Assembly (NCBI RefSeq): GCF_030684315.1
Contig: NC_081369.1
Location: 2,594,689 to 2,658,688, forward strand
Source of the DNA: Stegostoma tigrinum
Taxonomy: Eukaryota
Length of the DNA: 64,000 nucleotides
Direction of reading: 5' to 3'
The translations under genes and the position numbers were made by a program. Shown piece after piece: positions 1 through 64,000 of this stretch (position 1 is its first letter; each line of letters begins with the position of its first letter). Under the pieces are notes generated by a model. The model was not told the DNA's origin and did not search any database. It was given only the letters and a program-made list of their open reading frames with translations.

Positions 1-21
1 GTGTGTTTCCTTGGTTGACAG

Positions 22-333
22 CTGCTGCTGTGGGCAATTCAGCCAAAGTGAATCGGCACCTCACACGAAAAACGGTGCAGAGAGGTTCATCAGCTCGTCT
101 ACACTGCCCTTTCTCCGCCAAATTTGATTGTTCAAATGTTACCGCTTACTGGTGGAAAGAAGATAATCAAACCTTTCTGCAGGAGGACAGCAAAAAGTTC
201 TTCCGTGTAATTAGAGGAGAAGCCTCCCTTAAACTCCTGAATGTGACAGTCCGGGATGCAGGAACGCATCACTGTGCAGTCACACATCAGAATATAAATG
301 TTGGGAAAGCTGCTGCGCAACTTATTGTGTATG
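22..333 (+). CDS. Gene 1 V-set Ig domain exon
   Basis: ttgacag|ct...tatg|gtaagc, 312 nt, phase 1-1. Encodes ARLHC..YWWKE..ASLKLLNVTVRDAGTHHC..AAQLIVY. Confidence 0.92.
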
Positions 334-3300
334 GTAAGCGTCACCACGGATAAACATGGAGTCCTACCTGCTAAAAAAAACAACAGCAAACAAAGATATT
401 TATTAGATATAGATAAATACTTGAAAATATTTGCACTAATTTAAAATTTCTAAACAACAACCACCTAAATACCTTCGGAACTTTCTCTAGTGTTGTCATT
501 TTTGTGGTGGTTTCTGATTACCAAAGTATTCAAAAATATGGAGACCTTGATCACTTAGTATCACCTCAAGGTTTGAGATCTTCACTGCATTAAAAATAAA
601 TCTCTTGTGGGATGTGGGCATCAGTGGCTGGCCAGCATTTATTGCCTGTCCCTAGTGACCCTTGACAAGGTGGTGGTGAGCTGCCTTCTTGAACCGCTGC
701 AGTCTATGTGCTGGAAGTAGACTCATAATGTGATTAGAGGGAAATTACACAACTTAGACCCAGTGTCAGTGAAGGAGCAGTGATATATTACCAAGTCAGA
801 ATTGTCAGTAGCTTGGGATGGTTGTGTTCCCACATCCTTGCTACCCTTTCCTTTCAAGATAACAGCGAAAGTGAGTGTGAAAGGTGCTGTCTCAGGATCT
901 TTGGTGAATTTCTGCAGTGCATCTTCATGTTACACACTGCTGCTACTGAGTGTCTGTGGTGGAGTGACTGAAAGTGGTGCCAGTCAAGTGGGCAGCTATT
1001 TACTGGATGGTATCAAACTTCTTGAATACTTTCGGACTTGCAGGCGTGCAGGCAAATGGGGACCATTCCAATGCACTGTTGACTTGTGCCTTGTAGATGG
1101 TGGGCAGGCTTTGGGGAGTCAGCAGTTGCTTACATGCTGCAGCATTCCCAGCGTCTGACCTACAGTTCTTTTATATGGCTCGCCCAGTTCTGTTTCTACT
1201 CAATGGTAACCCCCAAAATGTAGATAGTGGGGAATTCACTGATGGTGATGCCACTGAATATTAAGAGGTGGATGGTTAGGTTGCTTCATAGCAGCGATGG
1301 TGTTTGCCTGGCATTTGTATGGCCTGCATATTCCTGGCAACTTTTCAGCTCAAACCCGGATGCTGTCCAGTTCTTATTGCACTTGGACATGGGTTGCTTC
1401 AGTTTAATGCATTTAAGTTTTGGAGGGAAAGTGATTGTAATACTTTAATTTTTTTTCTTTGTATTTGAATATGGAGTGACAGAATAAATATCCTTGAAAT
1501 TTTGAGTAGTATTCTGCATTTTGAAATGTTCCTTGCCTCATGAGAGAATCCAAAGTCTTAGCCCTATCACTTGGATGGATTTTGTAAAATTCTTTGGATC
1601 CAGGTCAAATTCCTCATCCCATTTGCAAAGGAAAGATGCAGTGTGACAATTCAATCATGTTTCTATAATGAAGTAGAAACAAATTTTGGAAACTCCTCTC
1701 TCCAAAAAGTAGATGGTATATTGAAAGGATTTGAGGGGTTTTTTGAATGTGGTAAACATAATATTGGTTTCATACACTGTTCATTGCAACAATTAATACA
1801 ACTGTCATGCTGAAATAAGTTGTTTTGTTCACTTAAAAAGTACTTTTTTTGCAGAAGATACAAAATTGATTTATGTAATTTGTGTTATGTACTATTCAGC
1901 CCCACCAGCTCCTCTGAAAATCGTCTCTAAGCCATCCAAAGACCTTTTATCTCCTTCTCTCCGGCTTCAGTGCAGGACATCAGACTTTTACCCAAAAGAC
2001 TTTAACCTTACTTGGTACAAAAATGGTACAAACATATTGACAGGATTTAGGAATGAACAGCAGGCAAAACCTGAGGATCTTTATGAAGTCATCAGCACTT
2101 TGGAGTTGCAAGAGGCAGTTAAGAGCGGGACAGTTTACACCTGTCAAGTATATCACATTTCAAGCTCACTTCCAGCAAATGCCAGCTATACTGTTATGAA
2201 TAAAGGTAACATTTCATCATATGTGGTATATTGAATGCTCACATGTCATTCAAAACAGGTTACGGTAACTGTGTAGAAATTGGTTTTGACAACTTGCAAG
2301 TGATTATATTAAAAGACAATTATTTGCTTGTGATTATGTCAAAGTTGAAATTAGGCCCCATTGTATGGGTTAAAGTGTTCTGTCTTCATATTGTTTGGAG
2401 CTGCTATGCAGTTATCACATATGACTTTCCCAAAACTAGACATCAGTCTTCAACAGAGGTCACACAATTATTTTATGCATACAGTGATAACTCGCAAAGG
2501 GCTGCATGGTCAATGTTAACTCTTCAGAAAGGGTGAACAGTATGGAACTTGGTCAGGCAACATTTGGAATACTAAACATAGTTCTGATCACTTTACTATC
2601 CATAGGATATTATTAACAAGAAAGCGTGCAAAAAAGATTTCCTAGGATGCTACATGGACAGGAATGTTTAAGGTTTAAGGAGAGGCTGGATAGGCTGGGA
2701 CATTTTTCCCCCTGGATCGTAGGGACTGCAGGTGACCTTGGAGAGGTCCATAATTTTATGAGAAGCAGAGATAAGTAGACAGCCAACAGCTTTTCCCCAT
2801 GGTAGGGGAGTCTAAAACTGGACAGCATAGGATTAAGATGAGAGGAATGACATGCAAAAGAGTCCAGAGGAGCAATTGATTTAACACAACAATGAGGGTG
2901 GTGAGTGTCTTGAATGAGCTGTCAGAGTTAATGATGGAGGCAAGGACAATTTTATCATTTGGGAAACATTTGGACAGGTACATGGATGGAATGTTAATGG
3001 AGGGATAGGGACTAAACCCAGGCATGTGGGACTAGCTTCATTGTGAAAACTGGGTGACATGGACAATTTGGGCTGAAGTTTTCGTGTTGGAATCTCCATG
3101 ACAGTATGATATAGCTCCATTCATCCAGTCGGTCCAGTTGACTTTCCTCATTCATGAGAATGACACATGCTCGATTCAATGCAAAGCATTGATTCAGAGC
3201 TGAGTTGTCCATAGCAGCAGAGAGGCTCAAATTATTTAAACTAAAGTTTACGTCCATGAGTAATTCAAGCAAATCTTAAATCAGATTCTATTGTATATTT

Positions 3301-6300
3301 TTTTCTGATATTGATCAGTGTGCAATCCAATTAAATTCCCACCAAATAATTTGAGATTTTGTGTCATAGCTTATCGAACTGAACACTGATTGTAAGTCGC
3401 TCTAATTCCACCATTTTTAAATTTGTCATGATTTGAGTTACTTTCATCATTTACTTATTTCTCTAAATTCGAGACATTTTGTTTACGACTGCAGATGGAT
3501 CACTTGAACAAACAGGCAGCAAAATTGAGATGCTGAGATGTTATGTATTATGTTTATCATATGTCTAAGGCAGTACAGTTGAGAGTGGTGCACCTGACAT
3601 TTTAGCCTGTGTATCTTCAGTTTACATTGCAGCTCCAAAATTTTAATGTCCATTAACATTACAGGTTTTGCCTCAAACATCAGTGTTACTATGGCCGCTG
3701 GTTGTGCTGCTGGTGCACTCGCATTTCTAATATCGGTCGTGATAATTGTCAAGGGTTTTCTGTTCTTTACATCCAAAGGTATGAGCAGGGATAAAATGTC
3801 TCATTAAAAGTAACATAATTGGGAACTGAACTTCTGAACTGTATAATTTAAACAACTAATTTACAAGAAAACTCCTTCAAATTTATACCTTGCTTCACAA
3901 TAAATTATCAAATATGATTTGCAGTTTTCATTTTGCAAGATTGCATTGGTGTCGATCAAAATTATGATGATGAAATTCATTGCGGAAAAAAAGTTCCCAT
4001 TGCTCTAACCCTCAAAACATAAATTCAAAGCGACTGTTTGTAACGTTTAGAGCTACACTGCAAAAATGGCCAAATACTAGTTGATTTGCTTTTGGTTTCT
4101 TTGGTTTGCTGAAGAGTACAAGTATTAACTGCTTTTTTGCCAATGTATGTCATTTTTATTTCTCAGGATGGGGAAAGAAAAAGTCAATAAATCCAATTCA
4201 ACATGAAGATGTGGTGAGGCAAATTTCCATCGTTCTGTATATTTTGACTTTGAAGTCTCATTCAACAATTCAAACTGGGAACTAAAGTACATATTCCCAA
4301 CATGTCAAGATAAGTCTTGAAGGTTTCATCAACTCTCAGAAGCACAATTTTACATGAATAAAACCAAGTTAAAGTAAATAGAAACTTTAGGAAGTTTCAC
4401 AAACTGTTGCAACTATTTTAAATTGTCAAACATGTGTATAAATACGTAAGCTATATCAGTTAACATCCGCTGCCACTTTCAACTGTCAGTCGTACGTTTG
4501 AAGCTGACAAAAAGTTTTAATTTTCCTTTTCTTTCATTTCTAACAAGTGACAGTGTCCTGATTAATTTTGCCACATTGATTACAGACATTCTGATCAATA
4601 TTGATACATTGGGCTGATGACTATTTTGACCGGTAGGCTTTTAGTTGCAAAAAGAGGTGGATTTCTCTCCTTGCTTTCTATGTTGTTCAAACTTAACTCA
4701 TCCATTAGCCTGAGTTCAGTGATTATGAGTGACTTCATCTGAGCACCTGCGTTAAAGAACTGAATATATTCTGCAGACAGCTTGCATAGGTTGGAAGAAA
4801 AACAGCAGGCCAGTAGCATCAGAGGAGCAGGGAAGTTGATGTTTCAGGTCAACACTCCGCACCGTGTTGTATCTGACTCCAGCAACTGCACTTCTTGCTG
4901 TCTCTGAGCTTGCTCAAGTGGCTTCCTTTGACAACTTTTACTGTAGGCTGTCCCTCTGCGAGTGCAACATGCCACAGCGCCACGCTACTGTGAAACTGAA
5001 ATAGATGAGAGATTGTGAGGAAAACTTTTCTCATTTTTAATTTTTAAGAAGTAGATATCGGGGATGCTCCCTATCTGTGGCACCTGAAAAGGAGCAGGTG
5101 GGACTAATTCAGGACTCACTGAGAATAATTTGTTGACACTTGTAAAAAAGTGAATCTTTGTTGCTGACCTCAGAGTGTGCAATTGAGTTACACATGTGGT
5201 TCTTGACTGCGATTGAATGCAATGCATACCAGCAGTTTTAATACCTTTAAATGCATTTTTAAAGCAGTTCAAGTCTTTAAATCAATTAAACAGCGTTTTT
5301 GTTTCAGTTTCAGTCAGGATCTGAATTTGCTTTCTAAAAACGTTTTCCCCGAGTTCCCTCCCTGACAACAATGTAACGAAATGACCGGGACTGCATTCAG
5401 TCATGAAAACTGGTTCACTACTAGGACCTTAATAGTAAGCAGTTATTGAAACCAAATACTGGCCCTGTCACCGAGGCTCTCAAGCCATTTAAAATAGTTT
5501 GCGGTGCAGAAAAATACTCACTTCTGTACTGGAGGGGCGACAAAAGATAAATTTGTTTCTTGGAGGTCTTGGGGAAACCGGGAAAAAATCTTTACTCCAT
5601 GCTTATATGCCTTTCTGTGAAATAGTGTAGCTGCACTGCTGTAGGTCAAGGAATAAAGTCCTCTGATGTCCCGGTGTGACGCTTAGCCTGTCTTTTGTTA
5701 TTTCATGAACTGTGGATTACATCAAAAGAGAAGACAAAATCTTCTATGATTGAAAAATACCTCACAGAAGACCAAAGATTGCCTTTTACAGCAATGAAAT
5801 ATTGTGGTTTACTTTTCGGACAAAAGCGCACTGTACTTGTTACACTTTTTCATTGTCACTAACCTGAACTTGTTCCTCCCTAAATAGTTGACACGTTTTC
5901 AAACGTAAAACGTCAATAGTTTGCTTTTTAAAATACTGTCGGGCATCAAGTTATCCTGCAAATTATTTGAAAATGCATTGCACGTTGGCCTTCATTTCTG
6001 ACTTCAATGGTATTATTTATTACCATGTTGATGGCCTGTCGAAATAATTACCCTCTTTTATTCATAAGGGAATAGGGTGATTCCAAAATTAATTTTCCAG
6101 TAGCAGAGATAAGTCCAGTTGTTCCTTATCTCTAAATGACTTACGAATGTACCTAATTTAACGTGAGAGAATATTCAGTCAAAACCCACATCATGCAGGT
6201 TTGTATAAATGAAAGGCGATATTAATTTATTTCAAGCAATTGCCACTTATAATTTTACTTTGAAACAGCGTGACCTGTGACTTTTTATCGTTATTAAACA

Positions 6301-7046
6301 AACACGGACATGTTTGTTTTTGCTTCATTAAATAAATTGTACTGCATTCCCAAATCGTAGCAGAATGTAATAAATTAGAATGTCATCTAACAGAATTTGA
6401 ACACCTAATTCAATTGAACTCATGCGTACAACCTTTTCTTCTGCATAATTGCAGCATTTGCCTGATTACTTTAAATTACAACTACAATAATATCAATAAT
6501 ATTGAAATAATGTTTGCTTGTTTTGATTAAGTGTGATTGTTCCTGGCAAGAAACAGTTCAAAGTGAGAAACTGTAAAGTGTTATGACTGTGGTGAAGTGC
6601 TGGTACAGTCAGTACATCAAACTAATTGTCCATATTAGGAACATACATTTGTCGCTTAACTCTAAAACAAAATAACCTAACAAATGCTAAATCTTGACTT
6701 TCTAGAGAAAACAAGAAATGCTTGAGGATAAGCTGACATACGCTGCTCTTAATCTTGTTGGCTCTGAGGATGGCATAATGCCTAAAAAACAGAAAGAAAT
6801 CACAGGATACGCAGAGGTACATTGCAGATCATATGTACAAAGTATCAGTTCGTTCATCATAATGAGTTGATTTGGAGATGATGCTGACAATTGCTTTGTG
6901 TAATTTTCATCTAGAATGGTTTAAATGAATGATAATTCAGTCTCAATGTTGTTTTTCAGACAAAACAGAGTATGACGGATAGCGGGCTGACTTACCTTGC
7001 TCTGAAATTCAATGATTCCAGTCTATCATCGAAATCCAAGCACTAA
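22..7046 (+). CDS. Gene 1: SIRP-alpha-like V-C1-TM-ITIM Ig-superfamily receptor, multi-exon, 5' partial (exons 22-333, 1900-2205, 3665-3778, 4167-4213, 6706-6834, 6960-7046)
   Basis: Six AG/GT-bounded exons with compatible phases (1,1,1,1,0,0). Each has a homologue of equal or near-equal length in the minus-strand gene 2. The leader exon lies upstream of the window. Confidence 0.85.
607..1410 (-). mobile_element. LINE (CR1/L2-clade) 3' fragment
   Basis: Reverse complement resembles 63030-63925 and 12125-12410; decayed. Confidence 0.55.
1900..2205 (+). CDS. Gene 1 C1-set Ig domain exon
   Basis: ttcag|cc...aaag|gtaac, 306 nt, phase 1-1. C1 signature LQCRTSDFYPKDFNLTWYKNG...YTCQVYH. Confidence 0.93.
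2580..3110 (+). mobile_element. CR1-type LINE 3' end
   Basis: Similar to 23915-24345 and, in reverse, to 54260-54810 and 61020-61550. Typical CR1 ORF2 C-terminus and 3' UTR. Confidence 0.7.
3665..3778 (+). CDS. Gene 1 transmembrane exon
   Basis: ttacag|gt...aaag|gtatga, 114 nt. Encodes GFASNISVTMAAGCAAGALAFLISVVIIVKGFLFFTSK; paralogous to 23218-23331. Confidence 0.9.
4167..4213 (+). CDS. Gene 1 short juxtamembrane cytoplasmic exon
   Basis: tctcag|ga...gtg|gtgagg, 47 nt, phase 1-0. GWGKKKSINPIQHEDV matches the NPIQH of 22743-22786. Confidence 0.85.
6706..6834 (+). CDS. Gene 1 ITIM/ITSM exon (LTYAAL, TGYAEV); may read through to the stop at 6870
   Basis: tttctag|aga, 129 nt. Encodes RKQEMLEDKLTYAALNLVGSEDGIMPKKQKEITGYAEVHCRSY and aligns gap-free with 19224-19352. 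The donor GTACAA is weak. Confidence 0.87.
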
Positions 7047-7089
7047 GAAAAAAAGTCCTGTGTATGCAGAAGTGAAAAGCAGCCGCTAA
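6960..7089 (+). CDS. Gene 1 terminal ITIM exon (LTYLAL), truncated by a 1-nt insertion (TAA at 7044-7046); the fourth motif PVYAEV is out of frame
   Basis: ttttcag|aca. 130 nt to the ancestral stop, versus 129 nt in the intact paralogue 18974-19102. Confidence 0.75.
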
Positions 7090-7914
7090 ATGGGGCAAAT
7101 GAAAATATGCTTAAAAGATAGAAGCAGAGATTGCATCACAGAGATGTTTATGTTTCTTATCAATAATAAGCTGTTGATTTCCTCATGTAGATCTGTCATA
7201 ATTTTGCAAAACTGTAGTTTAATTTCTTCCCTTCATGTAATGTCACCTGGATCCACTTCATTTCAGCTTGAAAATTCATACAACTAACAATCATAATTCA
7301 GTAATTTCCAAATGGTATGGTTCTCCATACTCTTTTTAAATCTACAAAATGTTTGACCTATTCATCATTAAAATTATTGTTAAGTATTTTTCTGTTGTGG
7401 TTGTGTTTCATCAGATATTTATATTTCTACTTGTGTTGGTAACACGATATTTTCATTCCTGTTCTGCAGTCACTGCATTTTGACCTCAAAATGATGGGCT
7501 CTACTGTGACAAATGTTTACAAGGTTTCTGTTAGTTAGTTGCCTTTAACTTGTTTACGTTTCACTGTCTTTTCTGGCATGAAATGATAGTTCATTCTCCT
7601 TCCATTGTGGCAGTAGTTTTAATGCTGCTTGTCCTCTAGCTGTTATTATGACAATGGTCATGTTGATTTTTCAATATCCAGAAAGCTGAAGAGATCCAAT
7701 TGCTAAGCTGCCTAATGTTTTGATAGTTCATTTTGCTCAGTTAATTTGCTTAAATTAATAATTGGCAGTTTCTTCTGAAAATTTTAATTCAATGTAGAGC
7801 GGTACTGTGCCCACACAGAGCAGACCATCCTTGATCCCCCATTGTTTAGCATTGCACTCTCGTTGCTATATATTATGGTAGGACGTGATGGAATGACTCA
7901 TGAATGAAATCTTA

Positions 7915-8216
7915 GAATCCCTACAGTGTGGAAACACGGTTTTCGGCTCAGCAAGACCACACTGACCCTCGGAGCATCATACCCAGACCCATCCAAAGAT
8001 CCCTGAAACGTATGGACAATGTAGTATGGCCAATCCACAGAGCATGCACATCCTTAGACTGTGGAAGGAAATCGGAGCACCCAGAGGAAAATCACGCAGA
8101 CAAAGGGAGAATGCGCAAACACCGCACAGACAGACAGTCACCCGAGGGTGGAATTGAAGCCAGGCCCCTAGTGCTCTGAGTCGGCAGTGCTGCCCCACTG
8201 AGCCACTGAGCCACGC
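7915..8216 (-). mobile_element. tRNA-derived SINE (shark HE1-like)
   Basis: tRNA-like head (gtggctcagtgg...ttcaattcc) on the minus strand; the body matches the other copies in the window. Confidence 0.75.
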
Positions 8217-8679
8217 CAAACTGATACAGGTCTTCGTCTCTGGGTGGTTAATCTGGTTAACAGCCAAACACTATAATCTATTGTGCCACAGAGACAGACG
8301 AATGGTTCTGAATGATGAAAATGTAAAGTTTTTTATGATTGAAGCGACAATGAAATTAGAGAAAGAAATCAATTTACATTTGAACAACTCGTGTTGGTAC
8401 ATGCCTAAGCAATTATTTGAATCTCTTTGTTTCTGTTTTCTCAAAAGTAGCGCACAACGGACATAGCTTCCAAATACAGCACAATGCTTCACCGATTATA
8501 TTTTGAAAACACATCCAGACTCAATTGATTCACAAACTATGACGAACTGGTATGACAAAATTATTTCATTGTGAACTTGCAACTGACATGAATGCATTTT
8601 GTGACCAACAAGTGCACAATCATTAAAATGAATGATTAATCTGAAGACTTTTGAAAGACTGCTCGGAAAGTTGTGAATT

Positions 8680-10480
8680 GGCAAGGGAGAGGCAACACAG
8701 ATGCTGACAAATTCTGTTTGTCTTGTGGGAAAAGATTGGAGAGCAGCAAAGAAGGACAGGTTGATTGATTGAAACATATAAAATAAAATCAAAGTGAGTT
8801 GCAGTGACTGGCGCTCACCCATAGTAATGGTGCCAAAACCAGATAGTGCCCATTGACGAAGTGTAGGCTATTGTAAAGTCAATGCAGTAATAAAGTTGGA
8901 TTCATATCCAGTTCCAAGTTTGAAAGACTGGATTGAGAAGGGGGACAAGCAACTTAGATTTCTAAGTTGGACTTACTCAGAGAATACTGGCAGGTACCTT
9001 TATCAGAAAGAGTGAAGACAATTTCAGCTTTCATCACACCGAATGGGCTATACCAATTTAAATTCATGACATTTGGTATTAAAAATGCACCAGCTACATA
9101 TCGAAGACCAACCAGTAAAGTCATTTCTGGATTATGCAGTTGTGTAGTATACATCAACGACCTGGTGATATTTAGTCACATGTGGAAGGGGCATTTGCAG
9201 CATTTATCAGAATTATTCGATCAACTTTGGGAGGCTGGCTTGGTGATAAATCAGGCTATTTGCCAATGCCCAAGTCACATTCCTGGTACATGTTATCGGA
9301 CATGGACAGATGGCCCCACAGAATGTGAAAACAAAGGTTATTGAGGAGATTCCCATTACATTATCGAAAAGAAGCAGCACTACAATTCCGGGGATTGAAT
9401 GGGTTTTAATAGAAATTCGAACTTTAGTAGGCTGGTTGCCCCACTGACTGACTTATTGGGAAGTGCAGAAAATTTCAGGGATAGCAGACTGTCACAAGGC
9501 ATTGATCGCCTGAAAGCTGTGTTAACCACTGCCCCAGCTTTAGCCACTATTCAAGGTGGCTGTCGATGTGAGTGCTGTCGGTGTCAGTGCTGTACTCCCG
9601 CAAAAAGATAATGGTAAGATAGAAGAACCTATCAGGTATTTCTCCAGGAAACTGAGGATTCATCAACAGATATATTCCATGATTGAGAAGGAGGCCCTGA
9701 GCATGGTGTTTGCATTACGGTATTTCAACATTCCTATTTTCAGTAATGTGCCTGAGACGATTGTCTGCACTGATATAACACATTAAAGTTTTGGAGAAAT
9801 TTAAGGACAAGAATTCCAGACTGTTTAAATGGAGCTTATTATTTCAGCCATTCAATTTGAAAATTGCACACATGGCTGGAGGAGAAATCGTAATTGCTGA
9901 CACATTGTCACGCCTTGGCTGAAGAAAGGCAGAGGCATTTGGTAGCAGGAGTAAGCAGACTGAAACAAAATGTGGTAGTGAATGTTTGCTTGCTTGGATT
10001 CATTGTAATATACGTATATTGTAGTGTACTAATAGAGTAAAATGAAGGAATTTCAATTGAAACTATCGTTGTGCATTGATTGTTCTTTTTTTTTAGTGTG
10101 GAGGTGTGACAATGCTGTCACTTTTAAAAAAGTTATTTTGTCCTTTTCTTTGGAAAAGAGTTTGTAAAAAACGAAGTGAAAAAGCGTCTTGGGAGTAGCA
10201 GTTCAGCAATGAGAGGACTCAATTCTCCCAGTTCAGGCTTTTTTCCAGTTTTTTTTTTGGCCATAACATAGATTTTCTGAGCACCAGACGTGTTGCAGGC
10301 TTCAGTCAAGGATTCTTCTGACTTTCTCTGAAATCTCTCTCTGGATGTTGTTCTGGCCTGTCAATAAGAATCTGAGTTTGAATATACCTTTTTTTTTGCC
10401 GGGGGTGTGTTTGTGGGGCATGACTCTGTTGGAACAGTTAATTGGTTAAGTTGCTATTTCAGGTCAGTTAGGTTTTTACA
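8680..10480 (+). mobile_element. Decayed Ty3/Gypsy LTR retrotransposon (RT-RNase H, then PPT and 3' LTR), Gmr1-like layout
   Basis: RT DLLREYWQVPL..FGIKNAPAT..YINDL; RNase H AVDVSAVGV..YFSRKL..IEKEAL..ADTLSRLG* (stop at 9922); LTR-like TG start near 10105. Confidence 0.85.
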
Positions 10481-10984
10481 CCTGAGTCCCTGGTGCTGTG
10501 AGGAGCAGTGCTAATCTCTGAGCCACCGTACCTTCTCCTCCTCTCTCTTACAGACTGTACTCCTATGGAGATCAAGTTCTTGTTTAATAATTCAGCTTCC
10601 TTTCCCTTTAGCTTCAGTTGGAAATGTTGGTAAATAATTTGAAATTCTCTATCATTTCACGCACTTCCATCTGCAATATATTGATGATCGTTCTCAGTTC
10701 AGCATTAGCCAAGTTTTCAGTTGTCTCCTGTTATATATATTCCATTTCCACAAAACTCTTAGCAGCATTCAAAATAATCTTCAAATTCACAAAATTGCTT
10801 TCCTTTGGTGAGATTTACTGATCAGAACAACCACTTATCAGTTACTTAAAAAGGACACTGTTTGCTTTAAAATCCAAGGAATTTAATCCCATGATTGCCA
10901 TCACTTATTATGATTCCAGTGATGTTATTCGTGAACCAATCTGATCATAGACTGAAACTGGCTTGATTGATCACATCAATGATA

Positions 10985-11170
10985 GGAGAGATGATAGCCT
11001 TGTGGTGCTATCTGGACTAGTAATCTAAAGATCGAGATAATATTCTGGGCACCTCAGTTTGAACCCTGCCATGGTAGATGATAAAATTTGAATTCAATAC
11101 AAATCTGGTGTTAAGACTCCACTGGTTTGTATAAAACAATTGCCAATTTCCAGGAAATTTCAGTCTGATG
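10985..11170 (+). mobile_element. Old SINE fragment (SacSINE1/DeuSINE-like)
   Basis: Related to 17975-18350. The family name is from recall, not from a search. Confidence 0.4.
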
Positions 11171-12110
11171 CTTTTTGGGGCAGGAAGCTGCCATGGCCAT
11201 TTCCGGAACCTCCAGCAAGATGCCAATAACTGACACATATTCGCCTCACCTCCCTTGCCCACCTTTCACAGGGACCATTCCCTCCGCGACAACCTGGTCC
11301 ATACTTTCTTCATCCCCAACACCTCCCCACAGGCCTACGGCACCATCCCCTATAACAGGTGAGGATGCAGCACTTGTAAATTTACCTCCTCCCTCCCCAC
11401 TATCCAAGGGCCCAAACATACCTTCCAGGTAAAGCAACACTTCACCTGCACTTTCAAGAATCTAGTCTACTGCATTCGCTGCTCACAATGTGGTCTCCTC
11501 TACACTGATGAAATGAAGCATGGACTTGGTGATCGCTTCGCAAAACACCTCCATTTTGCTCACTAGAAAGATCCTGAATGACCTATTGCCTGCCACTTCA
11601 ATGCACCACCTTGCTCGCTGGTCAACATCTCTGTCTCCGGCTTGCTGCAGTGTTCCAGTGAAGCCCACACAAGCTGGAGGAACAATACTTCATTTTCCAC
11701 TTGGATACTCTACAGGCCTCTGGACTCAATGTTGAGTTCAATAATTTTAGGGCCTAAACTCTCCCATGTCCTAGCCCCCAATGCCACACATCAGGCCTTG
11801 TTACCACATAGCCTGCCACTGCAGACCCGCTATTGTTAGTCACTAACAGTCCCCATTAACAACTATTCACCCTCCCAACCTAATAGTTCGCAACTCCTTT
11901 GTATGTCCTACTGTCTATCTCTCTCTTTGGGCTTTATTCCATCATTCACTCCCTATCCCACCCACCTTGCTATTTTTTCCATATAAACTGACATTTTACC
12001 AGCCACCATCAGTTCCGAGGAAGGATCACTGGACCCGAAACATTAACTCTGTTTTCTCCTTCGCAGATGCCCCAGACCTGCTGAACTTTTTCCAGAAATT
12101 TTATTTTTGC
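11165..12110 (+). mobile_element. Penelope-like element 3' part (family B), decayed
   Basis: GIY-YIG-type remnant (NLVYCIRC..CGLLY) and a terminal hammerhead-like motif at 12011-12050. Homologous to 26150-27290. Confidence 0.8.
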
Positions 12111-12547
12111 TCCTTAGACATCACCTTTGAATCACACAACCACTATTGTCTCCAAGGTCAATGTGAGCAGGTGAGTGGGAACACCACGAGCTGAAAGGCC
12201 CACTTCAATCCACTCACTATCCTGATTTGGAAATATATTGCCATTCCTTCACTGTCGCTGGGTCAAAAATCTCCAAATACCCTCCATAACGGCATTATGC
12301 GTCAGCCTACAACTCATGGGCTATAGTGGTTCAAGAACACTGCTCAATATCTCAAGGGCAACTAGGGATGGACAATAAATGTTGTTCCAACCAGCAACAA
12401 GAACATCTCATGACTGTTTTCACAGAAATTAGATTGTGCTTTATTTTTTGAGGTATTCTATCACTGAAGTAAATGCACATAATGATGCCAATATATCATA
12501 TCAAAAATTATTTAAAATAATTTATTACACACAACATTGCACATAAG

Positions 12548-12796
12548 GGTGCCATGCTGGCTCAGCGGTTAGCATTGCTGCCTTACAGCATCATAGGCCT
12601 GGGGTCGATTCCACTCTTGGGCAACTGTCTGTGCAGAGTTTGCGCATTTTCCCAGTGTCTGCATGAGTTTCCTCCAGATCGTCCAGTTTATTCCCACAGT
12701 TGAAAGACAAGCAGGTTACTTGGATTGGCCATGATAAATTGTCCTTAGTGCCCAGGGATGTGCAGGCTAGTGGGTAAGCTGCAGTAAATGCAGGGG
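12548..12796 (+). mobile_element. tRNA-derived SINE (HE1-like), interrupted by a PLE
   Basis: Head tggctcagcggttagcattgctgcc...ggggtcgattcc. Confidence 0.75.
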
Positions 12797-14328
12797 TAAG
12801 AGATAACAAGGTGTAGGGCTGGATGAACACAGCAGGCCAAGCAGCACCAGAGGAGCAGGAAAGCTGATGTTTCGGGCCTCGATCGTTCTTCAGAAATGGG
12901 GGGAGCGAAGGGGATTCTGAAATAAAAAGGGAGAGATGGAGAGGCAGATTGAAAAAAGGAGAAGATAGATAGAGAGAAGACAGACAGGTCAAAGAGGTGG
13001 GGGTGGAGCCACTAAAGGTGAGTGTAGTGGGGAGTTAGGGAGGGGATTTGTCAGTCCATGAAGGATGGACAGGTCAAGGGGGTGGGAGGAGGCTAGTAGG
13101 TAGGCGATGGGGCTGGGGCTTGAGGTGGGAGGAGGGGATAGGTGGGGGGAAGGGCAGGTTAGCGAGGCAGGGACAAGCTGGTCTGGTTTTGGGACGCGGT
13201 TGGGGGAGGGGAGATTTTGAAGCTTGTGAATTCCATATTGATACCATTGGGCTGCAGGGTTCCCAGGCAAAATATGAGGTGCTGTTCCTGCAACCTACGT
13301 GTGGCACTGCAGGTGGCCCAGGAAGGACATGTTGTCTAAGGAAGTGGGATATGAAATAGTTCACGACTGGGAGGTGCAGTTGTTTGTTGCAAACCGAGAG
13401 TAGGTGCTCCACAAAGCAGTCCCCAAGTCTCCGCTTGATTTCCTCGAAGTAGAGGAGGCCACATCGGGAACAGCAGATATGGTGTACCACATTAACAGAT
13501 GTGCAGGTGAACTTTTTGTTGTGGAAAGTCTTCTTGGGGCCTGAGATGGGCATGAGGGGGAAGGTGTAGGGGCAGGTGTAACTTCCTGCAGTTGCAGGGA
13601 AAAGTGTCGTGTGTGGTGGGGCTGTCAGGGAGTGTTGTATGGACAAAGGAGTCCCAGAGAGAGTGATCCCACCTGAAAGCAAATGAGCTTCAGGAAGGAA
13701 AAGTGCTTTTGGTAGTCAGATTGCAGATGGCAGAAGCGTCGGAGGATGATGCGTTGGGCCTGGAGGTTGGTGGGGTGGTACATGAGGGCAAGGGGGATTC
13801 TATTTTGGTTGTTAATCCAGGGATCGGGTGTAAGGGATGAGTTGCAGGAAATGTGGGAGACACGGCCGAGGGCATTCTCAACCACGAAAGGTGAGGGAGG
13901 TTGTGGTCCTTGAAAAATGAGGACATCTGAGATGTACAGGAATAAAATGCCTCATGCTGGGAGCAGATGCGGAGGCAAAGGAATTGGAAATTGTGGATGG
14001 CGTTTTTGCAGGAAGGTGAGTGAGAGGAGGTGTATTCTAGGTAGCTGTGGGAGTTGGTAGGGTTGAAATGGATATCGGTTTCCAGGTGGTTGCCAGAGAT
14101 GGAAACAAAAAGGTCCAGGAGGGAGAGAAAGGTATCAGAGATGGTCCAGGTGAACTTAAGGTTGGGGTGGAAGGTGTTGGCGAAGTCGATGGACTATTCA
14201 AGCTCCTTGTGGGAGCACGAGACAGCACCAATACAGTCATAGGAAGAGATAGGGTTTAGGGCCAGTGTAGCTACAGAAGAGGCATTGTTCCATGTAACCT
14301 ACAAAGTGGCAGGCATAGCTTGGGCCCA

Positions 14329-15659
14329 AGATAATAAAATGTGAGGCTGGATGAACACAGCAGGCCAAGCAGCATCTCAGGAGCACAAAAGCTGACGTTT
14401 CGGGCCTAGACCCTTCATCAGAGAGGGGGATGGGGGGAGGGAACTGGAATAAATAGGGAGAGAGGGGGAGGCGGACCGAAGATGGAGAGTAAAGAAGATA
14501 GGTGGAGAAGGTGTGGGTGGGGAGGTAGGGAGGGGATAGGTCAGTCCAGGGAAGACGGACAGGTCAAGGAGGTGGGATGAGGTTAGTAGGTAGCTGGGGG
14601 TGCGGCTTGGGGTGGGAGGAAGGGATGGGTGAGAGGAGGAACCGGTTAGGGAGGCAGAGACAGGTTGGACTGGTTTTGGGATGCAGTGGGTGGGGGGGAA
14701 GAGCTGGGCTGGTTGTGTGGTGCAGTGGGGGGAGGGGATGAACTGGGCTGGTTTAGGGATGCAGTGGGGGAAGGGGAGATTTTGAAACTGGTGAAGTCCA
14801 CATTGATACCATATGGCTGCAGGGTTCCCAGGCGGAATATGAGTTGCTGTTCCTGCAACCTTCGGGTGGCATCATTGTGGCAGTGCAGGAGGCCCATGAT
14901 GGACATGTCATCAAGAGAATGGGAGGGGGAGTGGAAATGGTTTGCGACTGGGAGGTGCAGTTGTTTGTTGCGAACTGAGCGGAGGTGTTCTGCAAAGCGG
15001 TCCCCAAGCCTCCGCTTGGTTTCCCCAATGTAGAGAAAGCCGCACCGGGTACAGTGGATGCAGTATACCACATTGGCAGATGTGCAGGTGAACCTCTGCT
15101 TAATGTGGAATGTCATCTTGGGGCCTGGGATGGGGGTGAGGGAGGAGGTGTGGGGACAAGTGTAGCATTTCCTGCGGTTGCAGGGGAAGGTGCCGGGTGT
15201 GGTGGGGTTGGAGGGCAGTGTGGAGCGAACAAGGGAGTCACGGAGAGAGTGGTCTCTCCGGAAAGCAGACAGGGGTGGGGATGGAAAAATGTCTTGGGTG
15301 GTGGGGTCGGATTGTAAATGGCGGAAGTGTCGGAGGATAATGCGTTGTATCCGGAGGTTGGTAGGGTGGTGTGTGAGAACGAGGGGGATCCTCTTGGGGC
15401 GGTTGTGGCGGGGGCGGGGTGTGAGGGATGTGTCGCGGGAAATGCGGGAGACGCGGTCAAGGGCGTTCTCAATCACCGTGGGGGGGAAGTTGCGGTCCTT
15501 AAAGAACTTGGACATCTGGGATGTGCGGGAGTGGAATGTCTTATCGTGGGAGCAGATGCGGCGGAGGCGGAGGAATTGGGAATAGGGGATGGAATTTTTG
15601 CAGGAGGGTGGGTGGGAGGAGGTGTATTCTAGGTAGCTGTGGGAGTCGGTGGGCTTGAA
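14329..15659 (-). mobile_element. Young 5'-truncated Penelope-like element nested in the older one
   Basis: TSD atagcttgggccca (14315-14328 / 15660-15673). Open frame FKPTDSHSYL...NVVYCIHC..CGFLYIGETKRRLGDRFAEH (GIY-YIG). Nearly identical to 56810-58599. Confidence 0.92.
14392..14423 (-). ncRNA. Minimal hammerhead ribozyme motif in the PLE terminus
   Basis: CUGAUGA-A-GGGU(CUAG)GCCC-GAAAC-GUC. Confidence 0.7.
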
Positions 15660-17974
15660 ATAGCTTGGGCCCATGTGGGTACCCATGGCCACACCCTTTG
15701 ACTGTAGGAAGTGGGATGAATTGAAAGAGAAGTGGTTTAGAGTGAAGACAAGTTCAGCTAGACAGATGTGGGTGTTCTTGGAGGGGGACTGGTCAGGCCT
15801 GTGGGACAGGAAGAAGCAGAGGACCTTTAGGCCATCTGCGTCGGGAAAGCAGGTGTATAAGGACTGGACGTCCACGGTAAAGAAAATGTTTGGGGACCAA
15901 GGGATCCCAATTTTTGGAGGAAAGGGGGAGAAAATGGAGACCAGATAGGTGGGATAAGGTCAGTGGGGCAGGAGGAGGCGGAGATAATGGGTCAACCAGG
16001 GCAGTTAAGTATATGGATTTTGGGAAGGAGATAGAAGCGGGCAGTGCAGGGCTGGGGAACGATGAGGTGGGAGGCTGTGGGTGGGAGGTCAGCTGGAATG
16101 ATGAGTTTGTGGATGGTTTGGGAGATGATGATTTGGTGATCAGTGGTGGAGTCATGATCAAGGGAGCGCTAGGGAGAGGTGCCAGAGTGTTGGCGCCTGG
16201 CCTCAGCGATGTAGAGATCAGTGAGCCATACTACAACTGCGCCTGCCTTGTCCGTGGGTTTTATGGTGGTTTTAGGATAGAGCGGAGGGAGCGGGGGTGC
16301 TGCATGTTCTCTGGGGGAGGGGTTGGAGTAGGTGAGAACCCTGCAGGGTTCCCAATGGTATCAATGTGGACTTCACAAGCTTCAAAATCTCCCCTTCCCC
16401 CACTGCATCCCACACCAGCCCAGCTTGTCCCCTCCCCCCACTGCATCACAAAACCAGCCCAGCCTGTCTCCACCTCCCTAACCTGTTCTTCCTCTCACCC
16501 ATCCCTTCCTCCCACCTCAAGCTGCAACGCCATTTCCTACCTACTACCTCATCCCGCCTCCTTGACCTGTCCATCTTCCCTGGACTGATCTATTCCCTCC
16601 CTACCTCCTCACCTATACTCTCCTCTCCACCTATCTTCTTTTCTCTCCATCTTCGGTCTGCCTCCCCCTCTCTCCCTATTTATTACAGAACTCTCTTCCC
16701 ATCCCCCTCTCTGATGAAGGGTCTAGGACCGAAATGTCAGCCTTTGTGATCCTGAGATGCTGCTTGGCCTGCTGTGTTCATCCAGCTTCACACTTTGTTA
16801 TCTTGGATTCTCCAGCATCTGCAGTTCCCATTATCACTCACACTGTACTGCAAGTTTTACTTTATCAACAAAGCAAATGCATTACAAAAGAGTAAAGATA
16901 AAATGCAATAAACAAAACTATAAACTTCCATACAAATTCAAAGACGACAAGCACAGTAAAATGTATTATCCATTAATCACAAAACATACCTCTTTAAATT
17001 GCTAACAACAAAATTAGCTTTTCAGTAGTATCCAAAACGTAATGCCAGTGCAGCTCTCAACACATCTTTCAAATAATATGATGATGGTTGGTTTTAGCTA
17101 ACTGACACAACAAATTTTAGACTGGAACAATGATTGCTTCTTCCTAGAATGAAAACAAACCTGAGCTTCTCTGAACTAATGCAAGTTGGATTTTTTGGTT
17201 ATCCCAACAGTTCTGTTTATGGCCTCACAAAAACTCTTCATTTCAAGATAATCTCATTCACTTCATCTATCAAGCCCTGCTTATCAACGTTTCACAATAC
17301 ATCCATCCTAACAAACATTTGATACTCCATGTTTAACCTTGCTAATTTGCAAGAAATCAATGGCAAACAAAAGTTCATTAGTCACAGAATCCAAACCCCT
17401 CAGTGTCATGATTTGTAAATTGTTTTAGAAAAGCAATTGCCTGGTAACAAAATATTTCCAAGTTAATAATCAACATCAGACTCGCAGTGGTGGGGTGGTG
17501 AGGTGGTGAAGCTAGTTATTAACACAAAACCAGTATCTCAAGCTTACACTAAACATCATACATATAAATCCAACAGGGAAAGGGTAGCACTGAATAAAGA
17601 ATAACTTGAGTGGAAACAAATACCAGATCAATTCATCCAAAAAAATGACATTAACTTTGTTCACAATAAAACAATCAACAAATCATCTTCAAATTATGCC
17701 TGATGGTGGTATGAAACCGGAGTAGCCGCTGGACTCCAGAAATACAAAATAAGAATGAAGATTATAAACATTGAATGTTCTTGACTTGTCAAGGTGCACA
17801 TTTCTGAGATGCTGCAACAGGTTTTGTAGGAATGTACTTTGTTGAAAAGGTGGGTTGTCAAAATTGAAACATTGGTATAAACATTGGTGGGATCGAGCAC
17901 TTCTATTTGCTACCTGCAATTTAACAATCATGTTTGAGCAGAAAATATTGCCAGTTAATAAAATCAATGATGCA

Positions 17975-18350
17975 TTAGCATTGTGGTCATGTCATTGGCA
18001 TGGTAATTCAGTGACCTGGCTGAATTTTCTGAGAACATGGATTAAAATTCCTCCAATGCAGAAGGGAAAACCTGAATGCAATTTGAGAATTTCAAATTGA
18101 AAGTTAGTCTAATTGTGATCAAATATCATTCATGGCTTTTGTAATAAAAAATGTGATTATTAATGTCCATCACAGAAGGAAATGTGCTATCCTTACCAGC
18201 TCTGAGCTGAATGTGATTCAAGACCCAAAGTCATGTGGTTGACTGCTAATGGCTCTCTGAACTGTCCTCATAACCCACTCAGTTAAAGTGCAATTAGGAA
18301 TGGACAATTAATTCTGACCCAGTCAATGACACCTGCATCCAAAGAACAAA
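17975..18350 (+). mobile_element. Old SINE (SacSINE1/DeuSINE-like)
   Basis: Degenerate tRNA-like head and a tail shared with the LINE 3' ends in the window. Confidence 0.45.
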
Positions 18351-18973
18351 TTAAAACAAACTATTGTAGCCAATGATCACTTGAGCCTATTTAGCTTCAC
18401 AGAAGAAAATTGAAAGGCATAAATACTTTTACAGAACATCGTTAAAGTGGAATGACTCAGAACTAATAAAATGAGAGCTATTGCTTGCATTATCGTGGAT
18501 TGAACAACCAATTTAACTTAAAAATGCAATAAAACATGAACAAATTAAAACGAATAAAGCAATGAAAAACTGGTATGTATTTGGCACAGTTAGAACCATC
18601 CTACACTGAAAAAATTAATTGAAATCAAAATATTTTCATAATGTAACTAACAGTGAAATGGTGAAAAAAAACAATGGTACAAGAGTTTTCAAAAAGCTTA
18701 GAAAACAATGATACTTATTACGTGTAACATCGTGGTGAGCTCAAGAGAATGATGAGTTTAACAGTTAGAATGAAGCCAGTTGCTATCTTAAATGGTACAG
18801 CAAGTTTGTAGGCAAAACAGAGTTGATTCATGAGACATTAAAGGAAGAAAAACGTCAATGACTTTTTTTAAAAAACCAATTAAAGACCACAAAAAGCACT
18901 GCATCAGACAGAAAAGGATAGAAGACACCCATGTTACCAACATCACTTGATTTTTGTCTGAGTATCATTAAAT

Positions 18974-19102
18974 TCAACTGCTGGCTTTCACTGCTGCATA
19001 CAATGGAGTTGCAGTTGTGTGTTCTGGCTTCATTGTTATCCTGGGACCATTCAAATTCAGAGCAGCATAAGTCAGCTGGCATTTGTTCACGGTATGTTTG
19101 GT
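18974..19102 (-). CDS. Gene 2 terminal cytoplasmic exon (LTYAAL, PLYAAV)
   Basis: gttttacag|acc, 129 nt. Encodes TKHTVNKCQLTYAALNLNGPRITMKPEHTTATPLYAAVKASS*. Confidence 0.88.
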   Translation of the reverse strand, partial: TKHTVNKCQLTYAALNLNGPRITMKPEHTTATPLYAAVKASS

Positions 19103-22100
19103 CTGTAAAACAACAGTGAAAGTAGCTCATCATTGTTTCAAATTTCACTAAAAGTTAAGAATTCTTCAATGTTATCTCAAAACCAAATGATTATAATTAA
19201 GAAAACTGTTACTTTATTCATACATATGAACGGAAAGATAGCTCTGCATATACTGTTCTTTCATCCTGTGGCTTAGGATTTTTAGCATCCTTTGAATGGA
19301 CCAATTCAAGATGAGCATACATTAATCTGTCTTCAGCTCTTTCTTGTTTGCTCTGGAAAGTTAAAGTTTAACATTCATTAATTTCTATTTTCTGGAGCCA
19401 AGAATCAGTTTTCCATAGTAATCAATGACAATTACTTTGTCTCCATGAGTTTACTACCTCTTTGTTACATTCTTAATAGCTTAAAGCTTCTCTATTCAAT
19501 CCCATTTTCTCCACTCGACATAAATCAAAGCTTCCTCATATGCTGATATGACCCTGCTTGCAAACAATGAAACTTCATGGTTGAGTGTGTCAAGACTTGG
19601 AAGAGGAACCCTGCTAAATGCAGTTTCCTGAGCAAAAAAATTCAAATTGGATTAATTCAATATTATCAGTTTCAACATTCATATGGAATCCATTCAACAT
19701 TACATCCTGTAATAAGTTGAAGATGTTGTGTACTTTCTAAATGGAATACGTCTGAATTTCCTTTACAAAGATAAATGAAGTTACTTAAATGCATGTTTCT
19801 TCATTTGGAAATGATAGTACAAATTCAAACTGTGTGTAATAACTAAAATTTTGATTGATGCATTCGTTGGTTTAAAACTGGCATTCCTTTTTTTGCATTA
19901 AGCTTAAACTGAGGAGTTAATTACACTCATAAAAGCAATTGTTTATTTGTGAGATGAATAGTGATGAAATAATGAGATCTCCATCGTTATTTCAACAGCA
20001 CCATTTGAATGACGGCAAATGGAGCACTGAAAGTTTATTTTAGTGAAGATGAACTTGCAATCCAATGAATTTTTCATTCTCTTCTGATCTGCATCTCTGC
20101 ACCTGAGTCAGTGAAACACAAGATTTCACAACCTGACAAGACCAGGGAAATGCATTGGCAAAGCTTAGAATTGTGTTAATGATGACAAATTTAAGGGCTG
20201 TCTAGTGAATGCATGTACTACCTGCAACAAGTAAATGATTAAAAACAAATAAATAGAGATGAATGACAACGGTGTAATTGACATTACAAACACATCACTT
20301 CAGGATGATCAGGAGAACAGATTTTTTAATAATATTCAATGACATTTAGAATGGACAAAGGAAAAGAAGATATGTTAGCATTATGCTAGTAGTAATGGGT
20401 GGGATCAGTGAATAAGGATCTCAGATCAGAATAAGAAAATGAGGAATCTTCTATGGTGGAGCTAAGGTACAGCAAGCAGCAAGGAACATTGGCAGTTGCT
20501 GACAAGCCACAAACAGTAGTAGTAACGTGAAACATACATAAATAAAATGATTTGTGACGTGTGGTACATAGCTTTTGCAACAATCATGGCTGGATTCAAT
20601 TTAGATAAAGGCTCAATAAACTAATGAGCATGAAAGCTGTAAAGGATGAGTTTTTGAGTGTTTCAGGGATAGTTTTCTGGAGCAGTATGTTGAGGAACAG
20701 ACTGGAGTAATATATCCATCTCATAATATGTGACAAAAAGTAGTTATTTAACAATGTTGTTGTAAGAGAATCTTGAAACCTGAGTAACTGTACAATGATA
20801 AAATTATTCATGAAAAATATCACAGTTGCATTTGTAATACAATAAATCATGTCTTTCGATATGTTCTTTTTACATTACTGGCTAAGTTGTACTTAAATCA
20901 AGAAAGACAAATAGGAGGCTGGGTGAGCACAGCAAACCAGGCAGCATCTAGGGGAAAGGAGAAGCCAATGTTTTGGGCATTACCCTTCTACAGGACTGAT
21001 GTGGTGGTAGGGGGAGCTGCAGAAAAAATGGAATGGGGAATGGGAGGGAAACAGAATGGTGGTGATGGATGGATTTTGGTAGTAAGTGTGACAGGATTGG
21101 TAGATGGGAGAGATGAATCTGGTTGGTGGCTGGAAGGGAGGGTCAGAAGGTAAAATGAAACAGAGGAGGTGAGGATGGAAGGGGAGGTGGAAATGGGTGG
21201 GAAGGCTATTTGAAATTGGACAACTCAATTTTGAGTCCTCCAGGCTGTAGGGTGCCCAGGCGGAAGATAAGGTGGTGTTGTTCTGAGCTGATGCGACACT
21301 GGAGGAGGCCAAGAACAGACATGTCTGAGGGGGTTGGGGTGTGGTGAGTAGAAATAGACAGCAACCAGGAGGTTAGGCTTGCCGCTACTGGTGCGGTGAT
21401 GCTCGGTGAAAAGATCACCTGGTCTATGTTTAGTCACATGAATGTATAGAAGACCATATAAGGTGCACCAGGTGCAATAGACCAGGTTGGAGGAGATGCA
21501 GGTAAAGCTCTGTCTCACCGTGAAGGACTGTTTACAGCCCAGGATAGAGGAGAGGGAGATAGTGTGTGGGCAGGCGTTGTGTCTTTTATGGTTACAGGGC
21601 AAGGTAATAAACAGGTTGGAGTGGTTGGTTGGGAGTGTGGTGCAAACTAAGAAGACAGAGAGAGGTGGGGAGTGAAAGATTTCTGGGTAGTGGGGGCTAT
21701 TTGCATTTGGTGGAAGTGTTTGAGGAAGATACATTGGATGCAAAGGCTGGTGGGATGGAAAGTGAGGACAAGGGCCACCCTCTCTTTATTATGTTTGGGG
21801 TGGAGCACGTGGTTAAGAGCTGTCGAGTGGAGAATGGAGGAGGTGTGGTGGAGATCTGTCTGGATGACAGAGGTGGGAAAAGAGCATTGTTTGAAAAAGG
21901 TGGACATCTGGGATGCTTGAGGATAGACATTGTGAGACCAGATGTGACGAACATGAAGAAATTATGAAAACGGGATGGTGTTTTTGCAGGATACAGGGTG
22001 GGAGGATGTGTAGTCCAAGTAGCTATGGGAGTCTGTGGGTTGAGAGTAAATGTCGGTCCATAAACTGTTTCCAGAAATGGAAACACAGAATTGAAGAAAG

Positions 22101-25100
22101 GGAAGGGAGGTGTCTGAGATATGCCAAGGGAATTTGAGCATGAGGTGGAAGTTGTTAGTGAAGTGAAAGTACTGCTCCAGTTCAGCCTGGGTGCAGGATG
22201 CAGCCCCGATGCTGTCATAGATGTAATGGCAGAAAATTTGGGAAATGGTGCCAGTGTACATACTGAAGAGGGACTATTCGACAAAAAGGCAGGAATTGTT
22301 GAGGCCCACGCGGGTGAGCATGGCAATCACTTGATTTGGAGAAAGTGGGAAGAATTGAAGGAAAAGTTATTGAGGGTGAGGACTAGTTCAGCGAGACAGA
22401 GGAAGGTGTTGCTGGAGGGGACCTGAAGCAGTCTGTTGGAGAGTAAAAGACTGAGGGCCTGTAGGACGTCCTTGTAGGGAATAGATGCGTAGAGGGATTG
22501 CACATCCATGTTAAAGATGAATCACTGGGGGCCAGGGAACTGGAAGTTTCCATAGAACATGGTTTGTGCTCCAGATGTTAGTGGGGAATGCCTGGAACAA
22601 AGCGATGAAAATGGAGCCGAGATAGGTCAAGGCAGTAAAACCTTTTGACTTCATACAGATAGATTAAAGCATATTATTTTATTTGCAAAGTTGGATTCAT
22701 TCAGATGAATTTCAAAGCAAAGTTGATGACAAAAAGGCTTACCTCATCTTTGTGTTGAATAGGATTTCTTACTTCTTCCTTTGAACCTGGTGACAATAAA
22801 TTCAGCATTAATTGTCAAGAGAGATGTGATGTTTGCATTCGTCTGTGAGCGAACAAAATACCACATAATTCGAATAACCACACGCTATTTCAGGCAAATT
22901 GGATTGAGAATGTAACTCAAAATGTTGAACACAAATGCAACATATGTCTTGAAGCTGTGGAAAATTACTTCATCAGTGAAATTCACCAGACTGCAGTCAG
23001 ATCTGAAAAGATTGACTTTTGCATTACAAAGCTATGAACGTGAACATGTCATGCTACTGTTGAAGCGAAACAACTGCCTGCAAGTAGTTTCATATGTATT
23101 TATTTTAACTCGACAAGTCAGATTTCATTACCTAATTATGTGAAATTCAGGTTGTTTAATCAACACTTGAATGGAAGTTATTTCAGTTAGTGCATACATA
23201 TATATTCCTATTCGTACCTTTAGTTCTAATGAAGAGAAAACACTTCACAATCATCACTGTGCATAATAGAATTGCAAGTGCTCCAATTGCATACCCAGCA
23301 ACAACAGCAACAATGCTTTTCGAAGCAAAATCTATTAGATGGACATAAAACTAAAATTAGAAATTGTATTGGAAAGCAGAGACATACAAATTTAAATATC
23401 ACATGCTTCATTTCTCATGAAGCCAACTTGTTAGTATTCTAATACTGTTCATGAAATCACATATATCAATTTCTCCAGCCAGTTTTCCGAAATGCCGTCG
23501 GATATAAAAAGGGCAAGTCATAGGGATTTGGGGAAATTACAGCAATGATGAAGAAATTTGAATGATCATCTTTTAATTAATCAAAACAAAGACAATTTAT
23601 GTATCCAACACCAGCCGTATTCGATTGCCACGAGTACAGATCAGGGAACAGTTATGTCGGACAACGTTCTTCAAGATTCACTTTGGAGCATAAGGTCATT
23701 GACACCATCTTAAACAACATTTTTCTCCATGTGCAACCAATCTAACTGTTGAGGGGGAAAATTACATAGTTACAGTATACTCAGCTAACAATGCAGAGCT
23801 CTAAGCTCTTGGCTCTTGGATTTTAATGCCACCAGTGCAGAAGGTGACATTTGAATTTATTAAACACCTGGAATGGTGTTCATGTTAAAAACGCTGGTCT
23901 ATTTGCCACAGGAAAAGTGTTGTTAAACTTGAAAGGGTTCAGCAAAGGTTTACAAAGATGTTGCCAGGCTTGAAGGGTTTAAGCGAAAGAGAGAAAGGCA
24001 GAGTCGGCTGGTCCTTTTTCTCTCTGGAGGTTGAGGGTCAATTTATCGAGGCTTTTATAGTCACAGGGCCCTGGATAGGGTGAATAGCCATTGCCTTTTG
24101 TCCAGGGTAAGGGAGTCAAAATGAGAGGGCATAGGTTTAAGGTGAGAGGGGAAAGATTTAAAAGGGACTCAAGGTGCAATTTTTTTACGCAGAGGGTTGA
24201 GCATGTTTGGAACGAACTTCTAGAGAAGTGGTAGAGGCTGGTACAATTACAACATTCTGAAGGCATCTGGAAAAGTGTATAAGTAAAAAGTGTTTGGAGA
24301 GATATGAAGCAATGCTAGCAAATGCGACTCGATTAATTTAGGATATCTGTTGTAAAGACCATCTCGATTACTCTAAGACCAGGTAGTTTACTTAATGTCC
24401 TTTTGGAAGTCATTCTGCCATCATTAATTGGCCTTCATGTGACTCACTGCACATGCGGTGGTTTTAACTGCTGTCTAGGCAATTACGTACAGACAATAAA
24501 TGTCCGCCAATAATAACACATTCAATGAATTCAAAGAAATAACCAAACTCTGTTTCATAATATGATGAATAGGGAAATTCACCATGCACTGCTTGGTTCC
24601 TGAATGTATGTGAAGATATTCAATCGACTATAAAAGTAATAGCTACGCAAGGGACTGCTCAATGAATAGCAAGACACCAGGAAGCTCAGAGGAACAGGCA
24701 AATCTTGGACCCTTCATTCACAGATCACTGAAGGTGGCAGAGCAGGTAAACAGGATGGTTAAGAAACAGACACAGAAAAGTACAAGGTCACTACAAAACA
24801 ACCTCTTTTAGCTTGGAGCGATACATAATATTGTGTAGTTAAAAGGGAACTGCCTCGTAAGTGTTCTCAGCCTGTTTTTGCCCAGTGGGCTGCCCAGGAA
24901 AGATCTAAAGATACAACCAAAGAGTGAAACAGCATGTAAAATTAGATTCAGAGCAGGTATGATATCAGGGACTGTGCCTCACTCATTTGGACTTCCACCA
25001 TAGGTCGTGAGACAGGTGCTGTGGAGTTGGAGATAGAGCTCCAAGTACTGCCATCGCCAAAGTCCTCGGGGAGTAGGAAGGCAGTGTGAAACTCACATAT

Positions 25101-28100
25101 TAAACATAAATATATATCTGTAGGTTTTCGTCACCAGTTAGCTTTAATTAATGCATTTGTAGTGTAATCGAACAGTTGTAATTCAGATATGTAAAGTACT
25201 TTTACACAATATATTATATGTATTGAAATATGTTAGTAATCATTTTGACCAGAATTTAAAGAGCCAGTTACTTTGGCTGTGGAAGCATTCTGTGTCCCGG
25301 GATGGTCCTGTAATAGAGATTAGTAGGAACTGCAGATCTTGAAGAATTGGAGATAACAAGATGTAGAGCTGGATGAACACAACAGGCCAAGAAGCATCAG
25401 AAGAGCATGAAGGCTGACGTTTCAGGCCCAGACCCTTCTTCAGAAATGCTGAAGAAGAGCCTAGGCCTGAAATGTCAGTTGTCCTGCTCCACTGATGCTG
25501 CTTGGCCTGTTGTGTTCATCCAGCTCCATATCTTGTTATCTCATGATCCTGGAATAATTGGCTCCGTGTGTTAGTGGCCAGTTGTCTGTGGAGAGACCAC
25601 TTAGTTTTGGGAAAGGGATAAGGAGCACAATCCCAAGGGATAATTCTGTGCCATTAAGAACTGTCTGGGGGAAATAGGTTTCCCAATGTAAACCAAGGGC
25701 ATTATCCACATGGGGTGCATCCTGCTGAGTGGCCTCCTGTATGATGCCCCGGGAGGTGCGAGGTTTAAAGGAGGTGAATGGGACATTGACGCTGTGCTGG
25801 TGAGGGCGGCTCAGACCGCTCAGGAAAGAACAGATAAAGCCGAGTAAGAAGCAGATGAGTGCAGCCTGCAACAGAAACAAAAAGTACTGGAAATCACTGC
25901 GGGTCAGGCAGCATCCACAGAGAGAGAGCAAGCTAATGTTTCGGGTCGAGACGACCCTTCATCAGAGCTGGTGAAGCCTGGAGGGGGCAGGATTAATACA
26001 ATGGTGGGCATTTCGGGGAGTGGGGGTATAGTGCTAGGGATAAACGGTGTTGACAGTGCAGTTTAAGTGATCCGAATGTGAGAAGGGAAGGACGTTGGTG
26101 TGTCCAACTGCAGGCCTGGTAAGAACAGACAATCAAACTGTATAAGCTGCAACAAAAACAAAGTTGCTGGAAAAGCTCAGCAGGTCTGGCAGCCTCTGTG
26201 AAGGAGAAAACACAGTTAACATTTCGGCCCATTGTTGATAGGGCCCTCAGTCAGGTCCGACCCATCTCCCGCACTGCTGCCCTCACCCCTTCTCTTCCCT
26301 CCCGCAGCAGCAATAGGCTTCCCCTGTTCTCACCTGCTATGCCACCGACATCCACATCCAGAAGATCATCAGACACCATTTCCACCACCTCCAGCAAGAT
26401 GCCACCATCAGACCCATATTCACCTCCCCTCCCTTGCCCACCTTCCACAGGGACCATTCTCTCTGGGACACCCTGGTCCACACTTCCTTCAGTTCCAACA
26501 CCTCCACACAGCCATATGGTACCTTCTCCAGTAACTGGCGAAAGTGCAATGCCTGCGTATTTACCTCCTCCCTCCTCAGTATCCAAGGGCGAAAACTTCC
26601 CTTCCAGGTGAAGCAACACTTCACCTGCACTTCCTAAAATCTAGTCTACTGCATTCGCTGCTCACAATGTGGTCTCCTCTACATTGGGGAAACAAAGCAT
26701 AGACTTGGCGACCGCTTTGAAAAACATCTATGCTCTGCTCACAAAAAAGATCCTGAACAACCTGTTGCCTGCCACTTCAATGCACCATCTTGCTCCCTGG
26801 CCAACATTTCTGTCTCCTGCTTGTGACAGCATTCCAGTGAAGCCCCAGACAAGCTGGAGGAACAACACCTCATTTTCCACTTGAAGTCTCTACAGCCCTC
26901 CAGACTCAGTATTGAGTTCAATAATTTTAGGGCCCAAACTCTCCCACATCCCAGCCCGTCACCCCACACACCAGACCTTGTTACCACATAGCCTGCCATT
27001 ACACACCCCTTGTTGATAGTCACGAACAGTCCCCATTAACGACTATTCACCCTCCCAGCCTGATCATTAGCAACTCCTTTGTCTGACCAACTGTTTCTCT
27101 CTCTCTTTGTCCTCTATCTTATCGTTTATTCCCTATCCCACCACCTCCCTATTTTCTGCACATAAACTGGCATTTTCCCAGCCACCATCAGTTCAGCGGA
27201 AGGGTCACTGGACACGAAACGTTAACTCTATTTTCCTACTCCACAGAAGCTGCCAGACCTGCTGAGCTTCTCTGGCAACTTTGTTTTTGTTAACGTTTCG
27301 GGTCCAGTGACCCTTCCTCAGATCTGCCCCTTAGAACCGGGGTTGAAAACCCATCAACCCCTCCCATGGTCTGAGACCCCAATTCCGTCTTAGATGCTCC
27401 TTCTCAGAAAAACATGAGAATATCTCAGAGTTCCTTCTGTACCCTACATGAGAGGAACTGGAGCAGACGTGGACAGTGAGTAATCGCCTCGACTGGGAAG
27501 GTGATCGGGACACTGAGATGTGACCACTAGTGGGAATTAATGCAGGGTCCCAGGGGCAAAACATCTCTGACAGAATTCATTGGAGAAATGGAAATAAACA
27601 GCACATTGTGCTCTTGCTTGATACCTTCCAGAAACATGGGAACTAAAGTGACAATGAATAGATTTGAGAGAACAGATCCACTGGCACTTTGGGCACTGGT
27701 GAGATTGGCAAAGGGGAATGCACCACTGTGGATGTTATCTATGTTAATATGCAGTGTAAACGAAAATATTGTTGGGATGGATGTTGTTGTGGGCATCAAA
27801 ATATGAACCCCAATTGGAAAGTCTTGTTTTTGTGAATGAAGGATGAATGCAGTAGTTGGGAAAGCTAACTGGGACCCCAGTACATTCCATTCTTTCATGA
27901 ATAATTAATAGGAAGCAGCATTGAGGGCACAAGGAGATCACAGACACTAGTGAAGGGTCAGCGTCAGCAGGGGTGTATGACCTGTTGTCTTCCTTTATAA
28001 CGTCCTTGTGTGGTCAGTCCAGAAATCGGGTGATAACTGGAGAATGATGGTCATTGACTGATAGTTAAGCCAACACACCCCAGCATTGGCCATTGGTTCT

Positions 28101-31100
28101 CCCAGAGATTTTAGCATTGCCAGAGCAACTGTCGTTGGGAACTGATGAATGGTTTGCAGGAATCTATCTCCCTAATACTTTCATTTCCTTGATGGTAATT
28201 CACAGAATCAATTTGCTTTCACTCGGTATGTGGGTTACGCAGGGTGACGAGCACATTCCAACTCTATGCCATGGTTTAATTGCTAGGAAATGGAGATGTT
28301 CCCTCTCTCTAGTGATATAAAATCCCTTTCTATAGATGATATACTGCCACATGGCCCTTCAGAGGAAGCAATAACTGAAGACACGACTACTTTGACTCTG
28401 TACCTACGGAATGAAGGCTGCGAAATTAATCCTAAAGAAAACCAGCGACCAAGCCGGTGTGTTATTTTGCTGAGAATACAATGGGCCGGGGGGAGCGTGT
28501 GACAAAGTGCGCAATAAAATCATTGAGTTGCGGTCCTGGACGGCGAAAGAAATGATCCAAAGTTTTAGAGCGAAGTGCAGTTATTGCAAAGGCATGTCCC
28601 TCACTTAATCTAATTACACCTCACCACTGAACTGATTTCTTACTCTGACTTTGAGGCACAGATCCTGAGAGAGATGTTGTCTGGCAGTGGCTCATATGCG
28701 GGGTGATTAGCTGCTGTGTCAAAATGCAACAGAGATAAAGGGCCACAAACCATCTTGGGGATTATTACGGTGAGCCAAGAATTCAGCTACATTAAATTCT
28801 ATACAGTTTCTCCATCTTCAGTACTTGTATGACACCTGCACCCCAAAGTGAATATTGTTTTAACTGCAACAGTGGAAATAACTAATGGAAATTAATAACC
28901 TTCCCGTTGCCACTTGGAATACGCACGATAAACTTTACAGAGGTGAGGCAGGAGAATGTACTCATCACTATTCTACGTAGAGCAGAGGCAGGAAAAGTTG
29001 TGTGAACTTCCGTGGATATTGATTCGAAACAAAATGGAACGGCTAAAGTTGGGCAAGTAACTAAGAAAACTATTAAACTACTTGCTGCATGGGCCAAACC
29101 ATTAGCCCACAGAGATTTAGCAAATTGGTTTTTGAGCGACAAAGTGAGGAAGTTTGCGAAAAGCACCATTTCGGAAATGTATTACACCCAGATAAATCTT
29201 AGTGCTGAAGCTAACTGAATACATTGTAACCTGCTTGAGCTGTATATTTTAGCACAATTATGTCAAATCAACCAACGCATTGCTATCCAGAAACCTGTTG
29301 TCGAGGAGAAAAATATTTCACCTTGCTTTTACCAACTTAACATTTATGCCTGATTTGTTAAATGGTCATTACACTGTCACAGTATGTCATGATATCATTT
29401 TTTAAAAACAAGAACACGGCAGCAAATATGGTATCTGTCTATCACCCTCCCTCTTCTGTCTTGCATATTCCATGGACAACTGTGTTTTATAGGAAATGGC
29501 TGGACAACAACAAGCAGACCCACTGGGAACAATGACCAGTAGGCCTGGGGTGCCCCTTGTATTTTCGCTACCTTTGAAAGATGATACAATCGTCTCAGAA
29601 TTTGGCCTGAACCACAAATTTGTTTCCAGCACTCATATTGTCTACCTCAATGACAAGAAAGAGGAACAATCTGCCAATCTACTTTGGGACAAAATACATA
29701 TTATGTGTGAAGAAATGAGACATAAGCACTATATAATCAAAGAATGAAAGGCGATAACTGAGTATCGAGACGGGTATCTCCCCATGTGATTTTTAAGAAA
29801 TTGCAAGCTCTCCTTGCAAATCGTCAAGATTTCCCACTTGATAAGAGTACACTGGGGCTTCTTAGATCAAGAAACTGCCATGACTTACAGCCATGATCAA
29901 TTGATTTGCAAAGCAGACGATTTAGGAACCATTACCATGCATCATTAGTGGGTCATATTTAATGGGTTGTCGCCAAAAGCTTCTGCAGTGCTCACTGTTA
30001 GAGTATCCAATTGTTTATTTTATTTTTAATTGGTCATTTCTTGTTTTTTATGTACCTGTGCAATGGTCTGAAAACTATATTGTAAGTACAACCAAACTGT
30101 AGCTACTGAGCAGCATGTACATACTTGTATACAGTTTTCATAATCTAGTTTGAAGACATCAATGGATATTGCATAGAGTGGTCTTAAAAATGATATCGCC
30201 AAACCAGACCATTCAGGGCTAATCATTCAGGGTTAACTGAGCATGAAAATCAGCAATTGAGGGTAATTGGAAAATGACAGGTTTTGTGCAAAATCAGCCT
30301 TCTTTGGCTGGGAGGTAACTGCATGACCTTGGCTGGGTGGGAAACAGAATAATGTGCAGTTAAAAAGGAGCCATCCAGAGTTTTTTTTTCCCAGCTTGTT
30401 TTCTGTACAGTGGAATACCAGGAAAGTTTTGTCATTGCTATGAAATGGTGCTATAGCATGGAACAGTAGATTCAGAGCAGTATTAACATCGGGGACTTTG
30501 CCCCGGTCATTAGACTTTCACTGTTGGGCTGGAGTTCATGAGACAAGCACCGTGGAATCTGAGATAGAGTCCCATGTGCTGTCATCGCCAAGGTCCCCGC
30601 CGAGTCCGAAAGGCAGTATGAGAATCATATGTTTAACATATATCTGAACATATGAACATCTGAACATCTTAACATATATGGAAAGACTTGATTGCCCTGG
30701 GGATGGTGAAGAAGAGATGAATTTTTACAGGGAAAGACAACAGGTTTTGAGCGAAATTGAGGATTGATTTTTCACCAAGACGGTGTTGAGCAAAAGGAAT
30801 GCAATGCCTGGGAGGGGAGTGCAGTCGGAAAGCTTTCAGAAATGTACATGGACAAGCACTTCAACTGTCATTCCATTCAAGCCTAAGCGTAAAGTGCTGG
30901 TAAGTGTGATTCGTGTAAATAGGTGGGCTGCGCCCAATGGGCCAAAGGGCTTTTTTCTGTCCTGTGTAACCTGATGATTTTCCTCTCATAGACGGTAAGG
31001 GCTGCAGATGCTGAAGCAACAATCAATAAATGTGGAGGTGGAAAAATACAGCTGGTCTGACAGCACGCGAGGAGCAGGATAGTCGTCGTTTCCGGCCGAA

Positions 31101-33434
31101 ACCTTTCGAGCGTTTGCCGCTCCACATTTGTTGATATTCCTCCCTGTTCCCGTTGCCCCTTTATAACATTTCCAGTTTATTTGTTTTTTTTAAATTTAAC
31201 ACTGAACTTATATTCGGAAATGAATTGCAACATTTTGCATTTAATCAAAATTATCGGACCGCTCCATAACGAATATCCATTATTGGCTGTCTCCAATGTG
31301 ACAATATACTGCACATGTTCGGAATAAGATGAAGAAAATCAAACTTTAACCACAAAATGCCAAATTTATGGATTGACATAATTAAGGGCAGTTGACCGTA
31401 GTATTCACTTAGTGCTTTGTGAACATTTTCAAACAATATCTGAAAGATCAATGTACATCGTGTCATACAATCTTACCTTCTTTTGTAACAGTGTAGCTGG
31501 CATTTACTGGAAATGTGCTCGAAACGTGATAGACTTGACACATGTAGACTGTGTCACTTTCGGGTGTATTTCGCACGTCCAAGGAGCTGACAACTTCATA
31601 AAGTCCGTCACCTTTTGCCTGTTTAATATTTCTAAATCCAGTGAAGATTTGTGTACCGTTTCTGTGCCAAGTAAGGTTATAGTCTTCTGGATAAAACCGA
31701 GATGTCCTGCATTGCAGCTTGAAAGAAGCGGATGGAGTGTCTTCAGAACGTATTGACACAAGTTTGAGAGGAGCTGGTGAAGCTGCATTGTAAATAGCAA
31801 CATTTAAATGAATGTGGACATTACACTTCTACTCCAAAACTTAAACTGTTTATTGAACTAACCAACTCCCACTTCTGGGAATGGCAGCTGCATTGATCGT
31901 CAATATTTACACTGGTCGGGGTTGCTATTACGACTATCATGTAGCGACCTTCTAATGCAATTGATACATCACCTTTATGTTCAGCAAAGTTGGATACGAC
32001 GTTGTGTCTATATGAACACAAACATGTTTGAGTTTTTAAACTCTACACTCCTCGCAATCAGATGCTTGACAACTGGACCACAGAAAATGAGGGGAACAGG
32101 AATTTGGCTTTTCAAAGTTGAAAACAAAATGACATTTAAAGTGCTTAATATTGCTGATAAGCTCCAGACAATTCATTCTGTTACTCCATGCTTAAATCGT
32201 AAAAAAAAATGTTCACCTGGAAGTCTTAGATGAGATTAGATTTTCTACAGTGTGGAAGCAGGCCCTTCGGCCCAACAAGTCCACACTCTCCCTTGCAGCA
32301 TCCCAACCAGACCCATCCCCTATATGCAACATACCCCTGATCACCACAGGCAATTTAGCATGGCCAATCCAGCAGCCTGCACATCTTCGGACTGTGGGAG
32401 GAAACCGAAGTACCCGGAGGAAACCCACCAGACACGAGGAGAATGTGCAAACTCCACGCAGACAATCGCCCGAGGCTGGAATCGAACGCGCGTCCCTGCT
32501 CTTGTGAGGCTGCACTGAGCCACCGTGCTGCCCCAAATCGCTTGCAATACAAGACAAATCCCAATACGATTTGCTGATAGAGTGGAATTGCTGAAATGTG
32601 CAGTGTCGCTAATGATCGTTTGCTTTTCTTTCCATATTATTGAACATGATGTTGCAAAGAAGTGAATGATTTATGTTCACTTATATTTAAGAAAATGTAA
32701 CTGCTAACTCACGTTCACTGTCTATTGGAACTAAGACCAAACGTTTTCTGGGGTAACACGAACCGTACACAACGAGTTGTGCAGCGGATATGTCAACAAC
32801 TGTTCTGCGCTGATTTTTGGCTATACAGTGATATAGTCCAGCATCCAGGACAGTCACATTGAAGAGATAAAGGTAGCCTCTGCGTTCCTTGACTTTGAAG
32901 ACTTTTTTGCTGTCTTTCTTCAGTAACATCTTATCACCGTCACGCCACCAGGAAACCGTTGCGCTTGAAAGGTTGCGTTTGAAGGAGAAATCGCATCGCA
33001 GAACAGCTGTTGTATTTTTTCGGGTCTTCGTTGGCACGATATGCAGCAGGGCACTGTCCAAAGTGCACACAGCAACTGTTAACAAAAGAAATATACCCTG
33101 ACAAAATAGTGAAGCTGGACTGCACTGTGAAATAACATAATTAATCCAATACACTCAAAAAGGGGCGATTTAGCATGTCTTGCTCTTTAAATTCTGCCCC
33201 ACTGTCTGATTTTCTGTCCGAACTGTACTGCTTTCACTGATCAAGAGGATTCGGGAGGACAAGCAAAACTGATGTAAAAGACATACGAGAAAAGTCTCCG
33301 GTTATCCGTCAAATATCAGTTCAGTCATTCTTCTGTCTTGATAAAGAACATTTCAAACACTGCCAGAAGAAACATGTACCTGGATATGAAATATACAACA
33401 AACATAAGTTCCACAATGATCCACTCGCAAACAT
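18974..33434 (-). CDS. Gene 2 (cassette A + shared tail): complete SIRP-alpha-like inhibitory receptor, 362 aa, L-V-C1-TM with four tyrosine motifs
   Basis: Exons 33434-33380, 33075-32764, 31782-31477, 23331-23218, 22786-22743, 19352-19224 and 19102-18974 join into an open 1089-nt frame with canonical GT/AG. An alternative in-frame upstream ATG lies at 33461. Confidence 0.88.
19224..19352 (-). CDS. Gene 2 ITIM/ITSM exon (LMYAHL, TVYAEL)
   Basis: ctttccag|agc...tat|gtatga, 129 nt, phase 0-0. Encodes SKQERAEDRLMYAHLELVHSKDAKNPKPQDERTVYAELSFRSY. Confidence 0.9.
20905..22625 (-). mobile_element. Decayed Penelope-like element in a gene 2 intron
   Basis: DVQSLYASIP, YIYDSIG, PTDSHSYLDY and SNLVYCTWC remnants, with frameshifts. 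Confidence 0.85.
22743..22786 (-). CDS. Gene 2 juxtamembrane cytoplasmic exon
   Basis: caccag|gt...gag|gtaagc, 44 nt. Encodes GSKEEVRNPIQHKDE. Confidence 0.87.
23218..23331 (-). CDS. Gene 2 transmembrane exon
   Basis: taatag|at...aaag|gtacga, 114 nt. Encodes DFASKSIVAVVAGYAIGALAILLCTVMIVKCFLFIRTK. Confidence 0.9.
23915..24345 (+). mobile_element. CR1-type LINE 3' fragment
   Basis: Similar to 2610-3050. Confidence 0.65.
25316..25542. mobile_element. Hairpin mini-element made of two inverted PLE termini (copy at about 39601-39827)
   Basis: Arms of about 95 nt around 25446. Degenerate 14-nt TSD atggtcctgtaata / atgatcctggaata. Confidence 0.8.
26150..27325 (+). mobile_element. Penelope-like element 3' part (family B) with inverted tips; copy at 40435-41610
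   Basis: NLVYCIRCSQCGLLYIGETKHRLGDRF remnant and terminal hammerhead-like motifs. Confidence 0.82.
31477..31782 (-). CDS. Cassette A C1-set exon
   Basis: aatgcag|ct...gaag|gtaaga, 306 nt. Encodes LQCRTSRFYPEDYNLTWHRNG...YMCQVYH. Confidence 0.93.
32230..32536 (-). mobile_element. HE1-like SINE in the V-C1 intron of cassette A (copy at 46521-46828)
   Basis: Head ggggcagcacggtggctcagtg..gttcgattcc on the minus strand, (atct)-type tail. Absent from the equivalent intron of cassette C. Confidence 0.8.
32764..33075 (-). CDS. Cassette A V-set exon
   Basis: ttgttaacag|tt...tacg|gttcgt, 312 nt. Encodes AVLRC..VSWWRD..LYLFNVTVLDAGLYHC..AAQLVVY. Confidence 0.92.
33380..33434 (-). CDS. Cassette A leader (signal peptide) exon
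   Basis: MFASGSLWNLCLLYISYP followed by a phase-1 donor ccag|gtacat. Conserved in cassettes B and C. Confidence 0.75.
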
Positions 33435-33539
33435 AGCGACTAAGAAAATCTGGCAGATCATACATTGGATGTAAAAAAGAGAACTGATGAAAGTTTGTTG
33501 GAAAATCAGTTATGCATCGATTTTAGTCACTTGCGTCAA

Positions 33540-33640
33540 CATGACGTCAAGAAGCACGTGACTAATTCCTTGCCGAGTGTGCAATATGCATGGGTTTGCA
33601 TATCAGATCTTGTTGTGGTAACAGTGAGCGGAAGTGATAA
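33540..33640 (-). promoter_or_regulatory. Putative cassette A promoter: RUNX (TGTGGT 33614) + ETS (GCGGAAGT 33628) block, E-box CACGTG 33555, CRE TGACGTCA 33542
   Basis: Lies 100-200 nt upstream of the leader ATG. The 29-nt block 33605-33633 is identical in all three cassettes. Confidence 0.5.
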
Positions 33641-33889
33641 CACGGACAGACAACTGCAGTTATAGCAAAATGTAGGGCGAGATGGTGAAGCTCCCGCTAT
33701 TGTCCGTATCCACTCACATGACCCACCAGGTTTGGGTACAATGTCAGTCGGACCAATACAAAACTCCATTCCTTAAGTTTTTACCAGTGAACACATGACG
33801 ATAATATCCTTTCCTTAAGAACATTTTTCTCAGAATTTCAGCCGCAGGGTACAACTGAGGCCGTTTCAAAGGAAACACATGTTTCGGTT

Positions 33890-34165
33890 GCATGGTGGCT
33901 CAGTGGTTGTCACCGCTGCCTCCCAGTTCCAGGGATCCGTGTTCGAGATGGTGACTGTGTCGGGTTTGCACATTCTTCCCGTGTCTGAGTGGGTTTTTTT
34001 TTTACCGTTTCCTCCACAGTCCAAAGATGTGCAGGATCGGTTGATTGACCATTGTCCGCAGTGTCCAGGGATATGCAGGCAAAGGTGGGTCAGCCGCGGG
34101 AATGCGGTGTGGCGGTGTGGTGGGATAACAGGGATAGGGTGGGATGGTCTTCAGAGAGTCGATGC
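33890..34165 (+). mobile_element. HE1-like SINE upstream of cassette A; equivalent-position copies at about 48181-48455 and 59045-59320
   Basis: Head catggtggctcagtggttg at the same position in all three cassette flanks. Confidence 0.7.
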
Positions 34166-35819
34166 ACTGCACTCTGGAGATTCTCTGATTCAAAGGCGTT
34201 TGCAATTTAATTAGAGTTTGAAAGATACCAGGTGTCAGTAAGTAACTGATGTAAATCATTCATTCAACTGAATGAGTATTTGCCCTGGCTCTTCTACCAA
34301 TGACTGAATTGTGTAAAAACGCAATATGCTTATTTCTTGCAGTGGAGGTACCGGCGATTGATTCAGGTGGACAAAGTCAGAAGTCGCAAGACAGGTGTAT
34401 TTGGAAGGCTTTCAGAGCACTGCACTTCACCCGACGAAGCAGCAGCGACTCGAAAGCTTGTGATTTCAAATAAACCTGTTGGACTTTGGCCTGGTGTCGT
34501 CTGACTTCTGACTTACTTCTTGCAGGTTGCTGTTTGTCTCATTAAATGAAATTGCTGGCACGCTGCTTGGTGACTGATGTGGATTTGCATAATTTTGGTG
34601 ATGTTTCGAGCAGCCATGGGACAAAGTTTCCACAAAGTTTTGGATCAGTTATTAGTTCAGACTGTTCCTGCCCTTTAGTTATGAAAGCACATTTGGACGT
34701 AAATTGAGATGAGTTCAATTAAGATGTCCATTGCAAATACATAATTGTGAACAACCTTTTGTTTATTCACTGTTTTGAGGAATCCCTGACAAGTTATCTC
34801 AAAGGCAGTGTTTCCTTCTTGAAACTTTAAGACAATGAAAGTCTTGTCTGCCAATTTCACTGCTTTATCCTGGTGCCATCCTTCGCAGTTCTATGGGAGC
34901 TGTAGCCATTCAGGAGAGTAGAGAGATTTCAGCAAAGTCCTGAATTCTACTGTTCAGAGAAAACTAATGCATTTCCGAGCAACGATCTGGATCAACACAG
35001 AGCTATCCCTTGCCCTGTTTCTAAAACACTCCAGTATTCCCTCATCAGTTGCTCACTCCGTTTATCTGCGTCACATTAACAACAACGGATTAAGAAGGCA
35101 GCCCGAGACGGCTTGCTCAGGGGCATTTCGGTGTTTCCAATAAATACTGGCCTTGCCAACAACGTCCACATTCTGTTAAAGCATAACAATAACAGTTGTG
35201 TTGTCAGTTTCATTTCAAGAGCTAATTCTATTTTGATATCTGGAAAGAACATAAAAGTCCTAAGAGGGCATTAAAAAATAATAAGATTCAGGGGCTATTA
35301 ATGCATTGGTTTGCTCATAACATTGTTACATAAAATATCCACTTTTCTGCTTATGCATGAGAGTAGAAGCTGCAAAGTTAATTGGGTGGAATGAGTTCGT
35401 GCTCTAATTTTAGGCTAGGAATCAGACAAAGAGCTGCGGATACCGGGGATCTGAAACAAATACAGACATTGCGATGGAAACGTAATAGTTTTGAGATGAT
35501 GCACTGGTGCTTGAATCAGATACTTTGTGTTTGTCGAGCAAAGAGCGCCAGCTATCGTGATGTTTATCGTTACGCAACAAAAATAACAGAAAGCTAAAAC
35601 TGATCAAACCAGACAGTGTAAATTAAAAGTGCTTGGAATTTCTGTAAAAGAAGTATGAAACCTGCAGTCGAGGGAAGTTGTATTCCGTGACCTGAGGTGA
35701 ACTCTAGAATGTTTCCACTTATTTGTCGGCTCGGCTGAGTGGAACCTATTCCACAATAAACCGACATGTTGCCGGCTCATAGCCTGCTCTCTGAGTCAGG
35801 AGAACGAACATGTCCGTTC

Positions 35820-37365
35820 AGTGGGTACCTGCATGGGCCCAAGCTATGCCTGCCTCTTTGTAGGGTCCGTGGAACAATCCCTCTTCCAAAGCTACACTGG
35901 CCCTTTCCCCATCTGTTCCTCCGTGACATTGATGACTGTTTTGGCGCCGCCTCCTGTTCCCACCAGGAGCTCGAACAGTTCATCCACTTCACTAACACCT
36001 TCCGCCCCAACCTTCAGTTTATCTCTCTCTCCTTCCTGGACCTCTTTGTCTCCATCTCTGGCATCCACCTGGAAACGGATATCCATTTTAAACCTACCAA
36101 CTCCCACAACTACCTGGAATATTCCTCCTCTCACCCACCTTCCTGTAAAAATGCCATCCCCTATTTCCAATTCCTTTGCCTCCGCTGCATCTGCTCCCGA
36201 GATGAAGCATTCCACTCCTGAACATCGCATATGCCTTTTTTTTTCCAAAAACCACAACTTCCCCTCCACGGTGATCAAAAATGCCCTGGACTGTGTCTCC
36301 TGCATTTCCTGCAACTCATTCCTCACACCCGCTATTCGCAATAATAACCAAAACAGAATCCCCCCTCGTCCTCACGTACCACCCCATCAACTTCCAAATC
36401 CAACGCATCATCCTCCGATATTCCCGCCGTCTGCAATCGGACCCCAAAACCAAAGACATTTTTCCCCTCCCCACCCTTATATGCTTTCCAGAGGGACCAC
36501 TCTCTTCGCGACTCCCTTATCCGCTCCACACTCCCCTCCAGCCCCACCACCCCGGGCACATTTCCCTGCAACCGAAGCAAGTGCTACACCTGCCCCTATA
36601 CCTCCCTCCTCATCCCAATCCCAGGCCGTGGGAAGGCTTTCACATCAAACAGATGTTCTCCTGCACATCTGTCAATGTTATGTGCTGTAACCGCTGTTCC
36701 CGTTGTGGCCTCGTCTACATCGGGGAAACAAAGCAAAGGCTTGGGGATCACTTTGGGGAACACCTACGCTCTGTTCGCAACAGACAACTACACTTCCCAG
36801 TCGCGAGCCATTTCAATTCCACCCGTCCCCACCCCCAGACGACATGCCTATCCTGGGCCTCCTGCTTTGCCACAATGACGCCACCCGAAAGATGCAGGAC
36901 CAGCATCTCATATTTCGCTTGGGAACTCTCTAGCCCAATGGTATCAATGTGGATTTCACAAGCTGCAAAATCTCCCCTCCCCCGACCACTTGCCAAAACC
37001 AGCCCGGCTAGTCCCCGCATCCCTAACCATTCTTCCCACCTCAAGCCCCACACCCATCCCCTACCCATTAACCTCATCCCGCCCCCCTGACCAGTCCGTC
37101 CTCCCTGGACTGACCTATTCCACGCCCCAATTCCCCACCTACATTCACCTTCGCTTGTTCTAACCCCACCTGTTTGACCTGTCTGTCTCCTGTCACCCTA
37201 TCTTCTCCTTTATCCATCTTCTATCCGCCTCCCCCGTCTCTCCATTTATTTCAGGATCCCCATCCCCTCCCCCATTTCTGAAGAAGGGTCCCGACCTGAA
37301 ACCTCAAACTTTCCTGCTCCTCTGATGCTGCTTGGCCTGCTGTGTTCATCCAGCTCCGCACCGTG
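35820..37365 (+). mobile_element. Decayed Penelope-like element (RT C-half + GIY-YIG); copy at 50114-51660
   Basis: GTCMGPSYACLF, FLRDIDDCFG and CGLVYIGETKQRLGDHF in shifting frames. Confidence 0.88.
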
Positions 37366-38074
37366 TTCTGTCCGTTCAGTGCTTTTGTTAATGTGCTGTG
37401 CATAAAAGGAGAGAGAAACGACTGCGTTTGTGCTTCGAAGTGACTTCACTTATGTCAGAATAGGAGGTATATGTATTTAATTAACAGAGGCCCTTTCAAT
37501 CGCCATTTCAATGCAGCAGCTATCTAAAAAATATCAGAGATAGTAGGAACTACCGATGCTGGAGTCTGAGATAACCAGTTTGAGACTGCAGTGTGGATCT
37601 GGAGGAACACAGCAGGCCAGGCAGAATCAGTGCAGCAGGATCCCGACTCGAACGTCAGCTTTCCTGCTCCTCTGTTGGTGCCTGGCCTTCAAAATATCAT
37701 CTTGCGTTTCTGACTACAGGTTCTCATGTTGGATACTAATGGGAGTATCCAGTGCAAGGCCTTCTCAATATGTCGACCTCAAAATTCTAGGAATTGTCAC
37801 ATGTAAGGAACATGTGAGAAATTTGTTTATTCTTTCACGGATAAATTATCGCTGAATGTTCATAAACCGTGATTTTTGACAAGACATCGGCTTAGGATCG
37901 CTACAGCGCAGAAAGAGCCCGTTCGGCTCATCGACTGCACACTAGCGCTGCGAACAACATCCCATCCAATGGCCAGAGTGAATATTCATCAAATATATGA
38001 TTTACCTCTGATATTTAATAAGCCCTGGTGTTGTCCAGACACTAAATAAATTGTTCCTGTCTTTGAATCATATA

Positions 38075-38372
38075 ATGCTTGCAGTGCGGTGGGAGGCCCT
38101 TCCGCCCATCCAGTCTGCACAGATGTTGCAAAGAGCATCCCACCCAATCCCCGTAAACCCACATTAACCATGGCTCACCCGCCTCTTCTACACACACCAG
38201 GTCAATCCATCTAACCTGCACACCTTTGGGCTATGGGAGGAAGCCGGAGCACTCGGAGGAAATTCACACAGACATGGGGAGTATGTGCAAACTCCACGCA
38301 GACAGTTGGCTGAGGCTGGAAGCAAACCCCATTCGCTGGCGCTATGAGGCTAATGACTGTGCCACCATGCTG
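38075..38372 (-). mobile_element. HE1-like SINE (copy at about 52368-52665)
   Basis: Body matches 7915-8216. Confidence 0.65.
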
Positions 38373-39329
38373 TACAATTGGAAACGTGTGATAACATGGT
38401 TAATAAACTGATAGAATTATTTGAGACAATAAGGTGCGGAGCTCGATGTACACAGCAGGGCAAGCAGCATCAGAGGAGCAGGACAGCTGACGTTTCGGAT
38501 TGGGCTTGGAAGTGAAGTAATCCAATGTAGATTTAGAATCCTCAAGCTAAACAAAGGGGGAAAAAACAGTATTGTGAAGGATGATTTGATTACCATTCGT
38601 GTGTAACTTCATTAAAAGGCATGACGGTGGTGAAGCATTGGTGAATATGTTAGGAATGAATGCAGGCTGTGCAACACCACATCGAGACCTGGTGCAACAT
38701 ATACACTAGGAAGGTTAGAGCAACAATGGCGGGCGATATAAATGTTCATTAATGTGGTGAGACTTGAACCCAGGCTTTCTGGATCAAAAGTACTGCGCTA
38801 TTGTCATCGGCCAGAACCATACTCGGACCAGTGCCTTTGTGGCTGGCATAACTAGGTAAATAGAGAAGGTTTTAAACTGAATCGTGGGGGCAAAGGATCA
38901 CAGGTGGGAAGATGTTGTCTATCAAAAGCAAATGCAAGTGAAGAAGGGAAAATAAGACTAAGGGAAATGAGCGACAAAGAAAGGCACAATTGGCAACAAG
39001 AGACAGTGACAAGGAATGCATTACCAATCAAGTTGATGTACTCCAAAGTTAACAAAAAAAGAAGAAACTAGAGCATTGTCGAAGTAAGTTAGCCCATTGA
39101 GTCCATAACAACTCCTGAAGAGCATCCCACACCAGACTCACACTCCCAACCCTATCCCTGTAACCCAGTATATCCCAAGGCTAATACACTTGTCTTGAAC
39201 AATCCCAGACAACATAGACAAGTTTGCATGGCCATTCCGCCTAACACGCGCATCTTCGGACAGTAGGAGGAAACCGCACACCCAGAGGAAACACGCGCAG
39301 ACAAAGGCGGAGTGTGCAAACTCCACCCA

Positions 39330-42300
39330 GTACTGCCATCGCCAAAGTCCCCGGGGAGTAGGAAGGCAGTGTGAAACTTACATATTAAATATAAATATAT
39401 ATCTGCAGGTTTTCGTCACCAGTTAGCTTTAATTAATGCATTTGTAGTGTAATCGAACAGTTGTAATTCAGATATGTAAAGTACTTTTACACAATATATT
39501 ATATATATTGAAATATGTTAGTAATCATTTTGACCAGAATTTAAAGAGCCAGTTACTTTGGCTGTGGAAGCATTCTGTGTCCCGGGATGGTCCTGTAATA
39601 GAGATTAGTAGGAACTGCAGATCTTGAAGAATTGGAGATAACAAGATGTAGAGCTGGATGAACACAACAGGCCAAGAAGCAGCAGAAGAGCATGAAGGCT
39701 GACGTTTCAGGCCCAGACCCTTCTTCAGAAATGCTGAAGAAGAGCCTAGGCCTGAAATGTCAGTCGTCCTGCTCCTCTGATGCTGCTTGGCCTGTTGTGT
39801 TCATCCAGCTCCATATCTTGTTATCTCATGATCCTGGAAAAATTGGTTCCGTGTGTTAGTGGCCAGTTGTCTGTGGAGAGACCACTTAGTTTTGGGAAAG
39901 GGATAAGGAGCACGATCCCAAGGGATAATTCTGTGCCATTAAGAACTGTCTGGGGGAAATAGGTTTCCCAATGAAAACCAAGGGCATTATCCACATGGGG
40001 TGCATCCTGCTGAGTGGCCTCCTGTATGATGCCCCGGGAGGTGCGAGGTGTAAAGGAGGTGAATGGGACATTGACGCTGTGCTGGTGAGGGCGGCTCAGA
40101 CCGCTCAGGAAAGAACAGATAAAGCCGAGTAAGAAGCAGATGAGTGCAGCCTGCAACAGAAACAAAAAGTACTGGAAATCACTGCGGGTCAGGCAGCATC
40201 CACAGAGAGAGAGCAAGCTAATGTTTCGGGTCGAGACGACCCTTCATCAGAGCTGGTGAAGCCTGGAGGGGGCAGGATTAATACAATGGTGGGCATTTCG
40301 GGGAGTGGGGGTATAGTGCTAGGGATAAACGGTGTTGACAGTGCAGTTTAAGTGATCCGAATGTGAGAAGGGAAGGACGTTGGTGTGTCCAACTGCAGGC
40401 CTGGTAAGAACAGACAATCAAACTGTATAAGCTGCAACAAAAACAAAGTTGCTGGAAAAGCTCAGCAGGTCTGGCAGCCTCTGTGAAGGAGAAAACACAG
40501 TTAACATTTCGGCCCATTGTTGATAGGGCCCTCAGTCAGGTCCGACCCATCTCCCGCACTGCTGCCCTCACCCCTTCTCTTCCCTCCCGCAGCAGCAATA
40601 GGCTTCCCCTGTTCTCACCTGCTATGCCACCGACATCCACATCCAGAAGATCATCAGACACCATTTCCACCACCTCCAGCAAGATGCCACCACCAGACAC
40701 ATATTCACCTCCCCTCCCTTGCCCACCTTCCACAGGGATCATTCTCTCTGGGAAACCCTGGTCCACACTTCCTTCAGTTCCAACACCTCCACACAGCCAT
40801 ACGGTACCTTCTCCAGGAACTGGCGAAAGTGCAATGCCTGCGTATTTACCTCCTCCCTCCTCAGTATCCAAGGGCGCAAACGTCCCTTCTAGGTGAAGCA
40901 ACACTTCACCAGCACTTCCTAGAATCTAGTCTACTGCATTCGCTGCACACAATGTGGTCTCCTCTACATTGGAGAAACAAAGCATAGACTTGACGACCGC
41001 TTGGAAGAACATCTACGCTCTGCTCACAAAAAAGATCCTGAACAACCTGTTGCCTGCCAGTTCAATGCACCATCTTGTTCCCTGGCCAGCATCTCTGTCT
41101 CCTGCTTGCTACAGCATTCCAGTGAAGCCCCGCACAAGCTGGAGGAACAACACCTCATTTTCCACTTGAAGTCTCTACAGCCCTCCAGACTCAATATTGA
41201 GTTCAATAATTTTAGGGCCCAAACTCTCCCACATCCCAGCCCGTCACCCCACACACCAGACCTTGTTACCACATAGCCTGCCTTTACACACCCCTTGTTG
41301 ACAGTCACGAACAGTCCCCATTAACGACTATTCACCCTCCCAGCCTGATCATTAGCAACTCCTTTGTCTGACCAACTGTTTCTCTCTCTCTTTGTGCTCG
41401 ATCTTATCGTTTACTCCCTATCCCACCACCTCCCTATTTTCGGCACATAAACGGTAATTTTCCCAGCCACCATCAGTTCTGCGGAAGGGTCACTGGACCC
41501 GAAACGTTAGCTCCGTTTTTCTACTCCACAGAAGCTGCCAGACCTGCTGAACTTTTCTGGCAACTTTGTTTTTGTTAACGTTTCGGGTCCAATGACCCTT
41601 CCTCAGATCTGCCCCTTAGAACCGGGGTTGAAAACCCATCAACCCCTCCCATGGTCTGAGACCCCAATTCCGTCTTAGATGCTCCTTCTCAGAAAAACAT
41701 GAGAATACCTCAGAGTTCCTTCTGTACCCTACGTGAGAGAAACTGGAACAGATGTGGACAGAGAGTAATCGCCTCGACTGGGAAGGTGATCGGAACACTG
41801 AGATGTGACCAATAGTGGGAATTAATGCAGGGTCCCAGGGGCAAAACATCTCTGACAGAATTCATTGGAGAAATGGAAATAAACAGCACATTGTGCTCTT
41901 GCTTGATACCTTCCAGAAACTTGGGAACTAAAGTGACAATGAATAGATTTGAGAGAACAGAACCACTGGCACTTTGGGCACTGGTGTGATTGGCAAAGGG
42001 GAATGCACCACTGTGGATGTTATCTATGTTAATATGCAGTGTAAACGAAAATATTGTTGGGATGGATGTTGTTGTGGGCATCAAAATCTGAACTCCAATT
42101 GGAAAGTCTTGTTTTTGTGAATGAAGGATGAATGCAGTAGTTAGGAAAGCGAACTGGGACCTCAGTACATTCCATTCTTTCATGAATAATTAATGGGAAG
42201 CAGCATTGAGGGCACAAGGAGATCACAGACACTAGTGAAGGGTTTGCGTCAGCAGGGTTGTATGACCTGTTGTCTTCCTGTATAACTGCCTTGTGTGGTC

Positions 42301-45300
42301 AGTCCAGAAATCGGGTGATAACTGGAGAATGATGGTCATTGACTGATAGTTAGCCAACACACCCCAGCATTGGCCATTGGTTCTCCCAGAGATTATAGCA
42401 TTGCCAGAGCAACTGTTGTTGGGAACTGATGAATGGATTGCAGGAATCTATCTCCCTAATACTTTCATCCCCTTGATGGTAATTCACAGAATCAATTTGC
42501 TTTCACTCGGTTTGTGGGTTACGCAGGGTGACTAGCACATGCCAACTCTATGCCATGGTTTAATTGCTAGGATCTGGAGATGTTCCCTCTCTCCAGTGAT
42601 AGAAAATCCCTTTCTATAGATGATATATTGCCACACGGCCCTTCAGAGGAAGCAATAGCTGAAGATACGACTACTTTGACTCAGTACGTACGGAATGAAG
42701 GCTGCGAAATTAATCCTAAAGAAATCCAGCGACCAAGCCGGTGTGTTATTTTGATGAGAATACAATGGGCCGGGGGGAGCAAGTGATCCCTGACAAAGTG
42801 CGCAATAAAATCATTGAGTTGCGGGCCTGGACGGCGAAAGAAATGACCCAAAGTTTTAGAGCGAAGTGCAGTTATTGAAAAGGCATGTCCCTCACTTAAT
42901 CTAATTACACCTCACCATTGAACTGATTTCTTACCCTGACTTGGAGGCACAGATCCTGAGAGAGATGTTGTCTGGCAGTGGCTCATATGCGGGGTGATTA
43001 GCTGCTGTGTCAAAATGCAACAGAGATAAAGGGTCACAAACCATCTTGGGGATTATTACGGTGAGCCAAGAATTCAGCTACATTAAATTCTATACAGTTT
43101 CTCCATCTTCAGTACTTGTATGACACCTGCACCCCAAAGTGAATATTGTTTTAACTGCAACAGTGGAAATAACTAATGGAAATTAATAACCTTCCCGTTG
43201 CCACTTGGAATACGCACGATAAACTTTACAGAGGTGAGGCAGGAGAATGTACTCATCACTATTCTACGTAGCGCAGAGGCAGGAAAAGTTGTGTGAACGT
43301 CCGTGGGAATTGAGACTCTCCAAAATGGAACGGCTAAAGTTGGGCAAGTAACTAAGAAAACTGTGAAACGACTTGCTGCATGGGCCAAACCATTAGCCCA
43401 CAGAGATTTAGCAAATTGGTTTTTGAGCGACAAAGTGAGGAAGTTTGCGAAAAGCACCATTTCGGAAATGTATTACACCCAGATAAATCTTCGTGCTGAA
43501 GCTAACTGAATACATTGTAACCTGCTTGAGCTGTATATTTTAGCACAATTATGTCAAATCAACCAACGCATTGCTATCCAGAAACCTGTTGTCGAGGAGA
43601 AAAATATTTCACCTTGCTTTTACCAACTTAACATTTATGCCTGATTTGTTAAATGGTCATTACACTGTCACAGTATGTCATGATATCATTTTTTAAAAAC
43701 AAGAACACGGCAGCAAATATGGTATCTGTCTATCACCCTCCCTCTTCTGTCTTGGTTATGCCATGGACAACTGTGTTTTATAGGAAATGGCTGGACAACA
43801 ACAAGCAGACCCACTGGGAACAATGACCAGTAGGCCTGGGGTGCCCCTTGTATTTTCGCTACCTTTGAAAGATGATATAATCGTCTCAGAATTTGGCCTG
43901 AACCACAAATTTGTTTCCAGCACTCATATTGTCTTCCTCAATGACAAGAAAGAGGAACAATCTGCCAATCTACTTTGGGACAAAATACATATTATGTGTG
44001 AGGAAATGAGACATAAGCACTATATAATCAAAGAATGAAAGGCGATAACTGAGTATCGAGTAGGGTATCTCCCCATGTGATTTTTAAGAAATTGCAAGCT
44101 CTCCTTGCCAATCGTAAAGATTTCCCACTTGGTAAGAGTGCACTGGGGCTTCTAACATCAAGAAACTGCCATGACTGACAGCCATGACCAATTGATTTGC
44201 AAAGCAGACGATTTAGGAACCATTACCATGCATCATTAGTGGGTCATATTTAATGGGTTGTCGCCAAAAGCTTCTGCAGTGCTCACTGTTAGAGTATCCA
44301 ATTGTTTATTTTATTTTTAATTGGTCATTTCTTGTTTTTTATGTACCTGTGCAATGGTCTGAAAACTATATTGTAAGTACAACCAAACTGTAGCTGCTGA
44401 GCAGCATGTACATACTTGTATACAGTTTTCATAATCTAGTTTGAAGACATCAATGGATATTGCATAGAGTGGTCTTAAAAATGATATCGCCAAACCAGAC
44501 CATTCAGGGCTAATCATTCATGGTTAACTGAGCATGAAAATCAGCAATTGAGGGTAAGTGGAAAATGACAGGTTTTGTGCAAAATCAGCCTTCTTTGGCT
44601 GGGAGGTAACTGCATGACCTTGGCTGGGTGGGAAACAGAATAATGTGCAGTTAAAAAGGAGCCATCAGGAGTTTTTTTTTTCCCAGCTTGTTTTCTGTAC
44701 AGTGGAATACCAGGAAAGTTTTGTCATTGCTATGAAATGGTGCTATAGCATGGAACAGTAGATTCAGAGCAGTATCAACATCGGGGACTTTGCCCCGGTC
44801 ATTAGACTTTCACTGTTGGGCTGGAGTTCATGAGACAAACACCGTGGAATCTGAGATAGAGTCCCATGTGCTGTCATCGCCAAGGTCCCCGCCGAGTCCG
44901 AAAGGCAGTATGAGAATCATATGTTTAACATATATCTGAACATATGAACATCTGAACATCTTAACCTATGTGGAAAGACTTGATTGCCCTGGGGATGGTG
45001 AAGAAGAGATGAATTTTTACAGGGAAAGACAACAGGTTTTGAGCGAAATTGAGGATTGATTTTTCACCAAGACGGTGTTGAGCAAAAGGAATGCAATGCC
45101 TGGGAGGGGAGTGCAGTCGGAAAGCTTTCAGAAATGTACATGGACTAGCACTTCAACTGTCATTCCATTCAAGCCTAAGCGTAAAGTGCTGGTAAGTGTG
45201 ATTCGTGTAAATAGGTGGGCTGCGCCCAATGGGCCAAAGGGCTTTTTTCTGTCCTGTGTAACCTGATGATTTTCCTCTCATAGACGGTAAGGGCTGCAGA

Positions 45301-48300
45301 TGCTGAAGCAACAATCAATAAATGTGGAGGTGGAAAAATACAGCTGGTCTGACAGCACGCGAGGAGCAGGATAGTCGTCGTTTCCGGCCGAAACCTTTCG
45401 AGCGTTTGCCGCTCCACATTTGTTGATATTCCTCCCTGTTCCCGTTGCCCCTTTATAACATTTCCAGTTTATTTGTTTTTTTAAATTTAACACTGAACTT
45501 ATATTCGGAAATGAATTACAACATTTTGCATTTAATCAAAATTATCGGACCGCTCCATAACGAATATCCATTATTGGCTGTCTCCAATGTGACAATATAC
45601 TGCACATGTTCGGAATAAGATGAAGAAAATCAAACTTTAACCACAAAATGCCAAATTTATGGATTGACATAATTAAGGGCAGTTGACCGTAGTATTCACT
45701 TAGTGCTTTGTGAACATTTTCAAACAATATCTGAAAGATCAATGTACATCGTGTCATACAATCTTACCTTCTTTTGTAACAGTGTAGCTGGCATTAACTG
45801 GAAATGTGCTCGAAACGTGATAGACTTGACACATGTAGACTGTGTCACTTTCGGGTGTATTTCGCACGTCCAAGGAGCTGACAACTTCATAAAGTCCGTC
45901 ACCTTTTGCCTGTTTAATATTTCTAAATCCAGTGAAGATTTGTGTACCGTTTCTGTGCCAAGTAAGGTTATAGTCTTCTGGATAAAACCGAGATGTCCTG
46001 CATTGCAGCTTGAAAGAAGCGGATGGAGTGTCTTCAGAACGTATTGACGCAAGTTTGAGAGGAGCTGGTGAAGCTGCATTGTAAATAGCAACATTTAAAT
46101 GAATGTGGACATTACACTTCTACTCCAAAACTTAAACTGTTTATTGAACTAACCAACTCCCACTTCTGGGAATGGCAGCTGCATTGATCGTCAATATTTA
46201 CACTGGTCGGGGTTGCTATTACGACTATCATGTAGCGACCTTCTAATGCAATTGATACATCACCTTTATGTTCAGCAAAATTGGATACGACGTTGTGTCT
46301 CTATGAATACAAACATGTTTGAGTTTTCATACTCTACACTCCTCGCAATCAGATGCTTGGTAACTGGATCACAGAAAATGAGGGGAACAGGAATTTGGCT
46401 TTTCAAAGTTGAAAACAAAATGACATTTAAAGTGCTTAATATTGCTGATAAGCTCCAGACAATTCATTCTGTTACTCCATGCTTAAATCGTAAAAAAAAA
46501 TGTTCACCTGGAAGTCTTAGATGAGATTAGATTTTCTACAGTGTGGAATCAGGCCCTTCGGCCCAACAAGTCCACACTCTCCCTTGCAGCATCCCAACCA
46601 GACCCATCCCCTATATGCAACAAACCCCTGATCACCACAGGCAATTTAGCATGGCCAATCCACCCAGCCTGAACATCTTCGGACTGTGGGAGGAAACCGA
46701 AGTCCCCGGAGGAAACCCACCAGACACGAGGAGAATGTGCAAACTCCACGCAGACAATCGCCCGAGGCTGGAATCGAACGCGCGTCCCTGCTCTTGTGAG
46801 GCTGCACTGAGCCACCGTGCTGCCCCAAATCGCTTGCAATACAAGACAAATCCCAATACGATTTGCTGATAGAGTGTAATTGCTGAAATGTGTAGTGTCG
46901 CTAATGATCGTTTGCTTTTCTTTCCATATTATTGAACATGATGTTGCAAAGAAGTGAATGATTTATGTTCACTTATATTTAAGAAAATGTAACTGCTAAC
47001 TCACGTTCACTGTCTATTGGAACTAAGACCAAACGTTTACTGGGGTAACACTAACCGTAGACAACGAGTTGTGCAGCGGATATGTCAATAACTGTTCTGT
47101 GCTGATTTTTGGCTATACAGTGATATAGTCCAGCATCCAGGACAGTCACATTGAAGAGATAAAGGTAGCCTCTGCGTTCCTTGACTTTGAAGACTTGTTT
47201 GCTGTCTTTCTTCAGTAACATCTTATCACCGTCACGCCACCAGGAAACCGTTGCGCTTGAAAGGTTGCGTTTGAAGGAGAAATCGCATCGCAGAACAGCT
47301 GTTGTATTTATTCGGGTCTTCGTTGGCACGATATGCAGCAGGGCACTGTCCAAAGTGCACACAGCAACTGTTAACAAAAGAAATATACCCTGATAAAATA
47401 GTGAAGCTGGACTGCAATGTGAAATAACATAATTAATCCAATACACTCAAAAAGGGGCGATTTAGCATGTCTTGCTCTTTAAATTCTGCCCCACTGTCTG
47501 ATTTTCTGTCCGAACTGTACTGTTTTCACTGATCAAGAGGATTCGGGAGGACAAGCAAAACTGATGTAAAAGACATATCAGAAAAGTCTCCGATTATCCG
47601 TCAAATATCAGTTCAGTCATTCTTCTGTCTTGATAAAGAACATTTCAAACACTGCCAGAAGAAACATGTACCTGGATATGAAATATACAACAAACATAAA
47701 TTCCACAATGATCCACTCGCAAACATAGCGACTAAGAAAATCTGGCAGATCATACATTGGATGTAAAAAAGAGAACTGATGAAAGTTTGTTGGAAAATCA
47801 GTTATGCATCGATTTTAGTCACTTGCGTCTACATGAAGTCAAGAAGCACGTGACTAATTCCTTGCCGAGCGTGTAATATGCATGGGTTTGCATATCAGAT
47901 CTTGTTGTGGTAACAGTGAGCGGAAGTGATAACACGGACAGACAACTGCAGTTATAGCAAAATGTAGGGCGAGATGGTGAAGCTCCCGCTATTGTCCGTA
48001 TCCACTCACATGACCCACCAGGTTTGGGTACAATGTCAGTCGGACCAATACAAAACTCCATTCCTTAAGTTTTTACCAGTGAACACATGATGAAAATATC
48101 CTTTCCTTAAGAACATTTTTCTCAGAATTTCAGCCGCAGGGTACAACTGAGGCCGTTTCAAAGGAAACACATGTTTCGGTTGCATGGTGGCTCAGTGGTT
48201 GTCACCGCTGCCTCCCAGTTCCAGGGATCCGTGTTCGAGATGGTGACTGTGTCGGGTTTGCACATTCTTCCCGTGTCTGAGTGGGGTTTTTTTTACCGTT

Positions 48301-51300
48301 TCCTCCACAGTCCAAAGATGTGCAGGATCGGTTGATTGGCCATTGTCCGCAGTGTCCAGGGATATGCAGGCAAAGGTGGGTCAGCCGCGGGAATGCGGTG
48401 TGGCGGTGTGGTGGGATAACAGGGATAGGGTGGGATGGTCTGCAGAGAGTCGATGCACTGCACTCTGGAGATTCTCTGATTCAAAGGCGTTTGCAATTTA
48501 ATTAGAGTTTGAAAGATACCAGGTGTCAGTAAGTAACTGATGTAAATCATTCATTCAACTGAATGAGTATTTGCCCTGGCTCTTCTACCAATGACTGAAT
48601 TGTGTAAAAACGCAATATGCTTATTTCTTGCAGTGGAGGTACCGGCGATTGATTCAGGTGGACAAAGTCAGAAGTCGCAAGACAGGTGTATTTGGAAGGC
48701 TTTCAGAGCACTGCACTTCACCCGACGAAGCAGCAGCGACTCGAAAGCTTGTGATTTCAAACAAACGTGTTGGACTTTGGCCTGGTGTCGTCTGACTTCT
48801 GACTTGCTTCTTGCAGGTTGCCGTTTGTCTCATTAAATGAAATTGCTGGCACGCTGCTTGGTGACTGATGTGGATTTGCATAATTTTGTTGATGTTTCGA
48901 GCAGCCATGGGACAAAGTTTCCACAAAGTTGTGGATCAGTTATTAGTTCAGACTGTTCCTGCCCTTTAGTTATGAAAGCACATTTGGACGTTAATTGAGA
49001 TGAGTTCAATTAAGATGTCCATTGCAAATACATAATTGTGAACAACCTTTTGTTTATTCACTGTTTTGGCGAATCCCTGACAATTTATCTCAAAGGCAGT
49101 GTTTCCTTCTTGAAACTTTAAGACAATGAATGTCTTGTCTGCCAATTTCACTGCTTTATCCTGATGCCGTCCTTCGCAGTTCTATGGGAGCTGTAGCCAT
49201 TCAGGAGAGTCGAGAGATTTCAGCAAAGTCCTGAATTCTACTGTTTAGAGAAAACTAATGCATTTCCGAGCAACGATCCGGATCAACACAGAGCTATCCC
49301 TTGCACTGTTTCTGAAACCCTCCTGTATTCCCTCATCAGTTGCTCACTCCGTTTATCTGCGTCACGTTAACAACAATTAAGAATTAAGAAGGCAGCCCGA
49401 GACGGCTTGCTCAGGGGCATTCAGGTGTTTCCAATAAATACTGGCCTTGCCAACAGCGTCCACATTCTGTTAAAGCATAACAATAAAAGTTGTGTTGTCA
49501 GTTTCATTTCAAGAGCTAATTCTATTTTGATATCTGGAAAGAACATAAAAATCCTAAGAGGGCATTAAAAAATAATAAGATTCAGGGGCTATTATTGCAC
49601 TGGTTTGCTCATAACATTGTTACATAAAATTTCCACTTTTCTGCTTATGCATGAGAGTCGATGCTGCAAAGTTAATTGGGTGGAATGAGTTCGTGCTCTA
49701 ATTTTAGGCTAGGAATCAGACAAAGAGCTGCGGATACCGGGGATCTGAAACAAAAACAGACATTGCGATGGAAACGTAATAGTTTTGAGATGATGCACTG
49801 GTGCTCGAATCAGATACTTTTTGTTTGTCGAGCAAAGAGCGCCAGCTATCGTGATGTTTATCGTTACGCAACAAAAATAACAGAAAGCTAAAACTGATCA
49901 AACCAGACAGTGTAAATTAAAAGTGCTTGGAATTTCTGTAAAAGAAGTATGAAACCTGCAGTCGAGGGAAGTTGTATTCCGTGACCTGAGGTGAACTCTA
50001 GAATGTTTCCACTTATTTGTCGGCTCGGCTGAGTGGAACCTATTCCACAATAAACAGACATGTTGCCGGCTCATAGCCTGCTCTCTGAGTCAGGAGAACG
50101 AACATGTCCGTTCAGTGGGTACCTGCATGGGCCCAAGCTATGCCTGCCTCTTTGTAGGGTCCGTGGAACAATCCCTCTTCCAAAGCTACACTGGCCCTTT
50201 CCCCATCTGTTCCTCCGTGACATTGATGACTGTTTTGGCGCCGCCTCCTGTTCCCACCAGGAGCTCGAACAGTTCATCCACTTCACTGACACCTTCCGCC
50301 CTAACCTTCAGTTTATCTCTCTCTCCTTCCTGGACCTCTTTGTCTCCATCTCTGGCATCCACCTGGAAACGGATATCCATTTTAAACCTACCAACTCCCA
50401 CAACTACCTGGAACATTCCTCCTCTCACCCACCTTCCTGTAAAAATGCCATCCCCTATTTCCAATTACTTTGCCTCCGCTGCATCTGCTCCCGAGATGAA
50501 GCATTCCACTCCTGAACATCCCATATGCCTTTTTTTTTCCAAAAATCACAACTTCCCTTCCACGGTGATCAAAAATGCCCTGGACTGTGGCTCCTGCATT
50601 TCCTGCAACTCATTCCTCACATCCCCTATTCGCAATAATAACCAAAACAGAATTCCCCCTCGTCCTCACGTACCACCCATCAACTTCCAAATCCAACGCA
50701 TCATCCTCCGACGTTTCCGCCGCCTGCAATCGGACCCCACCACCAAAGACATTTTTACCCTCCCCACCCTTATATGCTTTCCAGAGGGACCACTCTCTCC
50801 GCGACTCCCTTTTCCGCTCCACACTCCCCTCCAGCCCCACCACCCAGGGCACTTTTTCCTGCAAACGAAGCAAGTGCTACACCTGCCCCTATACCTCCCT
50901 CCTCATCCCAATCCCAGGCCCTGGGAAGGCTTTCACATCAAACAGATGTTCACCTGCACATCTTTCAATGTTATGTGCTGTAACCGCTGTTCCCGTTGTG
51001 GCCTCGTCTACATCGGGGAAACAAAGCAAAGGCTTGGGGATCACATTGGCGAACACCTACGCTCTGTTCGCAACAGACAAGTACACTTCCCATTCGCGAA
51101 CCATTTCAATTCCACCCGTCCCCACCCCCAGACGACATGCCTATCCTGGGCCTCCTGCTTTGCCACAATGACGCCACCCGAAAGATGCAGGACCAGCATC
51201 TCATATTTCGCTTGGGAACTCTCTCGCCCAATGGTATCAATGTGGATTTCACAAGCTGCAAAATCTCCCCTCCCCCGGCCACTTGCCAAAACCAGCCCGG

Positions 51301-53622
51301 CTAGTCCCCGCATCCCTAACCATTCTTCCCACCTCAAGCCCCACTCCCATCCCCTACCCATTAACCTCATCCAGCCCCCCTGACCAGTCCGTCCTCCCTG
51401 GACTGACCTATTCCACGCCCCAATTCCCCACCTACATTCACGTTCGCTGGTTCTAACCCCACCTGTTTGACCTGTCTGTCTCCTGTCACCCTATCTTCTA
51501 CTTTATCCATCTTCTACCCGCCTCCCCCGTCTCTCCATTTATTTCAGGATCCCCTTCCCCTCCCCCATTTCTGAAGAAGGGTCCCGACCTGAAACCTCAA
51601 ACTTTCCTGCTCCTCTGATGCTGCTGGGCCTGCTGTGTTCATCCAGCTCCGCACCGTGTTATGTCCATTCAGTGCTTTTGTTAATGCGTTGTGCATAAAA
51701 GGAGAGAGAAACAACTGCGTTTGTGCTTCGAAGTGACTTCACTTATGTCAGAATAGGAGGTATATGTATTTAATTAACGGAGGCCCTTTCAATCGCCATT
51801 TCAATGCAGCAGCTATCTAAAAAATATCAGAGATAGTAGGAACTACCGATGCTGGCGTCTGAGATAACCAGTTTGATACTGCAGTGTGGATCTGGAGGAA
51901 CACAGCAGGCCAGGCAGAATCAGTGCAGCAGGATCCCGACTCGAACGTCAGCTTTCCTGCTCCTCTGATGGTGCCTGGCCTTCAAAATATCATCTTGCGT
52001 TTCTGACTACAGGTTCTCATGTTGGATACTAATGGGAGTATCCAGTGCAAGGCTTTCTCAATAAGTCGACCTCAAAATTCTAGGAATTGTCACATGTTAG
52101 GAACATGTGAGAACTTTGTTTATTCTTTCACGGATAAATTATCGCTGAATGTTCATAAACCGTGATTTTTGACAAGACATCGGCTTAGGATCGCTATAGC
52201 GCAGAAAGAGCCCGTTCGGCTCATCGACTGTACACTAGCGCTGCGAACAACATCCCATCCAATGGCCAGAGTGAATATTCATCAAATATATGATTTACCT
52301 CTGATATTTAATAAGCCCTGGTGTTGTCCAGACACTAAATAAATTGTTCCTGTCTTTGAATCATATAATGCTTGCAGTGCGGTGGGAGGCCCTTCCGCCC
52401 ATCCAGTCTGCACAGATGTTGCAAAGAGCATCCCACCCAATCCCCGTAAACCCACATTCACCATGGCTCACCCGCCTCTTCTACACACACCAGGTCAATC
52501 CATCTAACCTGCACACCTTTGGGCTATGGGAGGAAGCCGGAGCACTCGGAGGAAATTCACACAGACATGGGGAGAATGTGCAAAGTCCACGCAGACAGTT
52601 GGCTGAGGCTGGAAGCAAACCCCATTCGCTGGCGCTATGAGGCTAATGACTGTGCCACCGTGCTGTACAATTGGAAACGTGTGATAACATGGTTAATAAA
52701 CTGATAGAATTATTTGAGACAATAAGGTGCGGAGCTAGATGTACACTGCAGGGCAAGCAGCATCAGAGGAGCAGGACAGCTGACGTTTCGGATTGGGCTT
52801 GGAAGTGAAGTAATCCAATGTAGAGTTAGAATCCTCAAGCTAAACAAAGGGGGAAAAACAGTATTGTGAAGGATGATTTGATTACCATTCGTGTGTAACT
52901 TCATTAAAAGACATGACGGTGGTGAAGCATTGGTGAATATGTTAGGAATGAATGCAGGCTGTGCAACACCACATCGAGACCTGGTGCAACATATACACTA
53001 GGAAGTTTAGAGCAACAATGGCGGGCGATATAAATGTTCATTAATGTGGTGAGACTTGAACCCAGGCTTTCTGGATCAAAAGTACTGCGCTATTGTCATC
53101 GGCCAGAACCATACTCGGACCAGTGCCTTTGTGGCTGGCATAACTAGGTAAATAGAGAAGGTTTTAAACTGAATCGTGGGGGCAAAGGATCACAGGTGGG
53201 AAGATGTTGTCTATCAAAAGCAAATGCAAGTGAAGAAGGGAAAATAATACTAAGGGAAATGAGCGACAAAGAAAGGCACAATTGGCAACAAGAGACAGTG
53301 ACAAGGAATGCATTACCAATCAAGTTGATGTACGCCAAAGTTAACAAAAAAAGAAGAAACTAGAGCATTGTCGAAGTAAGTTGGCCCATTGAGACCATAA
53401 CAACCCCTGAAGAGCATCCCACACCAGACTCACACTCCCAACCCTATCCCTGTAACCCAGTATATCCCAAGGCTAATACACTTGTCTTGAACAATCCCAG
53501 ACAACATAGACAAGTTTGCATGGCCATTCCGCCTAACACGCGCATCTTCGGACAGTAGGAGGAAACCGGCACACCCAGAGGAAACACGCACAGACAAAGG
53601 CGGAGTGTGCAAACTCCACCCA
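39330..53622. repeat. 14.29-kb tandem segmental duplication, unit 2
   Basis: Every ORF and repeat of 25045-39329 recurs about 14,285-14,294 nt downstream. The unit ends inside a SINE that continues past 53622. Confidence 0.95.
45768..47726 (-). CDS. Cassette B: intact leader (47726-47672), V (47367-47056) and C1 (46073-45768) exons with no TM exon of its own
   Basis: Copy of cassette A offset by about 14,291 nt. Frames are open and splice sites canonical; five amino-acid differences from A (four in V, one in C1). Confidence 0.8.
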
Positions 53623-53690
53623 AACAGTCAACTGAGGTTGGAATCAAAACCAGGTCCTGGCTCTGTGCCAGTCACTGAGTCACTATCCCG
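53370..53690 (-). mobile_element. HE1-like SINE containing the distal duplication breakpoint (truncated copy at 39075-39329)
   Basis: Full copy here; the copy at the junction stops at ctccaccca. Confidence 0.7.
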
Positions 53691-54259
53691 CCCCCCACTA
53701 AAACAGCAACACTTAAGGACCCATGATAACAATTCAAATCGGGTGGAGGGCAATATACTGGTGGTTATGTTCCCATGTTTCTGCTGTCCTGTTATTTTCT
53801 GACAGTAGTGGGTATGGATTATGAAGGTTTTCTTCAAAGGTTCATGGATTTGTCAATGCAAACCTGGACATTGTTAGGTTTTACTACATTTGCACTTGGA
53901 TTGTTCAAGTAACTGAGGCCATGTAAATGCCCCTGATCATTATGGAATTGTCAGTGCATGTCCCTCATACTGGTGTAATAATGGAGGCAACGTTTTGACG
54001 AAGAACGTGAAGATGTTTAGGCCAAGGAATCTAACCCAAACGCCATCATCAGTGATATCCTAGATATGAGATTACTGAAATCCAATAATCTGGCCCATTT
54101 TCCTTCGTGCTAATTATGACTCTAACCAGTGGAGATTTCCCTCAGTTCCCATTCACTCCAGTCGTATTTTTTAATGAGATCCTTAAAACCAAACCCAGTC
54201 AAATGAGCCCTGATATCAAGACCAGTCACTCTTCCTTCATCTTCAGTTGATTTTTTTTC

Positions 54260-54810
54260 CATAGAGCCATGGAGCATGGAAACAAACCCTTCAATCCAAC
54301 ATGTCCATTCCAATCAAGTTTTCCAAAGCAAACTAGTCCCATTTGCCTGTACTTGGCCCATATCGCAAAACACCATTCCTATTCATTTATCTGTCCAAAA
54401 TTCCTTTAAATTATGTAACTCTACCTGCATCTATCACTTCCTCAGGCAGTTTGTTCCATAATGAAGTGCACTCTGTGAGAAAAACTGTGCCTCTCCGGTC
54501 CCTTTAAAATCTTTCTGCTCTCACCTTAAAATCTGATTCCAAGTTTTCAATTCCCTACCCAAGAGAAAAGTCCTTTGCTTCTCACCTCATCGAAACATGA
54601 TTTCATCAATGTCTACAACATCACCCCTCAGTCTCCTATGCTCCAGTGAACAACGTCCCAGCCTAGCCAGTCTCTCCTTATAACTCAACTGCCTCATTCC
54701 CAGTAGCATCCTTCTAAATCTCTTCTCTTCTGTACCCTCTCCAATTTAATAATATTCTGACTGAATTGTGCACAGTCATCCAAAAGTGGCCTCACCAAAG
54801 TCCTGTGTAA
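54260..54810 (-). mobile_element. CR1-type LINE 3' end
   Basis: Reverse-complement similarity to 2580-3110; similar to 61020-61550. Confidence 0.65.
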
Positions 54811-55016
54811 CCTGATCCAAATCATTAATGAGGTCAATAGCTGAGTGAAAATTGAACTGAGTATCATTGAGTTCGTTGTGGAAGGACCAGTGCTAAGGTT
54901 GATGTAAAATCAAAATTATAAGCTAGAGCATAAACCAAACATATACAGGCTTGAATATCATGTTCACAAACATATGCTTTTTTTTAATATTACGTGTCTT
55001 AGTCATAAGGCTGTAC

Positions 55017-56809
55017 TTTTTTTGCAACTGTGTAAGTGGCATTTGCTGGAAATGAGTTCGAAACATAATCGCCTTGACAAGTGCAAACTGTGTCAAACTC
55101 GTCTGCGCCTGACACATAGAAGGAGGTGACAACCTCCCAATGTCCTTTGCTGTTGACTCGTTCATTTGTAAATCTAACTGTATCGTTTTTGTGCCAAGCA
55201 ACACTGAAGTCATTTTGGTCATTGGCAGATGTCCTGCAGAGATAAAGGTTTTTTTTCTGACAATACTGGCACAATTTTCAAGGGATCTGTTGAAACTGCG
55301 TTGTAAATAATATAATTCAGATAAATCTAAACGTTAGTATACTAATCCAAAACTTCAATGATTTAATGAACAAGCTATCAGTAAATATGGGGGACGGTTT
55401 TTTCATTAGTAGTTGTTATTTATTTGGAATAAATAATAAATGTGTCTGATAGCAACGCCCTGATTCAATTTCGGCACCATTCCCAACTCCAGCAAGATTG
55501 TTTTCTATCTTATATAAATATTAATTCATGCAAACATGTTTGAGATGTTAATCTGCATCCTTCTCTTTGCAATCAGTTTGGAACAGGATTCTAGATCGTC
55601 AAAACTGTGGCAGCCATGGTCCAAACGAAGGGGACTCACATTATCCATCTTTCTGAGAAATATGAGTTTCAATACCATTTGCTGATACAGTGCAGTTGCT
55701 GGATTGTGTGGAGTCGGTGGTGACACTTTCTTTATTTTTACCACATTATTGAACGTCATTCCAAAGAATTGAGTTATTTTATACTCACTGCATATGTTTA
55801 TGAAAAAAGTAACTGCTAACTCCCTTCACTGTTCATTAGAACCAAAAACGAACATTTAAATGTTGTAACACTAACCATAGACAACAAGTTGAGTAGCTTG
55901 TTTGTTAACCTTTTTTTGCTGATATTTGACCATACAGTAATATGCTCCAGTGTCCAGGATGGCCACATTGAAGAGAAGAAGGTGCCCACCACCTTTCCAT
56001 ACTTTGAAGAATTTTTTGCCGTCGTCCTCCAGATGCCCCTCACCGTCTCACCACAAAATAATGGTTACTTTTGAGTGGTTGACTTCAACGGGGAACGGGC
56101 ATGGCAGGTTAGCTGATGCAGTTGTCAGTGTTTGTACTTTATGACGTTCGGATTAACTTTGTCCAAAGTACACAGAGCAACTGTTAACAAAAGTTACAAA
56201 AACAAAGTTGCTGGAAAAGCTCAGCGGGTCTGGCAGAATCTGTGGAGGAGAAAACAGAGTTAACGTTGCGGATCTGGTGATCCTTCCTCAGAACTAGGGA
56301 AGAGTCACCAGACCCGAAACGTTAACTCTGTTTTCCCCTCCACAGATGCTGCCAGACCTGCTGAGCTTTTCCAGCAAACTCTGATTTTGTTCCTGATATA
56401 CAGCATCTGCATTTCTTTTGTTTTTTGTCAACAGAAGTTATATGCATACCCATTAAACAGGGAAGATGAACTGCACCATGAAATAATGCAATTAAACTGA
56501 TACTCTCATACAGTAGCAACTTAGCACATTTTACTCTTTGAATTCTGCTCCACTATCTGAATTTCTGCCCGAACTGAACGATTGCAATTTTTTTTCCACT
56601 TATCCAGATGATCCTGAGGACATGAAAAACGTACAAAGAGGTGCCCGATTATCAGTCAATTATCAGTTCAATTATTCTTCCGTCTGGATAAACCACATTT
56701 CAAACACTGCAAGAAGGACCATGTGCCTGGATACGAAATGCACAAAAAACATAAGTTCCACAGTGATCCACTCACAAACATAGCGACAAAGAAACTCTGG
56801 CAGATCATA
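55017..56809 (-). pseudogene. Cassette C: degenerate leader-V-C1 paralogue (C1 about 55017-55295, V 55876-56180, leader about 56727-56809)
   Basis: The V exon is 305 nt, with a frameshift and an in-frame TGA (LW*DGE). C1 is frameshifted before CRTS. The leader donor is mutated GTACAT>GCACAT. PLE insertions sit at the V acceptor and the leader. Confidence 0.87.
56197..56425. mobile_element. Hairpin mini-element of inverted family-B PLE termini, inserted in the V-exon acceptor tract of cassette C
   Basis: Inverted arms around about 56293. 15-nt TSD tgttaacaaaagtta / tgtcaacagaagtta. Confidence 0.8.
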
Positions 56810-56867
56810 GTAAAATGTGAGGCTGGATGAACACAGCAGGCCAAGCAGCATCTCAGGAGCACAAAAG

Positions 56868-56899
56868 CTGACGTTTCGGGCCTAGACCCTTCATCAGAG
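56868..56899 (-). ncRNA. Minimal hammerhead ribozyme motif
   Basis: Reverse complement of the motif at 58474-58505. Confidence 0.7.
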
Positions 56900-58473
56900 A
56901 GGGGGATGGGGGGAGGGAACTGGAATAAATAGGGAGAGAGGGGGAGGCGGACCGAAGATGGAGAGTAAAGAAGATAGGTGGAGAGGGTGTAGGTGGGGAG
57001 GTAGGGAGGGGATAGGTCAGTCCAGGGAAGACGGACAGGTCAAGGAGGTGGGATGAGGTTAGTAGGTAGCTGGGGGTGCGGCTTGGGGTGGGAGGAAGGG
57101 ATGGGTGAGAGGAAGAACCGGTTAGGGAGGCAGAGACAGGTTGGACTGGTTTTGGGATGCAGTGGGTGGGGGGGAAGAGCTGGGCTGGTTGTGTGGTGCA
57201 GTGGGGGGAGGGGATGAACTGGGCTGGTTTAGGGATGCAGTGGGGGAAGGGGAGATTTTGAAACTGGTGAAGTCCACATTGATACCATATGGCTGCAGGG
57301 TTCCCAGGCGGAATATAAGTTGCTGTTCCTGCAACCTTCGGGTGGCATCATTGTGGCAGTCCAGGAGGCCCATGATGGACATGTCATCAAGAGAATGGGA
57401 GGGGGAGTGGAAATGGTTTGCGACTGGGAGGTGCAGTTGTTTGTTGCGAACTGGGCGGAGGTGTTCTGCAAAGCGGTCCCCAAGCCTCCGCTTGGTTTCC
57501 CCAATGTAGAGAAAGCCGCACCGGGTACAGTGGATGCAGTATACCACATTGGCAGATGTGCAGGTGAACCTCTGCTTAATGTGGAATGTCATCTTGGGGC
57601 CTGGGATGGGGGTGAGGGAGGAGGTGTGGGGACAAGTCCTGCGGTTGCAGGGGAAGGTGCCGGGTGTGGTGGGGTTGGAGGGCAGTGTGGAGCGAACAAG
57701 GGAGTACCTTCCCCTGCAACCGCAGGAAATGCTACACTTGTCCCCACACCTCCTCCCTCACCCCCATCCCAGGCCCCAAGATGACATTCCACATTAAGCA
57801 GAGGTTCACCTGCACATCTGCCAATGTGGTATACTGCATCCACTGTACCCGGTGCGGCTTTCTCTACATTGGGGAAACCAAGCGGAGGCTTGGGGACCGC
57901 TTTGCAGAACTCCTCCGCTCAGTTCGCAACAAACAACTGCACCTCCCAGTCGCAAACCATTTCCACTCCCCCTCCCATTCTCTTGATGACATGTCCATCA
58001 TGGGCCTCCTGCACTGCCACAATGATGCCACCCGAAGGTTGCAGGAACAGCAACTCATATTCCGCCTGGGAACCCTGCAGCCATATGGTATCAATGTGGA
58101 CTTCACCAGTTTCAAAATCTCCCCTTCCCCCACTGCATCCCTAAACCAGCCCAGTTCATCCCCTCCCCCCACTGCACCACACAACCAGCCCAGCTCTTGC
58201 CCCCCACCCACTGCATCCCAAAACCAGTCCAACCTGTCTCTGCCTCCCTAACCGGTTCTTCCTCTCACCCATCCCTTCCTCCCACCCCAAGCCGCACCCC
58301 CAGCTACCTACTAACCTCATCCCACCTCCTTGACCTGTCCGTCTTCCCTGGACTGACCTATCCCCTCCCTACCTCCCCACCTACACCCTCTCCACCTATC
58401 TTCTTTACTCTCCATCTTCGGTCCGCCTCCCCCTCTCTCCCTATTTATTCCAGTTCCCTTCCCCCATCCCCCT

Positions 58474-58505
58474 CTCTGATGAAGGGTCTAGGCCCGAAAC
58501 GTCAG
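58474..58505 (+). ncRNA. Minimal hammerhead ribozyme motif
   Basis: ctCTGATGAaGGGTctagGCCCGAAACGTCag. Confidence 0.7.
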
Positions 58506-59979
58506 CTTTTGTGCTCCTGAGATGCTGCTTGGCCTGCTGTGTTCATCCAGCCTCACATTTTATTATCTTGGAATCTCCAGCATCTGCAGTTCCCATTATC
58601 TCTGGCAGATCATACATTGGATATAAAAAGACGACTGATGAATGTTTGTTGGGACACCAGTTATGCATCGATCTTAATCACTTGCACCTGTATGAAATCA
58701 AGAAGCACATAACGAGTTCCTGACGAATGGACAACATGCATGCGTCTTCATATAAGATCTTGTTGTGGTAACAGTGAGCGGAAATAACAACATGGACAAC
58801 TACTGCAGTTGTAGCCAAATCTAGGCCCAAATGGTGAAACTCCTGTCAGAGCCCTGATCCACTCACAGGACCCACCAGGCTTGGGTGCAATATCAGTCTG
58901 ACCAATACAAAACTCTATCCTTTAAGTTTTTACCCGCATCCACACAATGATAATATCCTTTCCTGGAGAATATTTTTTCTCATAATTTCAATTCAGCCAC
59001 AGGATACAACTGAAGCCCCTTCAAAGAAAACACATGTTTCAGTGGCATGGTTCTCAGTGGTTGGCACTGCTGACTCACAGTGCCAGGGATCCATGTTCGA
59101 GATGGTGACTGTCTGTGTGAGGTTTGCACATTCTTCCTGAGCCTGAGTTCAGGAAGTTTTGCCACTTCCTAAAGCAGTCCAAAGCTGTGCAGGTTCAGTG
59201 GTTTGGTCATTGTCTGCAGTATCCAGGGATATGCAGGTAAAGGTGGGTTTGTGGCGGGAATGTGGTGTGGCAGTGTGGTGTATTACCGGGGATAAGGTGG
59301 GATGCTTTTGGAAGTGTCATTGCATTACACAATAGGGATTTTATGATTCAAAGGCATTTGTAATTTAATTAGGATTTGAAAGATACCAGGAGTTATTAGG
59401 TAACTGACGGAAATCATTCATTCAACTTAATGAGTATTGAGGCTGGAATCAAACCCGGTCCCTGGTGATGTGAGGTAACAGTGTGCCACAATTCCACCCA
59501 ACTGGAACCTTGCGATGACATTGATACATAAACTGATAGAAGTATTCATTTAGATTGGAAGGAAAGTAATCCAATTTGGTTGACAGCAATGCGGTTGACT
59601 CTGGGCTTTAGAAATGGGCAATAAGTGCTGACCGAGCCTGCTCACAACTCATGAATCAAACATTAACTGCCCTGCATGACAGAGGGAATCTGGATCATTG
59701 AATGGTGCAAAACTGTGGATTTGAGAATCAGTTATGAACAAATAATCAGCATCATGTACATGAAATGCTCAGAAGTATCTAATGTGCATAATGCATCCGA
59801 AGTGCTGAGGTAGATGCATTTTATTCTTTCATTATCCATTCATGATGTGTGGTCCTCAGTCGGTGAGCCAACAATTATTGTCCATCCCAGCTACTTAACA
59901 GAAGTATGAATTGAAGTAAGATTCTTGAATGACGACTGTTCATTGTGCATACTTAGACACGAAGTACCTGCATAAATTC

Positions 59980-60428
59980 ATGGAGTATCAATAGTGTGGA
60001 AGCAAGACATTTGGCCTATTGTCTCCACACCAGCTGTCCAAAGAACATCCCACTCCAGAACCATCCCTGTAATCTTACATTTCCCATGACTAATCACCTA
60101 ATCTACACATCCCTGGACACTATGGGCAATTTAGCATGGCCAATCCACCTAAACTGCATATCTTTAGACTGTGGAAGGAAACCAGAGCAGCTGGAGTAAA
60201 CCCAAAGAGATGTGGGGAGAATGTGCAAACTCCACACAGAGTTTGACATTTAACCCCACATGTTTGCTCTGCTCTTTCCTTCACAGATGCTGCCAGACCT
60301 GCTGACCTTTTCCAGCAACTTCTATTTTTGTTCCACACAGTCACCCAAGGCTGGCGTCGAACCCAAGTACCTGGCACTGTGAAGCAGCTGCACTAAGCAC
60401 TGAGCCACTGAGCCACTGGGCCACCCAA
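59980..60428 (-). mobile_element. HE1-like SINE interrupted by a short PLE-terminus fragment (about 60240-60331)
   Basis: The SINE body resumes after a duplicated tccacacag. Confidence 0.7.
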
Positions 60429-61019
60429 GGTGTCTTAAGGAAAGAGAGTTGATGGCCACTGACCTAGCAACACTGAAGGAACTGAGATAACTTTCCAGGT
60501 CAGATAGAGGGGTGGCTTGGATGGCAATTTACAGGCAGTTGTGTTCGATATATCTGCTACCTTGTTATTTTAGATAGTCGTCATGATGGGTTTGGAAACT
60601 GATCTACAAATATTATTGGAAATGTCAGTAGAATGGTCCAAGTTTTATCATATTTGCAGATGAAATGTTTCAATAACTGAGGACTTGTGAATGGAGCTGA
60701 ACATTGTGCAATTACCAGTTAACAGCCGTAAAATTGGAGCAATAGTGGGGAGAAGGTAAATGGTGAAGCAGGTGAAGATGTTTGGGCCTAGGACATTGAA
60801 CCCAAGGACCACCCAGAGAGATATCCTGCAGCTGGAGTACAACAACTTGAGCCATATTCCTTTGTGCTAATATAACACTGACCAGTGGAGATTTCCCCCG
60901 ATTCCCATTAACTCCAGTTTTGCTTGAGCTCCTTGATGCCAAGCCTGGTCAAATGTGGCCTTGATGTCAAGGGCAGCCACTCTTTCCTCACATTCAGACT
61001 TTTTTTTTCAACTGACTCT

Positions 61020-61550
61020 TGGAGCAGAGAACCAGAGCCTACAGTCCAACATGCCCAGGCCAATTAAATTTCCTAAAGCAAACTAATCACATTTACCTGC
61101 ATTTGGCTCATATTGTCTAAACCTTTACTATTTATGTACCTGTCCAAATGTCTTTTAAATGTTGTAACTGTACTTGCATCTATCACTTCTTCTGTCAACT
61201 TATTCCATCTGTGAACTATACTCTCTGTTAAAAAAAAGGCCCTTTCAATGTTTCTGCTCTCAACTTAAAATTATGCCCTTTAGTTTTGAACTCCCGTACC
61301 CCAAGGAAAAGACATTTTCTATCTGCCTCATCTATGCCCCCCACAACTTGACAAACCTCTATAAAGTCACTCCTCTGACCTCTTGTGCTACAATGCAAAA
61401 TATCCCACCCAACCCAACTTCTCCTCTTAACTCCAACCTTCCAGCCCCAGTGACATCCTTGTAAATCTTTTCTGTGCCCTCTCCTAATTTAATAATATCC
61501 TTCCACAATTATGCATAGTAATCTAAAAGTGGCTGCACCAATGACCCAGA
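61020..61550 (-). mobile_element. CR1-type LINE 3' end
   Basis: Similar to 54270-54810. Confidence 0.6.
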
Positions 61551-63029
61551 AACCTGATCCAAGTCTTTAATAACGTCAAGAGCTGAGTGGCCCTGGTGGA
61601 ACTTGAACTGAACCTCATCGAGCTGGTTCTTGGTAGAGCAGTGCTTTTTGATAACTCTGTGGATGTCAGCTTCCATCTTTTTACAGCTGAATGAGATGAT
61701 CCTGAAAAATAATAGGGTCAGCTGGATGTAACCCTTCCACAGAGCAAAATAAAATCTTCATCTTTGTCCCAAAAGATAGCACTAATTCTGAAAACTGCAT
61801 CACTAGACCTGGATTCTCCCACAGGAGGAAACAGCCTTCCCATTTCCACCTTTTTAAAACCATTCAGGATCTTTAATCAAATTGTCTCTCACTCTTCAAA
61901 TCCCCACGCCAACATGCTGAAGCTATCCAACCTATCCTTGTAGAACAAAAAGCTCATTGCAGGTACAAAGCGCAAAGAGTACTAGAGAAACTCAATAGGT
62001 CTGACAGCATCTGTGGAGAGAGAAAGAGAATGAACATTTTGAATCTGGTGTGACTTCTTCAGTTTTTATACTGCGCTTCCAAACCCTTTGAGTTTCTGCA
62101 GAATTTCTGATTTTATTCTTTTGAATTTTCCACATTGTCTGGCAGAATGTAGTGATAAAGCTATATTTGAACAACTTGGCTAGGGATCCCTCCACATCTG
62201 GAGCACACCTCTTCAGTACTATTGCTGAACTGTTGTCAAGGGCAATAATCTTTGCAGCATTCATTGATATCATGTCAAGTGAATCAGATGAGTGAAGCTA
62301 AAATCTTTGATGCTTTAGAAGCTGGTGGAGGTTGATATGCTCATCCACTGAGCACTGCTGGCTGAAGTTTATGGTAAATGACTCAATGTCACCTTTTACA
62401 CTAATGTGTTGGGCTGCCACATTATTAAGGGTAAGGATATTTGTGGAGGCTCCTACTCCAGTCAGTTGTTTCATTTTTGAACTCATTTCACAACCTGGTG
62501 TGACAATGCTGTAAAGTTGCCACCTGGCTGTTCGCTGTGGAATTGACGAGTCGTGTCCGTCAGTTGTTGCATATGCCATTTGGCACACAAGTATTCCAAC
62601 CTGCCACAGACCGATTGGTACATAGTTCAGGAATGTAGGTGGTGAGCTCTCAGTTATTTCACAGGAATTTGACACAGAAAATAGTTGAAAAGCTTCATAA
62701 AGATGCCTGCAAGTTTCACTTTGTAATGTCAGATGAACATTGTTATACATCACTGTCTGTGCCCCACCTGAGTTTTCCTATAATAGGCCTGACTCTATTC
62801 ATACAATTGCCTTAAAGAACAATTCAATTCATAATGATGTTTGTTTAATTTTCTCATCTTCACTGACACTTTGGCAGATTCTCCTGACTGTTTCAAAACA
62901 CTTCTCATCAATTTGTTTTTTTTTATTAACCATGCAACAATTAGCTTTATGAATCAATTTAACTGGGTAGTGTCTTTGGTCCAGCCGTCTTCAGCTGCTT
63001 TGTCAATGCCCTTCCCTCCATTGTAAAAT

Positions 63030-63925
63030 CAGAATTGGGGATGTTCACCAATGATTGCACAATGCACAGCACCATTCACAACTCATCAGATGCTGAAGTG
63101 ACCAGGTTCAAATGCAGCAAATTCCGGACAATATCTTAACTTGGGCTGAGTGATGAGTAATATACATGCAACACAAATACCATGCAATGACCATCACAAA
63201 TAAGAGACAATCTAACCACTGCCCATTGGCTTTCAACAGTGTTGCCATCATTGAATCCCCAATGATCAACACCCTGGGTTTACCATTGACCAGAAACTCA
63301 ACTCACCACCATTGGCTACAAGAACAGGTCAGAAGCTAGGAATACTCTGATGAATAACTCAGCTCCTGGCTCCTCAAAACATGTCCACCATCTACAAAAG
63401 GCACAAGGTATGAGTGTGATAGGATACCCCCCACTTCCCTGGATGAGTGCAGCCCCAATAACACTAAAAAAAGCTTGTCACCATCCATAACAAAGCAGCC
63501 CGCTTGATTGGCACCACATCCACAAGTATCTACTCCCTCCACAACTGGCACTCAGTAGAAGCAGTGTCCACTAGCGACAAGATACTCGCCAAAGAAATTC
63601 ACCAAAGATCCTCAGATGGCACATCACAAACCCATGACCACTTCCAGTCAGAAGAACAAGGGCAGCAGATTGATGGGAACACCATCACCTTCAAGTTCCC
63701 CTCCAAGCCACTCACCATCCTGACTTAGCAATGTATCACCATTCTTTCACTGTTGCTAGTTCAAAATCCTGGAATTTCCTCCCTAAAGACATTGTGGATC
63801 AACCCACAGCAGGAGGACTGCAGCAGTTCAAGATGGCAGCTCACCACCACCTTTTCAAGGGCAACTAGGGATGGGCAAGAAGTGCTGGTCAGCCAGCGAT
63901 GCCCACATCCCACAAATGAATAAAA
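63030..63925 (+). mobile_element. LINE (CR1/L2-clade) RT C-terminus and 3' UTR
   Basis: Decayed RT C-terminal remnants (GMFTNDCTMHSTIH..., LGLPLTRNS region); the 3' end matches 607-800 in reverse. Confidence 0.6.
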
Positions 63926-64000
63926 ATATTGTTGGAAAATTTCAGCAGGTCTGGCAGCTTGTGGAGCGAAAGTTGTCACAAATCACACAAAACCAGGTTA

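What the first reader, a model, noticed from the sequence alone, without database searches (positions are those of the whole stretch)
18974..58800. Several promoter-leader-V-C1 cassettes in tandem upstream of one shared TM + ITIM tail
Seen: on the minus strand, cassettes C (pseudogene), B and A each have a promoter-like flank, leader, V and C1. I could find only one TM exon and one set of cytoplasmic exons (23331-18974), downstream of all three. The 14.29-kb duplication breakpoint (25045) lies in the C1-TM intron, so B was born without a tail, and I found no TM remnant after C. All A and B ectodomain exons are phase 1. Inference: the locus could use a variable-cassette/constant-tail arrangement like clustered protocadherins or UGT1A, here for an inhibitory Ig receptor. 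It could also build longer ectodomains: V(B)-C1(B)-V(A)-C1(A), or V(B)-C1(B)-C1(A), which is the V-C1-C1 layout of mammalian SIRP-alpha.
Basis: partly seen in the sequence, partly recalled or inferred. Interest (0 to 1): 0.8.

Follow-up and report, generated by a model that had tools for sequence, protein, structure and literature searches.

The report
Partly duplicated shark inhibitory receptor gene
A shark gene for an inhibitory immune receptor has had its front half (start, two antibody-like domains) copied in tandem, so two intact fronts and one older dead one sit upstream of a single membrane anchor and signalling tail; this looks like an ordinary recent duplication accident, not a built-in system for swapping receptor heads, and no RNA data were available to show how the extra front is used.

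Summary
On the minus strand there is one complete seven-exon SIRP-like gene: leader, V-like, C1, TM and three cytoplasmic exons with four tyrosine motifs. A 14.29-kb head-to-tail duplication (2.1% diverged) copied its upstream DNA, leader, V, C1 and part of the C1-TM intron. This made an intact tail-less copy B. An older relative of the same 5' module, C, is dead: frameshifts, stops, damaged donors and a 1.8-kb insertion in its leader. No second TM or tail exists on that strand.

The protocadherin/UGT1A reading is not supported by the anatomy. Each cassette has three exons, and V and C1 carry acceptors. A transcript from promoter B would therefore by default splice C1(B) to V(A) and give V-C1-V-C1 on the shared tail, not a head swap. 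Only one extra cassette is intact. The older tail-less one decayed. 73 of 76 family proteins examined have one C1.

The junction therefore has no read-level check.

Earlier scan notes describe this gene family elsewhere in the same genome, but not this arrangement. Best reading: a recent 5'-partial tandem duplication in a birth-and-death receptor cluster.

The parts
25041..39329 (-). Duplication unit A: 6.4 kb of the C1-TM intron, C1(A), V(A), leader(A) and 5.87 kb of upstream DNA
   Evidence: Self-BLAST, 14,302 columns at 97.8% identity; 2.1% substitutions
39326..53622 (-). Duplication unit B, head-to-tail with unit A. The junction at 39326-39329 has about 1 nt of microhomology. The far breakpoint (53622) lies inside a SINE-like repeat.
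47672..47753 (-). Leader exon of B (ATG at 47753; donor CAG|gtacat; no AG acceptor upstream)
   Evidence: tblastn 27/27 identical to leader A
47056..47367 (-). V-like exon of B, 312 nt, phase 1-1. Differs from A by 4 amino-acid changes (K>I, K>Q, R>H, V>I) and 1 synonymous change. Donor ACG|gttagt.
   Evidence: Pfam Ig_3/ig/I-set above cut-off, V-set below
45768..46073 (-). C1 exon of B, 306 nt, phase 1-1. One replacement (V>A) and 1 synonymous change against A. Donor AAG|gtaaga.
   Evidence: Pfam C1-set 42.6 bits
33380..33461 (-). Leader exon of A
32764..33075 (-). V-like exon of A. Acceptor ...ttttgttaacag; donor ACG|gttcgt (6/9 consensus, weaker than B's 7/9).
   Evidence: Pfam
31477..31782 (-). 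C1 exon of A
   Evidence: Pfam C1-set 42.8 bits; PDB hits to Ig constant domains and SIRP-alpha 2wng
23218..23331 (-). The only minus-strand TM exon (no charged residue in the helix), phase 1-1
22743..22786 (-). Small cytoplasmic exon (44 nt, SKEEVRNPIQHKDE, phase 1 to 0) that links TM to the tyrosine-motif exons
   Evidence: Conserved with D at 4167-4213; collinear with the tail of protein P0153
19224..19352 (-). Cytoplasmic exon with LMYAHL and TVYAEL. The GAG|GT donor seen in D is CT here; the next GT lies 18 nt further on.
18974..19102 (-). Last exon with LTYAAL and PLYAAV, then the TGA stop
55010..56808 (-). Pseudogene cassette C. Leader 56808-56727 (donor GT>GC). V about 56180-55872 (frameshift, stops). 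C1 about 55296-55010 (frameshift, shifted donor).
56809..58600 (.). About 1.8-kb inverted-duplicated retroelement piece inserted in leader C, flanked by a 14-bp target-site duplication that includes the ATG. It cuts C's upstream flank off from its leader.
   Evidence: 98-99% identical to 14326-15238 in both orientations; target-site duplication
58614..59438 (-). Upstream flank of C, 82% identical to the flank upstream of leader A/B (33462-34280)
57..7083 (+). Context: convergent paralog D with its own tail. V 57-332, C1 1905-2195, TM 3667-3777, cyt1 4167-4213, cytX 6706-6816, last exon from 6960 (premature stop before the fourth tyrosine motif).
   Evidence: Pfam V-set and C1-set

Best explanation
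The locus is one SIRP-like inhibitory receptor gene (A): leader, V-like domain, C1 domain, uncharged TM, and a tail with four tyrosine motifs. Its 5' 14.29 kb was duplicated head-to-tail by a non-homologous event with about 1 nt of microhomology, roughly 2% divergence ago. The duplicated piece holds 5.9 kb of upstream DNA, the leader, V, C1 and the first 6.4 kb of the C1-TM intron. The upstream copy, B, is an intact promoter-side half gene without a tail. Further upstream, C is a much older duplicate of the same 5' module and is now dead.

How it most likely works:
- Promoter A makes the normal two-domain receptor.
- If promoter B fires and the polymerase reads on, leader A cannot be included because it has no acceptor.
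- The first acceptor that the C1(B) donor meets is that of V(A), 12.7 kb downstream and in phase.
- The default product is therefore L(B)-V(B)-C1(B)-V(A)-C1(A)-TM-tail, a four-domain receptor on the same inhibitory tail.
- Other possible fates are a short soluble V-C1, by polyadenylation in the intron just after C1(B), or silence.

It is not a dedicated variable-head/constant-tail system.

Shown: the anatomy, the phases, the duplication and the decay of C. Inferred: every statement about transcription and splicing.
For: - Duplication geometry and a clean junction without N.
- At most 67% of the 31-mers of 45700-47800 are shared with copy A, yet four DNA runs of one sample hold 0.82-0.87 of the sampled words. 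B-specific letters are therefore in reads.
- Exon borders and phases.
- The leader exons lack an AG acceptor, while V(A), C1(A) and TM acceptors are of similar quality: 13/18, 11/18 and 12/18 pyrimidines.
- There is no second TM or tail on the strand.
- C shares non-coding homology with A: upstream 82%, leader 90%, leader-V intron 78%, and the start of the V-C1 intron 75%. D shares none in the V-C1 intron and the C1-downstream stretch, the only non-coding stretches of D compared (its upstream lies off the window). C carries several disabling lesions. So an earlier tail-less copy in the same position was not kept.
- A and B differ in coding sequence by 5 replacement and 3 silent changes, pN/pS 0.49, p = 0.39 against neutrality. 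Synonymous divergence (0.019) is about the same as non-coding divergence (0.021).
- The family norm is one V and one C1 per tail: D here, and 73 of 76 family-like proteins.
- Precedent for duplicated phase-1 Ig exons both being placed in a model: skate XP_032892405.1 is V-C1-C1-TM-ITIM with C1 copies 99/102 identical.
- Duplications of two adjacent exons are reported as recurrent in shark IgSF genes (PMC12227049, passages read).
Against: - There is no transcript evidence of any kind. None of the 19 listed runs is on record as RNA.
- No protein of 57-180 aa matches V(B).
- The two full-length searches returned no protein closer to A or B than 81% in C1.
- B is fully intact, and two of its four V replacements fall in the loop between the second cysteine and the G strand. 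This placement rests on canonical Ig motif positions, not on a model. It is compatible with a used, diversifying head.
- V(A)'s donor (gttcgt) is weaker than V(B)'s (gttagt), which could favour skipping of A's V.
- The geometry does meet one defining feature of variable/constant clusters: a single shared downstream exon set.
- Polyadenylation hexamers are no denser in the B-to-A gap (1.0-1.2 per kb) than in A's own intron (1.5 per kb). This neither blocks nor proves read-through.
Confidence: 0.7

Rival explanations
1. One reading: a variable-cassette/constant-tail locus. Promoters A and B (formerly C too) are chosen alternatively, and each V-C1 head is spliced on its own to the shared TM and ITIM exons, as in clustered protocadherins or UGT1A.
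For: One TM and tail set lies downstream of three leader-V-C1 modules. All junctions are phase-compatible. B is intact, with 4 of its 5 V-exon changes being replacements. A, B and C share a conserved upstream flank.
Against: The cassettes have three exons, and V(A) and C1(A) have good acceptors that lie between C1(B) and TM. The defining single-first-exon design is therefore absent (PMC1885805 passages). Only two units are intact. C decayed. B is only 2.1% diverged, and its coding changes do not depart from neutrality. The family norm is one head per tail. There is no RNA evidence.
Confidence: 0.07
2. B is transcribed but ends in the intron just after C1(B). This would give a short secreted V-C1 protein (reading into the intron adds GKIV and then a stop) that could act as a soluble decoy. 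The shared tail would never be used by B.
For: Read-through of the C1 donor gives ...TKEGKIV* (ORF 45757-46119). ATTAAA at 45536 and AATAAA at 45473 lie within 300 nt of the donor. B has no TM exon for 22 kb.
Against: The same hexamers sit after C1(A), at 31245 and 31181. If A works as a membrane receptor, they are mostly ignored there. The C1 donor is the strongest in the gene, 8/9. There are no RNA data.
Confidence: 0.1
3. B is an assembly artefact: two divergent haplotypes of one cassette placed in tandem.
For: The presence of B-specific words in DNA runs would also fit a heterozygous haplotype. The transition:transversion ratio of the A/B differences is oddly low, 134:166.
Against: There is no N in the window. 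The junction joins two sequences that share only about 1 nt, so an assembler could join them only through reads that span it. 2.1% divergence over 14 kb with only 11 indel events is far above the heterozygosity I recall for sharks (a recollection, not tested here). The flanks outside the unit are not duplicated.
Confidence: 0.08

Closest known systems
Variable-first-exon clusters (clustered protocadherin alpha/gamma, UGT1A, GCNT2)
   Same: Tandem, similar 5' units in one orientation lie upstream of a single shared set of 3' exons. The units share a conserved upstream flank. Pseudogene units occur in the array.
   Different: In those clusters each variable unit is one large first exon with its own promoter and only a donor, spliced separately to the constant exons (PMC1885805, passages). 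Here each unit has leader + V + C1, and the downstream unit's V and C1 have acceptors. There are two intact units, not a dozen. No transcripts are known.
Mammalian SIRP-alpha (PTPNS1)
   Same: Ig ectodomain with an N-terminal V-type domain and C1-set domain(s), an uncharged TM, and a tail with four tyrosine motifs in two pairs. C1(A) matches the SIRP-alpha ectodomain 2wng at E = 1.9e-10. RefSeq names the shark relatives 'tyrosine-protein phosphatase non-receptor type substrate 1-like'.
   Different: Here there is one C1, not two; SIRP-alpha's V-C1-C1 layout is recalled. Many antibody constant domains score better than SIRP-alpha. The V-like domain has only 55 residues between its cysteines and falls below the Pfam V-set cut-off. 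CD47 binding and orthology were not tested.
Shark, ray and chimaera 'SIRP-like' V-C1 receptor family (e.g. Stegostoma tigrinum LOC125459911, protein P0153)
   Same: Same exon order and a collinear tail. Identity to A: C1 81%, TM 68%, cytX 72%, last exon 67%.
   Different: No database protein is identical to A, B or D. The partial tandem duplication is specific to this locus among what I could see.
Amblyraja radiata XP_032892405.1 (P0015), V-C1-C1-TM-ITIM
   Same: A family member in which a recent tandem duplication of a phase-1 Ig exon (copies 99/102 identical) is included twice in the predicted mRNA. This precedent supports the 'both copies included' default.
   Different: There only the C1 exon is duplicated, inside the gene. 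Here the duplicate also carries a leader and upstream DNA. The skate entry is a prediction whose RNA support I could not see.
Two-adjacent-exon duplications in shark IgSF genes (UrIg2 C2-C9, IgW, IgNAR)
   Same: Pairs of neighbouring Ig-domain exons duplicated in tandem lengthen the ectodomain (PMC12227049, passages).
   Different: Those are established, expressed, internal duplications. This one is recent, includes the first exon, and has unknown expression.

Membership tests
Variable-first-exon / shared-constant-exon cluster (Pcdh, UGT1A type) | A single shared set of constant exons downstream of all variable units | tested here: met
   Only one TM and tail set on the minus strand
Variable-first-exon / shared-constant-exon cluster (Pcdh, UGT1A type) | Each variable unit is a single 5'-terminal exon with a donor but no acceptor | tested here: not met
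   Each unit has leader + V + C1. V and C1 have AG acceptors with 13/18 and 11/18 pyrimidines. Definition from PMC1885805 passages.
Variable-first-exon / shared-constant-exon cluster (Pcdh, UGT1A type) | Each unit has its own active promoter | not testable with these tools
   B carries 5.87 kb of A's upstream DNA at about 98% identity, and C carries 0.8 kb at 82%. No transcription start data exist.
Variable-first-exon / shared-constant-exon cluster (Pcdh, UGT1A type) | Each unit is spliced separately to the constant exons in mRNA | not testable with these tools
Variable-first-exon / shared-constant-exon cluster (Pcdh, UGT1A type) | An array of several intact, diversified units | tested here: not met
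   Two intact units, 96% (V) and 99% (C1) identical in protein. The third is a pseudogene.
SIRP family (SIRP-alpha type) | V-type N-terminal domain followed by C1-set domain(s) | tested here: met
   Pfam C1-set 42.8 bits. The V-like exon passes the Ig_3, ig and I-set cut-offs but falls below the V-set cut-off. There is one C1, not two.
SIRP family (SIRP-alpha type) | Cytoplasmic tail with paired ITIM-type tyrosine motifs | tested here: met
   LMYAHL, TVYAEL, LTYAAL and PLYAAV read directly from the exons. The motif definitions are recalled.
SIRP family (SIRP-alpha type) | Orthology to tetrapod SIRP genes and CD47 binding | not tested
   No tree or synteny analysis was done. Antibody constant domains outrank SIRP-alpha in the PDB search.
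Cartilaginous-fish SIRP-like V-C1 receptor family | Leader / V / C1 / TM / short cytoplasmic exons in this order, with sequence similarity over the whole length | tested here: met
   Exon by exon against P0153: C1 81%, TM 68%, cytX 72%, last exon 67%. Relatives were found in Stegostoma, Heterodontus, Hemiscyllium, Rhincodon, Amblyraja, Callorhinchus and others.
Tandem segmental (partial-gene) duplication | Two directly adjacent head-to-tail copies with a unique junction, and flanks not duplicated | tested here: met
   Read-level confirmation was not obtained.

The most novel reading that the evidence does not exclude
B is a live second promoter-leader-V-C1 head. Its transcripts reach the shared exons and give productive mRNA. 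The product would be either a four-domain V-C1-V-C1 inhibitory receptor or, less likely, V(B)-C1(B) joined straight to the tail. The locus would then be a newborn example of an innate immune receptor gaining either a longer ectodomain or alternative heads on one ITIM tail through a single 5'-partial duplication.

My estimates: about 0.2 for any productive B-to-tail mRNA, and about 0.05 for exclusive head choice.
Probability: 0.2. Interest if true: 0.6.

Novelty: new member of a known kind. Interest (0 to 1): 0.3.

Why it matters
If B is used, the locus would show a multi-domain or multi-head Ig receptor at the moment it forms. It would also give a direct test of how phase-1 Ig exon modules are taken up after duplication. 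That process is usually inferred only from old, fixed cases such as CD4/LAG-3-type four-domain receptors (recalled) and UrIg2, IgW and IgNAR.

As it stands, the finding mainly documents birth-and-death turnover in a large receptor family of cartilaginous fish. That family is auto-annotated, but I found no paper on it. The finding also flags that gene predictors may fuse or split such cassettes. Two examples are the C1-V-C1 and two-TM models P0004 and P0154.

Tried and rejected
1. RNA evidence. The look-up of sequencing runs listed 19 runs, and none is on record as RNA. Three small runs of the same species label hold about 0.00 of the words. This is no proof of silence.

2. Read-level check of the 39326 junction with DNA contigs of two species.

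3. Looking for an annotated or transcript-derived protein of A or B.
- Two full-length relatives were used as queries. P0011 gave 17 hits among 2,590 candidates. P0153 gave 3 hits among 2,091 candidates.
- The V(B) exon alone gave no candidate of 57-180 aa.
- Nothing closer than 81% in C1 was found. I cannot tell whether RefSeq leaves the locus unannotated or the collection simply lacks it.

4. Hidden TM or tail remnants after C or B, and a decayed second C1 between C1(A) and TM. None was found.

5. C as an unrelated old family member. I rejected this. C's proteins are about equally distant from all relatives at 35-47%. However, its non-coding flanks match A and not D.

6. Selection tests on A against B. 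There are too few changes: 5 replacement and 3 silent.

7. Polyadenylation hexamer density as a barrier between B and A. It was uninformative.

8. A human SIRPB1 analogy. The one paper that held the terms was irrelevant, so I make no claim.

9. Literature on this shark family. Searches (listings and abstracts only) gave no description of it. The library lacks most subscription journals, and supplements were closed.

10. The spliced model was never joined.

Full report
WHAT IS THERE.

The window has no N. Its largest self-match is a direct, immediately adjacent repeat. Positions 25041-39329 align with 39326-53622 over 14,302 columns at 97.8% identity. A global alignment gives 300 substitutions and 18 gap columns (11 indel events) in 14,284 positions, which is 2.1%. 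Divergence ranges from 0.8% to 3.9% per kb.

The junction reads ...CTCCACCC|AGTACTGCC.... The two parental breakpoints share only about one base, and the far one lies inside a SINE-like repeat. This is a non-homologous tandem duplication, not unequal crossing-over between repeats.

THE GENE.

- Cassette A: leader 33461-33380, V-like exon 33075-32764, C1 exon 31782-31477.
- Cassette B: leader 47753-47672, V 47367-47056, C1 46073-45768.
- Shared tail: TM exon 23331-23218, cytoplasmic exon 19352-19224 (LMYAHL, TVYAEL), and last exon 19102-18977 (LTYAAL, PLYAAV) with TGA at 18976-18974.

V, C1 and TM are phase 1-1. TM ends in phase 1 and the 19352 exon starts in phase 0, so one exon was missing from the model. 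Comparison with the paralog's intron found it at 22786-22743. It is 44 nt, encodes SKEEVRNPIQHKDE and has good AG/GT borders. The tail of Stegostoma protein P0153 is collinear with this seven-exon model.

Pfam calls the second domain C1-set (42.8 bits). The first domain passes the general Ig models but falls below the V-set cut-off. In the PDB, C1 matches antibody constant domains best, and SIRP-alpha (2wng) at E = 1.9e-10.

I never joined the exons. All searches were exon by exon, and the joined step was left out.

ONE TAIL ONLY.

I ran tblastn with A's TM and cytoplasmic peptides. I then added D's TM and cytX peptides and the tails of six relatives, at E up to 50. The targets were the four stretches where a second tail could hide: 47754-55016, 33462-45767, 23332-31476 and 56809-64000. 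Only noise came back, with a best E of 0.049.

The left breakpoint at 25041-25045 lies in the 8,145-nt C1-TM intron. B therefore carries 5.87 kb of upstream DNA, the leader, V, C1 and 6.4 kb of intron, and no tail.

The window also holds a complete convergent paralog D on the plus strand with its own TM and tail. Earlier scan notes place further intact V-C1 genes nearby (untested here).

CASSETTE C.

C is dead.
- Its leader donor is GC instead of GT.
- The V body is out of frame with its acceptor and holds stops.
- C1 has a frameshift and a shifted donor.
- A roughly 1.8-kb inverted-duplicated retroelement piece, 98-99% identical to 14326-15238, sits in the leader. It is flanked by a 14-bp target-site duplication that includes the ATG.

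At the protein level C is about equally far from all relatives, at 35-47%. Its non-coding DNA, however, matches A:
- upstream flank 82%
- leader 90%
- leader-V intron 78%
- first 190 nt of the V-C1 intron 75%

D shows no such match. The V and C1 exons of C and A are only 70% identical, less than the flanks.

C is therefore an older duplicate of the same 5' module. Whether it once had a tail cannot be told. Either way, a tail-less module in this position was not preserved.

IS B USED, AND HOW?

This could not be tested.
- No listed run is on record as RNA (0 of 19).
- Neither the two full-length searches (17 hits among 2,590 candidates; 3 hits among 2,091) nor the V(B) exon search (no candidate) found a protein of A, B or D. 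The closest is P0153, at 81% in C1.

What the DNA runs do show is that B's own letters exist in reads. Only 67% of the 31-mers of 45700-47800 are shared with A, yet four runs of one sample hold 0.82-0.87 of the sampled words. That does not separate a true duplication from a second haplotype. A gap-free junction between sequences that share about one base argues for a real duplication, because an assembler can make that join only through spanning reads. That last step is my inference.

SPLICE LOGIC.

Both leader exons lack an acceptor. The V(A), C1(A) and TM acceptors are of similar quality, with 13, 11 and 12 pyrimidines of 18. The C1 donor is the strongest in the gene, at 8/9.

A transcript started at B and reading on would meet V(A)'s acceptor first, after 12,692 nt. 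C1(A) follows at 13,985 nt and TM at 22,436 nt. All three joins are in frame. By ordinary exon definition the expected product is V(B)-C1(B)-V(A)-C1(A)-TM-tail. The first residues of the V(A) exon normally form the end of the signal peptide. In this product they would act as a short linker.

Nothing resembles the design that makes protocadherin and UGT1A heads mutually exclusive. In those clusters each variable unit is one first exon with its own promoter, spliced separately to the constant exons (PMC1885805, passages read).

A soluble V-C1 form is also possible. Read-through adds GKIV and then a stop, and there are hexamers at 45536 and 45473. The same signals follow C1(A).

Polyadenylation hexamers are no denser between B and A than in A's own intron.

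SELECTION.

A and B differ by one silent change in the leader. V has four replacements and one silent change. C1 has one replacement and one silent change. Overall pN/pS is 0.49, with p = 0.39 against neutrality. Silent divergence is 0.019, about the same as the non-coding value of 0.021. B's intactness is therefore uninformative at this age.

Compared by eye with P0153 and D, the derived states appear to be split between A and B. This is my reading, not a computed result.

V(B) keeps the donor gttagt that is also seen in C, while V(A) has gttcgt.

FAMILY CONTEXT.

A phmmer scan of 1.84 billion representatives with C1(A) gave 562 proteins at E <= 0.001. The best 150 were listed.

I dropped those longer than 700 aa and those below 36% identity to C1(A) or C1(D) over at least 60 residues. 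That left 76 family-like proteins. 73 have one C1-like domain and 3 have two.
- P0015 is skate XP_032892405.1, V-C1-C1-TM-ITIM, with C1 copies 99/102 identical.
- P0004 is elephant-shark XP_007902905.1, a C1-V-C1 model.
- P0154 is Hemiscyllium, a fusion of two neighbouring genes with two TM segments.

One head per tail is therefore the norm. When a phase-1 Ig exon is duplicated inside a gene, models include both copies.

A 2025 paper reports that duplications of two adjacent Ig exons are recurrent in shark IgSF genes (PMC12227049, passages read). I found no paper on this SIRP-like family (searches; listings and abstracts only; supplements closed).

VERDICT.

B was indeed born without a tail, and all joins would be in frame. 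However, the locus fails the defining single-first-exon feature of variable/constant clusters, has only one extra intact cassette, and shows that an older one decayed.

The best-supported reading is a recent 5'-partial tandem duplication in a birth-and-death receptor cluster. Its testable default consequence is a four-domain isoform from the upstream promoter.

Earlier notes of this scan describe the family elsewhere in the same genome, but not this arrangement.

Noticed in passing
window 19224-19242 (minus strand): In gene A the position where paralog D has its exon-end donor (GAG|GT after ...YAE) reads CT. The next GT is 18 nt further on (TAT|gtatga, 5/9). If it is not used, the frame stops two codons later (…SYV*) and the last exon with two tyrosine motifs is lost. 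Proteins P0153 and P0152 pass from YAE straight to TK…, as expected from the D-type donor.
   Followed up: partly
window 6960-7083 (plus strand): The last exon of paralog D has a premature TAA (…SKSKH*) and a frame change before the fourth tyrosine motif (PVYAEV). D would keep three of the four motifs.
   Followed up: partly
window 56796-56809 and 58600-58613: A 14-bp target-site duplication (it includes the ATG of leader C) flanks a roughly 1.8-kb insert. The insert is made of two inverted copies, 98-99% identical to 14326-15238, so the insertion is recent and lies in an already old pseudogene.
   Followed up: yes
window 25350-25542 (copy at 39635-39827): A near-perfect hairpin (94-nt arms, 86% complementary, 5-nt loop) lies about 300 nt inside the left duplication breakpoint. 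It may be relevant to how the duplication arose.
   Followed up: no
window 25041-53622: The A/B differences have an unusually low transition:transversion ratio: 134:166 overall, and 67:81 for isolated changes. They are also clustered: 89 neighbour gaps of 10 nt or less, against 57 expected. The cause is unexplained. Gene conversion from other family members is one possibility.
   Followed up: partly
window 17400-18973 (minus strand): There is no AATAAA or ATTAAA in the 1.5 kb downstream of gene A's stop codon, so the 3' end of the gene is undefined.
   Followed up: no
window 55872-56180 and 55010-55296 against 32764-33075 and 31477-31782: Between C and A the Ig exons (70% nt identity) are more diverged than the upstream flank (82%), the leader (90%) and the leader-V intron (78%). 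This hints at fast, possibly diversifying, evolution of the ectodomain exons in this family.
   Followed up: partly
window 8958-9783, 12594-16800, 20983-22663, 26123-27035, 35834-37367, 49995-51662: Many reverse-transcriptase-like ORF fragments and a recurrent SINE-like element fill the introns and intergenic DNA of the cluster.
   Followed up: no
They were kept out of all later search calls.
   Followed up: no
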